Shown here piece by piece: positions 1-64,000 of a DNA stretch of 64,000 bases; positions within the stretch are counted from its first letter, which is position 1, and each line of letters opens with the position of its first letter. The notes under the pieces were generated by a model. That model was not told the DNA's origin. It saw only the letters and a program-made list of their open reading frames with translations, and searched no databases. This DNA comes from Candidatus Bathyarchaeota archaeon (lineage in GTDB: Archaea > Thermoproteota > Bathyarchaeia > Bathyarchaeales > DTEX01): positions 576,001 through 640,000 of the forward strand of contig CAVQNT010000002.1 of the NCBI GenBank assembly GCA_963714275.1. Direction: 5' to 3'. Position numbers and translations under genes: made by a program.

Positions 1-77
1 CCAAAACATTTGAAACCTCTCGTTCTGATTAACAGCAAAGGATTTGGATTTTACATTTATATTCATTATGGACTAAC

Positions 78-278
78 TCATTTAGATTTGTGATTCATGT
101 AGCTAGCTGTCGAATGTTCTGTTTTCTTTCTTTTGTTTTGTTCTAATGCTCGCCAGCCAAGAAACAGTGACGAGAAGATTAGGAAGGCTACATCGCAGAC
201 ATTAGGCCATCCTGGAAACTGTACCCAAATGTTGAAGAAAGTCGTGAATTTCAAGGCTATGCCTACTGTTCCTGACAC
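78..278 (-). CDS. Small two-TM membrane protein; may start near 333 with an in-frame TGA or a sequencing error
   Basis: Two hydrophobic segments and a basic tail; packed head-to-tail with its neighbours. Confidence 0.45.
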   Translation of the reverse strand: MSGTVGIALKFTTFFNIWVQFPGWPNVCDVAFLIFSSLFLGWRALEQNKRKKTEHSTASYMNHKSK

Positions 279-334
279 GCAAGAAATTATTATGCAGTCT
301 TCCAGTAATTCTCACAGAGACTTATGAGTTATCA

Positions 335-547
335 TCATTTCTTTTTAGTTTCCCTTTTTGCCTTCGTGACTGTAACTAGGATTTCGTCTCCAGGCTTCAA
401 CTCATAAAACTTGATGAAAGAGGGATCTAGGCGTATGTAATAGCTGTTTCCTCGGGCAATGATTGGAGAGGGGAAGCAGCCTTGAACCTCCTCAATTTGA
501 ACCTCTATCCTGCTAATCTCCGTGATTTGCCCTTTTTTCCGCATCAA
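335..547 (-). CDS. AbrB/MazE-like swapped-hairpin DNA-binding protein
   Basis: RGNSYYIRLDP...YELKPGDEILVTV matches the AbrB/SpoVT pattern. Confidence 0.7.
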   Translation of the reverse strand: MMRKKGQITEISRIEVQIEEVQGCFPSPIIARGNSYYIRLDPSFIKFYELKPGDEILVTVTKAKRETKKK

Positions 548-755
548 TAGTTTTCACTTCTACGATTTCCAGATTTACTCGATCTGAAGCCCTTGGATAC
601 GATTCCATAACAAGAAGACACCTTTCTGTGAACAGTTCAAACGACCATTTTCAAATCCTTTTTTCAAGCTATTTTTGACGACAGAAAAGTTCAATTTCGT
701 ACCCTCCCAAAACATGACCTCAGACACCTACCCTCTTCGAGACAAAATATGCCGG

Positions 756-896
756 TCACCATTGATGTCTGCTCCTGCTGATTCTTTCCCAACATTTTCG
801 ACAGATAGGAAGCCTTTTCCCCTTATGTTCAATGTCGACAGCGATGTCAGTGTTGCTGCAGCCTGGCTTCCAAGGGTTACTGCATTTCTGAGACAT
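756..896 (-). CDS. 46-aa putative zinc-finger protein (MSQKCSNPWKPGCSNTDIAVDIEHKGKRLPICRKCWERISRSRHQW)
   Basis: Hand-translated ATG..TGA frame below the ORF-track cutoff; C-x7-C...CxxC; GAGGG RBS-like sequence upstream. Confidence 0.65.
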   Translation of the reverse strand: MSQKCSNPWKPGCSNTDIAVDIEHKGKRLPICRKCWERISRSRHQW

Positions 897-908
897 TATA
901 GACCCTCA

Positions 909-1312
909 TTAAAGGAATTCTATAACGTTGGGGGTTACCCATTTGATCACCTTGTATTTTTCGAAAAGTTTCATCCATTTCTTGACTGTTCGCTCGTCCC
1001 CCGAATGGAATTTAGAGCTATAATTATTTGGGTTTTTGGAACTTTGTAAATTTGCTCGTAGCCGAAGGTCTCCTGAAGATACTTTTTTACCTCCTCTTTC
1101 ACAACAAAAACATTTGGGACCGGATTTGGTGGTTTATGCATAAGCTCGGTTTGTGTGCTCTTGTGTGTGCTGATCCAAGCCTGAAGCGCCTGAGACACCT
1201 CAAAACTTAGCAACCCCTTACTTACTTTACCATATTGTTGAGCAACAAACTCCCTGAATTTATTGTCCAAAGGGGGGTCAAGCCATATTCCAAGCCTAAC
1301 TTTTTTAGTCAA
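909..1312 (-). CDS. Ribbon-helix-helix plus winged-helix-like DNA-binding protein (frameshift near 995-1002)
   Basis: N-terminus VRLGIWLDPPLDNKFREFV...VSQALQAWI is RHH-like. After a shift in a G run the frame continues DERTVKKWMKLFEKYKVIKWVTPNVIEFL-stop. Confidence 0.6.
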
Positions 1313-1423
1313 AAGAAAGATCTCCGAGAATGTTTTACCGTATCAGAAATGCAAGGAATGGACACTTGTATCCAATACTGGATACTTATCACCAATCTTT
1401 GCATAGTATGTATAGTATACAGC

Positions 1424-1532
1424 GCACAAGGAACAGTTCCAAACCGAAAGAAGACTAAAACAGGCTTCTTTTCCCCTTTTTTCCCAACCTTAATAACATC
1501 TGCACACACACGCATGCACAAGGAACGGTTCC
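1424..1532. repeat. Two copies of GCACAAGGAAC(A/G)GTTCC (1424-1440, 1516-1532), each containing the palindrome GGAAC-N-GTTCC
   Basis: Direct reading; 16 of 17 bases identical. Confidence 0.7.
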
Positions 1533-1666
1533 ATGCCTTGTGCCGCCAAAGAAGACAAATCATCTTATATGAAGCCTTCGTTACTTTAATGAAAGACATT
1601 TTGATGAAGACTAAAACAAAAAAAGAGGGGGATTTTGCGGGAGACGTCTCCATGTTGACTGAGGTC

Positions 1667-1685
1667 CAAATCCCAGCAGCCCCAC
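1667..1685 (+). other. att-like duplicate of a tRNA 3' end (CAAATCCCAGCAGCCCCAC)
   Basis: Reads as T-loop, T-stem and acceptor 3' strand of an archaeal tRNA (Val-like), with no intact 5' half. Confidence 0.55.
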
Positions 1686-1794
1686 ATATAGAACTCAGCT
1701 GTTTCTTAAAGTGTGGTGAGACTTTTGTCGAAGTCTGTGTCTATCGTTTTCCACAAATATTAAAGGAATGCTGAACAATCTATGGCGAAGTTAA

Positions 1795-2346
1795 ATGGTC
1801 ATTATTCGTAAAGCAACTAAACACGGTATTCAAGCCTTAAGCAGAAAGCTCCTGAGTTCACTTGAGGATAAAACTAGCCAGGTGTATCAGGATAATGTTG
1901 CCAAGTTTGGCATTCCCTATGAATATGTGAGAGAATCTTTTTCCAAAAAAGCATTATTGGAAGCAGCTGCTTCTGACAAATCATGTTTTTATCTTGCTTT
2001 AGAAAATGAAATTAAAATCGTCGGTTTTGCTCAAACATTGCAACATGGTGCAGACACGGTGGAGCTGGACCGTATTGTCGTATTTCCAGATTATACGAGA
2101 ATAGGTATCGGCACTCAAATTCTGAACAGAGTCATCAAGGACGCGAGACTGAAGAAGGCTGACGCTATAATTGCCAATGCTGGAATAGATGAAGATCATG
2201 CCAGACGGTTCTATGAAAAGAACGGTTTCAACGTTGTAAAAGAGGAGACGATTGAGTATCCTTGGGGTGGCAGATTAACGCTTGTCACTTACAGACTTCA
2301 AATCGAACACAAACGGAAGCCAAAAACCAGCAAGAAATCTGCATAA
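1795..2346 (+). CDS. GNAT family N-acetyltransferase
   Basis: VFPDYTRIGIGTQIL acetyl-CoA motif; ARRFYEKNGF. Confidence 0.9.
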   Translation: MVIIRKATKHGIQALSRKLLSSLEDKTSQVYQDNVAKFGIPYEYVRESFSKKALLEAAASDKSCFYLALENEIKIVGFAQTLQHGADTVELDRIVVFPDYTRIGIGTQILNRVIKDARLKKADAIIANAGIDEDHARRFYEKNGFNVVKEETIEYPWGGRLTLVTYRLQIEHKRKPKTSKKSA

Positions 2347-2442
2347 ACAACTATATAGAAAAATAAGAGTTGCATAAGTGACAAAACATGCTGTCGGTAC
2401 TTGGGAAATGGAAAATGCTCAGAATACTATATGTTGTTCTCC

Positions 2443-2991
2443 TTAGTCAGAAATGCGTTTTGACAAGACAACGCAGCTGGGGAATTTTTCCGAGATTTCG
2501 GCTTTCCACTTCTTTATGAGTTGTTGTTGACTGGCCTTGTCTTTTTCTGTTTTAGCCGTCATGCCTACTTTAAGAGCGCCAGTGCGAACATTGTGCAGTG
2601 CTTCACGGTTTTCGCATTTCATAAATCCTACGCATTCAGTGCAGTCAGCCAGCTTTTTGCTTGTGGCGCAGGCTTTGATTTTGCAGTTTGTGGCGCCTCC
2701 GCCTTTTAGGCATCCCCTGCATATGGGTATGTTTTGTATTGCCTGAAGCGACTTCATGAATTCCTTGCCGTTGAAGCCTTGCTCGTCAGCGCCCCATTTG
2801 TCTATGCCGTAACCCTCGAGAATGAAGGCGTACTTTTTTGAAAGTTCTTTGAGGGTTCCGTTCCCCACGATGCAGCTTCCGCACCAGATTGCGCAATAAC
2901 CGATTTGGTTCTTTACGTTCTCAAAAGCTTCAGCTTCCACTTCAACCGACTCCAGACAATTGAACCACTTTGGTCTTCTTTTTATCTGCAA
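2443..2991 (-). CDS. DUF3795-like Cys-rich protein (true start probably further downstream)
   Basis: GYCAIWCGSC, CRGC..GG...CKIKAC and CTEC cysteine pattern. Confidence 0.8.
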   Translation of the reverse strand: MQIKRRPKWFNCLESVEVEAEAFENVKNQIGYCAIWCGSCIVGNGTLKELSKKYAFILEGYGIDKWGADEQGFNGKEFMKSLQAIQNIPICRGCLKGGGATNCKIKACATSKKLADCTECVGFMKCENREALHNVRTGALKVGMTAKTEKDKASQQQLIKKWKAEISEKFPSCVVLSKRISD

Positions 2992-3063
2992 GGGCTTTTT
3001 TTAAGTTTTTCGCGTTACTCGGTTTGTGGGAATGCTTAACTATAAAGGTGCACATAAAAACGT

Positions 3064-4125
3064 GTGGTGTTCAGGTTGGCGGATTTGATTAGGCTTTTGG
3101 AGTCTCTTTCTAACGCTTTTGGTCCACCAGGCAACGAAGAAGAAGTGCGCACGGTTCTGAAAAAGGAACTTGAGGAATACGCGGATGAGACGCGAGTGGA
3201 CAAACTCGGAAACATCTTCTTCATTCATCATGGCAAAGACAACTCGCCCAAGGTCATGCTCTCATCTCATATGGACGAGGTGGGCTTCATAGTTACATTC
3301 ATGGACAACAACGGGTTTCTCCGCTTCCACACTTTGGGGGGCATAACAAGCAACGTCATGCCTGGACAAACCATTCTTCTGCGAGGAACCAAAGGCGACA
3401 TTAAGGGCTTAGTTGGAACCAAGCCACCACATTTAATGAAGGAGGATGAACGCAACAAAGCTACAGTGATGGATGAATTATTCCTAGACATTGGAGCCTC
3501 AAACCTCGAAGAATCTGAACAAAAAGGAATCGAGATTGGGACCAACGGCATCTTCGACGTCAAGTTTACGGAGCTCGGAGGAGGATTCCTCAAAGGCAAA
3601 GCGCTCGATGACAGAGCAGGCTGCACAGTGCTAGTGGAGGTTTTTAAAGCCCTAAAGAACTCGCCATACAACATCGTCGCTGTAGGAACCGTGCAGGAAG
3701 AAATGGGAATGAGAGGCGCACGGACCGCAGCTTGGCAGGCAGACCCAGACTACGCTTTGGCTTTGGAAGGAACCTTCGCAGCGGACGTTCCCGGCTCCAG
3801 CCCTGAAACGGTGTCGTCCAAGCTCAAAAGCGGACCAGTTGTCACTATACTGGACCAGACAGTGATGACTCACCCGACTGTCCTCAAAACCCTCATCAAA
3901 ATTGGTAAAGAGAAGTCCATTCCGTTCCAGTTCAAGCAGGTGCCAATGGGCGGAACTGACTCAGGAGTCATCCACCTCACAAAAGCTGGAATCCCAAGCG
4001 GAACGGTCGCTGTTCCATGCAGGTACATTCACGGACCCGCCTCGGTGACCCATGTTGACGATGTAAAGAACACAGTTAAACTGGTCACGGAGTTCGTTAA
4101 AGCCATCTCAGAAAAGAGTCCCTAA
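3064..4125 (+). CDS. M42 family (TET-like) aminopeptidase
   Basis: SHMDEVG, KALDDRAG, VQEEMG, GGTDSG and RYIH motifs. Confidence 0.95.
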   Translation: MVFRLADLIRLLESLSNAFGPPGNEEEVRTVLKKELEEYADETRVDKLGNIFFIHHGKDNSPKVMLSSHMDEVGFIVTFMDNNGFLRFHTLGGITSNVMPGQTILLRGTKGDIKGLVGTKPPHLMKEDERNKATVMDELFLDIGASNLEESEQKGIEIGTNGIFDVKFTELGGGFLKGKALDDRAGCTVLVEVFKALKNSPYNIVAVGTVQEEMGMRGARTAAWQADPDYALALEGTFAADVPGSSPETVSSKLKSGPVVTILDQTVMTHPTVLKTLIKIGKEKSIPFQFKQVPMGGTDSGVIHLTKAGIPSGTVAVPCRYIHGPASVTHVDDVKNTVKLVTEFVKAISEKSP

Positions 4126-4186
4126 GCACAAAAAAGAAGGCAGGTTTAATAAGCAAAATTCGTGTTTTTTTCCTTGAGGGATACTT

Positions 4187-5230
4187 TTACCTTACTGTAA
4201 GAATTGCGGAGCCAAACTGGAAGAGACAGCGAAGTTTTGTCCTTCATGCGGAACCTCTGTTGCTGGGTACATAGCTGAAGGAAGAGTCATTGAAAAGAGG
4301 AGACCCATAAACTTTTTTGGCTTTTTCTTGATTGCAGTCATCTTGGCAGCTGTGTTGTACGGATTTCTTTCATTCCTGCCTATTCGCCCCGTTGATGTGC
4401 ACGAGAACCGTAATGTTCCGTTTCAGATTGGAGTCCAAGCGGTTGTGATCGACCTTACTGTTGATGTGGGCAGCGTAAACATCACCTTCAGTGACCTTGC
4501 CAATGACGCGGTGAGATTTAGTTTATCGGTGTCTGGGTATGGAAACCTCCTCTCGAATCAACCGTACACGTTAACGTTTGATCAGGCGACGAATGGCAAT
4601 GTTCTAACAGTCACCTCCGAAGTTGAAACCTCAATTTTTCATGGCTGGTGGAACCTAAACTTTCTTGAGACGGAGTGCGATCTTGTCATTGACCAGTCTT
4701 TGAATGCCAGCATCACTGTCAGGACGGGCACAGGCGGGATTAGTTTTGAGACCAGAAGTGGCGTAGTCCTGAATTCTGTTAGGCTTGAGACAGCAACAGG
4801 AGCGATAGGAGCAATATTCGCTGAAAACACAATCGTCACAAGAGACAGCATAATCAGGACAGCAACAGGAGCCCAAAGCCTATCTTGGCAGAACGTGATC
4901 GCGGAAAGAGACATTACGGTTGGCATCGGAAGCGTAACAGGTGCTGTCTCTATCGACATAAAGCAGGACGAAAGGCTTCGTAACAGAGTCGAACTGAGAG
5001 TCGAAGTAACAACGGGTGCCATTAACCTTGCTTTGGACCTAAGCGGAGACATAGCTAGCGAGGTAACCTCAAGCACAACCACAGGCTCAATAAACGTTCA
5101 AGGAAGCAATGGTTTCTCTGGTTCATCGACGCAGCTGCAGTCAAACAACTACCCATCGGATAGCCAATTCGACATAACACTTCAAACTACAACAGGCGGA
5201 ATCAACATAGACGCCAGTTTTTCTCCATGA
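4187..5230 (+). CDS. Zinc-ribbon + TM + DUF4097/adhesin-like beta-repeat protein
   Basis: The 4328 ORF extends in frame upstream to PYCKNCGAKLEETAKFCPSCG; TM helix; repeated T-x-TG-x-I motifs. The start codon is unclear (TTA). Confidence 0.8.
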   Translation, partial: LPYCKNCGAKLEETAKFCPSCGTSVAGYIAEGRVIEKRRPINFFGFFLIAVILAAVLYGFLSFLPIRPVDVHENRNVPFQIGVQAVVIDLTVDVGSVNITFSDLANDAVRFSLSVSGYGNLLSNQPYTLTFDQATNGNVLTVTSEVETSIFHGWWNLNFLETECDLVIDQSLNASITVRTGTGGISFETRSGVVLNSVRLETATGAIGAIFAENTIVTRDSIIRTATGAQSLSWQNVIAERDITVGIGSVTGAVSIDIKQDERLRNRVELRVEVTTGAINLALDLSGDIASEVTSSTTTGSINVQGSNGFSGSSTQLQSNNYPSDSQFDITLQTTTGGINIDASFSP

Positions 5231-5263
5231 TTCCAACTCTACATGGTCATCAACCAGAACAAT

Positions 5264-5430
5264 TGCGCCCCAAAATAACAGAACAAATGCGCCGTAAAAC
5301 AGGATAGGTCTACGAAGGCATTATTTGTTATGCAAAATTGAAAATCGGATGTTACACAAATTAGACTGGTCTTAGGCAATGCTGTGTGTTGTTCAAAATG
5401 CCTTTTCAGTTGTTGAACAAATCAGATTAG
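5264..5430 (+). repeat. Six-box dispersed element, copy A (boxes at 5264, 5288, 5326, 5350, 5387, 5411)
   Basis: TGCGCCCCAAAA / TGCGCCGTAAAA / TGTTATGCAAAA / TGTTACACAAAT / TGTTGTTCAAAA / TGTTGAACAAAT; spacings 24, 38, 24, 37, 24. Confidence 0.9.
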
Positions 5431-5534
5431 CCAGAAGAGACATTAATTTATTTTAAAAAAAAATTTGGGCATCAAAAAAGGCTTACACCAGTTTTATATA
5501 GTTTTTTCGTAACAGTCGTTATGAGGCATCCACA

Positions 5535-6240
5535 TTGAACCCGCTGCCAGTTAACAGAGATATGGAGGACCACTTCTTCACGTTGTATAAGCTAGCCGAG
5601 ATGGGTGCCCGAGACAGAAAAATAAAAACCTCAACAAAGTTCCTAGCCGAAAAAATGGGACTTTCGCAGCAGACCGTTTCACGCAGAGCTCATCGAACTC
5701 GAAAGGAAAGGTTTGATACAACGAACAGCCACGCGAGACGGCAGCCTAATCAGCATATCAGAGCTCGGAGAAGCTCAGCTGAAAAAGGTGCGTTCAGGAC
5801 TCAACACGGTCTTCGAGGAAAAAAACCCCGTTTCAGTCACGGTTGAAGGCACAGTCTTTAGCGGAATAGGAGAAGGCGCATACTACGTGACCCGCCCGCA
5901 TTACAGAAAACAGTTTGTGCAGAAGCTCGGGTTCGACCCTTACCCAGGAACCCTCAACATAAAAATCACCAGCGAATACGATGCTAAGATGCGAAGCGAA
6001 CTCGATACATATCCCGGCATAGAAATTTCAGGATACACGAACGAGGACAGAACGTACGGTTCAGGAAAATGTTTCAAAGCCATTATAAACAACAGGGAAA
6101 AAGGCGCCGTGGTTCTTGTGCTGAGAACCCATTACGACAGCTCAGTCATCGAAATCATCGCCCCCACATGCTTACGTGACCGCTTGAAACTGAAAGACGG
6201 GCACAAGGTCAAACTGGAAGTCTTTATCGCTGAATCCTGA
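5535..6240 (+). CDS. ribK: CTP-dependent riboflavin kinase with N-terminal HTH (RbkR type); frameshift near 5690
   Basis: LAEKMGLSQQTVSR HTH; SGIGEGAYY, FDPYPGTLN and RTHY motifs. Confidence 0.92.
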
Positions 6241-6252
6241 ACAGTCAACAAT

Positions 6253-6486
6253 CTACTGTTTCTTTGTCAACTGTACAAGCCGTTTGTCCTTCGCCAACGA
6301 GGAGACAGAGATTAAACCCGTGACCTCCATCTGCATCAAGGTTTTATTGAGATCGTCAAGACCTATTTCCCTGTAAAAAGCCCTCAACACATCGAACAGC
6401 TCACCGTCTGTTATGGATCCTTTTTCCCGAAGAACCTCGATGACCGTCGCATAAATAGGCTGCAGCTTCCACGTGTTTCCAGACAT
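6253..6486 (-). CDS. Small winged-helix protein downstream of CDC48
   Basis: DLNKTLMQMEVTGLISV wHTH pattern. Confidence 0.75.
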   Translation of the reverse strand: MSGNTWKLQPIYATVIEVLREKGSITDGELFDVLRAFYREIGLDDLNKTLMQMEVTGLISVSSLAKDKRLVQLTKKQ

Positions 6487-6508
6487 TACTTAAATATCCT
6501 CCATAAAT

Positions 6509-8693
6509 CTAAGCGACAAGAGGCACTGGCTTCTGAACCTTCCTGACCTGCTTCACGAAGCCCTTGTACCAATTTTCCATGTCAGACGAGATGCTTGGCC
6601 CAATCCTCTTGAGCGCCTCCTGAAAATCAGCATTCGCCACTTCCTTGGCATTCATGTCTTTGCGAAGAGCGTACAGAGCTGCCTCTCTGCATAACGATTG
6701 AATGTCAGCGCCCGAATAACCCTTAGTTAACTGAGCCAGTTCCTGAAGATTCACGTCCTTCACAAGAGGCATACTGTTCGTGTGAATCTTAAGAATCTTC
6801 AGCCTACCCTCCTCGCCGGGTTCAGGAACATAAATCAGCCGATCAAACCTGCCTGGTCTCAAAACTGCTGGATCAACCATGTCAGGTCGGTTAGTAGCAG
6901 TAATTACCACAACATCTTGTAAGGCTGTGATTCCGTCAATCTCCGTAAGAAGCTGACTAATTACACGGTCAGTCACACCACTATCGCCATATCCTGAGCC
7001 TCTTCTAGGCACCAAAGAATCAATTTCGTCGAAGAAGACTATGGACGGAGCTGACATCCTCGCCTTTCTGAAAACCTCTCGGATAGCCTTCTCGGATTCC
7101 CCAACCCACTTAGAGAAAACTTCTGGACCTTTAATCGCTATGAAGTTCGCCTCGCTTTCTGTCGCCACAGCCCTAGCAAGCAACGTCTTACCACAACCCG
7201 GAGGACCAAACAACAGTATCCCTTTAGGTGGCATAATCCCCATTCTTCCGAAAACTTCCGCGTTTTTTAAAGGCCACTCAACAGATTCCCTTCAGCTCTT
7301 GCTTGACTACGTCTAAGCCTCCGACCTCGTCCCAGTGAACCGTCGGAACCTCAATGGCAACTTCCCTCATCGCAGTAGGCGTAATCTCCCTGAAAGCATT
7401 CATGAAGTCGTCCATCGTGACCTCCATCCTTTCAAGAACGCTTGGCGGAATCCTTTCCTGCTCAAGATCGATTTCAGGCAGATACCTCCGCAGCGCCTTC
7501 ATTCCAGCTTCCCGGCTTAAAGCAGCAACATCTGCACCTGTGTACCCATGTGCCATATCAGCTAATTTCTTGAGGTCGACATCTTCAGCGAGATGCATGC
7601 CCCGCGTGTGAACCTGCGTAACCTCGTAGCGTCCATGTTTGTCAGGTATGCCGATCTCTATTTCACGGTCAAACCTACCGGGTCGTCTCAAGGCAGGATC
7701 AAGAGCGTTCGGACGGTTCGTTGCACCAATAACAATCACGTTTCCTCGGCTTGTCAAACCGTCAAGCAGAGCCAGAAGTTGGGCTACTACCCGCCTTTCA
7801 ACTTCACCAGTAACTTCCTCCCGCTTCGGAGCTAAGGAGTCCAACTCGTCAATAAAGATAATTGCTGGAGCGTTCTTCTCAGCTTGCTGGAAGATTTCGC
7901 GGAGCCTCGCTTCAGACTCTCCGTAGAATTTACTCATTATTTCTGGACCGTTGATCGAGAAAAAGTTCGCTTCAGACTCGTTCGCCACAGCCCTAGCGAG
8001 CAACGTCTTACCACAACCCGGAGGGCCATGCAGCAAAACGCCTTTCGGAGGTTCTATCCCGAGCCTTTGGAAAATCTCGGGGTGACGCATTGGCAGCTCA
8101 ACCATCTCTCTAAGCCTTTGAATTTCGTCTTTTAAACCGCCGATGTCCTCATATGTCGTCCGTGGGACTCCGAGTTTGGCTTCAGGGGCTGGTTCAGTAA
8201 GGATTTGGAGATTCGTATCATATGTCAGCCTGAGGATTCCGTGGGGTCTGGTCTTCATCACGGTGAACTGAACGGGGTGACCCAACATCATGACAAGGGT
8301 TGTGTCTCCTTCGATGAATGTTCTTTCCATAAGCCTGTTCTTAACGAAGTTAGTGAAGTCCTCGTCCACGTTAAGGCGCATGTCGATCGGGGCGAGAACA
8401 ATGCTTAAGGCGTCTTTAACCTCAGCTTTTGTAATCACCACAAACTCGTTGATTGAGATGCCAGCATTTTTCCTTGTGAAACCGTCTATCCTAATTATGT
8501 CTCGACCCTGATCTTCAGAGTACGCTGGCCAAGCAATTGCGGATGTCCTTCGTTTTCCGAGAATTTCGATAACATCGCCAGCTGAAACGTTCAGTTTTTC
8601 CATGGTTTTCTGGTCGATTCTGGCAATTCCTCTGGCAACATCTCTTTGTTTGGCATCTCCGACCCTTAGAGAAATTTCAGCCACGTAAGTCAC
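6509..8693 (-). CDS. cdc48: CDC48/VAT AAA+ ATPase; frameshift near 7290
   Basis: Two GPPGCGKT Walker A motifs, IDELD/FDEID Walker B, RPGRFDR; one extra G joins the two ORFs. Confidence 0.97.
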
Positions 8694-8757
8694 CGTCTAA
8701 TAATATTTAAGCATTCTATACATCAAAGGCAAAAAACCTATATAAACGTAGTGAACA

Positions 8758-9030
8758 TCAGACTCTTCTCACCATCAAGGTTTGAAAGTCGCTTATTTTT
8801 TCCATTTTCTTTAAGCACGATTCAACCTCGTCAATACTTCCTTCCCTGTCTTCGGGCACTAGCACATGGGCTATTATTGCGACAAGCCCATATGCTATAG
8901 GTTCCTCTTCGAACTTGTAGACCGAAGCATATTCTGGAAGAGTTGTCTCAATCTCTTTCTTTATAACCTCGCGGTCGAGGTCGATGTCTGAAGGAAAAAT
9001 CTTAAGCGAAACCAAGACTTTCTTAGCCAA
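8758..9030 (-). CDS. ef1b: Translation elongation factor aEF-1beta
   Basis: VLVSLKIFP...EEPIAYGLVAI pattern; 90 aa. Confidence 0.92.
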   Translation of the reverse strand: MAKKVLVSLKIFPSDIDLDREVIKKEIETTLPEYASVYKFEEEPIAYGLVAIIAHVLVPEDREGSIDEVESCLKKMEKISDFQTLMVRRV

Positions 9031-9140
9031 TGTTTATCCTCCTTTAATGGCTTTAAAGAAACCACACAGCTATTTTAAAATTATGTTCTGAAGCCCAAAT
9101 ACCATTACACGAAGAACACAAAGAGCGAAAGAAGTGTTAA

Positions 9141-10292
9141 TCACCTTTTTGGTTCCACGAACTGTGCACAATAGTTTTTCTGTACTGCTTCCTTCAGAAC
9201 AGTCATTGATTTTTTAGCCAATAACGTTCGAAGAACGCCCTTTTCTCCGTAGACTAGTAATGGTTTGCCACCTTTAAGAAGGGTTTCAAAATTACAGGCA
9301 TTAGGCTTAAAATCTTTTTTATGAGACACGTTCCAAACGGAAAGCTCCTGTTCAGGTGGGTTCTTAAGGTACGAAACAAGCATTGTTCGCGGTTCAAAGC
9401 CAAAGTTATCTGCTATATTCTGCCTTGCGAAAGTCAACGACAACAAGTCGCGAGAAGCAAGCACCAACTCTCTTGGTTTCAATAAATCCATGACCGCAAT
9501 GGCGACGTGACCTTGCCCTGGCTCCAACACAAAAACTGAGCCATAGCCGTTCATGCCTTTCAGAACAGAGAACAAACACTGTGTTCCATAACTTAAAGTA
9601 TCAAACTCTGGCAGGCTATAGGCTGTTTTGACCGTGTAAGTTGTTGTAAGATTAAGCTCCATTTCACGTCTCTCGTACTTGTCAACGGGTGGCAAAACCT
9701 TACCGTTAAAGGCAACGTGGCAGATGCAATATCCCTTCTTATCTTCTCTGTAAAGAACACGTACCATTCTATTGTCAAGAATACTGTCCAATTTTCCAGC
9801 AAGTTCGCGAACCACAACCACAGCGAGAACGCCATTATCAGACAAATGATTTGAAGCGCCATAAACGAATGCTGCCAGTCCTTTAGGAGCCATCTTCGCA
9901 GGAAAGTTAGTGGCAATCAAAGAAAAATTGCCCTCAACCTGTTCATAATCTAGATTTGGATAAACACTGACGTCAAGACGGTTCAGGGCTGCGTTGTGTA
10001 ATGCAAAATCCACAGCTAAAGTATCTCGGTCAACCATGTGCACCTCGCGAGAAGGGTCTTGTGCCTTAAGAAAGAGGCCTATTGGTCCGTAGCCGCAGCC
10101 TAGGTCGAGGGTTCTGGAGTAATTTATTGCCTTGTCTTTTCGGAGGCTATTGAGCAACGCCCTTGTGCCTAGGTCGACGGAGAATGAGCTGAACAACGAT
10201 TCGCATAAGTCGAGACGCAGCGAAACCTTACTGAAATTGAAACTCACTCGTTTCTTAATCAGCGTCTTGAAAGCATCATGCTCAGCCGACAA
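9141..10292 (-). CDS. Class I SAM-dependent methyltransferase (MTS/RsmC-like, two domains)
   Basis: FSSFSVDLGTRALL, LDLGCGYGPIG, ATNFP; degenerate second domain (EPGQGH). Confidence 0.85.
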   Translation of the reverse strand: MSAEHDAFKTLIKKRVSFNFSKVSLRLDLCESLFSSFSVDLGTRALLNSLRKDKAINYSRTLDLGCGYGPIGLFLKAQDPSREVHMVDRDTLAVDFALHNAALNRLDVSVYPNLDYEQVEGNFSLIATNFPAKMAPKGLAAFVYGASNHLSDNGVLAVVVVRELAGKLDSILDNRMVRVLYREDKKGYCICHVAFNGKVLPPVDKYERREMELNLTTTYTVKTAYSLPEFDTLSYGTQCLFSVLKGMNGYGSVFVLEPGQGHVAIAVMDLLKPRELVLASRDLLSLTFARQNIADNFGFEPRTMLVSYLKNPPEQELSVWNVSHKKDFKPNACNFETLLKGGKPLLVYGEKGVLRTLLAKKSMTVLKEAVQKNYCAQFVEPKR

Positions 10293-10407
10293 TTTAACTA
10301 CCTTACAATGAGTTACGGACTACTGAAATAAGCGTTTTTAACGCAACAGAATATTTTTCTTTTACAAACGGAATTGGGTTTGAACCATTTCGTTGGCTAG
10401 CTAGGCA

Positions 10408-11007
10408 TTATCGAATTACGATTTCAATGTCGTCAACATAGTAGGTCATTAAGGTTTCCCAGCGAACCGAGATTCCTAAGGCAACCCATACTTCGCCGCC
10501 TGACCCAGTGTTAACGGTGGTTTCAAAACTGTACAGCTTCCAGCCAGCAACTTGGTTAGCGGCACCAAGAACTTCAAGGTCTTCTTCCGTCTCTGGATTG
10601 TTAGCTCTTGAGTAGCCTACGACCGCAGTTATGGTGTTGAAGCTTTCCTCTTCGCTGTAGAGCCAGAATGACACCGTCACCTTAACCTGTACGTTCCTTG
10701 GCGTAACAAAATTTCTTTCTAGCCATAGGGTTCCGTCATCCTGTCTGCCGTCGATGATCAGTTTGATGGTGTATTGACCTGAATGCGTTGTGCCCGTTGT
10801 TCTTGTTATATACCATTCTACTGTTTGGTTGAGATTGTTGGGATCAGGGGGAACGTCAGCGTCGATAACCCAGTCTCCGAACCCGTCCTCAAAGTCTTCC
10901 TTCAACGTAAACGGGTTTAGATACAGCCAAACCTGCCAAGCGCTGAAACTCCCAGCTACAACGAGCACAAGCAAAATGATATAGATGATTTTGCGGTTCA
11001 TTCTCAC
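10408..11007 (-). CDS. Membrane-anchored/secreted beta-sandwich (carbohydrate-binding-like) protein
   Basis: N-terminal TM; EDFEDGFGDW...AHSG-like...YYVDDIEI jelly-roll signature. Confidence 0.7.
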   Translation of the reverse strand: MRMNRKIIYIILLVLVVAGSFSAWQVWLYLNPFTLKEDFEDGFGDWVIDADVPPDPNNLNQTVEWYITRTTGTTHSGQYTIKLIIDGRQDDGTLWLERNFVTPRNVQVKVTVSFWLYSEEESFNTITAVVGYSRANNPETEEDLEVLGAANQVAGWKLYSFETTVNTGSGGEVWVALGISVRWETLMTYYVDDIEIVIR

Positions 11008-11148
11008 AGCTTCATAAACATCAAATAACGAATATTGATACTAGCATTGAGTAAGATAATACTAAATCTTAGAACAATCAACTCGAAGACCGTCCAGAAA
11101 CCAGAACAAAAACAAATTATAATACAGCTGAAAATTACATAAATTTTA

Positions 11149-12384
11149 TTGGATTTCCATCTTGCCATTGAATACAGAAGCATGCGTGAGACAATGAAGA
11201 CCGAAGAAAAAGACATACTGGTAATCGGCGCAGGACCAGCTGGGCTAATCGCTGCCTGTGAAGCTGCAACCAAACAAGCTGACGTCGCAGTCCTAGAGGA
11301 GCATGAGGAAATTGGGAAGCCATGCCACTGCGCAGGATTACTTAGCCTCAGAGGCTTGGAAAGATTAGGTGCGCCTACTGATGGAGCTTATGTTCAGAAC
11401 AAAGTCAAGGGTGCACGCTTCTTCTCGCCCTCAGGATTATCCTTCACTGTCGAAAAAAGCGATCCTGTAGCATGCGTCATAGACCGCAGCATTTTCGACA
11501 GGTTTCTGGCACAAAAAACAGCAGAAGCAGGCGTCCGAATAAGCCTAAATGAACAAGTAAAAGGCATAAAACGCAGCGAAAAAGAAACCGTTATACAATC
11601 AGAAAATAAAAAAATTTATGCAAAGATGGTCATTGACGCTGAAGGCGCGTCCTCGAGGATTATAAAAGACATGGGTTTCAAGCCTATAAACCGCGACTCA
11701 GTTGTTCCAGGGATACAACAGGACCTTGAAAATGTCAGCGTAGACCCCGAATATGTTGAAGTCTATTTTGGCAGCAAGATAGCGCCTAGGTTCTTTGCGT
11801 GGATCATCCCCCTAAGTGAAAACAAGGCAAGAGTCGGCTTAGGATGTAAAGGAGAAAATTCTAAGGAGCACCTTGACGAGTTTGTTAAAAGACATTTTGG
11901 AAACGGATATTATTTGAAGCGTGGTGACGTCCGTTCTGGCTTGATTATAACTGGTGGTCCTGTTGACAGAACTTTTGGCGATCGGTTTCTTGTTGTGGGC
12001 GACGCAGCGGGTCAGGTAAAGCCCACGACAGGCGGAGGAGTCATCCTTGGAGGAATATGCGCTTCAATTGCTGGAAAAATCGCATCTGAAGCTGTTGCCT
12101 GCGGAGATTGTTCTATCTCATTTCTTGGTCGATACGAAACTTTGTGGAAAGACGAGATTGGCAAGGATTTTAGGTCAATGCTGTTAGCTAGAAAGGTTAT
12201 GAATCGCCTTTCTGACCGAGCTATAGACAAGCTCTTCAACATCGTAATAAAAGAGGACCTACAGGGGCTTTCTTCCGCAGAAGGTGATATGGACTTCCAA
12301 AGCAGCGTCATCCTGAAGATGCTTAGGAAAAAAGAGATTCTTGGAGTCTTACCTTCCTTTCTAAGAGCTCTTGTTCCTTTCTAG
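11149..12384 (+). CDS. Geranylgeranyl reductase family flavoprotein
   Basis: IGAGPAG, PCHCAG, FAWIIP, VGDAAGQVKPTTGGG. Confidence 0.93.
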   Translation: MDFHLAIEYRSMRETMKTEEKDILVIGAGPAGLIAACEAATKQADVAVLEEHEEIGKPCHCAGLLSLRGLERLGAPTDGAYVQNKVKGARFFSPSGLSFTVEKSDPVACVIDRSIFDRFLAQKTAEAGVRISLNEQVKGIKRSEKETVIQSENKKIYAKMVIDAEGASSRIIKDMGFKPINRDSVVPGIQQDLENVSVDPEYVEVYFGSKIAPRFFAWIIPLSENKARVGLGCKGENSKEHLDEFVKRHFGNGYYLKRGDVRSGLIITGGPVDRTFGDRFLVVGDAAGQVKPTTGGGVILGGICASIAGKIASEAVACGDCSISFLGRYETLWKDEIGKDFRSMLLARKVMNRLSDRAIDKLFNIVIKEDLQGLSSAEGDMDFQSSVILKMLRKKEILGVLPSFLRALVPF

Positions 12385-12495
12385 CCTCACATCATTTTTT
12401 AATGCCTTTGTTAACCTATTTTTTAAGGCTAGCAGAGAATAGCATATATATGGAAGAATTCTGTAATTATGCCGTTTCGTTTGAGGTGTAGACTG

Positions 12496-12741
12496 ATGAG
12501 TGAAGGCAAAACAGTCTCGATGCCCATGTGCACGTCATGCAACAGAATAATCGGTCCCGGAGCCGAAGCAACGAAGTTTCCATGCCCAAGCTGCGGAGAA
12601 ATCACAATCTGGCGATGCGCCAAATGCCGAGAGTTCAGACGGCTCTACAGATGCCCAAAATGCGGCTTTCAAGGACCTTCAGCTAAGACTTTGCCATTTG
12701 AAATTTTTGGATTCATCCTTTTCTTTTCTTCTTTGCTTTAA
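12496..12741 (+). CDS. Zn-ribbon protein (DUF1610/HVO_2753-like); real stop probably near 12685
   Basis: CTSC...FPCPSCG...RCAKCR...YRCPKCGFQGP; the family normally ends at GP. Confidence 0.88.
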   Translation: MSEGKTVSMPMCTSCNRIIGPGAEATKFPCPSCGEITIWRCAKCREFRRLYRCPKCGFQGPSAKTLPFEIFGFILFFSSLL

Positions 12742-12839
12742 AAACAAATTATATTATTAAAAAAGGAAGGAGCATAATGGACTTCTATTTTTAATAAAGA
12801 AGATCTTCACTCTTTACAGAACAAAGATTTACCAATTTT

Positions 12840-12985
12840 TGCGCCTCAAAACAACAGAACAGGTGCGCCGGCAAAACAGAAAGGATCTTTTTAGGCTGTG
12901 ATTTGTTACACAAATCAGATAGCCGCGAAGACGATACAAAGCGTTGTTCAAAATTAAAACTTGGTTGTTGAACAAAAAAGACTAA
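12840..12985 (+). repeat. Six-box dispersed element, copy B (boxes at 12840, 12864, 12904, 12942, 12966; box 3 absent)
   Basis: TGCGCCTCAAAACAACAGA, TGCGCCGGCAAAACAGA, TGTTACACAAATCAGA, CGTTGTTCAAAA, TGTTGAACAAAA. Confidence 0.9.
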
Positions 12986-13042
12986 GCAGAAACGCTTAAA
13001 CCCGTATAAATAAAGAAGGAAAGCTGGAAAGAAGGCTGGAAG

Positions 13043-14083
13043 ATGAAGGCAGTTGTAAAGTATGCTTCTGGACCCGGAAACGTTGAAAATAGGGATGTCC
13101 CTGAACCTTTCCCTGGACCTGACGAGGTTAAGATTGAGGTTAAAGCAGCAGGGATTTGCGGATCAGACCTTCACATTTACGACGGGGACATAAAGCTTCT
13201 GATGAGACTTCCAGTTGTCATTGGTCATGAATTCAGCGGAATCATAACGGAGGTAGGCTCATCCGTGTCCGAGTTCAAACCGGGCGAAAGAGTCAGCAGC
13301 GAAACCTCTGCCCAAGTCTGCGGTTCATGCATCTCTTGCCAAACTGGAAACTACAACGTTTGCGAACAGAAACGCTTAATCGGATACTGGTTCAACGGCG
13401 CATTCGCTAAATACTGCGTGGTTCCAAGCCGCCTAGTTCACCGCTTACCCGACAACGTGAGCTTCATTGGAGGCGCACTCTGCGAACCCCTAATGTGCTG
13501 CGTGAACGGGGTTCTCGAGAAAACAGCCATCTCGTCCGGAGACACCGTCGTCGTGGCAGGACCAGGCACAATTGGACTTTTAAGCCTGCAGTTGGTCAAG
13601 GCAGAGGGCGGATTCGTGATTCTGTGCGGCACATCAGCAGATAAAAGAAGGCTTGCTCTCGGAAAGAATCTAGGAGCAGACATAACAATAAACGTTGAAG
13701 AGCAGAATCCGCGGGAAACAGTTTCAGAAATGACCAAAGGCGAAGGCTGCGACGTTTTTCTTGAATGCTCAGGCTCTCCGAGCGCTGTCCGTATGGGGTT
13801 AAACCTTGTTCGGCGCGGTGGACAATACACTCAGCTCGGCTTAGCTGGACGCCCTTTTGAGCTTGATTTTGACCTTGTCGCATACAAAGAACTGACCGTG
13901 AAAGGAATGCTGGGGCAAAGGTGGACAGCGTGGAAACGTGGCATGGAACTGCTGGAAAAAGGATTAGTAAAAACTGAAGAACTAGTCTCAGACATCCTGC
14001 CTTTAACAAAGTGGCAAGAGGGCTTCGAAAAGATGAGACGCAGAGAAGGCATAAAAATAATCTTGAATCCACAGGAATGCTGA
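13043..14083 (+). CDS. Zn-dependent alcohol/sugar-alcohol dehydrogenase (MDR family)
   Basis: GICGSD, GHEFSG, CxxCxxC...C and GPGTIG. Confidence 0.93.
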   Translation: MKAVVKYASGPGNVENRDVPEPFPGPDEVKIEVKAAGICGSDLHIYDGDIKLLMRLPVVIGHEFSGIITEVGSSVSEFKPGERVSSETSAQVCGSCISCQTGNYNVCEQKRLIGYWFNGAFAKYCVVPSRLVHRLPDNVSFIGGALCEPLMCCVNGVLEKTAISSGDTVVVAGPGTIGLLSLQLVKAEGGFVILCGTSADKRRLALGKNLGADITINVEEQNPRETVSEMTKGEGCDVFLECSGSPSAVRMGLNLVRRGGQYTQLGLAGRPFELDFDLVAYKELTVKGMLGQRWTAWKRGMELLEKGLVKTEELVSDILPLTKWQEGFEKMRRREGIKIILNPQEC

Positions 14084-14131
14084 ATTATCTCTTGCTGCAC
14101 TAAGCCAAAGAAGGCTCCACTTTGACCGTAG

Positions 14132-14308
14132 CTATCCGGCAGCAAACTGCAAAAGCGTGCAAACTATTATTAATGCCACAGAAAAAATCACAATAACCTC
14201 TGGCCTGACCCGTATTCCAGGAGTGTCCTCCTCGAAAAACCTGAGCAAGCCCGCGCCAGCAGCTGGCATCGGAGCCATATCTTGCCTTTTTTTCCTTCTG
14301 AAACCCAT
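14132..14308 (-). CDS. secG: Preprotein translocase subunit Sec61beta (58 aa)
   Basis: Hand translation MGFRRKKRQDMAPMPAAGAGLLRFFEEDTPGIRVRPEVIVIFSVALII; AGL.RF.EE...I.P plus a C-terminal TM is the Sec61beta signature. Confidence 0.92.
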   Translation of the reverse strand: MGFRRKKRQDMAPMPAAGAGLLRFFEEDTPGIRVRPEVIVIFSVALIIVCTLLQFAAG

Positions 14309-14472
14309 TGTACATCATTCCAGAGGTTAGTTTCTCGAATAAAATTGGAACAATAACTAATTAAGTTTATGTTTTTAGTGCCTAATGCGTCTCAGATTTC
14401 AGCCTGTTGCCTAGCCCTTTTCTTATAAAGGTTATCGAAAGTCTTTTTTAACCTTAGACAGAAATATAGAGT

Positions 14473-16095
14473 ATGCAGACAAGGTTTATTTTTATTACTG
14501 GCGGCGTCATTTCTGGCTTAGGAAAGGGTATTGTCACTTCCTCTATTGGCAAAATGCTTCAATTCCGAGGCTTTAAGGTAAGTGCCTGCAAGATTGACCC
14601 TTACATAAATTTTGATGCTGGCACACTTAGGCCCACCGAACACGGCGAGGTGTGGGTGACTGAAGATGGGGGAGAAATCGATCAAGACTTAGGACACTAC
14701 GAAAGGTTCCTTGATGTCAACATCCCGAAAGACCACAACATTACGACAGGCCAAGTTTACAACGAAGTCATAACGAAGGAAAGGGCAGGAAAATACTTAG
14801 GTCAAACAGTTCAGCCAATCCCGCATGTTACGGATGAAATAAAAAGGCGGCTCAGAGAAAATGCCAAAGGTTCAGGGGCAGAGTTTTTACTCGTGGAGAT
14901 AGGCGGAACCGTAGGTGACTACGAAAACATCCTTTTTCTAGAAGCAGCAAGACAGATGAGAAGGGAAAAAGATCCCGTGCTCTACGTTCATGTAGCCTAT
15001 TTGCCTATTCCTAAAAGCCTCGGGGAGATGAAGACAAAAGCAGTCCAGCATTCGGTTCGTGAACTAAGAGAAATTGGCATTCAACCTGACTTCATTATTG
15101 GCAGAGGAGACACCTACCTCGATGATGTAAGGAAGAGGAAGATTGCCCTCTTCTGCAATGTCAATGAAGAAGATGTCATATCAGACCCTGAAATCGAGAA
15201 CATCTACAAGCTCCCACTCATTTTCGAGCAGGAAAAGTTCGGAGACAAAATTCTCGTAAAATTAAACATGCAATTAATGAAACCTCAAAACAAAGAATGG
15301 AGCGAATTTATCGAAAAAGTAGATGAGCTCAAGAATGAAGTGAAAGTAGGCATTGTCGGAAAATACTTTGACATAGGAAAATTTCAGCTTCCAGACTCAT
15401 ACGTCTCCGTCATCGAAGCAATCAAGCACGCAGCATGGCACAACAACCGAAAACCCTCCATCTCTTGGATAGACTCCAAACTTTTCGAAGAAAAAGAAGA
15501 AAACCTCAAAACACTAGAGAAAGTTGACGGTATAATCGTTCCCGGAGGCTTCGGAAAAACAGGAGTCGAAGGCAAAATAGTAGCAATAAAATATGTCCGA
15601 GAAAATGGCATACCGTTTCTTGGGCTTTGCCTTGGACTGCAGCTAGCGGTTGTAGAGTTCGCGAGGAACGTTTGCAGGTTGGAAGGAGCCAACACGGCTG
15701 AAATTGTGCCTGATACGCCTTACCCCGTGATTGACCTGTTGCCTGAACAGAAAGAAATCCTGAAGAAGTCGAAGTACGGAGCCACAATGAGGCTGGGTGG
15801 ACAAATAGTCAAAATAAAGCCAAGCACCCTTGCCTATAGGTTGTATGGTTGCGAAGAAGTTGTTGAAAGGTTCCGACATAGGTACGAAATTAATCCAGAA
15901 TACGTTGAAGTCCTTGAAAAAAATGGCTTTGTATTTTCAGGAATGACGCCTGACAAACGAATAATGCAGATAGGCGAACTTCCTCAACACCCATTCTTTA
16001 TCGGGAGCCAATTTCACCCCGAGTTCACGTCAAGAGTCTTGAAGCCTAATCCGCTTTTTAATGGGTTCATTCAATCCTGCGTCTCGAAAGATTAA
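14473..16095 (+). CDS. pyrG: CTP synthase
   Basis: TGGVISGLGKG, KIDPYIN, GLCLG, RHRYE, QFHPEF. Confidence 0.98.
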   Translation: MQTRFIFITGGVISGLGKGIVTSSIGKMLQFRGFKVSACKIDPYINFDAGTLRPTEHGEVWVTEDGGEIDQDLGHYERFLDVNIPKDHNITTGQVYNEVITKERAGKYLGQTVQPIPHVTDEIKRRLRENAKGSGAEFLLVEIGGTVGDYENILFLEAARQMRREKDPVLYVHVAYLPIPKSLGEMKTKAVQHSVRELREIGIQPDFIIGRGDTYLDDVRKRKIALFCNVNEEDVISDPEIENIYKLPLIFEQEKFGDKILVKLNMQLMKPQNKEWSEFIEKVDELKNEVKVGIVGKYFDIGKFQLPDSYVSVIEAIKHAAWHNNRKPSISWIDSKLFEEKEENLKTLEKVDGIIVPGGFGKTGVEGKIVAIKYVRENGIPFLGLCLGLQLAVVEFARNVCRLEGANTAEIVPDTPYPVIDLLPEQKEILKKSKYGATMRLGGQIVKIKPSTLAYRLYGCEEVVERFRHRYEINPEYVEVLEKNGFVFSGMTPDKRIMQIGELPQHPFFIGSQFHPEFTSRVLKPNPLFNGFIQSCVSKD

Positions 16096-16204
16096 TAACA
16101 ATAAAAACATTCATGAATCTACTTGAAATCAAGACTTTATGCCTATATTTGTGGGCCTAAAGCGAAAGACTTTTCTCTGATTGTTTCGTATGTTTATGAG
16201 AAAA

Positions 16205-17260
16205 ATGAGTACAAAGGCGGAATCTTGCTTGAAAGTTGGAGTTTTAACAGGCGGAGGAGACGCTCCGGGACTGAACGCCACGATTAGGGCTGTGGTTAGG
16301 AAATGCGAAAAATATGGATATGAAGTCGTCGGAATACGGTATGGCTGGGGTGGCTTGCTGGAACTTGACACGATGAAACTGAAATACGAAGACATAAAAG
16401 ATATAATCCACAAAGGCGGAACAATAATCAAGACTTCCCGAACCAACCCCATAAAAATGCAGGATGGAATCAAGAAGGCAGCCAAAAACTTCAAGAAACT
16501 TGGTTTAGACGCACTTATAGCAATAGGCGGAGACGACACATTAAGCGTGGCTGCTGCACTAAGCGACGCCAAACTCAACGTTATCGGCATTCCGAAGACG
16601 ATTGATTACGACGTTCCTGAAACGGAGTTTACTATAGGCTTCGACTCAGCAATTAATTTGGCTATGCGTACAATCGAGAATCTTCAGGACACAGCTGAGT
16701 CCCATGACAGAGTCTTCGTAGTCGAAATAATGGGAAGGCACGCAGGCTGGATTGCCCTTTACTCCGGACTAACTGCTGGTGTTGACCTGATCCTGATTCC
16801 CGAGGAACCCTTCAGCATCAAGGACGTGGTGAACTTTGTGAAGAAAAAAACATCAAAAAAGGGAGGCCAATCAGTCATAATTGTTGTGGCTGAAGGAGCT
16901 GTAATCAAAGACTACGAAGGTCCCGTAACGAAGGATACAAGCGTTGACCAGTTCGGGCATGTACGCCTTGGTGGCATAGGAGAATTTCTTGCGAAAGAGA
17001 TAGAGAAAGCAACAGGCGCAGAAACCAGAGCTGTTGTCCCTGCGCACACAATTAGAGGAGGACCCCCAACGGCTATGGACCGCATTGTTCCAACAAGGTA
17101 TGGATTGGCAGCTGTTGACTTAGTAAAGCAGGGGAAGTTCGGCTACATGGTGGCGCTGAAAGCTGGAGAAATTGTGCCAGTTCCGCTTTCGAAGGCGACA
17201 GGAAAAACCAAGACCGTCAGCAAAGAGCTGTATGGAGAAGCGAAAGTCTTCTTTGAGTAA
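16205..17260 (+). CDS. pfp: PfkA-family 6-phosphofructokinase with PPi-type signature
   Basis: TGGGDAPG, GGDDT, PKTID, EIMGR. Confidence 0.88.
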   Translation: MSTKAESCLKVGVLTGGGDAPGLNATIRAVVRKCEKYGYEVVGIRYGWGGLLELDTMKLKYEDIKDIIHKGGTIIKTSRTNPIKMQDGIKKAAKNFKKLGLDALIAIGGDDTLSVAAALSDAKLNVIGIPKTIDYDVPETEFTIGFDSAINLAMRTIENLQDTAESHDRVFVVEIMGRHAGWIALYSGLTAGVDLILIPEEPFSIKDVVNFVKKKTSKKGGQSVIIVVAEGAVIKDYEGPVTKDTSVDQFGHVRLGGIGEFLAKEIEKATGAETRAVVPAHTIRGGPPTAMDRIVPTRYGLAAVDLVKQGKFGYMVALKAGEIVPVPLSKATGKTKTVSKELYGEAKVFFE

Positions 17261-17323
17261 AAAGCCTTCATTACGAACGAAAAACCAAGAAGAACCTTTT
17301 TCTATTTTTTTGGTTCATTTAGG

Positions 17324-20300
17324 CTACGTGTATTCGATTCCTAAGGGTCTCTTCAGGAAGTCGAAGATTTCTTCCATTTCCTGAATCTTGTTTCTTAACT
17401 CCGCAAGTCTTGCCTGTAGGGGTCCGCATGTTTTCACGTATTCTTCTTCCGTGATTTCGCCTAGGTTGTATGAGGTCGTGATTCTTTCTACCTCAACTTC
17501 GATTTTTCCGATGTCGTCATGAATCAGTTTGTGATGAGGCTCTAGGTTAATGGTCATTGTTCTCAGATTCTTGGATTTTTCTTCAATTATGCTTATGTAT
17601 TTCTCTCGGAACTCGTTGTAGATTTCATCCGAAAGCTTACCTTTCTGTCCATCCAATATCCTGATTTTCTTGCTGCAGTCTTTGACTTGGTTCACGATTT
17701 CCTTGATTTCGGACATAATTTCCTCTATGGTCTTAACCTTCCGTGGGGCTTCTCTGATAATCGTCATCTTCAACTGCATTTCTTTCCAAGAAGAGAACCC
17801 GATCATGTACTGTTCTAAGTCTCGGGTTATCTGCCTGATCCTTTCGTAGTTGCGGTAACTTACTGGGAACTGAATGACGGGTATGAGGATGTCGCCTTCT
17901 CTCACGCCTTTTATTTCGCATGGCACAGTGACTCGAGCCATTTCGCCCATCGCGACGAAGGACACGACGAATGTTCCGTCCCTATATAGCTCTCCTTTGA
18001 CCGAGTGAGGGTCCACGAGCGACGTTTTGAATTTCCCGATGGTTTCTCTAATGTAAGAAAAGAGCATCTCTCCGTTCTGAACGCTTTCTCTGATTGGTAG
18101 TGTTAATGTTGTGATGCCACCGGAGGTTATTAGTTCCCCGACCATTTCCCGTTTTTGTTCCCTGCCCAAGAGGCTTATTCCGCGTGCCCTCGCGGCAGGT
18201 ATGTATCCTCCCAGAAACACCATAACCACGCCAGTCAAGAGTGCAACAAGTATTGAGGGCATTGACCAATGAGCAAGCGGAAGTGACAGTGTTTCTAGAC
18301 CCGACGTAGATATGAAGCTGGACATGAAAGATAGTCCAGCTCCCAAAATGTAGCTACCAAAGAAACCGATGAACGTGCCCATTAAACCGAGTAGAAGAGC
18401 TTCAACGAGGAAAACCTGAAATGCGTTCTTGGGATCAAGCCCAAGCGTGGCTAATGTAGAAAATTCTCTTCTTCTTTCCTCATATACTGACACCATTGTG
18501 GTGTACATCATCAATCCCGCAATTACGAGCGGTGGTATGTAAGGAATAAGCCCAGTAACCGAAAACTCCGTTGACCACACAATTTTTTGGGATATTCCGT
18601 CCTTGTTGGCTATAGTTGGAACCGCTAAAGTGTATGCGAGTTCTTTAGCGACATCAACCGGATTGACGCCTTGGTTTACGAGAATCGTAACTTCAGAAAT
18701 GACAATTGCTGGATCTCTTAAAGACTTTAATGGAATTAGAACAACCAAGGAAGCATCCTCAAACAAGGGAGTGTTATCTAACTTTATTAGATCGCTGAAG
18801 GCTGTCTGTGGGTCGAATACGCCTACTACACGAAACTCGCCCACTGTTCTAGTGATAGGGAACATAACTGTCTCTGTTATGGTTAAACCGACAGTCTTGG
18901 TTTACCATGAAACCAAAGTCAGATGGAACAATGATTACAGGTTCTCCTTCCACAAATTGGTTCCAGAGCCCCGTGACACGTCTAGATATGTTATAATATT
19001 TTTCCATGTAAGCGGGATCTATGCATACTACATTGATGTTTGTGTAGCTACTTCCACCAACAGAGATGGACACTCTACGAGCCAAGACGGATCCCGATGA
19101 CAATTCCTCTTGTGGCTGTATCGTTTCAATGTAAGATAGTTCCTTGCACCATTGCTGCAGACGAGTCCAGTTTACATCGTACTCAGTTATTGAGGCTACG
19201 GAAGTGTCTGGCACCACTAATACACCCGAAACGTTGGTGCCTATCCATTGCTCCTCAAATTTAGTTTCTCGGCTCATAGAAATATTTACGAAGACTATGG
19301 CTGAAGAAACAATAATTACGATTGTTATTAAGGTCAGCAAGGTTCGGGATTTTCTGCGTTTCAGACTTCTTACACCTAATTGTAGAGCGAGATCTGTCAT
19401 TGTCTTCTGGCGTACTGACAGCAACTGCATAGCGAAATAGGTTAAGCATCCTATCACGAAGCAACCTATCAGAGACAAGGGTAGGCTAACGCTTCTACTC
19501 CCAATTAACATAGCGAAGGTTATTTTCAGGGAAGGGTGAGAAAGAGAAAACATTAACATGACGAGAAAGAAAATTAGCACTTTAGTTATTAGCCGAATCT
19601 TGTTTTGGGATGGTTCATCAAAAACAAAGCTCGAAAGTAAAGACCCTAACCCGTACGCGAACAGGCTTATACCAATAGCTGTCAATACAGCTGTAACCTT
19701 ATTGTCAGAGAGCCATTTCATGAGATCGAGGAATTTGCTGGCTGAAGTCTTTGCACCACCAAAGGCCGATGTGTATTCGCCTGCTCTGTAAAGACCTAGA
19801 ACTCGATTCCAGAGGCTTTTGATTGCATTATATTCCTCTAGTTCTTTATCAAGTGGATATCCTGTGGAGTTGAAGAATTCAACTTCCTTATACATACTGT
19901 ACGTCGCACGTTCCACGTATTCAACGGCCGCATGGTACATCCAGTTGATTGAGGTCGTGTTTTCGTCTACTTTAACTATCAACGGCGAAATAGGATCCTG
20001 ACCATACCTTAACTTTTCAGTTTCAATGTTTGCCCACTCTGTGGTTCTATGGTAGATAACAATTTCATAATTAAGCGGGAAGAAATATAGCCGCTCAAAC
20101 GTGCTTCCATTACTAGGTATGTCTGTTTGGATTGCTGGTGTTAATATGAGATTCTGAGGTTCTCCAGTTATTGGGTCACAGTCAAGAACTCTAACAAGTT
20201 TTCCCTTAAGAACCCATATTGTACCCTCTATGTACTGCTTGTTAGTTAAAACCCTGTTCGATAAACCAATTCCCAGTCCAGAATGTATTGTGTGGTTCGC

Positions 20301-20693
20301 GCTATATTGTTCTTGATAACGGAATGTTTGAAGCTCTTCTATGAACGTGTTTTGTACTTTAATCAATGTATAATTGTCTGACAGATCAACATCCATGAGT
20401 ACCATGGTGTCAGGAACATAAGTTGTATTCACGTTTCCAAGGGATATTTGTACAACTCCAATCTCACTTGTGTGATTAGAGATTCTCCTGTAGCCCCAAT
20501 CCGTGTAAACATCAATTGTCACGGATAGGTTTGCAACAGCAATGCCTGTGTTATATTCTCTAACCTGTATAGACAAGTAAATAGGCACCGTCTCTACTTC
20601 CTGAAGAACATTAGCAGCTTGGGCTGGCATGGAAGTAAATGACGTGCAAAACGCAAGTAGAAGCATAAGAATAACTATTCGTGAGACCTTCAT
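17324..20693 (-). CDS. Large FtsX/MacB-like permease with signal peptide, extracellular domain and C-terminal CdvA/SHOCT-like coiled coil; frameshift near 18860-18890
   Basis: RSLKRRKSRTLLTL and SVYEERRREFSTLATLG..P....VFLVEALLLG permease motifs; C-terminal YNLGEITEEEY. Confidence 0.85.
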
Positions 20694-22715
20694 CGCATCT
20701 CTCTGCCTCCCAGTTCCATTATTCTTGCTTCATACTCTTCTCTGAGTTTCCTGTAAATTTTATACTCAACTTGACCGTTCTTATATATCATTTCCAACTT
20801 TGACAGCATATTCTTATATCTTCTGATTTCCAGCGGTGTTCTTAACTTTCTTCTTTCTAGAATGACGGTGAACGATGCGAAGGGAAGAATGAGAAGCATA
20901 AGCGAAATCCAAATGATAGATTTGATGCTACAATTAATAGTATAATTTTGGTCGCTATTAAGGTTTACAGCTTGTGAACCTGAAAAGATTCCATGTTCTA
21001 TAGTTATTCCGTAGGAGCCCTGAGGAAGCAACAACGTGAGGTTACCTGTCTCATCTGTGTCAGTATCCGCTCTGATACGTTCGCTTGTTGCTACTAACAC
21101 GACATCAGCCTTCGATAAAGCGTTGCCAAACTGGTCTACGCAACGGAGCGTAAGACTGAAGACCCCACACATTATTATCCTGCCATAATCAGTTCGGATG
21201 TTCACTGTTTGAGACGCAACCTGTGTCCCCATCCATTCAACATTAACAGTATAGACTGCCTAAACGTAAACTCTGACGTAAGATGTGACCAAACGAGTCA
21301 GTGTGTTCCCAAAACACCAAGTTTTCTGAGTCATCGTAGACTCTGACGAGTGCTCCAGAAAGGGGCTGACCTGTCCTCGTGACGAAACTAAGTGACATAT
21401 AGGTTTTTTCACCAATAATAATAAACGATTCCATTTTTTGCAGGTTGATGATCATTTCCTTAACAATTTCGCCACTTGAAACTGTTATCCAGTAGGTTCC
21501 GTTCCAAAGATCACTGAACCTGACCACCCCGTTTTCATCAGTCTTTGTCCAGTTGATTAACTGCATAGTTTGATTCGTAACTACTGTTACATTAGTGGGA
21601 GAATAGAAGATGACTTGGTCATACAATAATATAACATATCCAACCAAAGGCTCTCCGTCTAGGTCAATGCATGTAACAGTCAGGTTGTTCATCCAACATT
21701 TTATCGTGAAAACCTTGGTTTCTGTAACTTCAATCTCCTTGTAACCTATGGTTCTGTTTCCGTACCGTGCTGTTACAGCGAACTCTCCGTTGATGATGTA
21801 GACATTTTTGTGTTCAACATAGCCTGTTTCATTCGAGTTGTCTTCAAAGAAAAGGTGGCCATTCATGTCACGGGTGAAAACTTGGGCGTTTGTTACATTA
21901 AAATCGGAAGCTGCCACCAAATGTAACTGAAAATCGACCCTGAGACATGGCAATGTGATGTTTGTTGGATTCTGGAAGACCATGATCCCTTCGCCAACAG
22001 CTGGAGGAATCTTGGTTATTACTAACTCCCCGAGAACATATTCCCTAATTTCCGTTTCGACACCAATTATTTTCATTCGGTAAGTTCCATTCCACACTGC
22101 AAGAAAACTTAAGGTTCCGTTATTATCAGTCTTTGCCTGTCTGACCAAACTTCCGAGTTCTTCAGTGACCAAAGTGACGTTCTGACGCCTTACAACTGCG
22201 CCTGATTCATAGGCAAACTTGGGCGCATCATATTCCAGCTGGTCATAAAGCATTACAGTGTGGTTCGCTAAGCGGCTCCCCTGTTTGTCAACAAGCGTCA
22301 TGTTGAAATCGTAAGACCAAGTTTTTATGAGATGAGTCGCGTTCTGGTTGATGTTGATTTCCTGGTATCCAATGGTTCGGTTTGCTTTCTGGACCGAAAT
22401 GACGTATGAACCTGCCTCGATGAACCTAAGATTGATGTATCCTGTCTGGTTGGAAAGGTAGCTTGTCGATCTTTGTCCTTGAGGATCAAGAATCGTAACA
22501 TTGACGTCACCGTAGCTGGTCTTGTTCGCCCAGTCCCTCACCCATAATGTCACGTTGTATCTAGCTGGAACATCATCACCGATTGGACTCCGTAAAGCTT
22601 GGACCCCAATAATTGTAGATCCGTTGTTAGAGTATGTTGAATCATATAATGCTTGAGACAGTAATACGATTAAGATGAAGAACGTGCTGAAGACGATTTT
22701 TCTGTGCGTTTTCAT
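20690..22715 (-). CDS. Surface protein with tandem carboxypeptidase-regulatory-like (prealbumin/Ig) repeats, C-terminal TM and SHOCT-like tail; frameshift near 21260
   Basis: Signal peptide MKTHRKIVFSTFFIL; repeated D..G..L....V...TD.NG....L..G.Y; tail YKNGQVEYKIY. Confidence 0.8.
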
Positions 22716-23723
22716 TGATTTTCCCTCGACACACTCTGAACACCTGAATATCTTCATATCCATGTCGTCCATAGATGAACGTGACTCAGTCACTTCGTAT
22801 TCAACTTTTTTCAGGTTCGTCTGCAATGAGCTTATTTTCACTTCGTACAACTGTTGAAAAATTTCACCGACTGAATATCTTACTTCAAGCTCCTTGATTT
22901 CATCCTTTACACGCGATGCTTCAAGCTCAAGATTCATGATTTTTTCAATTTTACTTCGCCTTAATGCAGCCCAACGATCCGAAATTGAACCCAGTCTTTG
23001 CCGGCAGAGCGAAAATGCTTTATCCATTTCTGCTGTTTTAGGTCCGATTGTTATTTTTTCTTTTATCATCGAAAGGTACTGTTCGATTATTCCAGTTTCG
23101 TCTTCAATCGGTAAAGTCGATAAAGTTGAATCAATCTTCGAAATTAGGTACTCCCATCTCTGAAATCCTGCGGAATACATCTTCACTCGGGAGGTTTCGT
23201 CAGCAAAAAAATCGCTTTGAAGGACGTCCGAATACGCCCGTACATATTGGAGGTTCACGTTTTTTGGTGTCCGTGTAGATTCAATGATGGGCATTGTGGG
23301 TGCAGGCGTGCTAACCTTCTCTTTTGCCCATTCCAACTTGGCTTTGGCTTTTGTAGCTCAAGAGATTCCCGCAGTCTGAAAATATCTTCAACAGACACGG
23401 ACAACTGGTTGCCCAGTTCATCCATGATGAGCCTGTATGCGTTTTCTGGAATCTCGCCTGTTTTAGACAGACTTAGCAAGCTCTTCTAAACTTAGGGATA
23501 TTTCCTTTACTCTCTTAACATATGACTGAAATTCTTTAAGGTATTCGTCAACTTCGTTATCTAGCTCTTTAATCGAAACCTCTGAAATGGGAATAAGCTT
23601 ATCCTTATCTTGAGGAATGGACTTCGCCTCATCCAAACGTCTCTGAACAGGCGTAGGAATTCTTTGTTTTTTGGCTGACCCAGCCGACGATTTCCTTCCT
23701 ACTCGTTCAAAGAAGCTTGCCAA
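22712..23723 (-). CDS. CdvA-like coiled-coil protein (three ORF pieces joined across indels)
   Basis: LAKLSKTGEIPENAY and ELEVRYSVGEIFQQLY motifs; long heptad helices; probable ATGA overlap with the next gene. Confidence 0.7.
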
Positions 23724-23860
23724 ATTTTTTGCCCTACTTGCATGCTTTATGATAGTGTACTTCCTAACGCGAAGTGTAATTTATTTCAAGTATTCTTGGA
23801 TATATATTCCTTTTTATAAAAAGGGAAACTTTCAATAGGTCGTCGGTTTTCTGTGAGGTT

Positions 23861-23906
23861 ATCTGGTCTGATTTGTGTAACAAGTGAGCTTTTGTTTTGT
23901 GCAACA
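23861..23906 (-). repeat. Dispersed element, copy D (single pair of boxes at 23906 and 23882)
   Basis: TGTTGCACAAAACAAAAGCTCACT followed by TGTTACACAAATCAGACC; 24-bp spacing. Confidence 0.85.
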
Positions 23907-24018
23907 ATACTGGAGCTTATGAAAATTGAACCATTTCAAAGAACGTTTGTTAAGTTGTTTCGGAATAATTTGACCTAATTTGTTATTGGTCTTTTGATCT
24001 CTGGATTACACAGAATCT

Positions 24019-24297
24019 TTGTTGAGTGATTTTTCAGAAGTTGACAATGGAATCTACGTTAGCAGGTTCAGCGGAAACGTAAATCCACAAAGCGGGGACT
24101 TTTCGGGACTCGTAAAGCAGGCAAGCTACGTCGAAAAAGGAGAAATCAAGTTTCCCTTAAAAGAGACCATTATTTCTGGTAACACTTTTGAGGCTTTACG
24201 GAACATTGTTCGGATTGGAAGCGAAACTAGACCAACCTTAATGGACGTCTATACTCCGCCCTTGTTTTTGAAGAATCTTAAAATTGTTTCAAAATAG
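24019..24297 (+). pseudogene. C-terminal fragment of a TldD/PmbA family protein
   Basis: GIYV..FSG.VNP.SGDFS...GEI..PLKE..ISGN.FE.L...TPP is the PmbA C-terminus; no upstream coding continuation is visible. Confidence 0.8.
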
Positions 24298-24366
24298 ATT
24301 TACCATGCTTGTTTTTATCTTTCAAGTAATAATACAATAAAGAGTGTTAAAGGTTGGTTCATCCAC

Positions 24367-25913
24367 ATGGAACTAAAAGCCAAGATACTGGGTTTAGAAG
24401 CTGGCGGAAAATTTATTGTTGTCCTTAATCGTGAAGATGCTGAGGACCTGAGCGTTTCAAGCTTAGACAGGGTTAGGATCAAAGGTCGCAGCAACGAAGT
24501 CATCGCGATTGTGAACATCACGACCAAGCTTATCGAAGAAGGAACAGTCGGAATCTACGAGGAAGTCAAAAACAGCTTAGACCTGAAAGAAGGCGCTATA
24601 GTTGATGTCGAGATTGCTCCCTTGCCTACATCGGTCTATTTCATCCGAAACAAGCTGAACAGAAGAAAACTCACATACGAAGAAATCCATGAGGTAATCC
24701 AAGATGTTGTGAAGGGCAAGCTAAGCGAAATTGAGATCGCGTCCTTTGTCACGGCCCTTCATATTTTCGGACTTGATTTGGACGAGGCAACAAGTCTTTC
24801 AACAGCAATGGTCGAGACTGGTAACGTTCTGAAAATCAACAAGCCAGTGATTGTTGATAAACATTCAATCGGCGGAGTCCCTGGAGACAAAACAACATTA
24901 CTCGTTGTGCCAATAGTCGCTGCAGCTGGCTTAACCATACCTAAGTCTTCGTCCAGAGCCATAACCTCAGCTGCAGGTTCAGCGGACAGAATCGAAGTTC
25001 TCATGCCCGTGAACCTTGGGCTGGAAGAAATGCAGAAAGTGGTCGAAAAGACCAACGGTTGCATGGTTTGGGGAGGAAACTTAAACCTTGCGCCTGCGGA
25101 TGACATTTTCATTAGGGTTGAGCATCCGCTTTCGATTGACCCGCTTCTTTTGCCTTCGATAATGAGTAAGAAGAAGGCTGTTGGAGCAAATCTCATGGTT
25201 CTAGACATCCCCACGGGCAGAGGCACAAAAGTTAAAACCATAGGCGACGCTGACCTTTTGGCGAAGGATTTCATGGAAGCTAGGCCGACCGGCTAAACAT
25301 TAAGGTTCAATGCGCAGTGACCTATGGCGAACAGCCAGTTGGACACACGATCGGACCTGCATTGGAAGCCAGAGAAGCTTTAGGCGTCTTAATGGGAGAG
25401 GTGGAAGTGCCGGACCTTGTTGACAAAGCCACGAACATAGCAGGCATATTACTGGAAATGAGCGGAAAAAGCAACGGGAAAGAAACTGCCCTAGAAATCT
25501 TAAGGTCAGGCAAGGCAGAAAAGAATCTGCGTGAAATTATCGAAGCCCAAGGCGGAAACCCAGACGTTAAAATTGAGGATATATCTGTAGGCGAAAAGAC
25601 ATGCACAATGTGTTCAAGAAAAGAGGGCTATCTGCTCTGGATCAACAATGCGCCGCTTGCTGAGGTTGCTAGGCTTGCGGGAGCACCAAAGGACAAGGGA
25701 GCAGGCGTCTACCTCTACAAAAAAATTGGGGACAGAGTGAAAACGAACGAGCCACTGTTGGCAATCCATGCCGAAAGGAACCTTAAGCTGCAGAGGGCTC
25801 TGGATGAGCTTGAAAGGTCTGATGTTCTCGGCATAGGTGAACGGATGGACATGCTTATCCACGAAGTCAGGGAACTACCTGTGGCAAAGTCAACATTCAC
25901 GATTGAACGTTAA
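24367..25913 (+). CDS. deoA: AMP phosphorylase; frameshifts near 25280
   Basis: DKHSIGGVPGDKT, SSRAITSAAGSAD, SIMSKK, GPALEA, AGAPKDKGAG. Confidence 0.93.
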
Positions 25914-25923
25914 TTTTAGCTGC

Positions 25924-26646
25924 GTGTATTCTTTGATCCGAGCAGTTACGTTCGACCTTTGGAACACGTTGATCGAGAACCGTGACTACACTGATCAAAG
26001 GATCAATTACTTAATCTCTGCGTTGGGGAAAATGGGGCACCAATTTACGAGAGGTGAGGTTTCGGAAGCCGTTGCCTCGTCATTAACGTATGTGTACAAG
26101 GTTTGGGAAACCGAGAACTACCGTTTTGTTCCAACCAAAGAAAGACTGGACTATATTCTCGAAAAACTTTCTGTGCAGTTGCCTGAGGAATTACAACAGA
26201 ACGTCATCACATACTTCGAAGAAATTGCTCTGCCAGATCATCCCCGATTAATTAAGGATGTAAAAGATACCCTTGAGCACCTAAGCCCGAAATATAAAAT
26301 GGGAATTATCAGCGATAGCGGCTTCACGCCAGCAAGGATTCTTAGAAAAATCATAATCAAAAACGGGATTCTCGACCTTTTCGACACAACTTTATTTTCT
26401 GACGAGACTGGATACAACAAACCTCACAGAATTATGTTTGAAAAGGTTCTTTCAGCCCTATCAGTGAAGCCTTTTGAAGCCATACACGTTGGCGACTTAC
26501 TGCATACCGACATTAAAGGAGCAAAGGCATTCGGGATGAAAGCTGCATGGTTAGATTATGAAGGAAAAAAATCAGATGAAGCCTACAAGCCTGATTTCAT
26601 TGTTCATAGTATATGTGAGATTATTGATGTTTTGGACAAACTTTGA
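25924..26646 (+). CDS. HAD superfamily hydrolase
   Basis: FDLWNTL, KP, HVGDLLHTDIKGA. Confidence 0.9.
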   Translation: MYSLIRAVTFDLWNTLIENRDYTDQRINYLISALGKMGHQFTRGEVSEAVASSLTYVYKVWETENYRFVPTKERLDYILEKLSVQLPEELQQNVITYFEEIALPDHPRLIKDVKDTLEHLSPKYKMGIISDSGFTPARILRKIIIKNGILDLFDTTLFSDETGYNKPHRIMFEKVLSALSVKPFEAIHVGDLLHTDIKGAKAFGMKAAWLDYEGKKSDEAYKPDFIVHSICEIIDVLDKL

Positions 26647-26663
26647 TAAGAGTGTAATTTTTT

Positions 26664-27222
26664 TTAAAGTATATGTTCTAACAATGTTTTTACGCCTGTG
26701 CCGATGAGGATAAAGCCTCCGACAATTTCGATTTTACTGCCAAAGTATTGTCCGAACCTGTCACCTAGGTAGACGCTAAAAAATGACATTACAAAAGGCA
26801 CTATCCCAATTACGACTGCTGGAAACAGAATGACAACTCGAAGAAAGGAGAACCCAACGCCTACAGCGAGGGCGTCGATGCTTGTGGCAACAGAAAGCGT
26901 TAATAAAACATATCCACTTGAAGGATCAGCTTTCTCTTCTCCGCTCTTTCTCTTAATTACTTCGAAAAGCATTTTCCCTCCGATCAGGCTTAGAAGGGCG
27001 AAGGCTATCCAATGATCGACGTCTGAAATAAAGTCAAGTAAGCTGGTTCCTCCCAGCCACCCAATGATTGGCATGGTGGACTGGAAAAATCCGAATGACG
27101 TTCCTACCTTTAGGGCGAAACTGGGTTTTTATCTCCTTCATTGTTAGACCGCTTGTGATTGCTACTGAGAAGCAGTCCATTGCCAGTCCGACTGCGATGA
27201 GCAGTATTTCTGTAATGTCCAA
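26664..27222 (-). CDS. mntP: Manganese efflux pump MntP; frameshift near 27110
   Basis: AVGLAMDCFSVA, DHWIAF.LL, ATSIDALAVG. Confidence 0.9.
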
Positions 27223-27334
27223 CGAACACCACTGGTTTACAGCAACTTTATTTCGCCTTACAACCTATAAGACGCATATAAGGATGCCCTGAAAAAGAAG
27301 CCCCATAAAAAATATAGGAGTATATTTAACAGCA

Positions 27335-28601
27335 ATGCCACTTCAGGAAAGACTCTTCAAGGTTACGAAGGCAGAAAGAAACCGCAACTTATGCACGTCT
27401 TGCTATGGACATCGAAAACTTTGTGGAAAGCCAGTTTGTCCCATTCTTGTTAAGGCTGAGACCTTGATGAAGCTCGAGAAGGGGCTTAACAAGGAAAACA
27501 TTTTTGGCTCTTCGCCTCCCGCGGTTTTCGTGGGTTCATGGAACTACCCCAAGGTTTTGAGCTGGACCTCTTGTTCCTCCGTTGCCTTCTGTTGACTCCT
27601 CGATTATGGACACGCCTGAAATGTGGCTCGACAAATCAATGGACGAGATTCTCAGGTACAGGTTTTCGTTAGTCAGGGGAAAACGGTTCGTGGACATAAA
27701 ATCCGCGAGGGCTCCAAGCGGTCTTCTCTCGACTTTTCAGGAAGTAGTCATGGCTTCTAAGCCCGTCGACACTGAATTGTGGTTCAACAAGCGACCTAGG
27801 CTGGAGGTGACTTTCACTTCGCGGGAGCCGCCTTCTGGACCGTCCGCATCCATCACGCGTGCAGTTTTGGCTGAGAACCCGAATGTTCCAAGACCCGTTG
27901 AAAAGGTGGTTTCTGACACGGACTTGAAGGCTGTTGAAGGAATAATGACGCTTTACAAATCGGAAATCAGTCAACGCCAGATCACCCGCATGCTATCTAT
28001 TGGTTTGCTGGGAACAAAAAGGCTCAAACGCCTCGTGCCTACGGAGTGGAGCATAACAGCCGTCGATGACATTTTGGGCAAAAAAATCCACAAGGAAATC
28101 CTCGGGTATCCGTGGATAAACGAGTTCATGGTCTTAGGTCACAAGGCACTTGGTAACAACGTGCAGATCCTGTTTTTTCCTTCTTCATGGATGTTCGAAG
28201 CTCAGGAAGCTTGGCTTTTCTCGGCTGATACGGTGCCCGGTGTAGACTACGAGCTTGTTTGGGGACGCAAAAACTACGCTACAGACCTTGCTGGAGCTTA
28301 CTACGCAGCTAGGCTACCGGTCTTAGAGTATCTTAAACGTATAAGGAGACAAGCTGGCGCTTTAGTCTTCATGGAGGTCTATCCTGATTGGATTCCCATG
28401 GGCGTTTGGAGGTTCAGAGAAATATGCCGAGAAGCCCTGAGGAAAGAGTCACTTAAATTTAATACGCTCGAAGAAAGCCTTGCTGAGCTTGGGAAAAGGC
28501 TTACGCTTCCTTTGGACAGGTGGTTGAAAAAGAGCCAAATACTAACATGGCATAAAATGCAGAAAAAACTAACCAACTTTTTAGATCAGAAAGCTTCATG
28601 A
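27335..28601 (+). CDS. nreA: Nre family DNA repair protein; frameshift near 27560
   Basis: N-terminal C-x2-C..LCG..CP, SPP.VFVG..YPKV, LVPTEWSITAVDD, C-terminal PIP box QKKLTNFL. Confidence 0.9.
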
Positions 28602-28664
28602 GATACAAATCGTTAAATCTAATCCCTACTTACATGGAGATAAACCAAAAATCCAGACAAAAAC

Positions 28665-28982
28665 GTGGAGTCTAGAAAATTGAAGCCAAACAGAAAAAAA
28701 CAAATTTCCCGTGAAGAAGTGGAGCATGTCGCCTGGTTGGCGCATGTAGAACTCACCGAAGAAGAGAAGGAGGTCTTCACGGAACAGTTTAACAAGATTT
28801 TAGGTTTTTTCAAAAAAATCGATGAGGCAGACACTGAACATGTGCCTCCAACTTACCATGTCTTAGATCTTGTCAACGTCCAACGGGCAGACGAGGTGGG
28901 AGAATCCTTACCGAAGGACGAACCGCTCAAGAACGCTCCGAAGAAGGAGGAAAGGTTCTTTAAATCACCGAGAATAGTCTAA
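28665..28982 (+). CDS. gatC: Asp/Glu-tRNA amidotransferase subunit C
   Basis: ISREEVEHVAWLA...NAP....FFKSPRIV. Confidence 0.93.
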   Translation: MESRKLKPNRKKQISREEVEHVAWLAHVELTEEEKEVFTEQFNKILGFFKKIDEADTEHVPPTYHVLDLVNVQRADEVGESLPKDEPLKNAPKKEERFFKSPRIV

Positions 28983-28992
28983 AAAGTCAACA

Positions 28993-30472
28993 TTGAGGAG
29001 AAATTTTGTGCCTAAACCTTACGAACTGACCGCAACAGAAGCTGCGAGAAAAATTAAAAGTCAAGAATTAACGTCTGAGGAGTACCTGCTTTCAATATTT
29101 GACAGAATAAAAGAAACCGAAGGTAAGGTTCACGCCTTCATCACCATCACTAAAGATAAGGCGATAGAAAAAGCCAAGGAAACTGACAGACATATTCGTA
29201 AGCGAGGAAAGATCGGTGTTCTCGCAGGTGTTCCAATAGTCGTTAAAGACAACATCTGCACGCGCGGAGTGCGGACAACGTGTTCATCTCGCATGCTTAA
29301 GGATTATGTGCCCCCTTACGATGCGACGGTCATAGAAAAACTCAACAACGAAGGCGCAATCGTCTTTGGCAAAACGAACATGGATGAGTACGCAATGGGA
29401 ACAACCACTGAAACAAGCTTCTATGGCACAACGCTAAACCCATGGAACCCCAAAAAAGTGCCAGGCGGATCTTCAGGCGGAAGCGCAGCTGCAGTAACAG
29501 CGGAAGAAGCACCCTTAGCCTTGGGTTCAGACACTGGAGGCTCGATAAGGTGCCCCGCCAGCTACTGTTCAGTTGCGGGGCTGAAGCCTACTTATGGTCT
29601 TGTCAGTCGCTATGGGCTCATTTCGTATGCTAATAGCCTTGAACAGATCGGTCCTTTAGCTAGAAACGTTCGAGATTGCGCCCTTTTTCTTTCTATTATC
29701 AGTGGACATGACAGTAAGGATAGCACCTCCGTTGATTTACCTTCCAAAGACTATACAACTTTTCTTAAAGAAGATGTTAAAGGTCTAAGAATTGGCGTGC
29801 CACAGGAATTTTTTAGCGAAGGAGTCGAAGATGGCGTCAAAGAATCCGTCTGGGAAGCCATTGGCAAGCTTGAGAACCTCGACTGCACGTATGATGAAAT
29901 CTCTCTTCCAAGCATGAGTTATGCGTTGGCTGCATACTATATTGTGGCAATGTCAGAAGCCAGTTCAAACCTTGCACGTTACGATGGGTTACGTTACGGT
30001 TTCCGCGAGGAACGGGATGAAGGAGATTGGGCAACTGTCTACGCGATGGACCGGAAGGAAGGATTCGGGACCGAGGTGAGAAGGCGAATAATCCTCGGCA
30101 CCTACGCCTTGTCAGACTGGTTACTATGATCAATATTACCTCAAAGCATTGAGGGTTCGAACAATTTTACGCAGAGACTTCGAAAAAGCCTTCAGAAGTT
30201 TCGACGTTCTCGTTGGTCCAACGATGCCACTTTTGCCTTTCAACATCGGCGAGAAGATAGATGATCCATTAACTCTTTACATGTGCGACATTTTGACTGT
30301 GCCAGCAAATCTAACAGGCTACCCAGCTATTTCTGTTCCTTGCGGTTTCCAAAATGGTCTGCCGATTGGGCTGCAGATAATAGGGAAACCTTTTGATGAA
30401 GAAACCGTCCTTCGAGTAGCACATGCATATGAACAGAACACTGAACACCACCTTCACAAACCGAACCTTTAA
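28993..30472 (+). CDS. gatA: Asp/Glu-tRNA amidotransferase subunit A; frameshift near 30115
   Basis: [31 protein letters not shown]. Confidence 0.95.
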
Positions 30473-30652
30473 TTTGCTAATGGGTCTGTGATGCGTTTCT
30501 CTAGTGGATTGCTGAACTATGGGACAGTAAATAAGGAATAATGATAGATTCCCGTTCCTACAGAAGACATGAAAAACGAAAAAAAAATTACTTAAGAGCG
30601 ACCATTTAAAAAGAAAGAGTATTTTGGGGATTGTTTTATTGCGATTGATGGG

Positions 30653-31438
30653 CTACTTTGCCCCAAGCTTCTTCAGGTTTTGGATGCTGACTTTGATGCT
30701 TTCCATGGGAGGCAGGTCACGTAGTTGGTCCTGCTCAACGCTTCCCCATTCCACCCCTGCCTTCTGGGCAGCTGAACAGGACGGATTTGAAGTCAACTAC
30801 TCCGGTTCCGACTTCGGTCCATATGCCTTTTAATCTCGGATCGTTGAGGACATTGGTCACGATGTCTTTACTGAAATCCTTCAGGTGGATGAGTGGGCAT
30901 CTGCCTTTGTATTTCTGTATGAATTTGGCTGGGTCCTCACCTCCGATCGTTACCCAAGCGACGTCAATTTGTGCCGCTAGATACCGTGGGTCAGTGTTTT
31001 CAAATAGAATGTCCAAGCCGTATTCTCGTCGAACTTTGCAAACTCTTGGCAGTGGTTGTGATAACATAACTGTATTCCTTCCGCATGAAGCTTCTTCCCG
31101 ATTTCGTTGTAAGTCTTGGCGTCCTGTAGAACCTGCTCCTTCGACTGGCATGGACTATAATAAATGACGACGTACTTGCAGTCCAATGCTTTTACTGTGT
31201 TAACAATTTCGTTGAACTTACTATTCAAAAGGTCCACGTTAGACCCATACGCCACAGTCTTCAGTCCTAACGAACCAAGTTTTTGCCTGTAATCCATGAC
31301 TGAACCTGCGGCTCCGGGCGGAAGACCGCTTTCGATTCCTTTGAAACCAAGCTCGGCTACCTTTTTTAGGGTGCCCCAATAATCTTTTTCGAGCTCGCTT
31401 CTGATTATGCCAATAAGACCAATTTGCAAGTTTTGCAC
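30653..31438 (-). CDS. Sugar phosphate isomerase/epimerase (xylose-isomerase-like TIM barrel); two frameshifts
   Basis: YHNH..EF, IDVAW, IHLKD, VGTG.VD, VEQD. Confidence 0.85.
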
Positions 31439-31641
31439 CCATCCGTCTTGTCAGTATATCTTTAATCGCATGTGCCCTAACCTATAAACGTTCGCAAAAA
31501 CGGTATCTTGTGCGTTCTGTTACATCAAAAAATCATAAATTAAAAGAAACCCAGAAAATATACAAATTTCTATTTAATTTCCTTAGTTGCAATGATATAT
31601 TAGTCAATATTTGACTTCTGAAAAAAGAATAAAATTCTTAA

Positions 31642-32121
31642 ATGCATAAAGCAGTGAAATATTCAATTGGGGTTCGAACTGCGTTGAGCGTTGATGGTCA
31701 CAATTCTCCCAACAACTTCATCTTGAGAATAACGAGAGAAGAATGGTTCAAGCAGGTTTTCTCGATAAAAAAATATTTTCCAGGCATGAGTAGACGTTGG
31801 GAACCAAAAGGCACAATCCTTTTGGTACGAAAAACCGAGAACGGAGACTCCTTCGTTGGCTACGGCGTCCTCGACGAATTCGTGAAGAGGGAGATGCTGC
31901 CAGACGAAAAAAGAAAAGAGTGCGAGGCAATGGGCTGGAAAGGTGTCCTAATTTTCAAGGAATTGTATAGGTTTGAGCCTCCCCTAAAAATTAAGGACAC
32001 GGTTATAGGAACCTCTAAAGCTAAAGGAAAATGTTTTCACGGTTTTCCCTTAACGCAGGAACAGGTTGATTCTGTCCACCAAACAGTGAAAGAAAAAGTT
32101 GCGATCAACAAAATCAATTAG
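31642..32121 (+). CDS. EVE/PUA-like domain protein
   Basis: ILL......FVGYG...LIF..L.RFEPPL.IKD pattern. Confidence 0.55.
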   Translation: MHKAVKYSIGVRTALSVDGHNSPNNFILRITREEWFKQVFSIKKYFPGMSRRWEPKGTILLVRKTENGDSFVGYGVLDEFVKREMLPDEKRKECEAMGWKGVLIFKELYRFEPPLKIKDTVIGTSKAKGKCFHGFPLTQEQVDSVHQTVKEKVAINKIN

Positions 32122-32125
32122 GGCT

Positions 32126-32696
32126 TCAAATTTTTTTCTCTTTAATCAATGACGGAATTCTGAGTTTTATTGCTTCGTAAATGAGGTATCCTCCAGACAT
32201 GCTTAGTAAGCCATGGATTAGGTTGAACACGGCTGTTAGAGGAGTTGTTAAAAGAACCAACTCAAACGTCATTGGGTAATACAACGGGAGAACTATGAGA
32301 TTCGCCAAAGCCATGACCACCACTCTTACTATGCATCCAGTAAAGAACGAAGCAGGTTTTGCAAGTCTCAGGCAGTTTTTGAACATCGTTAAGCCGATGA
32401 GCATGCCGAGGACTGTAGAGAACTCGAGCTAACGCTTTCATGAATGCGCTGATAACATCTCCGCTGCGGGCAAGGATTGCTAGCATCGCCACAATGGAGG
32501 TTGTGGCTCCTGACGTTAAACCCGAGAGAAAAAAGGACAGCACAATCGGGATTCCTGTGAAATCGAATTTTAGGTACGGAAGCCACGGGAAGACGACTTT
32601 GAAGCCCGAAAATTTCATGGCGTAGTCAAAAACGACGACGAGGGCTCCTAAAATCGCTGTTTGGGCAATGAAGGTTGTGCTCATTTTGGCGTTCAA
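32126..32696 (-). CDS. ECF transporter S component; frameshift near 32425
   Basis: FPWLPYLKFDFTGIP and FNLIHG; about 6 TM helices. Confidence 0.82.
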
Positions 32697-33060
32697 TTCA
32701 GTTTCAGTTCTTGATTGAATCTTGCCTTCTCTTTTTTAAGTTATCTACTCATAAATTAGTAACAGGCAATACAGGTCGACTAGTAAATGGCATCTTACTA
32801 TTCTGTAGATACAGCACAATAAATGTATCCAGAAACTGTGCCTTTATGGTTACACTGAATTTATATCAATATACTCCCATTATTCTTTACAGAGGGAATG
32901 AGGCGAAATGTTTTTCTTTCAAAAAGCCCCAAACTGGAATGCTAAGGCAGAATGTAAATCGGCTTTCTGATAGGACTTTTTTAAGTATACGCTTCGTTCC
33001 CTTTCTTGCTTGTAACGGAAATGTTTCTCGTCGTTAGTTCGTTGTGTTATGCATTTTTGT

Positions 33061-33612
33061 TTATATACCTAGGCTTTGACTAACATTCTGAATTCCTTTC
33101 AGCGCGATTTCGAGGAATTCTTCTTTGGGTATTCCGAGGTCTTCGCAGACGACGATTCTGTTCCTGTCAGCTCCTCTGGCGAAATCCTTATCTTTAAATT
33201 TTTTCTTAACGGTTTTCGCGTCAACGTCTTTGACTTTCTTTGAGGGCATAACCAAGGCGCAAGCTGACTATTAGCCCTGACGCTGCGTCGGAGGCGATGA
33301 GTCCCTTGTCTAAACGTGACTTGGGCATTACGCCGCTGTGCTCGTGGTTGTGTGCCTTAATGGCTCTCAGGGTTTCGTCTGGAACTTTGCCTTTAAGTAT
33401 TTCCTCGGCTATTATCCCGTGTTTCTCGAAGTTTTTAGTGTTTTTTCGTAGTCAATGTCGTGAACAAGACCCGTTAACGCCCATAGACTTCCGTCTTCAT
33501 TAAGATACTCAGCTAAAGCCTCCATGATCGCTTCAACAGCAATCATGTGTCGAACAATGTTTTGGCTTTTGACTTTTGCTTTAACTAGCTCCAAAGCTTC
33601 TTCGCAGTCCAA
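33061..33612 (-). CDS. HD/HDIG-domain protein; frameshifts
   Basis: H..AVEAIM, GLVHDIDYE, AHN, KFKDK.FARG.DR. Confidence 0.85.
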
Positions 33613-33720
33613 AACAGATCACTATCATCAGCAAGTCAAAAACAGTTTCAAGGCATATTATTGGAAGTGGCGGTGAATTGAGTTTTTTGTAATGTTAAAA
33701 ATTTGGGGTTTGCGTGTGTT

Positions 33721-34707
33721 TCATGTAAAATCGTGTTTCATGTGTTTCGGTAAATTCTCTCTGGTCAGTGTTTTGGGGGAATTGTAAATTCTAAGTATCT
33801 CTTCTTTGGTGTTCGTTTGAAGTAATAAATCTGCCCATGCCATCATCCAAACCCAGCGGGGCTGTTTTTTGAGGGTTTCATCGGATGGTAACACACTAAA
33901 CTCCGAAATGGCTAATGGCTTATTTTTCGCTAAGCCCACCATTCGCTCGTACCATTCTTGACGGTAAATTTCGGGATGGTCCTTCACGGGGTAAATGTCT
34001 GACCCCAAAATATCCACGTAATCGTCGCCTGGGTAAAAGTTTTCCACTCCTGGCCACGGTCTGTCGGATGCCCAGACCCAAAGTAGATTGTTCAGTTCAT
34101 GGTGTTCAGTGAAATAGTGGAACAGCTGCCTGTAAAGGGCAACGTAGCCTTCTGACCCTTTACGTCCTCCCCACCAGAACCAGTCTCCGTTCATCTCGTG
34201 GTAGGGTCGAAACAGTACTGGAATATGGGCTTCCTGAACTTTTTTCAGGATTTCCGCCACAATGTCCATCTGTTTTCGCCATACTTCATAGATTTCGGTT
34301 CCAGGCGTCGTCAAGTCTTTCCATTGTTGGTCGGTTAGTTTGCTGATGACTCCGCTTTCAAATAGGCACGGTTCTCCGATGATTGGGTTCGCTTGGTGGT
34401 AAGTCATGGTGATTATGGCTCCGCTGTTGTGTTGTTTCTTGATTTCGTCCACCAGACGCACTCGGTACTTTATGTTGTCAATGTCATGTCTTTCGTCGGA
34501 AAAGCCGAAATCGCTTCCCCACACCGCGGGATACTTGCCAGTGATTTCTTTTATTTTGTCTGTTACGACGGACATTCGACCCATGTATTCGTGTTGTCCA
34601 GTAAGCATCTTCTTTCCGCTGATGCTGTAAATGTACTTTAACAATCTCACAGCTTCAGAACTGGTTTTCGGATTAACGGGATTAACAATTTTAACCATAC
34701 GGAACAC
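33721..34707 (-). CDS. Glycoside hydrolase family 26 (beta-mannanase-like)
   Basis: FRPYHEMNGDWFWWG, YPGDDYVD, KPLAISE. Confidence 0.93.
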   Translation of the reverse strand: MFRMVKIVNPVNPKTSSEAVRLLKYIYSISGKKMLTGQHEYMGRMSVVTDKIKEITGKYPAVWGSDFGFSDERHDIDNIKYRVRLVDEIKKQHNSGAIITMTYHQANPIIGEPCLFESGVISKLTDQQWKDLTTPGTEIYEVWRKQMDIVAEILKKVQEAHIPVLFRPYHEMNGDWFWWGGRKGSEGYVALYRQLFHYFTEHHELNNLLWVWASDRPWPGVENFYPGDDYVDILGSDIYPVKDHPEIYRQEWYERMVGLAKNKPLAISEFSVLPSDETLKKQPRWVWMMAWADLLLQTNTKEEILRIYNSPKTLTRENLPKHMKHDFT

Positions 34708-34973
34708 CTCTTCTAGAGTTCTCCGATACTCTATGAATCTGCAAAGGTCAACTTATTTCTTTCCAGCTGACTACAGCTTCATCCATTATTCTAGAAACTT
34801 TCTCTCGATTTATTCATAGAAATATTGTGGGCAACTGAAACAGTTTGCGTGTCAACATTACCTTAATATGCGACGGAAACGTGTGGTTTCAGCTTGTTAA
34901 CAGACGTAAAAACAGTAAAAGTTTTACAATGACCAAAACCATGTCTTATGGAGAGAGTTTGGCACGACCATAA

Positions 34974-35875
34974 ATGCAAAGCTTGTTGACGAGATACAGA
35001 AACTGAAACAGGAGAAACAGGCAGTCATTCTCGCACACAACTACCAACGTCCAGAGATTCAGGACATAGCAGATTACGTTGGCGACAGCTTGGAGCTTTC
35101 GGTGCGTGCTGCTGAGACGGACGCTAAGATGATTGTTTTCTGCGGAGTAACGTTCATGGCTGAAACAGCTACCATCCTCAACCCAAACAAGAAGGTTTTG
35201 ATACCAGACCTGAACGCTCTTTGTCCGATGGCTGCAATGTTGCCAGCTGAACTTGTTAAGGTTTATCGAAAAGAAAATCCAGGTTCAAGAATTGTTCTCT
35301 ACATTAATACTTTGGCAGAGGCGAAGGCTGAGTGCGACGCTGTTTGCACCTCTGCGAACTCGGCTGAAATTGTGAACAAAATGGACTCGGACAATGTCAT
35401 CTTTGGTCCTGACGCAAACCTCGCCCATTACACTCAAAATTTCACCAAAAAACATTTGGTTAACATGCCAGCCTTCGGTTTTTGTCCCATTCACAAACTC
35501 TTCAACAAAGAAGATATTTTGAGACTGAAGAAGCTTCATCCTGACGCTGAGGTTTTGGTTCATCCAGAATGCAATCCTGAAGTCTGCGGAGTGGCCGATT
35601 TTGTTGGAAGCACGTCTAAAATGTGCAGGAAAGCGAAGGAGTCTTCAGCTAGAAAGTTCATTGTGGCAACGGAGATTGGCATAATTCATAAAATGCAGGC
35701 TAACCGAAAAGACGCGGTGTTTATTCCTGCTTACGACGAGGCGATATGCGTAAACATGAAGCTGCACACTCTTGAGAAGCTTTACCTTTCGTTGAAGAAT
35801 GAGCGTTACGTCGTGAAAGTCCTAGCCGACACAGCGAACAGAGCCCGAAAAGCGCTCGAAATCATGCTCAAATAA
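34974..35875 (+). CDS. nadA: Quinolinate synthase (5' end frameshifted)
   Basis: ILAHNYQ..EIQD.AD..GDS upstream of the 35090 ORF; FCGV.FMAE, CPMA, HPEC, GSTS, C..MK. Confidence 0.95.
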
Positions 35876-35971
35876 GCCTCTAAATAAAAAGAAGGCGAAT
35901 AAGCTAGGTTAACATCAAGGCACATTTATTTCTTTGTGTGTTAAAAACGAGAACTATTGCTCAGTCTTCAC

Positions 35972-36139
35972 TTGGTCTGTTTTGTTCAACATCTGGAAGT
36001 GTATTTTGAACAACATACTGCTTTGTCTTAGACCTGTCTGTTTTGTGTGACATTAGAATTTTCCGTTTGAATGACAAACCGCGACCTGTGAAGGCCTGAT
36101 CTGTTTTGTGGCGCATTATCTCTGTTGTTTTGGGGCGCA
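35972..36139 (-). repeat. Six-box dispersed element, copy C (boxes at 36139, 36115, 36076, 36052, 36015, 35991)
   Basis: TGCGCCCCAAAAC / TGCGCCACAAAAC / TGTCATTCAAAC / TGTCACACAAAAC / TGTTGTTCAAAA / TGTTGAACAAAAC; spacings 24, 39, 24, 37, 24. Confidence 0.92.
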
Positions 36140-36239
36140 AACATAGACTAATGTTTTTTTCTGTGATGTATGTAAATTTTTATTTTTTGAATGAAAAAGG
36201 GGGATATTGTACGCGGAATTTTCTTCGGATTATTGGAGG

Positions 36240-36521
36240 CTACATTGTTCTGTCAAGAACGTAGTAGAACACGGTGGAGAAGGCTTCGATTATGATTACT
36301 GCTGCGATTGAACCGACGATTTGGCCTGTTGAGAAATAGGTTACTAAAAGTGCCACAGGGTCAACGACTAGTCTATATAACAAAGTTTTTTTGACTGAAA
36401 TCCTGCGTGGACGGTTGGAAATTGGCGGGACATCAACACCACACTCTGTAAGACAAGACCTATTGTTTAAAGCATGGTATTTAAGTTTTTCAGCTTCTGA
36501 ACCCGTGAAAGGCGCATTCAA
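36240..36521 (-). CDS. Small membrane protein, DUF2061-like (true start probably near 36435)
   Basis: R.SVKKTLLYR.....TG....S......VFYY..DR pattern. Confidence 0.6.
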   Translation of the reverse strand: MNAPFTGSEAEKLKYHALNNRSCLTECGVDVPPISNRPRRISVKKTLLYRLVVDPVALLVTYFSTGQIVGSIAAVIIIEAFSTVFYYVLDRTM

Positions 36522-36526
36522 TGCTG

Positions 36527-37825
36527 TTAAGGCTGCTTACGCTCTTTTTCTCCAATAGGTCTTGAGGCAAAGAATGGAGGTTTACCTTGAAATCCTTTTG
36601 CCGCCATCTCCTTGTGGATTTTTTGCCATTCGCGGCGTGTCAGGCGGTGTCGAGGAGCCAGATGCTTGCTCAGTGCCTGCATGAAGGCTTCTGTGTCAGG
36701 GGGGCAGCCGGGAACGAATGTTCCTTGAAGTTTGTTGAAGAAGGTTGGGGCGAGACAGTTGCCGCAGAGTATACAGGCTGAGTCTTCTTCCAGAGGAGTC
36801 GGCGGCTTGGCTTCAGGACCCATGAGTACGTACAGCTTCGTTTTCGCAGAGTTTATTTCGTGTCTTTGCAGCAACACGGTGGCGAGACGGCCATAGCAGC
36901 CTGTGCAGGCACCTTCGTTGATTATTTTGACCTTTTCGCTTTCTTTGTTAATGAAGTCGACCATGTTCACTGTTTTCGCTCGGAAAGCCTCCTCAATCGT
37001 CAACCCCAGAATCTGATGTTTTTCAATTTCGGATGAGCCTAAGCCGTGTTCTTCTGCCCACCTTAGGTAGCGTAACGCCTTCGGGTCTGCCCCCATTATC
37101 TTTGCTGCGACAGCATCAACTAAAACCGCGTTGTCTCCCGCCATGGTAAGGTCCATTTTCTGCACCTCGAATGCTGGCCAGTGATGGGTTGAGAAGCCTC
37201 CGTCGACCACGACTAGGCTGCTTGGTTTAACGAGGTTCAGGTCCACAATGATTTCTTCGATTCTGTCAGATTGGTGGTAGTTGATGCGGTCCTGCAGCTC
37301 GAGGACGCCGTAAAGGTTTTTGATGGCAACAGTCACACCGACCAAATGATGGGTCTTTAACGTTCCTGCATTGATCAATATGTCGCATTCCACTAATTCT
37401 TTTGCGACCTTCACCTTCTCGAAGAAAACTGGATTCTTAACATTAACCTCGATTCGGGGGCTTCGTCCAAGATCGACCCATTCACCCCCCTCTTCTCTGG
37501 CGATTTTGGCAACAGCATCATACAACGTCATGTCCCAAGAGGTGACAGCGTCGCCGACCAAAATCTGCGAGGCTCCAGCTGACTTCGCTAACTTCACCAA
37601 GGTGCGGATGGTTTCAGGATGAACCGTTTCTCCGGTCTCGTAGGGGCTGCCATCAACAAGGTTCGCTTTGATGAGAACCTTGTCGCCTTTCTTGACGAAT
37701 CTTTCTATGCCGCCAATCAGTTGGACAGCTTTGGTTACACGGTTTACGATGTTTTCTCCCCTAACAATCGAAACTGAATATTTTTCGGGCCCCATCTTTC
37801 TGGGTGACGTTTCTTGGTGGGACAT
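36527..37825 (-). CDS. DUF362 family Fe-S protein
   Basis: KVLIK.NL, LKTH....T.AIKNLYG, ACTGC, CGNC, VPGCPP. Confidence 0.88.
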   Translation of the reverse strand: MSHQETSPRKMGPEKYSVSIVRGENIVNRVTKAVQLIGGIERFVKKGDKVLIKANLVDGSPYETGETVHPETIRTLVKLAKSAGASQILVGDAVTSWDMTLYDAVAKIAREEGGEWVDLGRSPRIEVNVKNPVFFEKVKVAKELVECDILINAGTLKTHHLVGVTVAIKNLYGVLELQDRINYHQSDRIEEIIVDLNLVKPSSLVVVDGGFSTHHWPAFEVQKMDLTMAGDNAVLVDAVAAKIMGADPKALRYLRWAEEHGLGSSEIEKHQILGLTIEEAFRAKTVNMVDFINKESEKVKIINEGACTGCYGRLATVLLQRHEINSAKTKLYVLMGPEAKPPTPLEEDSACILCGNCLAPTFFNKLQGTFVPGCPPDTEAFMQALSKHLAPRHRLTRREWQKIHKEMAAKGFQGKPPFFASRPIGEKERKQP

Positions 37826-37908
37826 GTTTGGTCAGGCAGGTTTTTTTGTGGAACCTTGATTTGGCTTACGTGAATTTTGTGGCAATTTTTTTTTCTTTGA
37901 TCCTTTTT

Positions 37909-39106
37909 TTAGTTGAAGAAGTCTTCGTCTCCTTCAGGTAGGTGTTTCCTTGCGGCTTTTTCGTTAAATTCGACACCCATGCCTGGTTTGTCCCAGACTT
38001 CTATGAATCCGTTTTTCACCACGGGATTCGGAAGGCCTTCGACTATGTCGTACCACCACTCTGGTCTCCCAATCGGGTATTCGAAGGCAATGTAGTTTTT
38101 AGGTAATGTTGCTGACATGTGAACGAGAGCTGCGAGCCCAAACAGCCCGTTGAAGACGCCGTGCGGAGCCACGAGGATTCCGTGAAGGTCAGCGTACTCA
38201 GTCTGTCCATTTGAGTTCCGCTATGCCGCCTATGTCGCAGGGGTCTGGACCAATTATGTGAACAGCGTGTTTTTCGATGACATCCTTGAAGTTTTGTCTG
38301 AGGTAAATTTGTTCGCCAGTGTGGATGTTGGTGCTCGTGGAACGGGTGACCTCGCGGTAAACATCAGCTAAAGTATAAGGCGTGTAGTCGCCCGTGATCA
38401 TGTCTTCAAGCCACATCACGTTCAATGGCTCCAAAGCCTTGGCGAACTTGATTGCTGAAGGCACGACCCATCCTGGTCCGCAGTCTAAGGCGAGACCCAC
38501 ATCGTCCCCTAAAACGTCTTTCATTGCTTTTACGCATGCTATAATGTGTTTCAGTCCGCTTTCGGTTAAAAGCCCGCGGCTTATGTACGGTGAACCATTG
38601 TCGACTTCGCCGTAGAAAAAGTTGGGAACCACTGTGTGCATTCCTGCGTGGAAGCCGACGGGTTGCTTTATGATTGTGAAACCCTCTTTCGCATCCTTCA
38701 TTTTCCGCATGACTTCAGCGTAGTCTTCTGGAGAATTTCCTTTTATCGGAAACCTTACTCCGCCGTTGTAGACGCGGACTTTGTCTCGGATTTTTCCTCC
38801 CAAAAGCTTGTAAACTGGTAACCCAGCGGCTTTTCCAGCCAAGTCCCATAGTGCCATTTCGATTGCGCTTACTGCGCTTCCCCAGGGTTTGTAGCTTCCC
38901 AGCTTTCGGATTCTGAGCATCACTCTTTCGATGTTGGTGGGGTCTTGCCCCAGAATGTACGGTTTGTAAAAGAGTACGTGAGGTTTTATGTAGGTTTTTG
39001 GGGATTCGATTTCTCCGATTCCACTTATGCCTTCGTCGGTTGTTATGCGGATAACGGGATTCTGTCCTATGATGGTGCATTTCAGGTCGGTTATTTTCAT
39101 GTCCAT
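37909..39106 (-). CDS. Mandelate racemase/muconate lactonizing enzyme family protein; frameshift near 38200
   Basis: SAIEMALWDLAGK, LLGGK.RD, WLED, TGE, APH, PGMGVE. Confidence 0.9.
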
Positions 39107-39251
39107 TCCAGCCTCAATTAAACAGGTTGGAGAAGCATATGTTGACCTTGTATTTCATTTTTGCCCTTACCCGTTTTATAAAGAAACATGTGAAGACAAA
39201 AAAACAGTTTTTATCTTCAAAAATAACATTGATTGTTAACTTTCAAACTGC

Positions 39252-40631
39252 TTATTCCACGTATTTGTAGTATCTGTAGCCCAAGTCGTTTTCATTTATG
39301 CCGATGCTGTTTAGGGCGAACTCTTCTTTTGGCGAAATGATGCTTTCGTTGAGCTTCCGTCTTCCTTCATGCAGATCCTCGTAAACATCAATCGGTATCT
39401 TTTGCCGTTTGTTAAGTTTGTGTATGAGCTTAATTTTTTCTAAAACTTCCTTGTATTTAGGCTGGACAATGAAGCTGCACACGATTGCGCTGCTTCCGCT
39501 GCCATAGGAGCCTATGCCGATCCGTTTGCCTGTTAAGTCGTCTTTTCGGGTTTCGAAGTGGCTTGTGACGCCTAGCCAGACAGAAGCAGTGTATGAGTTG
39601 CCAATAAGGCAAATCGCCTTTAACGAATCCGCAACCTTCTTGTCGTATTCTGTTGTAAAGTCTTCGGTGTTCGTAAAGTTCTTTCTGTAATCCTTGTAGC
39701 CGTCGGAAATGTAGAACTCCATGTCAGCCAATTTTTCCCTGCTAGGCTCAGGACCTATCGTTTGCGCGATTCTGTTCCATTTAGGAAGGTTTCTCCAGTC
39801 GTGAATTAGGAAAGACGCGAAGGCGTACTGAACCATCTTCGGAAACGGCGCGTGAAAAGACACTATGTCTATTTTGTCTATCAAGCTTTCAGCGGGAGAC
39901 TTTAAAACTCCAGCCTTCAGCATGCTTTTTCTATAAAAATCCGTAGCAATCCTCATGTCTCTCAGGTAACAGCCCACAGAATATTGCCCGTTAAACACGG
40001 CTGTTGCCCTTTCGACGGGTCTGAAGAAGTCATGGTCATCCACGGTTCCAAACCCCGTGAACTGAGGCTCATACGCAAGGAGCCGTGGGTTCTCTTTCAA
40101 AAGTAGGGCGATTGCGGCTGCACCCTGAGTCGGTTCACCTGATGAGTTTAGCTCGTACTTTGCGATGTCCGTGGCGACCACGATTGAGTAAGGTGCTCTG
40201 TTCCAGCCTGAGGCAATGTAGGCTAGACGGTCAATCATGGCGTAGGTTGCGCCAACGCATGCGAACTTCGTTTCGGGTGCTCCGATGTGGTCTAAACTGC
40301 CTTTTCCATACCTTAGCTCCAGCATACCTTGCACGTAGCACGAGATGGGTTTCGCGGCATCAGGACCTGATTCGGTGGCGATGTGGATAAAGTCGATGTC
40401 TTTTGGCTGCAGGTTGTTCTTTTCCATAAGCTTCAAGGCAGCCATGGCAGCCATCGTTACTGCGTCTTCGTGGGCGTCGGGGATTGAAAGTTTGTCTATG
40501 CCTAGCCCTTTGGAAAATTTTTCAGGCGGCACACCTCGGGCTTTAGCCATGTCTCCTGCGTCTAGGTACAACTTAGGGATGTATGTGGCGATGTCGTCGA
40601 TGCCAACCGTTTTCTGCAAAGGGCTCACCAA
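39252..40631 (-). CDS. mvaS: Hydroxymethylglutaryl-CoA synthase, long bacterial/haloarchaeal type
   Basis: ATES..D.AK, KFACVG, DIAKY, EPTQGA, FHAPF, GNSYTAS, SYGSG. Confidence 0.9.
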   Translation of the reverse strand: MVSPLQKTVGIDDIATYIPKLYLDAGDMAKARGVPPEKFSKGLGIDKLSIPDAHEDAVTMAAMAALKLMEKNNLQPKDIDFIHIATESGPDAAKPISCYVQGMLELRYGKGSLDHIGAPETKFACVGATYAMIDRLAYIASGWNRAPYSIVVATDIAKYELNSSGEPTQGAAAIALLLKENPRLLAYEPQFTGFGTVDDHDFFRPVERATAVFNGQYSVGCYLRDMRIATDFYRKSMLKAGVLKSPAESLIDKIDIVSFHAPFPKMVQYAFASFLIHDWRNLPKWNRIAQTIGPEPSREKLADMEFYISDGYKDYRKNFTNTEDFTTEYDKKVADSLKAICLIGNSYTASVWLGVTSHFETRKDDLTGKRIGIGSYGSGSSAIVCSFIVQPKYKEVLEKIKLIHKLNKRQKIPIDVYEDLHEGRRKLNESIISPKEEFALNSIGINENDLGYRYYKYVE

Positions 40632-40711
40632 ACATGGAATGCTAAAGTGGACTACAAGTTAAATGAATTCTGAATATAATGTTTTCTGGAAGCTCCGTTT
40701 ATTGTTGGGGG

Positions 40712-41879
40712 TCACATAATTTTGCCGTTTTTCATGATTTTCTGTTTCGTATCCGCCCTTTCTATGGTCGCCGTGGGATGGGTGACGAAGTCCCAGTGCA
40801 TGCTTGAGATCGAGGTTCCTCCGTAGCTGAGGTTGGAGCCGAATGCGAGGTGAACTGAGCCTCCGATCTTCTCGTCTGTGAGTATGTACCCTATGGCTTT
40901 GTTGATGGCTGGGTTGCAGCCTATGCCGAGCTCAGCAATATTCGTTGTCCGAACCTCTTTCTCTTTGCTGTCGATTTCGAGGCAACGTTTGAAGGAGTCG
41001 ATCATCTGGTCTCCGTTAACCTTCGCGGTGCACTCGTCCAGAAGCAGCTCTGCCATTCTTGAAGTGCAACGTGACGTCTTTGACGATCTTGTTCGTGAAC
41101 CTGTCTATTGTGACTGGACAAAACAGCGCCCCGTCGCCGAAGGTTTCGTAGGGCGCAATGAAAAGTTCGCCAGCAGGCAGGTTGTTACCCAGATCGCCGA
41201 CTTTAATGTCGTGATCGTCAACCAAGCCATCATCCTCGTTCAATCGGCGCCCCCTAATTCGGCACGTGAAGTCTGAGCCCTTATCGTCCGTTATGTGAAG
41301 AACGTCAGCGCCTTTCAGGAGCTCCGCAAGCCTCGAAGTGTTCTGTTTCAGGGTTGAAGTGGGAACCGCCATGCCTTCCACGATCAGCTGTTCAAGGTTC
41401 TCGTAGTCCACGTCATAGAAACTCGCAGCTTCCTGCGTCGGCCAGCCTGCGTAGGTCCATTTTTTGCCGGGTCCCCCATCTTCGCCGTAAAGGATTTTCC
41501 TTATCGGTACGTTGGCTTCGGTTCGGGCTGCGATTTTTTCGGGCGGAAAACGGGTTTGGACTGCGGGGTCCTTGAAGGGTTCAACCGTTATGTAGACGTC
41601 GGCTTCTTTTATGGCTCCCAAATAGTGCTTGGGCGTGACCTTCAGCGTTTTTTCGGGTATCTCGTCGTAGACTCGGGCTGAGTACTCGTCGGTGGACGCC
41701 ATTATGATCGGTTGGGCGCCTTTGCGATAGCACAGTATACCGATTTCTTCGAGTAGTTCTTGTGTGTGGGTGCCTCCTCGAATGATGACTGCTTCGCCTC
41801 TCTTGAGGTTCATGCCGTCAATGATTGCCTCGGCGCATTTTTGTATCTTTTCCTTCGTGATCATCCTAAACATCACCAA
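40712..41879 (-). CDS. Aminopeptidase, M29/thermophilic metalloprotease family; frameshift near 41050
   Basis: NLPAGELF, ELGIGCN, DEKIGGSVHLAFG, HWD. Confidence 0.88.
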
Positions 41880-41981
41880 TCTGGATCATTGAAGACTGCA
41901 AATTCTTTTATACTTTGATTATTCATCGCTGCGTGTAACTATTTAACATCTATCTAAAATTTCTTTGCACAACCACCAGAT

Positions 41982-42024
41982 ACATCTGATTTGTGTAACA
42001 ATAGAGTTTTCCGTTTGCATAACA
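41982..42024 (-). repeat. Dispersed element, copy E (single pair of boxes at 42024 and 42000)
   Basis: TGTTATGCAAACGGAAAACTCTAT followed by TGTTACACAAATCAGA; close to the middle pair of copy C. Confidence 0.88.
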
Positions 42025-42149
42025 ATTGCAGCTTACATAATCAAGAATGATTTCAAACTTTTTTCTTCAATGTTTTTTGTTTCTTTTTGGAGAGGATTTG
42101 GGAAACCATAATAGGCATATTTAGGCATAGTTTTGGGCAGTGATAAAAG

Positions 42150-42536
42150 TTGTCAAAAACCAAGAAGCAAACTGTTGGGCAAGGGAAGGTGCTTTCGAAA
42201 GCCACTGTTCTGGGCAACCTTGTCTTCGTTTCAGGCATTGGTCCGCACGACCCGAAGACTGGGAAACAGGTTGAGGGCGGAATCAGGGAACAAACAAAAG
42301 CCGTTATGGAGCTGATGAAGGCTGCTCTTGAGGAAGCAGGCAGCAATCTAGACGACGTTTTGAAGTGCACGGTTTTCTTGACGGATATGAACCATTACGG
42401 AGCGATGAACGAGGTTTACGGTTCATTCTTTAAGGCTGCCCCCGCAAGAACTTGCGTGCAAGTCTCGAAGCTGCCGAGACCCGACGAAAACTGCCTGGTC
42501 GAAATAGACGCTGTCGCCTGCAAACCAAAGAAATAA
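42150..42536 (+). CDS. RidA/YjgF family protein
   Basis: VFVSG, MNEVY, PARTCVQV, VEIDA. Confidence 0.92.
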   Translation: MSKTKKQTVGQGKVLSKATVLGNLVFVSGIGPHDPKTGKQVEGGIREQTKAVMELMKAALEEAGSNLDDVLKCTVFLTDMNHYGAMNEVYGSFFKAAPARTCVQVSKLPRPDENCLVEIDAVACKPKK

Positions 42537-42558
42537 CGGTAAACGGAAGTACAGTCAA

Positions 42559-43710
42559 ATGAGCGTCTACGACGAGCTAGGCGTAAAAAAGGTCATCAAC
42601 GCGTGGGGAACGATGACAAGCCTCGGCGGATCACTGATGCTTCCCGAAGTCGTCGAAGCCATGAACGAAGCAGCCACAGCATTCGTGGACATGGACGAAC
42701 TTCACAGGCAAGCAGGAAAAATCATAGCAGAAAAAACGGGCGCCGAAGCCGCTTATGTTACGTCTGGAGCTGCAGCTGCGCTTGTTCTGGCTGTAGCGGC
42801 ATGCATGACGGGCAAAGACCCCGAAAAGATGGCGCAGATACCGTACACTCAGGGCTTCAAGAACGAGGTCGTTTTGCCCTTGGTTCAGGACACTTCGTTT
42901 TCTCGGAACTTCGCCATTCCGTGCGCCAAACTAGTTAAGGTTGGAACAGAGGAAGATTACGCGCCCAGCGACATTGAACGGGCATTAACAGAAAATACGG
43001 TGGCGATTGGGTTCGTGTTTTTCACTTCGAAGCAGGGATGCGACATGGAAGCCCTAAAAGAAATCGTTGGGATCGGGAAAAAGCACAACGTGCCCGTCAT
43101 CGTTGATGCGGCTGCTGAGGTTCCACCCATAAGTAACCTTCGTGACATAGTTGCTACAGGCGCGGATCTGGTTGCTTTCAGCGGGGGAAAAGACATCCGA
43201 GGTCCCAACGACGCGGGCTTCATCATGGGCAGAGCTGACCTGATTGAGGCTGTTGCTGCTCACGGTTCGCCCCACAACTACATGGGTAGACCAATGAAGG
43301 TAAGCAAGGAACAGATCGTTGGGCTCGTAGTAGCCTTACAACACTATACTCCCGAAGCCGTGAAGGCTCGTCAAAGAAAATGGGAAAAAATGGCGCAATA
43401 CTTTGTCAAGGAATTATCATCAGAGAACGTTAAGGCGGAAAGCATCGTCCCAGACCCCGCGAAACATGAGTATTCCGCTCAGGGATGGCCACAGACTCGT
43501 CTGACCCTTGACGAAACTAAGCTCAGCATAACCGTGGCTGAAGTGAATAACCAATTGAGGACGGGGAATCCGCCAATCTATGCGTCCCAGTTCGACAATT
43601 GCCTAACGCTTAATCCGCAATGCCTTCAGGACGGCGAAGAAAAAATAATCGTTAAACGAATCAGAGAGATGCTTAAAAAGAAGATTCATCGCAAAACAAC
43701 TGAACGTTAA
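42559..43710 (+). CDS. SelA-like/DgaE-like PLP-dependent enzyme
   Basis: INA.GT.T.LGGS, VTSGAAA, VDAAAE, FSGGK, RPMKV.KE. Confidence 0.88.
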   Translation: MSVYDELGVKKVINAWGTMTSLGGSLMLPEVVEAMNEAATAFVDMDELHRQAGKIIAEKTGAEAAYVTSGAAAALVLAVAACMTGKDPEKMAQIPYTQGFKNEVVLPLVQDTSFSRNFAIPCAKLVKVGTEEDYAPSDIERALTENTVAIGFVFFTSKQGCDMEALKEIVGIGKKHNVPVIVDAAAEVPPISNLRDIVATGADLVAFSGGKDIRGPNDAGFIMGRADLIEAVAAHGSPHNYMGRPMKVSKEQIVGLVVALQHYTPEAVKARQRKWEKMAQYFVKELSSENVKAESIVPDPAKHEYSAQGWPQTRLTLDETKLSITVAEVNNQLRTGNPPIYASQFDNCLTLNPQCLQDGEEKIIVKRIREMLKKKIHRKTTER

Positions 43711-43714
43711 CGAG

Positions 43715-44875
43715 GTGCATTTCAAAGTGAATGACACGATTGACGTGGTTGTAAAAAACGGAATCATAGTTGATCCTTCGCAGGGAATCCACGAACAAAG
43801 GGACATCGCCATTTCACATGGCAAAATTGTTGACGTGAGAAAGGGTATAAACGCTGCTGGCGCAAAACGCGTCGTGGACGCTTCTGGAATGCTCGTTGCC
43901 CCTGGGCTTGTTGACCTCCACGTTCACTGCAGCCATAACATTAACTATATTGCTGTTGACCCAGAGACTGCGTGTTTGGCGAAGGGATGCACCACCATCT
44001 TAGACGCGGGTTCAACTGGCGAACTCAATTTTATGGGTTTCCGAAAATACGTAATAGACACGTCAAAAACAAGGATTTTGGCGCTCCTGAACATCGAGTC
44101 TCTCGGCATGGTCGAGTTTTCCCGAGCGAACCAGAAGTGGTCTCAACTCATTACGGGTCAGGATAGCATGTTCATCAATGTTGAAGGCGCCTGCGAAGTC
44201 ATCAACAAAAATAGAGACGCCATAGTTGGCTTGAAATGGGCTCATCACGGAATAGAAGGGCTGGCGCTTGCCCGAAAAGCTGCTGACGAAGCTGGCTGCA
44301 TCGTGATGGCTGAGAACCATCATCAGCCTGAATGCCTAAAATACCTGAGGAAGGGAGATGTTGTCACTCACCTTTTTCACGGTTTACGCATGGAACAACA
44401 CGACGGACTGCTTGACGCAGATGGCAAGGTTCAACCAGAATTCTTTGAGGCGAAAAAACGGGGAGTCATGTTTGATCTGGGGCATGGCGCCCGAAGCTTC
44501 ACTTGGGAAGTGGCTGAAAAAGGTTTAAGCCAAGGAATAAAGCCTGACACTTTGGGCACAGACCTTCACGTTGAAAATTTGAGTGGACCCGTCTTCGACC
44601 TGCCGACGACCATGTCTAAGCTTCTGCTATTAGGCAGGTCTCTCGACGAAGTAATTGAAGCCTGCACCTTCACGCCTGCAAAAGTCCTGGGTAAGCACGA
44701 CAAAATTGGAACCCTGAAGGTCGGCGCATACGCAGACGTTGCCATCCTTAAGCTTCAGAAAGGAAAATACGCCTTTACTGACACGAAGGAAGAAGGAAGA
44801 ATCGGAAAACAGAAGCTGACCGTCAAAGGGGTAATCAAAGACAACGAAATAATTGTTCAGCCCGTAAAAAAATAG
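43715..44875 (+). CDS. Amidohydrolase/deacetylase (Atu3266/EF_0837-like)
   Basis: PGLVDLHVH, DAGS.G, GD..TH.FHG, DLGHG..SF, GTDLH. Confidence 0.88.
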   Translation: MHFKVNDTIDVVVKNGIIVDPSQGIHEQRDIAISHGKIVDVRKGINAAGAKRVVDASGMLVAPGLVDLHVHCSHNINYIAVDPETACLAKGCTTILDAGSTGELNFMGFRKYVIDTSKTRILALLNIESLGMVEFSRANQKWSQLITGQDSMFINVEGACEVINKNRDAIVGLKWAHHGIEGLALARKAADEAGCIVMAENHHQPECLKYLRKGDVVTHLFHGLRMEQHDGLLDADGKVQPEFFEAKKRGVMFDLGHGARSFTWEVAEKGLSQGIKPDTLGTDLHVENLSGPVFDLPTTMSKLLLLGRSLDEVIEACTFTPAKVLGKHDKIGTLKVGAYADVAILKLQKGKYAFTDTKEEGRIGKQKLTVKGVIKDNEIIVQPVKK

Positions 44876-44965
44876 ATTGTTATCTGAACCGAAGGACATA
44901 TTTCAATCTTAAGCCAAAGATTTGTTGCAGCCAATTAACTAAGACTGTGTGGAGAAAAGGGTAAA

Positions 44966-46558
44966 ATGAACAAAAACCGCGACGACAATATTCCTCACCT
45001 GCGCAAAAAGGGCACAGCCACGCAGCTCATCGTAGACGGCGAACCGTTCGTCATGCTGGGCGGAGAACTGCACAACTCAAGCTCTTCCAGCCTAACATAC
45101 ATGGAGCCAATCTGGTCACGTCTTGTATCGCTCGGTTTAAACATGGTCTTGGCGCCGGTCTCTTGGGAGCTCGTTGAACCTGAGGAAGAAAAATTCGACT
45201 TTACCATAGTAGACGGACTCATCAAAGAAGCACGTAGGCACAAGCTTAGACTCGTCTTCCTCTGGTTCGGAACCTGGAAAAACACCAGCTCATCCTACGC
45301 GCCTACGTGGGTAAAAACCGACCTCAAACGGTTCCCCCGAGCTCACTGTCACAAGGCAGGAACACCGACGCGGTTTCATGTTTCAGTAAGGCTGCCTGCC
45401 TAGCTGATGCCCGTGCGTTCAGCGCATTAATGAAGCACATCCGCGAGGTCGACGACCAAGAACACACCGTCATCATGATGCAGGTTGAAAACGAGGTAGG
45501 CATCCTAAGGACTCCGCGCGACCGCTGCCAAATGGCTGAAGAACGTTTCGCCCAGCAAGCCCCGAAGGAGTTAATGAAGAATCTGCAGGCTCACGCTGAT
45601 TGTCTTATCCCTTACCTTCAACATATGTGGGAGGCAGCAGGCAGTAAGACAGACTGGGACGTGGAAGGAGATTTTCGGTTCAGGCGCAGACGAGGTTTTC
45701 ATGGCATGGTACATCGCAAAATATGTAAACGCAGTGACTAGAGCGGGCAAGGCTGAGTATCCGATTCCCATGTATGCTAACGCGTGGCTGGGACCCCAAC
45801 ACGAAGGGCAGCAGCCCGGCGACTACCCAAGCGGCGGACCAATTGCACGCATGATGGACGTGTGGCGGGCAGCTGCTCCAAACATCGACTTCTTGGCTCC
45901 TGACATCTACCTTGAGGATTTCCGCGGAGTCTGCTGCGAGTATACGCAGTCCGGGAACCCGTTGATGATTCCTGAGGCTCGAGGCGATGAACAAGCTGCA
46001 GCAAACGTTTTTTACGCTGTTGCCATGCACGACGCGTTGTGTTTTTCGCCGTTCGCTGTAGACTCGATCGTTGAGCCGCATCCGTTGACCGCAAGTTACA
46101 TGCTGCTTTCGGAAATGATGCCCGTCATAGCAGAGCATCACGGCATGGGGCGGATGATCGGCTTCGCGGATGACCCATCGTATGGTCCAAGGTACAACGT
46201 TTTCACAGGTGGAATGACGAGAGGCTTCGACTGCGAACTAGGCGGCTACTGGCTGCGCGTACGCTTCAACAGGCCACTTGAAACGGGGAAGGTTCCAGCT
46301 GCAGGACTCATCATCGCTTCGGAGGACGACGAATACATCGTGGCTGGCGCAGGTTTCACGCTCAGTTTTGCACCTAAGCCTGGAGAAGAGGTAAACATCG
46401 AAATATTGACGCTTGACGAGGGCAGATTCGAAAAAGGCAGGTGGATTCCAAGCCGACGCTTAAACGGCGACGAGTCCCAAGGCGGCAAACTTGTCTACAT
46501 GGGCGACGAACTATGCGTCCGCAAAGCCAAAATATACAGTTACTCCTTGACACAGTGA
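44966..46558 (+). CDS. GH35-like beta-galactosidase with DUF5597 C-terminus; two frameshifts
   Basis: GELHNSS.S, WFGTWKN, MMQVENE, YPSGGP, APDIY, IPEA, RRLNGDE. Confidence 0.88.
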
Positions 46559-46608
46559 AACAAACGAAATTAATCTATGTTGCGGAAAATTTTTTTGGGA
46601 GTGTACGT

Positions 46609-47145
46609 ATGAAGCAGGCTGTGATAGTGTATTGGTCCAAAACTGGGAACACGGAGAAGGTGGCACAAGCAATTAGAGAGGGCTTAGAGGAAGCTGGCAT
46701 AAAAGTCACGGTTAAGAGACTGGAGGACGCTGAAGACCTTGATTTCTTTGGTTACGACCTTGTTTGCGTGGGCTTTCCATCCGTCCAGTGGCATCCTCCC
46801 AAGCCGATGACGGAGTTTCTACAAAAGAAGTTCATTCAGTACCGCGAGCAGGGAAAAGTAAAACTCAGCGCTCCAAATGTGGCGGGAAAGAACGCCCTCG
46901 TTTTCTGTACGTATTCGGGTCCCCACACTGGAATCGACGAGGCTGTCCCTGCAGGCAAGTACGTTGGACAGTTCTTTGAGCATCTAGGCTTCAATGTCAT
47001 AGACGAATGGTATGTCCTCAGCGAGTTCCACGGTTCAGAAGAAAACAGCACAAAAGGCAAAATGGGCAACATAAAAGGCAAACCAAACAACGAAGACCTA
47101 AGAAAAATAATGAACAAAGCCCAAACAATAGCCAGTCAACTTTAA
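46609..47145 (+). CDS. Flavodoxin family protein
   Basis: VYWSKTGNTEKVA FMN-binding loop. Confidence 0.88.
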   Translation: MKQAVIVYWSKTGNTEKVAQAIREGLEEAGIKVTVKRLEDAEDLDFFGYDLVCVGFPSVQWHPPKPMTEFLQKKFIQYREQGKVKLSAPNVAGKNALVFCTYSGPHTGIDEAVPAGKYVGQFFEHLGFNVIDEWYVLSEFHGSEENSTKGKMGNIKGKPNNEDLRKIMNKAQTIASQL

Positions 47146-47199
47146 TTTACTTCTAATATACTCTTTCTAAAAATTCCTTCTTTTTCAGCAATATAGATT

Positions 47200-47366
47200 T
47201 GGCGCCGGGGGTGGGATTTGAACCCACGCGGCCACATGGGCCACAGACTGTTTGGCTTTTTTGCGCCATTTTTGGAGACTCCAGGCTTAAGCTCCCTTTC
47301 TATATGGGGATCTGCTCCATACCTGGTTTCCCGCCTTGTTTTCTTAAGGCTCTAGGAGACCCCGGC
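47200..47366 (-). tRNA. tRNA-Ser(GGA) with three introns (47327-47351, 47287-47311, 47250-47278)
   Basis: Acceptor GCCGGGG/CCCCGGC, discriminator G, encoded CCA, GGTTCAAATCC T-loop, long variable arm. BHB excision gives an 88-nt tRNA with arm CAGGC-CTGGAGA-GTCTG. Confidence 0.9.
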
Positions 47367-47403
47367 TTTTGGGTGCGCCTTGAATGTTTTTGGTGTTTGA
47401 GTC

Positions 47404-47416
47404 TATTTAATCTTTC
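47404..47416 (-). promoter_or_regulatory. BRE + TATA box for the tRNA-Ser gene
   Basis: GAAAG-ATTAAATA about 38-50 bp upstream of the mature 5' end. Confidence 0.55.
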
Positions 47417-47439
47417 ACAAAAAAAACAAAGTTGCAGTT

Positions 47440-48471
47440 CTATTGTTTGGTGTGCCAGAGCTTCGGGTACGTTCCTCGGGGCATGAGGACCCTGTTGTTT
47501 CTTGCGACTATACCGTGGTTTTTCTTGAGGATCTCCTGAGTCTTTGCGGTTGCAGTCGCTAGAGCTACGGCTTCGCCCTTCAACGTATAGATGCATGTCT
47601 CGGTATCTGGTTCGATGCCTGTTTCCAGCGAGACAACGCCTGGCGCGGTTAAGTGAGCTCCATGACACAAAGCGTCCACGGCTGAGTCCCTGACATTAAT
47701 TTTAGGCAACAGTTCTAGGGCTTTCTCCATGGGCATGATGAACTTTCTGAGAATGTTTAGGTCCTGGGTTTTCTGCCATTCGCTATGCAGGTAAACCATG
47801 TCGTGCAGGGTGACGATGTTCGCTGTTTCGGTGAAGGGTCCTGACCTCGTCCTCCTGAGCTCGTGCATGTGGGCTCCGCATCCCAGAACCTCTCCTACGT
47901 CGTGGCAAAGCTCCTGATATAAGTGCCAGCTTCGCAGTCGACCTTGAAAAGGACGTTTCTTCCATCAACCTCTAGGACATCGAGAAAATAGATTTTACGA
48001 ATCCTAATCTGTCTTTTCACCGACGCGCGGATAGGCGGTCTCTGAAAAATTTTTCCCTGAAACTCCTCAAGAACTTGTTTAACGCGGTTCTCAGGCAAAT
48101 CTTGATGAACCTTCATGACGCAAACGTATTCTTTCCCAGAACCCAGCAACGCATGAACAACCTTCGTTGCTTCCTCGAGGGCCACAGGTAACACGCCTGT
48201 CACTTTGGGATATCCTTGACCAACTATGTGCCTAGGTCTCTAAGGTCCCGCCGTGACCCGCCTGTTTCACGCCTAGAAGGCGTCTCACCCAAGCTGCGAC
48301 CTCGTGGCTTGAGGGTCCCGGAGGCTTGTCCAAGTTTATGACGCCGAACCTGAGCATGTCGGGATATGGTCTTTCTTCAGGCTTGCATCCGCTGTTCGGG
48401 TCGGTTTCCACCTCCGACTTGGTAAGGAACTCCCGTTTCACGGTCCATGGAGGGGGGATACTGGGCATCAT
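47440..48471 (-). CDS. cbf5: H/ACA pseudouridine synthase Cbf5 with a BHB intron; also a 1-bp deletion near 47910
   Basis: LDKPPGPSSHEV, GHGGTL[D]PKVTG after splicing, QRPP, AGTYIR, ELRRTRSGPF, PUA domain. Confidence 0.95.
48212..48239 (-). other. 28-nt mRNA intron in cbf5 with a strict bulge-helix-bulge motif
   Basis: GGGA-CCTT-AG^A-GACC...GGTC-AAGG-AT^A-TCCC; removal restores G^AT (Asp) and the reading frame. Confidence 0.93.
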
Positions 48472-48532
48472 GTTTTCCTCTAGACAGAATGAAGGTGAAT
48501 TGCGGGTTAAAAAGGTTAAGGATTCCGCCCGT

Positions 48533-48808
48533 TTATTCTGCCTTTTTCTTTTTAGGTTTTTCGGATTTTTCGGGCACGCCGAGGGCTTGAGCGACCTCTT
48601 CGTCTGTTGCTCCGCGCTTTATTTTTACTATTTCTTCAGTAAGTTTCAGGTGGTTTACGTTGACTCGTCTTCGTTTCACGCCGGAAGCAGATTTCGGTCC
48701 AGTTACGAGGACGAAGTTTTTGTCGACGACATCGACGATGACACATTTTTTGTCAGCTTCTCTGCCCGTCGTCTTTACGCACACTCTTCCAACCTCAATA
48801 GCAGGCAT
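48533..48808 (-). CDS. rpl14e: 50S ribosomal protein L14e
   Basis: MPAIEVGRVCVK..GREA..CVIVD..D.NFVLVTGPK..GVKRRRVN..HL. Confidence 0.96.
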   Translation of the reverse strand: MPAIEVGRVCVKTTGREADKKCVIVDVVDKNFVLVTGPKSASGVKRRRVNVNHLKLTEEIVKIKRGATDEEVAQALGVPEKSEKPKKKKAE

Positions 48809-48901
48809 CACGGAACCTCCATTTCCTCTCTGAAGAAACAATCAACTCATAAATAAACATTAAGGAAAATGTTTCATGCACGTTCTCTGATGCTTGAATT
48901 A

Positions 48902-49745
48902 TTAGGATTTTCTGGGCTTCTCCATTAGATTTTTCTTGAAGCTAAGGGTTCCATCCTTGAAATGGGGCTTTCTGAGAACAGTGTCGCTGCTTTTCTCGAT
49001 TTCGCGGGCTTCATCCACAAGTCTGGCGGCTGCCCTCATCATTTCGTGGGCTGCAGCAACCATGGGCACATAGGCGTTTGGGTCCTGAACTTTGAAACAT
49101 GCTTCCGTTGTTATTTTTGCTACTTGACAAGCCGTCTCGTAGGCTGCTAATGCTTTTGCTTTCGCGTATGGGTTTGAGAATCCAGCTGCTTCCACCGCTT
49201 TGGCTCCATCTATGACTATTCTAGGAGTCTCAAGTTTTGTGCCAGATTTTATGGAATTTATTGTCTTTTCTATGGTTTCGACGATGAGGTTGAAGGCTCC
49301 TGTTTCAGCCAAGACTTTTATTATGTCGGAGTTGTAGGCTGCCATCTCGGTTGGGTCGAGGAACTCTCTTCGGGCGCCAATTATCGAGTCGGCTTCCACG
49401 ATTATGTATCCTAAGCCTATATCCTCCATTTCCTTAGCGACCTTCTTGGTGGGACTGTCGGAAACCACTATTGCAGGCGTCTTTGCGGCAGTCTATCATT
49501 CTGCGGGCTTCGGTTGGTCCCGGCGTTGCCTGCGCTGGACCGACGAGAATTATGAGGTTTGTTTTCTGTTCCAACAGTTGTTTCGTGGCTTCTGCGCACT
49601 GTTTTGGTCCGAGCTTGGCACCTGAACCTGAAACTCTGACGTCGATATCGGTTCTTTCAGCCCTTTCATCCAAAAGAAATTCAATTAACGGCAAGGTTCC
49701 GATGCAGCCGAGCTTCAGGACGCCTATTTTTAATGCTTCGGTCAT
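48902..49745 (-). CDS. mtd: F420-dependent methylene-H4MPT dehydrogenase; frameshift near 49490
   Basis: KLGCIGT..LLDERAER, SGAKL, IIGARREFLDPTEMA.YN.D, FSNPYAKAKA, AHEMMR.A. Confidence 0.93.
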
Positions 49746-50747
49746 TTCGGCTTCTCCACCATTTTCTGCGCGATTTCCTGAGCCTTCACAGCATCCTCCG
49801 CCGTCACCTGAGGCTGCCTGTTTTGTTGTACGCATTCTATGAAGTGGTTGTCGAGTCTGGTAATGCCCCCACATCCTCGTGCCCTTCACCTCAACAGGCA
49901 CTTCTTTCGGTTCAGGATCCGAGCCATAGACAACTATCTTGTTGTTCCAGACCGCGTGTAGAACGTTCGTGTTGTCTCCGTAGACTTCAAGCCTGCTTGT
50001 GCTAGCCAACTGATTCACGGTGGCGCCGTAATGCAGAGAACCCACGATTCCTTTTCGGAGTTTGATTGTGCCCATCGTGTTGTAGCCGAGGATTCCGCCG
50101 AATTCTTTAAGCGGGGCGTAATTGGTCATCCACTCAACCTTCGCTATTTCGTCCTCGAACAGCCACCTCAGCATATCAATCGACCAAACTGAAAGCGTGA
50201 AATCGGGATACCCGCCGCTTTTGCTGATGTCCCACGCCCACGAGTCAGCAGGCCACTGTTCAGCTAAAGCAGCCGCGGGAATGAACTCCCTGAAATGCAC
50301 CGCAACGGGGTTCCTGACAACGCCTTCCTGAATCATCTCTTTCACCTTAACGTAAACGGGAGCAAACCTGAAGTTCAGAACAGGCATCAGTATAACGCTG
50401 TTTTTTTGGGCTGTCTCCGCCATCTTCTTAACTTGCTCAATCGTCGGCGCCAACGGCATTTCGCATAAAACGTGCTTGCCCTTTTCTATGGCTTTCATCG
50501 CCGATTCGTAGTGGAACGGCGTTGGCACAGACAAAACCACCGCATCAACTTCGGGATCACTTAGAATCTTTTCGTAGTCTAGGCAGTACTTTACGCCGTA
50601 CTTTTCTGAAAGCGCCTTCACTCTTTTTTCTGTCCTTGCGCCTATGACAATCAGGTTTGAGCCAGGTATCTTCCTGAAAGCCGGGACATGCGCTTTTCCG
50701 CCAACGAATCCCACTCCAATCACGGCTACTCCAATGTTGTCAGCCAT
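49742..50747 (-). CDS. Gfo/Idh/MocA family oxidoreductase; frameshifted near 49800-49860
   Basis: VIGVGFVG..H, P...H, GKHVLCEMP; probable real stop TGA overlaps the mtd ATG (ATGA). Confidence 0.88.
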
Positions 50748-50895
50748 TGCATTTCATCACCAAACATTCCTTAGATAGTAGAAGACGGTTTAAAAACCTA
50801 ATCGCTTTTTTAAGCTATAGGCAAAACATAAATCGTAACAAAAAAGCATACATTCACCGTTGTTCTTTAAAAAATAATGTAAAGGTGTCGGATTC

Positions 50896-51657
50896 ATGAA
50901 GCTCATAGACACGCATGCACACTTAGAGGACATAGAACGATTAGACGAAGCTCTCGTAAGGGCTGAAGATGCAGGAGTAACCGCGGTCATCACGATGGGC
51001 GCTGATAACAAATCCAACAACTGGGTACTGAATGAAGGCGTAAAACATGGAAGACATGGGCTGAAAATCTACCCAGCTCTGGGCATTCATCCGGGCTGGA
51101 TAGATGTTTCAAGGGTTGACGCTGACATACAGTTCACTGAAGACAACATCAGCAAGGTCGCAGCCGTAGGCGAAATAGGGCTGGACTACTGGTACAAGGC
51201 GGTCAGAAAGGACGAGGAGAAAAAAGCCCTGCAACGAGCCACCTTCAGAAGACTGCTCGAAATCGCGGAGAAACACGGCAAACCCGTCTCGATTCACAGC
51301 AGAGGAGCGTGGGCAGACTGCGTCAACATAACCGTTGAAACAGGAACCAAGAAAGCGGTCTTCCACTGGTTCACGGGTTCCTTGGACGATTTAGGGAGGC
51401 TTCTGGACCATGGCTACTACGTTTCAGCTACGCCTGCAGCAGCCTACAGCAAAGAACACAGAGCCACGATCGAAAACGCTCCTTTGGAACGGATTCTGTT
51501 AGAAACCGATTCGCCCGTCTCGTACAAGGGTGAACCCGCGGAGCCCAGCCATGTTCACAAAGCTCTCGCTGCAGTGGCTGAGCTGAAAAAAGAGAAACAG
51601 GAAATAGTGGCAGAAGTGACCACGGAGAACGCTGAGACCGTGTTTGGAATCGGATGA
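50896..51657 (+). CDS. tatD: TatD family hydrolase
   Basis: IDTHAH, GIHP, GEIGLD, IHSR, FHWF, LETDSP. Confidence 0.93.
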   Translation: MKLIDTHAHLEDIERLDEALVRAEDAGVTAVITMGADNKSNNWVLNEGVKHGRHGLKIYPALGIHPGWIDVSRVDADIQFTEDNISKVAAVGEIGLDYWYKAVRKDEEKKALQRATFRRLLEIAEKHGKPVSIHSRGAWADCVNITVETGTKKAVFHWFTGSLDDLGRLLDHGYYVSATPAAAYSKEHRATIENAPLERILLETDSPVSYKGEPAEPSHVHKALAAVAELKKEKQEIVAEVTTENAETVFGIG

Positions 51658-51680
51658 ACATTTTTTAGCGACGATGGGTC

Positions 51681-52571
51681 TTAACTTATTATTTTAACAA
51701 CGTTTCCGTTTCTAGGTACGCTTAACGTGTCAGCGACCAATGAGCACTTTGCCCTCAGGACATATACTATGGGTTTCGGTAAGACATGTTCAACTTCAGT
51801 TAGGCTTTCGTAGTTTCCCTGTCCCTTGGCAATTATGACGTCAGCGGTGTGCAGATGTTCCAGAAGTTCAAATGACGATTCATCAAGGTTCATGCCAATG
51901 TGGTCGTTTCCCGTCGTGATTACCTCAGCGACCTCTTCAAGCCCAACTTGCTTGGCGTCCTCTAAGGTTGCGTCGTTCAGGATTGGACCTGATTTTACGA
52001 CTGCGTAGACCTTGACTGGAAAGTTGTCGGTGATTGTTTTGATGAAGAATGTGTCAAACACGATTTCTCCAGCGTTGTCTAACAAATAAACGACCCTTTT
52101 CGACCTTGAGAGAGCTTCCGCAAGCTTCGGCGTGTCATCTATAGCTAAAGTTCCATCCAAGCATGCACAGAGAGAAGACTCCAGCTCATCCATGGAGAAC
52201 TGGTGCCCCTCTACCTCGAAGTCAATCGTGTTCCCACAAATGGCGCCCAAGGCTGCAAGCCTGAAAGCGTCCGTGAACTCAAGCTGGGCACATTTCTTTT
52301 CCAACACTTTGACGACACGTAGCGCAATTTCGTTAGAAGCCTTCTTCAATTCCTTAAACGGGTCTGGATTGCCTGTGATTTTTTTAGCCATCCTTTGGAC
52401 GTGAGTGTGAAATGCAGCTGGTGTCTCATTCAGCACCCCGGGATTTTCAGCCAACCACTTCATCGTTTCAAAAACTAGTTTACCCTGAAGCTCCTTGTCT
52501 TTGGTTGCCTTCATGGCGATGTCGAGGGCTGTCCTAACTGTGCATGGGAGGCAAAGCAGCTCGCCTTTCAT
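51681..52571 (-). CDS. DUF89/ARMT1-like damage-control phosphatase
   Basis: CLPC, DPF..LK, GNTIDF, DNAGEIVFD, AKGQGNYE, AKC. Confidence 0.92.
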   Translation of the reverse strand: MKGELLCLPCTVRTALDIAMKATKDKELQGKLVFETMKWLAENPGVLNETPAAFHTHVQRMAKKITGNPDPFKELKKASNEIALRVVKVLEKKCAQLEFTDAFRLAALGAICGNTIDFEVEGHQFSMDELESSLCACLDGTLAIDDTPKLAEALSRSKRVVYLLDNAGEIVFDTFFIKTITDNFPVKVYAVVKSGPILNDATLEDAKQVGLEEVAEVITTGNDHIGMNLDESSFELLEHLHTADVIIAKGQGNYESLTEVEHVLPKPIVYVLRAKCSLVADTLSVPRNGNVVKIIS

Positions 52572-52699
52572 TGGCTTGTTCTCCTCGAAGGTTCATTAGT
52601 TTCGCATCACTAAACAGGTTGAGGTTAATAAACGCTGAGTGCCGAGGTTTGTAACGCTTTTGAGCTCTTTCAGCTGATAAGCTTGTTGGATGAGGATTC

Positions 52700-53392
52700 A
52701 TGTCTGCGAGAAACCGAGTTGTCGTTGACGAACGGGAGAAACCTTCAGGCGTGCCCCTGCTGTTGAGGGATCTCGGATTGATGGTTGACTTCCGAATGCT
52801 CGATGTCGGAGACTACGTTGTACCCGGATATGCCATTGAACGCAAAGAAGCAAAGGATTTCCTGAAGTCCCTTTATTCACACCGCATTTTCGATCAGGCT
52901 CACAGGCTACGTGAAGTTTACGAAAATCCCGTTCTAATCGTAGAAGGAGATGTTGCCCAGATCATAAACCGCGGAATAAAGCCACAAGCCTACTGGGGAG
53001 CCATAGCAGCCTTGTCTTTCAACTTTGGATTAAAAGTGTTTTTTACTCCCAACCAGACGCAAACAGCCAACTTGATTTTTGCGTTGAGGAGAAAGAAGCC
53101 GCCCGTGTTGAAGGGGCCAATTGTTAAAAGGACACGTAGAGTCGAGAACATTGAAACAATGCAGCTTCAGCTTGTTTCCGCCCTTCCTGGTGTAGGCTTG
53201 AAGCTTGCGGATCGAATACTTACAAAATTTCAGACAGTCCGTTCGGTCTTTTCAGCCTCTGCAGCTGAGCTTTCAACGGTCAAGGGAGTAGGTAAAGTCA
53301 CAGCAGGCAAGGTCTTAAGTGCCTTTGACACTCCTTACCGTCCGTTTCTTAAACGTCCGCAACAACTTAGGCTTGACGGGAGCAATCCTTAA
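52700..53392 (+). CDS. xpf: Short-form XPF/ERCC4 endonuclease (nuclease + HhH2)
   Basis: VDERE, GDY, IERK...DF, two HhH motifs, PIP-like C-terminus QLRL. Confidence 0.92.
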   Translation: MSARNRVVVDEREKPSGVPLLLRDLGLMVDFRMLDVGDYVVPGYAIERKEAKDFLKSLYSHRIFDQAHRLREVYENPVLIVEGDVAQIINRGIKPQAYWGAIAALSFNFGLKVFFTPNQTQTANLIFALRRKKPPVLKGPIVKRTRRVENIETMQLQLVSALPGVGLKLADRILTKFQTVRSVFSASAAELSTVKGVGKVTAGKVLSAFDTPYRPFLKRPQQLRLDGSNP

Positions 53393-53607
53393 GGTTTCTC
53401 GCCTTTAAGCATTTTTAGTTCTCTTTCGCCTTCCTGCGTTAAAGAATAGTAACCGTCCGAGAACACTAATATGCACTCTTTGTCTTTCAGTGCTTTCAGT
53501 TCTGACGCAAGGGTGTCGGTGTGGAGGTTGAGGTCTCTGGTCATCTGGGCGAAATTTGGATTCTTCTCTTTCTTTATGTAATCCAGTATCTTCATCCTTC
53601 GACTCAT
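53389..53607 (-). CDS. Small winged-helix protein
   Basis: R.KIL.YI.....F..M...L......L...LK.L.....Y.LT..G. Confidence 0.75.
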   Translation of the reverse strand: MSRRMKILDYIKKEKNPNFAQMTRDLNLHTDTLASELKALKDKECILVFSDGYYSLTQEGERELKMLKGEKP

Positions 53608-53881
53608 GAACTATCTGCCCAATATAAAATTATTAAAGGCAAATATATTTTTTTTCACCGCCACACAGGCATGCAAGGTTCCAAAAAACCAGAGACAAAC
53701 AAAATACGTGTTTTAAGGCAACCAGAAAGTAAAAGCACTATGTCATCAACGTCTTATGGTTTTCCAAAAGGTTTAAAAGGTTAGAACATGAGAATTCTCA
53801 AAAGCCCATGTTTGGGATTTGCCAGCATCGTTCTTGAACGTTGCTGGACCATTGATGAGAATCTAAGGAAGATGAATGCGG

Positions 53882-53959
53882 ATGAGGGCCAAGTGGAAAA
53901 AGAAACGCATGCGGCGCGAAAAAAAGAAGAGAGAGAAAAGACGCGCTAGATACAAGTAA
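53882..53959 (+). CDS. rpl41e: Ribosomal protein eL41 (eS32), 25 aa MRAKWKKKRMRREKKKREKRRARYK
   Basis: Hand translation; same length and N-terminus as eukaryotic eL41 (MRAKWRKKRMRR). Confidence 0.9.
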   Translation: MRAKWKKKRMRREKKKREKRRARYK

Positions 53960-54038
53960 AAATGCTCCGAGACATCGTGTAAGATTATTAGGTTCCACTT
54001 CTGATTTTATAGTTAAGCCGTAACGGACTGAAGAGATT

Positions 54039-56249
54039 ATGCCACGTTTCAGGCAGTTCCCCGACATAGTCAGGCTAATGGGCACAAAAGAAAACATCCG
54101 CAACGTCGGAATACTTGCCCACATCGACCACGGCAAAACGACAATGACCGACTCGCTTCTGGCAGAAGCTGGAATCCTGTCAAGAAACATTGCGGGACAA
54201 GCCCGAGCCCTCGACTATCTTGAGGAGGAACAGAAAAGGGGCATAACCATAAAAACCGCAAACATTTCCTTGCTGTACAAGGCTGAAAACCGTTCTTACG
54301 TGATTAACCTTGTCGACACGCCGGGGCACGTGGATTTCACGGGCAAAGTCACCCGTGCGTTGAGGGCGATTGACGGTACCATCGTGGTTGTGGACGCGGT
54401 TGAGGAACTCATGGTTCAAACAGAAACCGTGACAAAACAAGCCTTAAACGAACGCGTCAAACCAGTCCTTTTCGTAAATAAGATTGATAGGCTAATCCGA
54501 GAACTCAGACTGACCAGCGAAGAGATTCAAAAAAAGATGACGCGGATAATCAGCGACTTCAACAACCTAATCGAAACCTACGGCGAACCTAAATTCAAAC
54601 GTGAATGGAAGGTGGACCCAGCCAAGGGAAATGTGGCATTCGGTTCTGCGCTGCACAAATGGGGATTCACCGTTCACACCGCTAAAAAAAAGGACGTAAG
54701 ATTCGACGATGTGATTAAGGCATACCAAAATGAAGACTACGTAAAATTAATGGATACTGTTCCCCTTCACGAAGCAATCTTGGACATGGCCGTCAGGCAA
54801 CTACCCGACCCGTCTGAAGCTGCTAAATACAGAATTCCGAAAATTTGGAAAGGCTGTCTTGATTCGGAGATTGGTCAAGCCATGTTGAACTGCGACCCGA
54901 AAGGTCCAACCGTAATGTGCGTCACTAATATGCAGACAGACCCGAGCTTAGGGCTGATTGTAACGGGCAGACTGTTTTCTGGAAGCATCAAGACAGGTGA
55001 CCAAGTTTACCTAGTCGGCACTTCAAAACAATATAACGTTCAACAGGTGTCCGTTTGCATGGGTGCCTTCCGAGAAGCTGTCGATCACGTTGACGCAGGA
55101 AACATCGCTGCGCTGCTTGGGCTTGAAAAGGTGAAGGCTGGAGAAACCCTTGTGGACAGCTCGTACGCTGAGGGCATGGTTCCTTTCGAGCGGATCACCT
55201 ACGTGTCTGAGCCTGTTATAACAGCTGCCTTAGAGCCGAAGAACCCTAAAGATTTGAGGCGACTCGTGAAGGCGATGCAGAATCTGACAGTTGATGATCC
55301 GAATTTATCAGCGTCAATCCATAAAGAAACTGGCGAATACCTTCTCAGCGGAATAGGCGAGCTGCATCTGGAAATCGCCATAAAATCTTTGAAGGATCAC
55401 GCGCCGGGGTTGGAGGTAACAACGTCTTCGCCTATCGTTGTCTATCGGGAAACGGTGCCTAAAAAAAGTCCAGTGGTGCTTGCGAAGAGCCCGAACAAAC
55501 AAAACCTGTTCTGGGTTCAGGTTGAACCATTAGATGAAAAAGTCATTGAGATGATTGAGTCTGGAAACAAGAATGCCAACGTCGACCTTAAACGCATTAA
55601 AGAAAGCCTGAACCGCGAAGCAGGATGGCCAGCTGATGAAGCGGAAAACGTTTGGGCTGTCGATGAACACAGAAACGTCCTTGTGGTCCTAACAAAAAAC
55701 CTCAAACGCACAAAAAATGTTAAAAAGGCAGTCATAGACGGGTTCAAATGGGGTTGTCAAGCTGGACCGCTCTGCGAAGAGCCAATGAGAGGTATAAAAG
55801 TAAAACTGTTGAACGCCCAGCTCCACGAAGACACAGCTCAAAGTGGACCAGTACAAGTAACTCCCGCCGTGCGAAAAACGATATTTAGTGCCTTCTTATC
55901 AGCGGACCCTGTGCTTCTTGAGCCAGTTTACAGGATACAAGTCACGGTTCCCACGATGCGTATCGGTGAAGTCGACAGGTTGTTAGCCAAAAAACATGGA
56001 AAAATAGTTTCGACCGCCCTAAAAGGAACGGTCATGGTGATTGATGGCTACATTCCTGTGGCTGAAACCTTAGGATTAGCTTCGGAATTAAGGACATTAA
56101 CGTCAGGCTCTGCCTTATGGCAAACCCAGTTTGACCATTGGGGAAAAGTTGCCAAAACTCTTTCAGCCCAAAAAATTGTGGAGATTCGTAAAAGGAAGGG
56201 TCTGCCTCCCGAAGTTCTATCAGCAAAAAGGTTTTTGGACAAAGCCTAG
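54039..56249 (+). CDS. Elongation factor 2 paralogue lacking the diphthamide His
   Basis: AHIDHGKT, RGITI, DTPGH and NKID are intact; the domain IV loop reads LHEDTAQSG instead of LHEDxxHRG. Confidence 0.9.
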   Translation: MPRFRQFPDIVRLMGTKENIRNVGILAHIDHGKTTMTDSLLAEAGILSRNIAGQARALDYLEEEQKRGITIKTANISLLYKAENRSYVINLVDTPGHVDFTGKVTRALRAIDGTIVVVDAVEELMVQTETVTKQALNERVKPVLFVNKIDRLIRELRLTSEEIQKKMTRIISDFNNLIETYGEPKFKREWKVDPAKGNVAFGSALHKWGFTVHTAKKKDVRFDDVIKAYQNEDYVKLMDTVPLHEAILDMAVRQLPDPSEAAKYRIPKIWKGCLDSEIGQAMLNCDPKGPTVMCVTNMQTDPSLGLIVTGRLFSGSIKTGDQVYLVGTSKQYNVQQVSVCMGAFREAVDHVDAGNIAALLGLEKVKAGETLVDSSYAEGMVPFERITYVSEPVITAALEPKNPKDLRRLVKAMQNLTVDDPNLSASIHKETGEYLLSGIGELHLEIAIKSLKDHAPGLEVTTSSPIVVYRETVPKKSPVVLAKSPNKQNLFWVQVEPLDEKVIEMIESGNKNANVDLKRIKESLNREAGWPADEAENVWAVDEHRNVLVVLTKNLKRTKNVKKAVIDGFKWGCQAGPLCEEPMRGIKVKLLNAQLHEDTAQSGPVQVTPAVRKTIFSAFLSADPVLLEPVYRIQVTVPTMRIGEVDRLLAKKHGKIVSTALKGTVMVIDGYIPVAETLGLASELRTLTSGSALWQTQFDHWGKVAKTLSAQKIVEIRKRKGLPPEVLSAKRFLDKA

Positions 56250-56296
56250 AGTTTGAATACTAATTCCCTTAATTCTATGAATTTTTCACAGGTTGC

Positions 56297-57155
56297 CTAC
56301 AGTAGATTGAGCCGTCGCAGATTGAATTGTTGAGGCTGAAGAAATCCTTCTCTGCAGGTTGCAAACTTCAGCCCATGCTTGAGAACAATGTCTTTCAGCT
56401 CGCAAAGAATGTTCCACCTTACGGTTCGGTCCAAGTATTTGTACCCAGAAACCCATTCTCCCTCATTGTAAGCATCCTGCAGAACATCAAAAAGCTGTGG
56501 ATCTACGCTTTTAATCATTGGAAAAAGTCCTCTAACAAGCTTCAGCGTCGACGCGGTTACTTGTTTCACGCCGATGTCAGACTGAACGAGACACAATCAC
56601 TTCGAGTTCTTCGAGGTTCCAGTTCACGGACGGAATAATCGGGTCAATCCTTACAACGGTTGGAACGCCTTCGTCAGCAACCTGTTCTAAAGCCTTAAAC
56701 CTTGAACCTGGTGGTGAAGCATGGGGCTCAATTGTTCTGGCTGTTTCTTCCCGCGGAGTTGTGATGGTCATCGAGACAACTGTCTGGGTCTTCTTAAACA
56801 GGTCTAGGTCGCGAGTTACGAGGTCGGACTTAGTTACGACGAGAATGGGAAAGCCACGTTCAACAAGAACCTCAAGGCATCTCCTCGTTATCTCGTACTC
56901 TTCCTCAAGAGGCTGGTACGGATCAGTGGTGTCGCTGAGCATGACTGGTCGCCGATTTTTTGTCCGATCAGCCATTTTGGCTATGTCCTCTTTCAGCTTC
57001 AACCTAGGAATTACTGAACCTCTGAAACTCGGAAATTTGACTGCATAACAATAGATGCATCCGTGCGTGCACCTGCCTAGATAGGGATTGATGTTATATT
57101 TTGGAAGACACGTGCAGAATGCAGACTTGACAACGTTGAAGACTGGGAGCTGCAT
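56297..57155 (-). CDS. Radical SAM protein (SPL-like/Rv2578c family); frameshifted
   Basis: NPY..CTHGCIYCY, TDPYQP.E, VTKS, RIDPIIP. Confidence 0.88.
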
Positions 57156-57290
57156 GACACCTAACCACTATAAAAAATGTTCACGACCTGTCTTAATAGG
57201 GATGTGATGTTTCGTGTTTTTATAAATAGATGTAAAATGTTAAAAGACAAAAAAGCATCCCTAGTAAGGTAAGAAGAGGAGAATGACAAA

Positions 57291-60200
57291 ATGAACATGA
57301 AAGAGTTTAGGAACCCAAGCAAGGAATACAGGCCATCGCCTTTCTGGTCGTGGAACGACGCTTTGGACCCTGAAGAACTGTGCTGGCAAGTACGAGAATT
57401 CGCTGACAAAGGGTTCGGCGGATACTTCATGCATTCCCGAGTTGGGCTTGCCACCGCCTACCTTTCTGAAGAATGGATGAAATGCATAAAAGCCTGCCTG
57501 AAAGAGGGCAAAAAAGTCGGCACAGAGTCTTGGCTCTACGACGAAGACAAGTGGCCAAGCGGATTCGCAGGAGGCTTCGTGCCAGCAAAAAGCGACGAGT
57601 ACCGAAGCAAATTCGTTTCCTACAAAGAAATAAAAGCGGAAGAAGTAGCTAAGGTTTTGAAAGACCCATCTCTACTTGGACTGTACGAAATCGAGTTTTC
57701 TTCACTTACGACGATAGAGAGCTTTAAGCGTGCGAAAAAGAAAACTGACGTTAAGGGCGACAAACGTCTTTTCATGTTCAAGGTCCAAACGGTTGAACGG
57801 GACAACTGGTTCAACGGCGAGAGCTACGTTGACCTTCTGAACCCAGAGGTAACCGAGGAGTTTCTAAAGGTAACCCATGACGCTTATGCCAAAAAGTTCA
57901 GGAAAGATTTTGGGGAGTATATGCCTGGCATGTTCACGGATGAACCCAATTACATAAGGGGTAATGCGTTTCCTTGGACAGAAGGCTTTGACTATTATTT
58001 TCTGAGGCACAACAACTACGATGTTTTTGAGAAGCTTCCGCTTTTACTTTACGACGGCAAAGGCTGCAAGAAGGTGCGGTACGATTTCTGGAGAACCGTC
58101 ACTTTACGTTTCGTTGAGGCTTGGACAATTCCTTACGCGGAAAGATGCGAAAAACTTGGCTTAATGATGACTGGCCACTACCTCTCTGAGGACACTCTTG
58201 ACTCCCAAATCAGAGTGATCGGCGCAGCCATGCCACATTACGAGTATCAGCAGCTACCTGGCATAGACCATCTGGGACGAAACATCCGAGACCCCCTTAC
58301 TTTAAAGCAATGCTCCAGCGTTTCGCACCAGTTCGGGAGGACACGGGTTCTTTCGGAGATTTTCGGAACCAGCGGACAATGCATGACGTTTGAGGACCAG
58401 AAGTGGATGGGCGACTTCCACCTTGCCCTCGGAATAACGTTCTTCTGTCCGCACCTCGCGCTTTACACGATGAAAGGCGAAGCGAAAAGAGATTGGCCAC
58501 CGACAAACAGTTATCATCAACCATACTGGGAAAACTACAGGCTCGTTAACGACTACCACTCGCGAGGAGGATACCTGTGTTCCCAAGGAAAGTTCAACGC
58601 AGACATCATTTTGCTTCATTCGATAGGTAGTGCGTGGGCAACCTTCACGCCTATTGTTGAAGGGCACGAGACGCCAGTCTGGAAATACCACAACGCGCTT
58701 GTTAAGCTCCAAGACGACCTTCTTGCGCTGCACAGAGACTTTGACTACGGCGACGAAATCATCCTTTCCCGTCATGGGCATGTGAGAGGAAAAGAGTTCA
58801 TCGTGAAGGAGGGTCGATACAGAATCGTCGTTGTGCCTCCGTCCTTAACGTGGGCAAAAACCACCATCAAACTATTGACCAAATTCATGAACGCAGGCGG
58901 CAAGGTGCTGTTTGTCGGCGAAATCCCAACTATGATTGACGGCTGCTCATGTTCAGTTTGCAGCAGAAAAATAAAAGCTGTTCTTGCGCATCCCAATGCT
59001 GTTAAGGTCAGTGCAGAAAAAGAGGACATTGCTCAAGCTTTGGACAAGATTCTGCCGAGAGCAGTCAGCGTTGCCGACGAAAAAGGCATCGAAATCGGCG
59101 ACATACTCGTGCACCACAGGGTTGTGGGAAAACGGCACATTTACTTTTTCGCGAACACAAGCCGAACCAACAGCTACGATGTAACAATCGAACTTTCTGA
59201 AAAAGGCGAAGCGACAGAATGGGACCTGTACACTGGAGATGTTTCATCGGTTGACGCTTCGACCAGTCAGGGAAAGACCATCATTAAAACACGGTTCTAT
59301 CCTACGGGCAGTCATGCGTTTGTTGTGGACGCCACGAAGCCAGCTGTAAAAAAGACCTCGCCCTCTGTCGCGAAGGCGGAAGAGAAGGTTACGAAGCTGC
59401 CGCTGAATGGAGCTTCAATCGCTTGCATCCGAATTCGTTGACGTTGGACACCTGCAAATATTCTCTCGAATGCGGAGGATGGACTGAGTACATGCCCGTT
59501 TGGAAGACTCGCAGGGAAATCTGGAAAGACACGGGACTAGGAAACTACATCGGCATACAGCCGTGGACCTTGATGCAGAAGAAGATTAAGCCCAAGAAAA
59601 CTTACAAATTACAGATACAAACAAAGTTTCTGTCGGAAGTAAAGGACAAAAAAGTGTTCCTCGTCGTCGAAAATGCTCCGTTGTGGAAGCTGACAATCAA
59701 CGGAAAAATCTTCTCCACCTACGTTAAAGAGTGGCATTGGGACAAGCAGTTCGGAAAAATCGACATATCTAAAGCCGTCAAAATCGGCGAAAACGTTGTT
59801 GAGCTTTCATGCCAGTTCAACATCGACACTCCAATAGAAGACGTGTACCTTGTCGGCGAGTTCGGAGTCAAAAAACTTTCAGACACCGAATACACACTTA
59901 CAGACGAACCCAAAACTCTAAAGAACGGAGACTGGGTTAAGCAAGGCTACCCGTTCTACGCTGGGACAATGCGATACAAGGCAACCTTTAACCTCGAAGA
60001 GAACCCGAAAGATGGCGAACGCATCTTGATACGTTTGCCTGAAGCCAAAGGAACCCTCTTCCAAGTTAAAGTGAACAGAAAAGGACCCGTGCCCATTGTC
60101 TGGCGTCCCTTGGAGGCTGACGTAACCGACTACGTGCAGAAGGGCAAGAACGAGCTAACAGTGGACGTTATAAGCTCGTTGAGGAACACCTTCGGTCCGT

Positions 60201-60352
60201 TGCACAATAAACTGGCTACCCCGTACTTCCCTTTACATTACTTGGTTGGTCCCTTCTCCTTCACGGACGAACACAACTGGACCGACGCCTACATACATGT
60301 CCCATACGGCCTAATCAACGGCGCAGAAATGGTCATAAGAAAACAGGATTGA
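57291..60352 (+). CDS. Large glycoside hydrolase, GH106 (alpha-L-rhamnosidase-like); frameshift near 59405
   Basis: PFWSWN, FMHSR.GL, WLYDEDKWPSG.AGG, FTDEP, PGIDHL, QGYPFY.G. Confidence 0.85.
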
Positions 60353-60420
60353 ACTCCCACATGAGAATTGGCAACACCTCCGCAGCGGGTTGAATGATGA
60401 GAACCCGAAACCTTTTTTCT

Positions 60421-60945
60421 TTACCAGGGGGTCTTTTTCAGCCTTAACAAATAGGCCATGATATTGACCATAAAATGAATCGGAGCGGTCAAGACGATGA
60501 TGATGAAAGCGTACGTGAGGGTGGGCGGCTGGACTGGTAGGCTGAAAAGAAGCGCCATCAACATGAAATCCAGTTGGTCAGATATGGGTAAATGTACGCC
60601 TGATTTGAGGTTCATTCGGCGTTTAATGAAAGACCCAAGTAAGTCACCCATTAAAGCTCCAAGGGACAGGACAAACCCGAGGACAACGCTTCCTTTAGGC
60701 AACCCCACGCTTGGTCCGAGGATTTCTTGGACCCACCCTACGAAGGTTCCGATTAAGATGCCAAAGACGAAGCCACGGATTGTCTTATGTGAGCCAAAAA
60801 CGGGTTTTCCGTCTCGAAACATTTTTCCGCCATCAATGGGTCTGCCACCTCCGAACAGTACGGGTGCTCCGTTGGCGCAGTAGGCAGGGAAAATGTAGTA
60901 TAGGGCGTTGAATATTTCGAGGGCAACAGTGTTGGCTACGCTCAT
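60421..60945 (-). CDS. carS: CDP-2,3-bis-(O-geranylgeranyl)-sn-glycerol synthase
   Basis: PAY.AN..P, PID.G, DG...G..KT, GDL.GSFIKRR, DQLDF, LK..PW. Confidence 0.93.
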   Translation of the reverse strand: MSVANTVALEIFNALYYIFPAYCANGAPVLFGGGRPIDGGKMFRDGKPVFGSHKTIRGFVFGILIGTFVGWVQEILGPSVGLPKGSVVLGFVLSLGALMGDLLGSFIKRRMNLKSGVHLPISDQLDFMLMALLFSLPVQPPTLTYAFIIIVLTAPIHFMVNIMAYLLRLKKTPW

Positions 60946-61091
60946 TGCTCCGGTCTCACTTGGCTTTTAACTTATTTCTTTCCTTTTCATAAGGTTGGGC
61001 ATTAATTAAGCTTAATCAATCGCAGCTTAGTATGTCATGCCAAAAAGAATAAGTGTTTAATTGAATACCTTTTTTGTCTGAAGTGACGTTT

Positions 61092-61280
61092 GTGCCTGTT
61101 GTGATTATTGAGATGTGGGAAGGAAGAACACCTGAAGACAAAGAGAAGCTGATTAAGGGCATAACCAGAGCCTTCGAGGAAATCGGCGTAAAGTCTGAGT
61201 GGCTTCACATTATCATGCACGACATTCCGAGAACGAACTGGGGCAACAAGGGACAACAAGCATCCAAAATGACGCCCTAA
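61092..61280 (+). CDS. 4-oxalocrotonate tautomerase family protein
   Basis: GTG start followed by Pro-1: PVV.I.M.EGRT.E.K..L...IT...NWG..G. Confidence 0.9.
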   Translation: MPVVIIEMWEGRTPEDKEKLIKGITRAFEEIGVKSEWLHIIMHDIPRTNWGNKGQQASKMTP

Positions 61281-61282
61281 AA

Positions 61283-61942
61283 TCACGTTTCGAACCATGC
61301 CTTCCGTAAATCCATAACCTCAACCTGCGTTGTCCCTTTAAGTTCATCAATGAACACTTGGGTCTTACTTAGCTCAGGTTCAGGTAACTTATTGTTGTAA
61401 TTGTCATATCCAACGTAGACTGTTTCAGGCTTAATCTCTTTTATCCAGTCGGCGAATTCTGGGTCATAGTTCAGAATCGGTTCTACGACAACCGCCTTGT
61501 GTTTCCAATCCAAACTTTTCATCGCCTCGAACCTCTCTTTCTGTGGAGGAGCCAATGAAAGCTTGTAGGTTCTGTTCGTTTCTATTGTCGCTCCGAGTAC
61601 CATGTTATCCGTGAACATGCCCAGAAACTCGCTGTATCTCTTAGGATTTTTTGTCAAAAACAGGAAACGCATCTTCGGCTTTGCAGTCAGCACATTTAGG
61701 ACTTTATTTATCCATTCTTTCGGAACCCATTCGCCCCACATTTCCCCCATGTCTGAAACAAAAATGAACTCGCCTTTCGGAAGCTTCTGTTTCAGCCGCC
61801 AATCAGCGAAGGTTGGCTTAAACCCGTTCGTCTTGTAGGGTTCAATGTCCATGGCAGCTAATCTTTTCGCATAATTTCTAGCCCAGCAGTAAACGCAATT
61901 GTATATGCAGCCAGTAATCGGATTCCAAGTGTCCATCAGCAT
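61283..61942 (-). CDS. DUF5131 (phage Gp37/Gp68-like) radical-SAM-like protein
   Basis: TWNPITGC...C.YCWA, IFVSDMG, FLTKNP, EP.L. Confidence 0.85.
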   Translation of the reverse strand: MLMDTWNPITGCIYNCVYCWARNYAKRLAAMDIEPYKTNGFKPTFADWRLKQKLPKGEFIFVSDMGEMWGEWVPKEWINKVLNVLTAKPKMRFLFLTKNPKRYSEFLGMFTDNMVLGATIETNRTYKLSLAPPQKERFEAMKSLDWKHKAVVVEPILNYDPEFADWIKEIKPETVYVGYDNYNNKLPEPELSKTQVFIDELKGTTQVEVMDLRKAWFET

Positions 61943-61949
61943 CTCTCCA

Positions 61950-62625
61950 TCATGGTTTCGAGCGAGAAGAAAAGATGAAATCAAGGATTTTTTTAGTTTC
62001 GTTTAAAGAATCTACGATTAGGTCCGGCTTTTCCTTCTCGAGTTCCGCTTTTGTGTATGCGCCTGACGGAATCGCAATGCACCTCATGTTCGCACTTCTC
62101 GCAGCTACCACGCCGAACACCGAATCCTCAAAAACCACGCAGTTTTCAGGCGGACACCCCATTTTCGATGCGCAGTCGAGAAAAATTTCAGGGTCAGGTT
62201 TTGGTTTTTTCACCTCGTCTGCTGTGATAACGAAATCGAAAAAGCCATCAAGCCCTTTCATCCTGAGAAGCCTGTCAATGACAGGTCTGTTGCTCATGGT
62301 TGCCAAACCGATTTTGAGTCTAAAACGCAGCGAATCCAGCAGCTCAATGGCTCCATCGAAAAGTTCGATTTCGCCAAACAATTCAGATTGAATTATTGTT
62401 TTCTTCTCCATAAGTCCATCAACCATTGACTCGTCAAAGGCAATGTCATTAGAGCTGAAGTGCGTCCTTGAACATGTTCCGTGCGCCTATCCCGATTCGT
62501 CTAACCAGAAACTCGTCGCTGACAACGCAGCCAATTCCGCGCAGAACCTTTTGGAACGAAAAAACAACAACGGGCATGGTGTCAGCTAAGGTTCCGTCCC
62601 AATCGAAAATTACAGCCCCAAACAT
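61950..62625 (-). CDS. HAD family phosphatase (beta-PGM-like); frameshifted
   Basis: FDWDGTL at the 5' end, KPKPDPE, FEDS..G..AA. Confidence 0.88.
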
Positions 62626-62647
62626 CGCTACACACTTCTTTGTTCAA

Positions 62648-63349
62648 TTAGGTTTTTAAACGGTAATCCTGCAGTCCCTCTTCTCCGATGACCAAGTAAA
62701 AAGATGTTTTTGTGTCTTTTCCCCCGCTTTTCTCCACGGACACCTTAACCATGTTCCGCGTACCTACCCGTAACAAGCCAACGATGGAGTCACACCAAAA
62801 CTTCATAACTCTCGTTGCGACGGGAGCAATGTCAGCCTCAGGCATCACGCTTCTAACCTGGCTTACAAGAAGAATAGACAATTCAAGTTTCCTGGCAATC
62901 TCAGCCAACGTTGCGACTTGACGGTTTAATTCGCGGTTCAGGTTGAATGTTTCCTTCTTGTTCAGAAGCTCCGAACGGTAAAGTGACGTGACCGTGTCGA
63001 AAACGATTAAACCGAACCTTCTGCCCACGAACCTTTCAAGATTGTCTACAAGCGCAACCTGATCCTCAAATGCTGTGGGTTTCGCGACGATGATTGAGTC
63101 AGAAACCACCACGAAATCCTGAGCAGCAATCTGAGACAACCTCTCAGGCAAAAAAGTTCCTTCACAATCCACGTACAAAGTCTTGAAGCCTAAGCGGGCA
63201 CAGTTCACCGCGCACTGCATAGCCAAAGCGGACTTACCTGTCTCTGCCTCGCCGTACAACAAGCACATTTCACGCTGCGGTAACCCGCCATCTAACGCTT
63301 GGTCAAGCAAACTGCTTCCAGTCGGTATCAGACGCTTCACGACTTTCAC
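62648..63349 (-). CDS. radB: RadB-like RecA-family ATPase
   Basis: PTG...LD..L.GG, YGE..TGKS, D.EG.F..ERL.Q; no N-terminal HhH domain. Confidence 0.85.
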   Translation of the reverse strand: MKVVKRLIPTGSSLLDQALDGGLPQREMCLLYGEAETGKSALAMQCAVNCARLGFKTLYVDCEGTFLPERLSQIAAQDFVVVSDSIIVAKPTAFEDQVALVDNLERFVGRRFGLIVFDTVTSLYRSELLNKKETFNLNRELNRQVATLAEIARKLELSILLVSQVRSVMPEADIAPVATRVMKFWCDSIVGLLRVGTRNMVKVSVEKSGGKDTKTSFYLVIGEEGLQDYRLKT

Positions 63350-63487
63350 ATCAATAGAAAAATGGACTTTTAAGACTTAAATCCTACTCTGATTGATGGC
63401 TGTTTCTGTAATTATTATTGTAAGTGGGAACCAATGTAAAGCTTAAATTCTGTTCGCGGTTTTGTTACAAGTATCAAGGGGCGTACC

Positions 63488-64000
63488 ATGAGTTCCAAAA
63501 TAGCAGTGGCCACGGTCTCAGGTAAAGCTTACTATTTGTTAGTGAACGAGCTTAGGCAGAGAAAACTGCTTTTCCTAAGCTGCATCCCAGACAAGCCAAT
63601 TCCGCCTTCAATACAGGTTGTCATAACAACGGAAACCGAAAGACCAGCCGTGAAATATCCCAATGTCTTGGTTTACAATCCCGAAAGTGAACCCTCCGAA
63701 ATCATCGACGAAGCTATACGCATAATCCAAAGCAAAGAAGCCTACAAGGAAGTTACTGTCGGAATCGACCCGGGCAAAAACTTCGGCGTAGCAGTTCTCG
63801 GCGATGGTAGAATTCTGAAGAAGACTCAAAGCTTTTCCTTAGAAAAAGCGGTTGACACGGTTCTGATGGAAATCAAGAAGAATCCGGCTCAAAGGCGCCA
63901 TGTAAAGGTTGGGAACGGAATCCCGGAACTTGCTGAGGAAATTGCGTCTCGGCTGAACACGGCATTACCTGACGACGTGTCGATAGAATTGGTGAGCGAA
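63488..64000 (+). CDS. Conserved archaeal protein with an RNase H-like domain (runs off the window)
   Basis: Open frame MSSKIAVATVSGKAYY...VGIDPGKNFGVAV...VGNG...ELVSE. Confidence 0.8.
   Translation, partial: MSSKIAVATVSGKAYYLLVNELRQRKLLFLSCIPDKPIPPSIQVVITTETERPAVKYPNVLVYNPESEPSEIIDEAIRIIQSKEAYKEVTVGIDPGKNFGVAVLGDGRILKKTQSFSLEKAVDTVLMEIKKNPAQRRHVKVGNGIPELAEEIASRLNTALPDDVSIELVSE

Follow-up and report, generated by a model that had tools for sequence, protein, structure and literature searches.

A 2.64-Mb Bathyarchaeia genome carries a family of dispersed intergenic arrays whose units share a core of 46-52 bp that is, by sequence comparison, homologous to a module lying in frame within a viral gene, a homology that is a new finding here. 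The gene putatively encodes a small terminase (TerS), and the viral module is most likely the site where this protein docks to start pac-type headful packaging. Since the host arrays are copies of a module carried in a viral probable small-terminase gene, they may be places where the viral packaging machinery docks on the host chromosome.

An intergenic array family

The window, that is the whole 64-kb stretch of DNA analysed, belongs to the genome referred to here as G000. An earlier note had described five intergenic copies of a repeated element in it, and all five were recovered at the same positions, with no further copies found in the 64-kb window. Copy 1 (5261..5445, + strand) holds units A-B-C, with box starts at 5264/5288 (A), 5326/5350 (B) and 5387/5411 (C), and is flanked by a DUF4097 gene and a riboflavin-kinase gene; its orthologues have 5 units in the sister genome G002 and 3 in G004. 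Copy 2 (12837..13000, + strand) comprises an A pair (12840/12864), a lone B box (12904) and a C pair (12942/12966), the first box of which, read by eye, starts with CG instead of TG. A Zn-alcohol-dehydrogenase gene lies downstream, and orthologous arrays are found in G002 and G004, with none in G001. Copy 3 (23848..23909, - strand) is a single B unit with boxes at 23906 and 23882, preceded by a degenerate A-like module of ~110 nt that reaches ~24000. Copy 4 (35957..36142, - strand), again with units A-B-C (box starts 36139/36115, 36076/36052 and 36015/35991, respectively), occupies the convergent gap between nadA and a 93-aa ORF; fold excess is absent on both strands, and the orthologous array in G002 differs in unit content. 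Copy 5 (41966..42027, - strand) is a single B unit with boxes at 42024 and 42000, a peptidase M29 gene downstream and a G002 orthologue of 2 units. The 10 neighbouring ORFs scanned in the window belong to housekeeping or uncharacterised families, or to none.

The 21 boxes of the window make up 10 pairs and the lone B box of copy 2. As previously claimed, box starts are 24 bp apart in 10/10 pairs, nine of them found by regular expression and the tenth, the C pair of copy 2, read by eye. From the second box of a pair to the next first box the gap is 37-39 bp (40 bp to the lone box), and the unit period of ~62 bp is confirmed. The pattern TG-N5-CAAA-N13-TG-N5-CAAA has 7 matches in the window, compared with 0.01 expected from 100 shuffles, and genome-wide the 24-bp period yields 92 matches, with 17-40 for any of the other periods between 19 and 30.

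A genome-wide profile scan, as proposed in the earlier note, was carried out with the 62-bp unit and gave 133 matches at E<1 and 97 at E<1e-3. These form 74 clusters, 61 of which contain at least one unit at E<1e-3 and are referred to here as arrays. None of the 61 lies inside an ORF of 150 aa or more; they are intergenic, with random orientation. Convergent gaps (12/61 arrays) as well as divergent ones hold them, and they are therefore not promoter elements. The spacing between arrays is irregular (median 19 kb, CV 0.97), so that nothing suggests headful-sized spacing. With regard to unit order, the fixed A-B-C sequence claimed by the earlier note proves to be a preference: the 61 arrays include ABC (8), BC (7) and single B (16), as well as CAB (2), ACB (1), BCB (1), BB (2), BBC (2) and others.

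The units, ~62 bp long, share the architecture TG-core-CAAA, 13 nt, TG-core-CAAA-W-CAGA, which forms the 46-52-bp module. Mean column conservation within unit types is 0.88-0.97 for the boxes and 0.84-0.88 for the WCAGAC tail, falling to 0.68-0.78 for the 13-nt inner spacer and 0.49-0.60 for the linkers, which bears out the observation that linkers have diverged while boxes are kept. In their core sequences, the two boxes of a unit are alike at 4.05/6 positions, compared with 2.94 for shuffled partners (max 3.39 in 2000 shuffles; 64 in-register units). Their complementarity (3.73 versus 4.00 with shuffled partners) is not above the shuffled value; the inverted repeat noted earlier in the third pair is real in G000 and is not a general property, the first C box being variable in sister genomes, e.g. 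TGTTGGTC. No support was found for a structured RNA, with no fold signal (z -0.53 and -0.73) and no Rfam match to the arrays. The arrays are a real, lineage-restricted intergenic family with shared architecture and conservation. The view that it is not a described element holds, with no match to the arrays or the module in GenBank phage records, and none in Rfam or the literature searched.

A module in a putative viral small-terminase gene

The viral counterpart of the module, found in tailed viruses of Bathyarchaeia, lies in frame within a gene of ~145 aa whose architecture comprises a helix-turn-helix (HTH), a disordered linker and a coiled coil. The gene is directly upstream of a large-terminase gene and is therefore a putative small terminase, an assignment made from gene position and architecture; at L053 and G002:C4 the adjacent gene has PF03237/PF17289 and phrog_2 terminase large-subunit matches. 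Direct searches with the putative TerS gave a sub-threshold Myb match only in Pfam (E 0.005, 17.7 bits versus a cut-off of 27), no match in PHROGs and no PDB match below E 0.1 with Foldseek, where a known TerS appeared at rank 33 (E 3.4); of 349 relatives found, the 120 listed include no protein named for terminase or packaging.

Searches by protein similarity, which made no use of the DNA pattern, placed relatives at 9 loci in GTDB and 64 in metagenomes, and the 6 viral-contig matches of a DNA-pattern scan of IMG/VR are located in such genes. The module, with the peptide pattern Q-x7-Q, is found at 53 loci in 32 distinct versions. Its two boxes are 8 codons apart in the disordered linker, alike within a virus and differing between viruses, and many of them are 11-12-bp palindromes with TTG...CAA arms, in our reading of the module list. 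In an AlphaFold model the module codes for disordered residues 51-67 (pLDDT below 50), in a segment between a three-helix HTH and long helices. The module occupies the same position in TerS genes that are only 36-60% identical, which argues that it is ancestral in TerS and not a sporadic insertion.

The two boxes of the viral module co-vary, their cores agreeing at 3.75/5 positions versus 1.80 for shuffled partners (max 2.75); in 8/32 distinct modules the cores differ at at least 3/5 positions. Furthermore, the boxes change together with the third helix of the N-terminal HTH. In all four bins of C-terminal identity, recognition helices resemble each other more in TerS pairs that share a core than in those whose cores differ (0.79/0.48, 0.63/0.48, 0.63/0.42 and 0.90/0.59, respectively), the pairs compared not being independent of each other. 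Helix and boxes are ~10 codons apart, and block recombination of the N-terminal part would give the same association. Co-variation of box with box and of box with helix is what a docking site for a pac-type terminase usually shows, and because both are seen here the module is most likely the TerS docking site for headful packaging.

Host arrays as possible chromosomal mimics of packaging sites

The TerS gene of G002 matches host arrays across the module only (query 206-262), and its module is identical to host array L005 at 46/46 nt; the host units have no TerS flank on either side. In G000, a unit and the TerS module closest to it are identical at 32.3/46 positions on average, compared with 18.6 for reversed modules (max 23) and 15.7 for random 46-mers (max 25). 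The maximum of 38 is shared by three units, one of which, matching L195, is the unit of window copy 5. Different host unit types match different viral types (A, APQ; B, VTQ; C, VGQ/VEQ): the A core is found in TerS L170, B-like cores occur in TerS L195 and L112 and the VTQ...VTQ peptide in protein P0118, and type C is present in the TerS of G002 itself. The same pattern recurs in other host genomes. A non-coding copy in G033 is identical to the TerS module of that genome over 47 nt, and G038 has 4 non-coding single units between housekeeping genes, of which L051 differs from the G038 TerS module at 2/45 positions by our own count and the other three differ more. G414 contains 4 extra copies of its own TerS type and 3 of a second type. 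As the G000 units are only 70-83% like known viral modules, a current viral partner is hypothetical for this genome, which has no TerS with the module and only module-less, mostly decayed TerS-like copies.

The explanation that we favour, tentatively, is that the host arrays are chromosomal mimics of viral packaging sites. The host modules would be binding sites for the terminase of viruses that infect the cell or are induced, and packaging would then start on host DNA. This could divert capsids, as a decoy effect, and/or transduce host DNA together with the arrays into other cells. Arrays would stack modules of several viral specificities, and recombination among modules with a common scaffold, those of viral or proviral TerS genes included, would add, remove and renew units, a process for which a transposase would not be required. 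A comparison with empty orthologous loci, suggested by the earlier note, did not yield a clean filled/empty site pair, and no mechanism seeding a new locus was seen. The earlier proposal of a selected multi-site protein-binding array fits these data, with boxes and spacing conserved, linkers drifting and arrays retained at orthologous sites in two sister species; the part of that proposal which gives way concerns the binder, likely a viral small terminase and not a host chromosome-organising or regulatory protein.

Sister genomes and alternative explanations

A less likely alternative is that the module is a short selfish repeat, dispersed in the manner of REP/BIME or MITE elements, that serves neither host nor virus and owes its spread and its uniformity to recombination and gene conversion; the viral linker would then be either the source of the module or another landing place that is tolerated. 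The many intergenic copies in random orientation agree with this, as do several further features. By BLAST, the family is present in only 3/7 genomes of the genus, not being found in the other 4/7 or in the other genera searched. The mosaic of units differs between orthologous arrays, B cores have species-specific flavours, and arrays coincide with synteny breakpoints. In G414 the module is carried inside a larger repeat. Against a selfish origin, the place of the module in divergent TerS genes is ancestral and not sporadic, and changes in the boxes go with changes in the recognition helix. Terminal inverted repeats and a fold excess are both absent, and the genome has no PF01609/PF00665 match. 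Moreover, the G002 loci orthologous to window copies 1, 2, 4 and 5 hold arrays, as do the G004 loci orthologous to copies 1 and 2, and boxes and spacing are kept there despite flanking genes that are only 73-89% identical.

It is improbable that the arrays serve a host DNA-binding protein in chromosome organisation or regulation, with viruses having copied its site into TerS to recruit the host factor, for which the IHF site in the cos region offers a parallel. Conserved boxes with fixed 24-bp and ~62-bp spacing do resemble protein docking, retention at orthologous sites is in keeping with it, and the palindromic viral boxes would suit dimeric binders. However, at least 3 core types occur in one genome, and more in relatives, so that a single host protein could not read all of them; the cores track the viral helix, the family is missing from the BLAST results for most of the genus, and the use of convergent gaps speaks against promoter elements. 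G000 has one TerS-like gene that is both solitary and intact (C7:215249-215731); no orthologue of it exists in G004, and its only match in G002 is the viral TerS, at 28% identity.

An action at the RNA level, in which read-through transcripts of the arrays would be antisense RNAs or decoys against the TerS mRNA of several viruses, has a similarly low probability. The 46/46 nt identity between the G002 TerS gene and a host unit would allow it, stacked viral types would provide several targets, and arrays lie in both orientations relative to neighbouring genes. Nevertheless, the flanks left of the first box are unalignable and no conserved upstream promoter was found in them, there is neither a structure signal nor an Rfam family, and G000 units reach just 70-83% identity to known TerS modules. 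In the host, conservation is lower in the 13-nt spacer than in the boxes, and box-reading by a protein therefore fits better than pairing over 46 nt.

Still less probable is that viral or other integrases use the units as attB sites or landing pads, the corresponding attP being within the TerS gene. This would account for the identity of virus and host over a 46-47 nt core, and tRNA genes are close to two of the G038 units; in G002, two arrays have additional 2.3-2.5 kb blocks on their 5' side, blocks that carry no second unit at their far end. Proximity to tyrosine recombinases, which the earlier note had advised checking, is found for 2/14 matches passing the family cut-off, at ~600 bp from an array, and we estimate that ~0.7/14 would lie that close by chance. 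The TerS gene is intact in G002:C4 though the genes beyond TerL are non-viral, and the lack of a TerS flank on host units again disagrees with integration.

Finally, stacked ends or landing pads of a DDE transposon (IS21, IS481 or Tn7/Mu-like), which the earlier note had considered since the boxes start with TG and are repeated in direct orientation, are very improbable and largely refuted by the absence of PF01609/PF00665 matches from the whole genome and of a transposase among the 10 window neighbours scanned, the random orientation without paired inverted ends, the retention of arrays at orthologous sites and the homology of the units to a viral coding segment.

Comparison with known systems

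The REP/BIME elements of enterobacteria are dispersed, intergenic and lineage-specific mosaics, built from a small number of unit types joined by typical linkers, and are hot spots of recombination. The arrays resemble them in all these respects. However, REPs are palindromic hairpins linked to the RAYT transposase, while the host units consist of two direct boxes, show no fold excess and are homologous to part of a viral gene. The uptake sequences of Haemophilus and Neisseria (USS/DUS) are 9-12-bp words, produced by mutation, that function in transformation. Under the transduction reading only, the arrays would likewise be genome-wide signals that bias a DNA-transfer machine to self DNA and are spread thereby; the host modules, at 46-52 bp, would need copying, and the machine would be a viral terminase. 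PICIs carry cos/pac modules, and such satellites are discrete islands with their own genes. Both cases would involve non-viral DNA bearing the address label of the packaging machinery of a helper virus, but the labels here are naked arrays between housekeeping genes and not gene-bearing islands.

With regard to the viral copy, P1 has its pac in pacA and P22 in gene 3. A close likeness is to SPP1/SF6, which have repeated boxes in or at the gene of an HTH protein beside the large terminase, with an N-terminal domain that is HTH-like, as in Myb/TRF (PMC4737164). The isolated DNA-binding domain of SF6 TerS is reported to have bound pac DNA without sequence preference, so direct repeats near terS genes are not always read specifically (PMC4737164). 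The archaeal putative TerS differs in belonging to an unannotated family with no significant match to known TerS, and in the exact 8-codon distance between its two boxes, which lie in a disordered linker; its binding is predicted.

For the host copies, a close parallel is found in Salmonella, where pac-like chromosomal sequences direct P22 packaging and 'could become selected' (PMC11260489; PMC10996546). These pseudo-pac sites are host sequences that resemble the phage's own pac and start packaging of host DNA there, and they amount to nine to eleven single short sites resembling one phage (PMC11260489; PMC10996546). The arrays described here, by comparison, belong to an archaeon and number 61, with ~100 units that are copies of a 46-52-bp module and stack several specificities, packaging from them being predicted.

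Architecture and composition of the arrays

All five array copies that the earlier note had reported in the window were found in their places, and the spacing of exactly 24 bp between box starts holds in ten out of ten pairs, nine of them matched by a regular expression and the tenth, a C pair in copy 2 with CG at the start of its first box, read directly. The unit can be written as TG-N6-AAA, 13 nt and TG-N6-AAA-W-CAGA, with 37-39 bp between successive pairs and 40 bp ahead of the lone B box in copy 2. A stricter pattern, TG-N5-CAAA-N13-TG-N5-CAAA, has seven matches in the window against 0.01 expected from shuffles, and across the genome that contains the window (G000; an assembly of 2.64 Mb in 10 contigs, 91% complete, with the window at C2:576001-640000) box pairs are matched 92 times at the 24-bp period, compared with 17-40 times at each other period from 19 to 30. 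A unit profile built from 58 seed units, used for the genome-wide scan that had been proposed, returned 133 matches at E<1 and 97 at E<1e-3. These matches form 74 clusters, and the 61 with at least one unit at E<1e-3 are treated here as arrays, none of which lies inside an ORF of at least 150 aa (0/61). That the arrays constitute a real family is practically certain.

Three main unit types are distinguished by their cores, which read TGCGCC in type A, TGT[TC]ACAC in type B, and TGTTGTTC followed by TG[TA]TGAAC in type C. Among the 61 arrays, 16 consist of a single B unit, eight are ABC, seven BC, four C and two CAB, and ACB, BB, BBC and other compositions also occur. The order A-B-C is therefore a preference and not a rule: it is the commonest multi-unit order, but the fixed order that had been claimed does not hold. 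Within types, conservation is highest in the boxes (0.88-0.97) and the tail (0.84-0.88), intermediate in the inner 13-nt spacer (0.68-0.78) and lowest in the linkers (0.49-0.60), which bears out the view that linkers have diverged while boxes were kept. The inverted repeat previously seen in the C pair was over-read, in that the feature is not general, and a general hairpin of box 1 with box 2 can be discarded because their complementarity is not above that of shuffled partners. The arrays share with dispersed repeats of the MITE or REP/BIME type the mosaic of few unit types in many intergenic copies; neither the terminal inverted repeats nor the stable palindromic hairpin of such repeats was found in the arrays, whose ends carry no inverted repeats. 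Regular, headful-like spacing of the arrays is ruled out by a CV of 0.97.

Ahead of the single B unit of copy 3 (window 23910-24000, minus strand) there is a conserved module of about 110 nt, which also precedes B units at no fewer than ten other loci of the same genome, for example C2:553411, C2:328341, C6:118823 and C6:159940. It looks like a decayed A unit with a further upstream block starting with a motif like cccagaaaccaac, and its presence before many single B units points to a distinct subfamily of the element.

A viral gene that carries the module

Across 401 genomes of the class, the pattern TG-N5-CAAA-N13-TG-N5-CAAA-W-CAGA was matched 43 times in G000, 104 times in the sister genome G004 and a small number of times in other families of the same order, while the reversed pattern had no match in any of the 401. 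In three further Bathyarchaeia genomes (G357, G033 and G038) the match lies in frame inside an ORF of about 145 aa, and the next gene downstream of this ORF encodes terminase large-subunit domains (PF03237, E 6e-17; PF17289; phrog_2, E 1e-47). The ORF with the module stands directly upstream of a PF03237/PF17289 gene, in the position of a pac site, both at locus L053 and in the sister genome G002, where the family member occupies C4:41140-41562 and adjoins that gene. Protein similarity alone places the family at 64 metagenome loci and 9 GTDB loci, each of the latter carrying the label Bathyarchaeota or Bathyarchaeia. Scanning IMG/VR for the DNA pattern yielded six matches within such genes, and a second IMG/VR scan, directed at the clade nearest the G002 gene, yielded four loci, at least three of which were on contigs already found.

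The AlphaFold model of the protein (mean pLDDT 77) places an N-terminal bundle of three helices ahead of two long helices, with residues 51-67 disordered in between, and it is exactly this disordered stretch that the module encodes. The N-terminal part has only a sub-threshold Myb/SANT match in Pfam. A known TerS DNA-binding domain has been described as superposing on the Myb domain of TRF1 (PMC4737164). For the protein, no match was found in PHROGs or in GenBank phage records, and nothing below E 0.1 was returned by Foldseek against the PDB. It has 349 relatives, which make up a viral family without annotation; the 120 listed are unnamed, hypothetical or carry scattered unrelated labels, and no Pfam domain fitting an architecture of HTH, linker and helices was found among those listed. 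Neither the gene nor the repeats are mentioned in passages of a paper on Bathyarchaeia viruses (PMC10848311). On account of the adjoining large terminase (TerL), its size and its HTH-linker-helices build, the protein is regarded here as a putative small terminase (TerS).

With regard to G000 itself, no TerS gene with the module was found, only module-less TerS-like copies that are mostly decayed. One relative of 162 aa, solitary and without the module, is intact (C7:215249-215731; loci L143/L213); its neighbour, in a translation read by eye, resembles glutamate dehydrogenase, and there is no terminase gene near it. This gene was considered as a host partner of the arrays and rejected on its phyletic pattern, since it has no counterpart in G004 and its only match in G002 was the viral TerS, at 28% identity. 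Decayed copies lie at C6:348923-349312, C2:333676-333975, C6:505719-506012 and C2:284083-284473, one of them upstream of an ORF that, also read by eye, resembles a large terminase and has a Walker-A-like motif.

Homology between host units and viral modules

It is highly probable that the host array family is homologous to the viral module. When the G002 TerS gene is compared with host arrays, the match is confined to the module (query positions 206-262) and reaches 46 identical positions out of 46 in one G002 array (L005). Many host arrays end in a tail, CAGACCAGTCGAA, which corresponds in the same gene to the codons after the module. When each G000 unit is set against the viral module that it matches best, 32.3 of the 46 positions agree on average (maximum 38), compared with 18.6 (maximum 23) for reversed modules and 15.7 (maximum 25) for random genomic 46-mers. 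Each unit type has viral counterparts: type A in the TerS of locus L170, there with a 21-nt period, type B in loci L195 and L112 and in the VTQ...VTQ protein P0118, and type C in the TerS of G002. The arrays thereby have the likeness to a virus pac region by which a pseudo-pac site is recognised, provided that the module is the pac site.

Non-coding copies also occur elsewhere in the class. G038 has four single units between housekeeping genes, one of which (L051) differs from the module of its own TerS at two of 45 positions by manual count, the other three differing more. In G033, a non-coding copy and the genome's own TerS module are identical over 47 nt, and a further unit belongs to another viral type; the complete chromosome of G414 has four extra copies of its own TerS type and three of another type. 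In G414 the modules (C1:101860, 300744, 440663, 1209573, 186677, 217150 and 542038; L227-L239) are embedded in a larger dispersed repeat that is bounded by a motif like tatgttgaaaacagt and occurs in both orientations, and this repeat is a different carrier of the same module.

Co-variation of the boxes with the putative recognition helix

The viral module, which encodes Q-x7-Q, was collected from 53 loci in 32 distinct versions, and the 5-nt cores of its two boxes are identical in 17 versions, differing at one position in four, at two in three and at three or more in eight. Agreement between the two cores averages 3.75 of 5 positions; with shuffled partners it averages 1.80 and does not exceed 2.75 in 2000 shuffles. 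Between viruses the cores vary widely, even where the rest of the protein is more than 80% identical. When 35 distinct sequences were compared and their pairs sorted into four bins by C-terminal identity, the identity of the third HTH helix in same-core and different-core pairs was 0.79 and 0.48, 0.63 and 0.48, 0.63 and 0.42, and 0.90 and 0.59, respectively. At the extremes, different-core pairs with C-terminal parts 96-98% identical have helices only 38-62% identical, and same-core pairs with C-terminal parts 40-49% identical have helices 62-85% identical. The boxes hence change together with the TerS helix, an observation whose weight is limited by physical linkage (helix and boxes lie about 10 codons apart) and by the non-independence of pairs that share ancestry.

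The association of the same core with a similar helix is the pattern expected of a protein that reads boxes in its own gene. Known pac sites have been described as containing direct repeats at the small-terminase gene (PMC4737164), and the viral module resembles them in that its repeated boxes lie in the putative TerS gene. The module is a probable DNA site of the viral family of about 145 aa, and we lean slightly towards its being the recognition site of the terminase.

Distribution and turnover of the arrays

A BLAST search with copy 4 detected the array family in three of 41 related genomes, namely G000, G002 (28 matches) and G004 (27 matches). All three belong to one genus of seven genomes, and the same search did not find the family in the 34 genomes of other genera. 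Arrays occupy the orthologous sites of copies 1, 2, 4 and 5 in G002 and of copies 1 and 2 in G004; at the site of copy 3, G002 has contig ends, and in G004 the match extends into the array region. In G001, a genome without the family, the sites of copies 1, 2 and 4 carry no array. Flanking genes are 73-89% identical, yet at these orthologous sites the boxes and their spacing have been kept, whereas the complement of units has changed: in G000 copy 1 has the composition A-B-C, against five units in G002 and three in G004, and the G002 orthologue of copy 4 has one extra unit. Arrays also mark rearrangements, as two G002 array loci have flanks that map beside different G000 arrays.

Two extra blocks of 2.3-2.5 kb in G002 (C19:11962-14362 and C118:1586-4121; L045/L048 and L027/L030) lie exactly 5' of the arrays orthologous to copies 5 and 2, so that arrays coincide with differences in gene content. 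One block has an ORF that reads by eye like a TrmB-type regulator, together with an unknown ORF; the other encodes membrane or secreted proteins and is common to G004.

At the copy 1 site, ahead of the same riboflavin-kinase gene, genomes without the family carry another conserved intergenic sequence, rich in A and C (L023 from G001, 1190-1440; L024 from G005, 1240-1480), in which a ccacag motif recurs and TATA-like boxes occur; the niche of copy 1 may here be taken by another repeat family. The riboflavin-kinase gene itself (window 5535-6240) appears as two overlapping ORFs in different frames, 5535-5846 without a Pfam match and 5713-6240 with PF01982, and its upstream part is kept at the DNA level in G001 and G005. 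Such a reading could come from a frameshift, an error in sequencing or the fusion of an N-terminal domain.

Proposed role of the arrays

The analysis has shown how the arrays are built, that their boxes and spacing are constrained, that they are homologous to the viral module, and that this module co-varies with the viral helix. Building on this, we propose tentatively, at somewhat under even confidence, that the host arrays act as pac mimics. On this view the viral small terminase would dock at the module, and when a virus infects the cell or is induced, its terminase would bind the host arrays. A box pair with its 24-bp spacing could accommodate two HTH domains of one oligomer, and the period of about 62 bp, or about six helical turns, would place further sites with other specificities along one face of the double helix. 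Once the terminase has docked, packaging would begin on host DNA, and the result could be a decoy effect, high-frequency transduction carrying arrays to new cells, or both. Recombination between modules with a common scaffold, including those in TerS genes, might add, remove and renew units, which would fit the 46/46 identity in G002, the changing unit content of orthologous arrays and the synteny breaks.

A fuller scenario, in which chromosomes are seeded with stacked packaging sites of several virus lineages that serve decoy defence, transducing spread and an arms race, is rather unlikely as a whole. According to it, the terminase of a replicating virus would dock on the arrays and package host DNA, lowering viral yield; the virus would become a high-frequency transducer of host segments, and arrays would spread in the population as DNA uptake sequences do. 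Viruses could escape by a joint change of core and recognition helix, and hosts could reply with new unit types, an arms race that would explain both the fast-evolving TerS cores and the A-B-C stacks of the host.

Alternative explanations

The strongest competitor, to which we give about one chance in four, is that the arrays are a purely selfish repeat. It explains their mosaic build, patchy distribution and association with rearrangements, but leaves the ancestral, helix-linked module in TerS genes unexplained. An array bound by a host protein and copied by viruses is improbable, because one genome holds many core types.

An antisense or decoy RNA is equally improbable, given that the arrays have neither promoter nor fold and that the spacer is less conserved than the boxes. 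The Rfam search that had been suggested gave no match at gathering score across the window, which also has no tRNA or tmRNA genes, and copy 4 shows no fold excess over shuffles (z -0.53 and -0.73 on the two strands); on these three results a structured non-coding RNA was rejected. The sequence left of the first box cannot be aligned among copies, so the arrays have no promoter in common. With ORFs of at least 150 aa, the 61 arrays lie in 22 divergent and 12 convergent gaps and in co-directional gaps in 14 sense and 13 antisense orientations; on the convergent cases, together with the equality of sense and antisense, a promoter or upstream-activating element was rejected. The ten neighbouring ORFs scanned in the window belong to housekeeping or uncharacterised families (including DUF4097, CTP-dependent riboflavin kinase, Zn-alcohol dehydrogenase, NadA, DUF362 and peptidase M29) or have no match.

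Attachment sites (attB/attP) are still less probable, because TerS is intact in an integrated context (in the one integrated locus examined, on G002:C4, with non-viral genes beyond TerL) and host units lack TerS flanks. G000 has 18 tyrosine-recombinase matches, 14 of which pass the family cut-off, and the suggestion that copies might abut such genes found little in its favour: two of the 14 are near an array, at about 600 bp, where an estimated 0.7 would be expected by chance. Five tyrosine-recombinase genes of G000, at C2:557968, C6:369715, C2:431079, C5:16532 and C2:242976, are paralogues of 406-426 aa, which indicates that several elements of a single kind have integrated into this genome.

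Lastly, ends of a DDE transposon (IS21, IS481/IS1202 or Tn7/Mu-type), stacked as the earlier note had envisaged, are essentially excluded by the absence from G000 (91% complete) of matches to PF01609 and PF00665, which as controls matched 9 and 6 of 14 reference genomes, respectively, and of any transposase among the ten neighbouring ORFs. Array orientation in G000 is random, with no pattern of paired inverted ends. A comparison of filled and empty sites led from G002 array loci to G000 loci that also have arrays or to synteny breaks, with no clean pair, and the two candidate indels, from which insertion boundaries or target-site duplications might have been read, could not be aligned.

Comparison with known systems

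The impression that the arrays correspond to no described element has persisted, as nothing was found in the literature, Rfam or GenBank phage records, the last of which gave no match to the array sequence. Bathyarchaeia are abundant, uncultured and without a genetic system, and if the pac-mimic reading holds, theirs would be, to our knowledge, the first cell genome with a large, organised set of viral packaging signals. The arrays would then make gene transfer and antiviral strategy in this group concretely testable, and unit types would be sequence markers by which, without recourse to CRISPR spacers, hosts in metagenomes could be tied to virus lineages. Even if the arrays should prove to have no function, an unannotated viral protein family has been singled out and its probable DNA site identified.

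The nearest described things include BIMEs, which are mosaic intergenic repeats, and uptake sequences. Pac sites have been described within or at terS genes (PMC4737164), and pac-like sequences that P22 uses are reported from the Salmonella chromosome as nine to eleven single sites, with selection suggested (PMC11260489, PMC10996546). The pac-mimic reading, if true, would extend the recent idea of selectable pac-like sites in host chromosomes (PMC11260489). Compared with the nearest described systems, the Bathyarchaeia family consists of copied modules and not of chance resemblances, its arrays stack several viral specificities, it is far more numerous, and it occurs in archaea.
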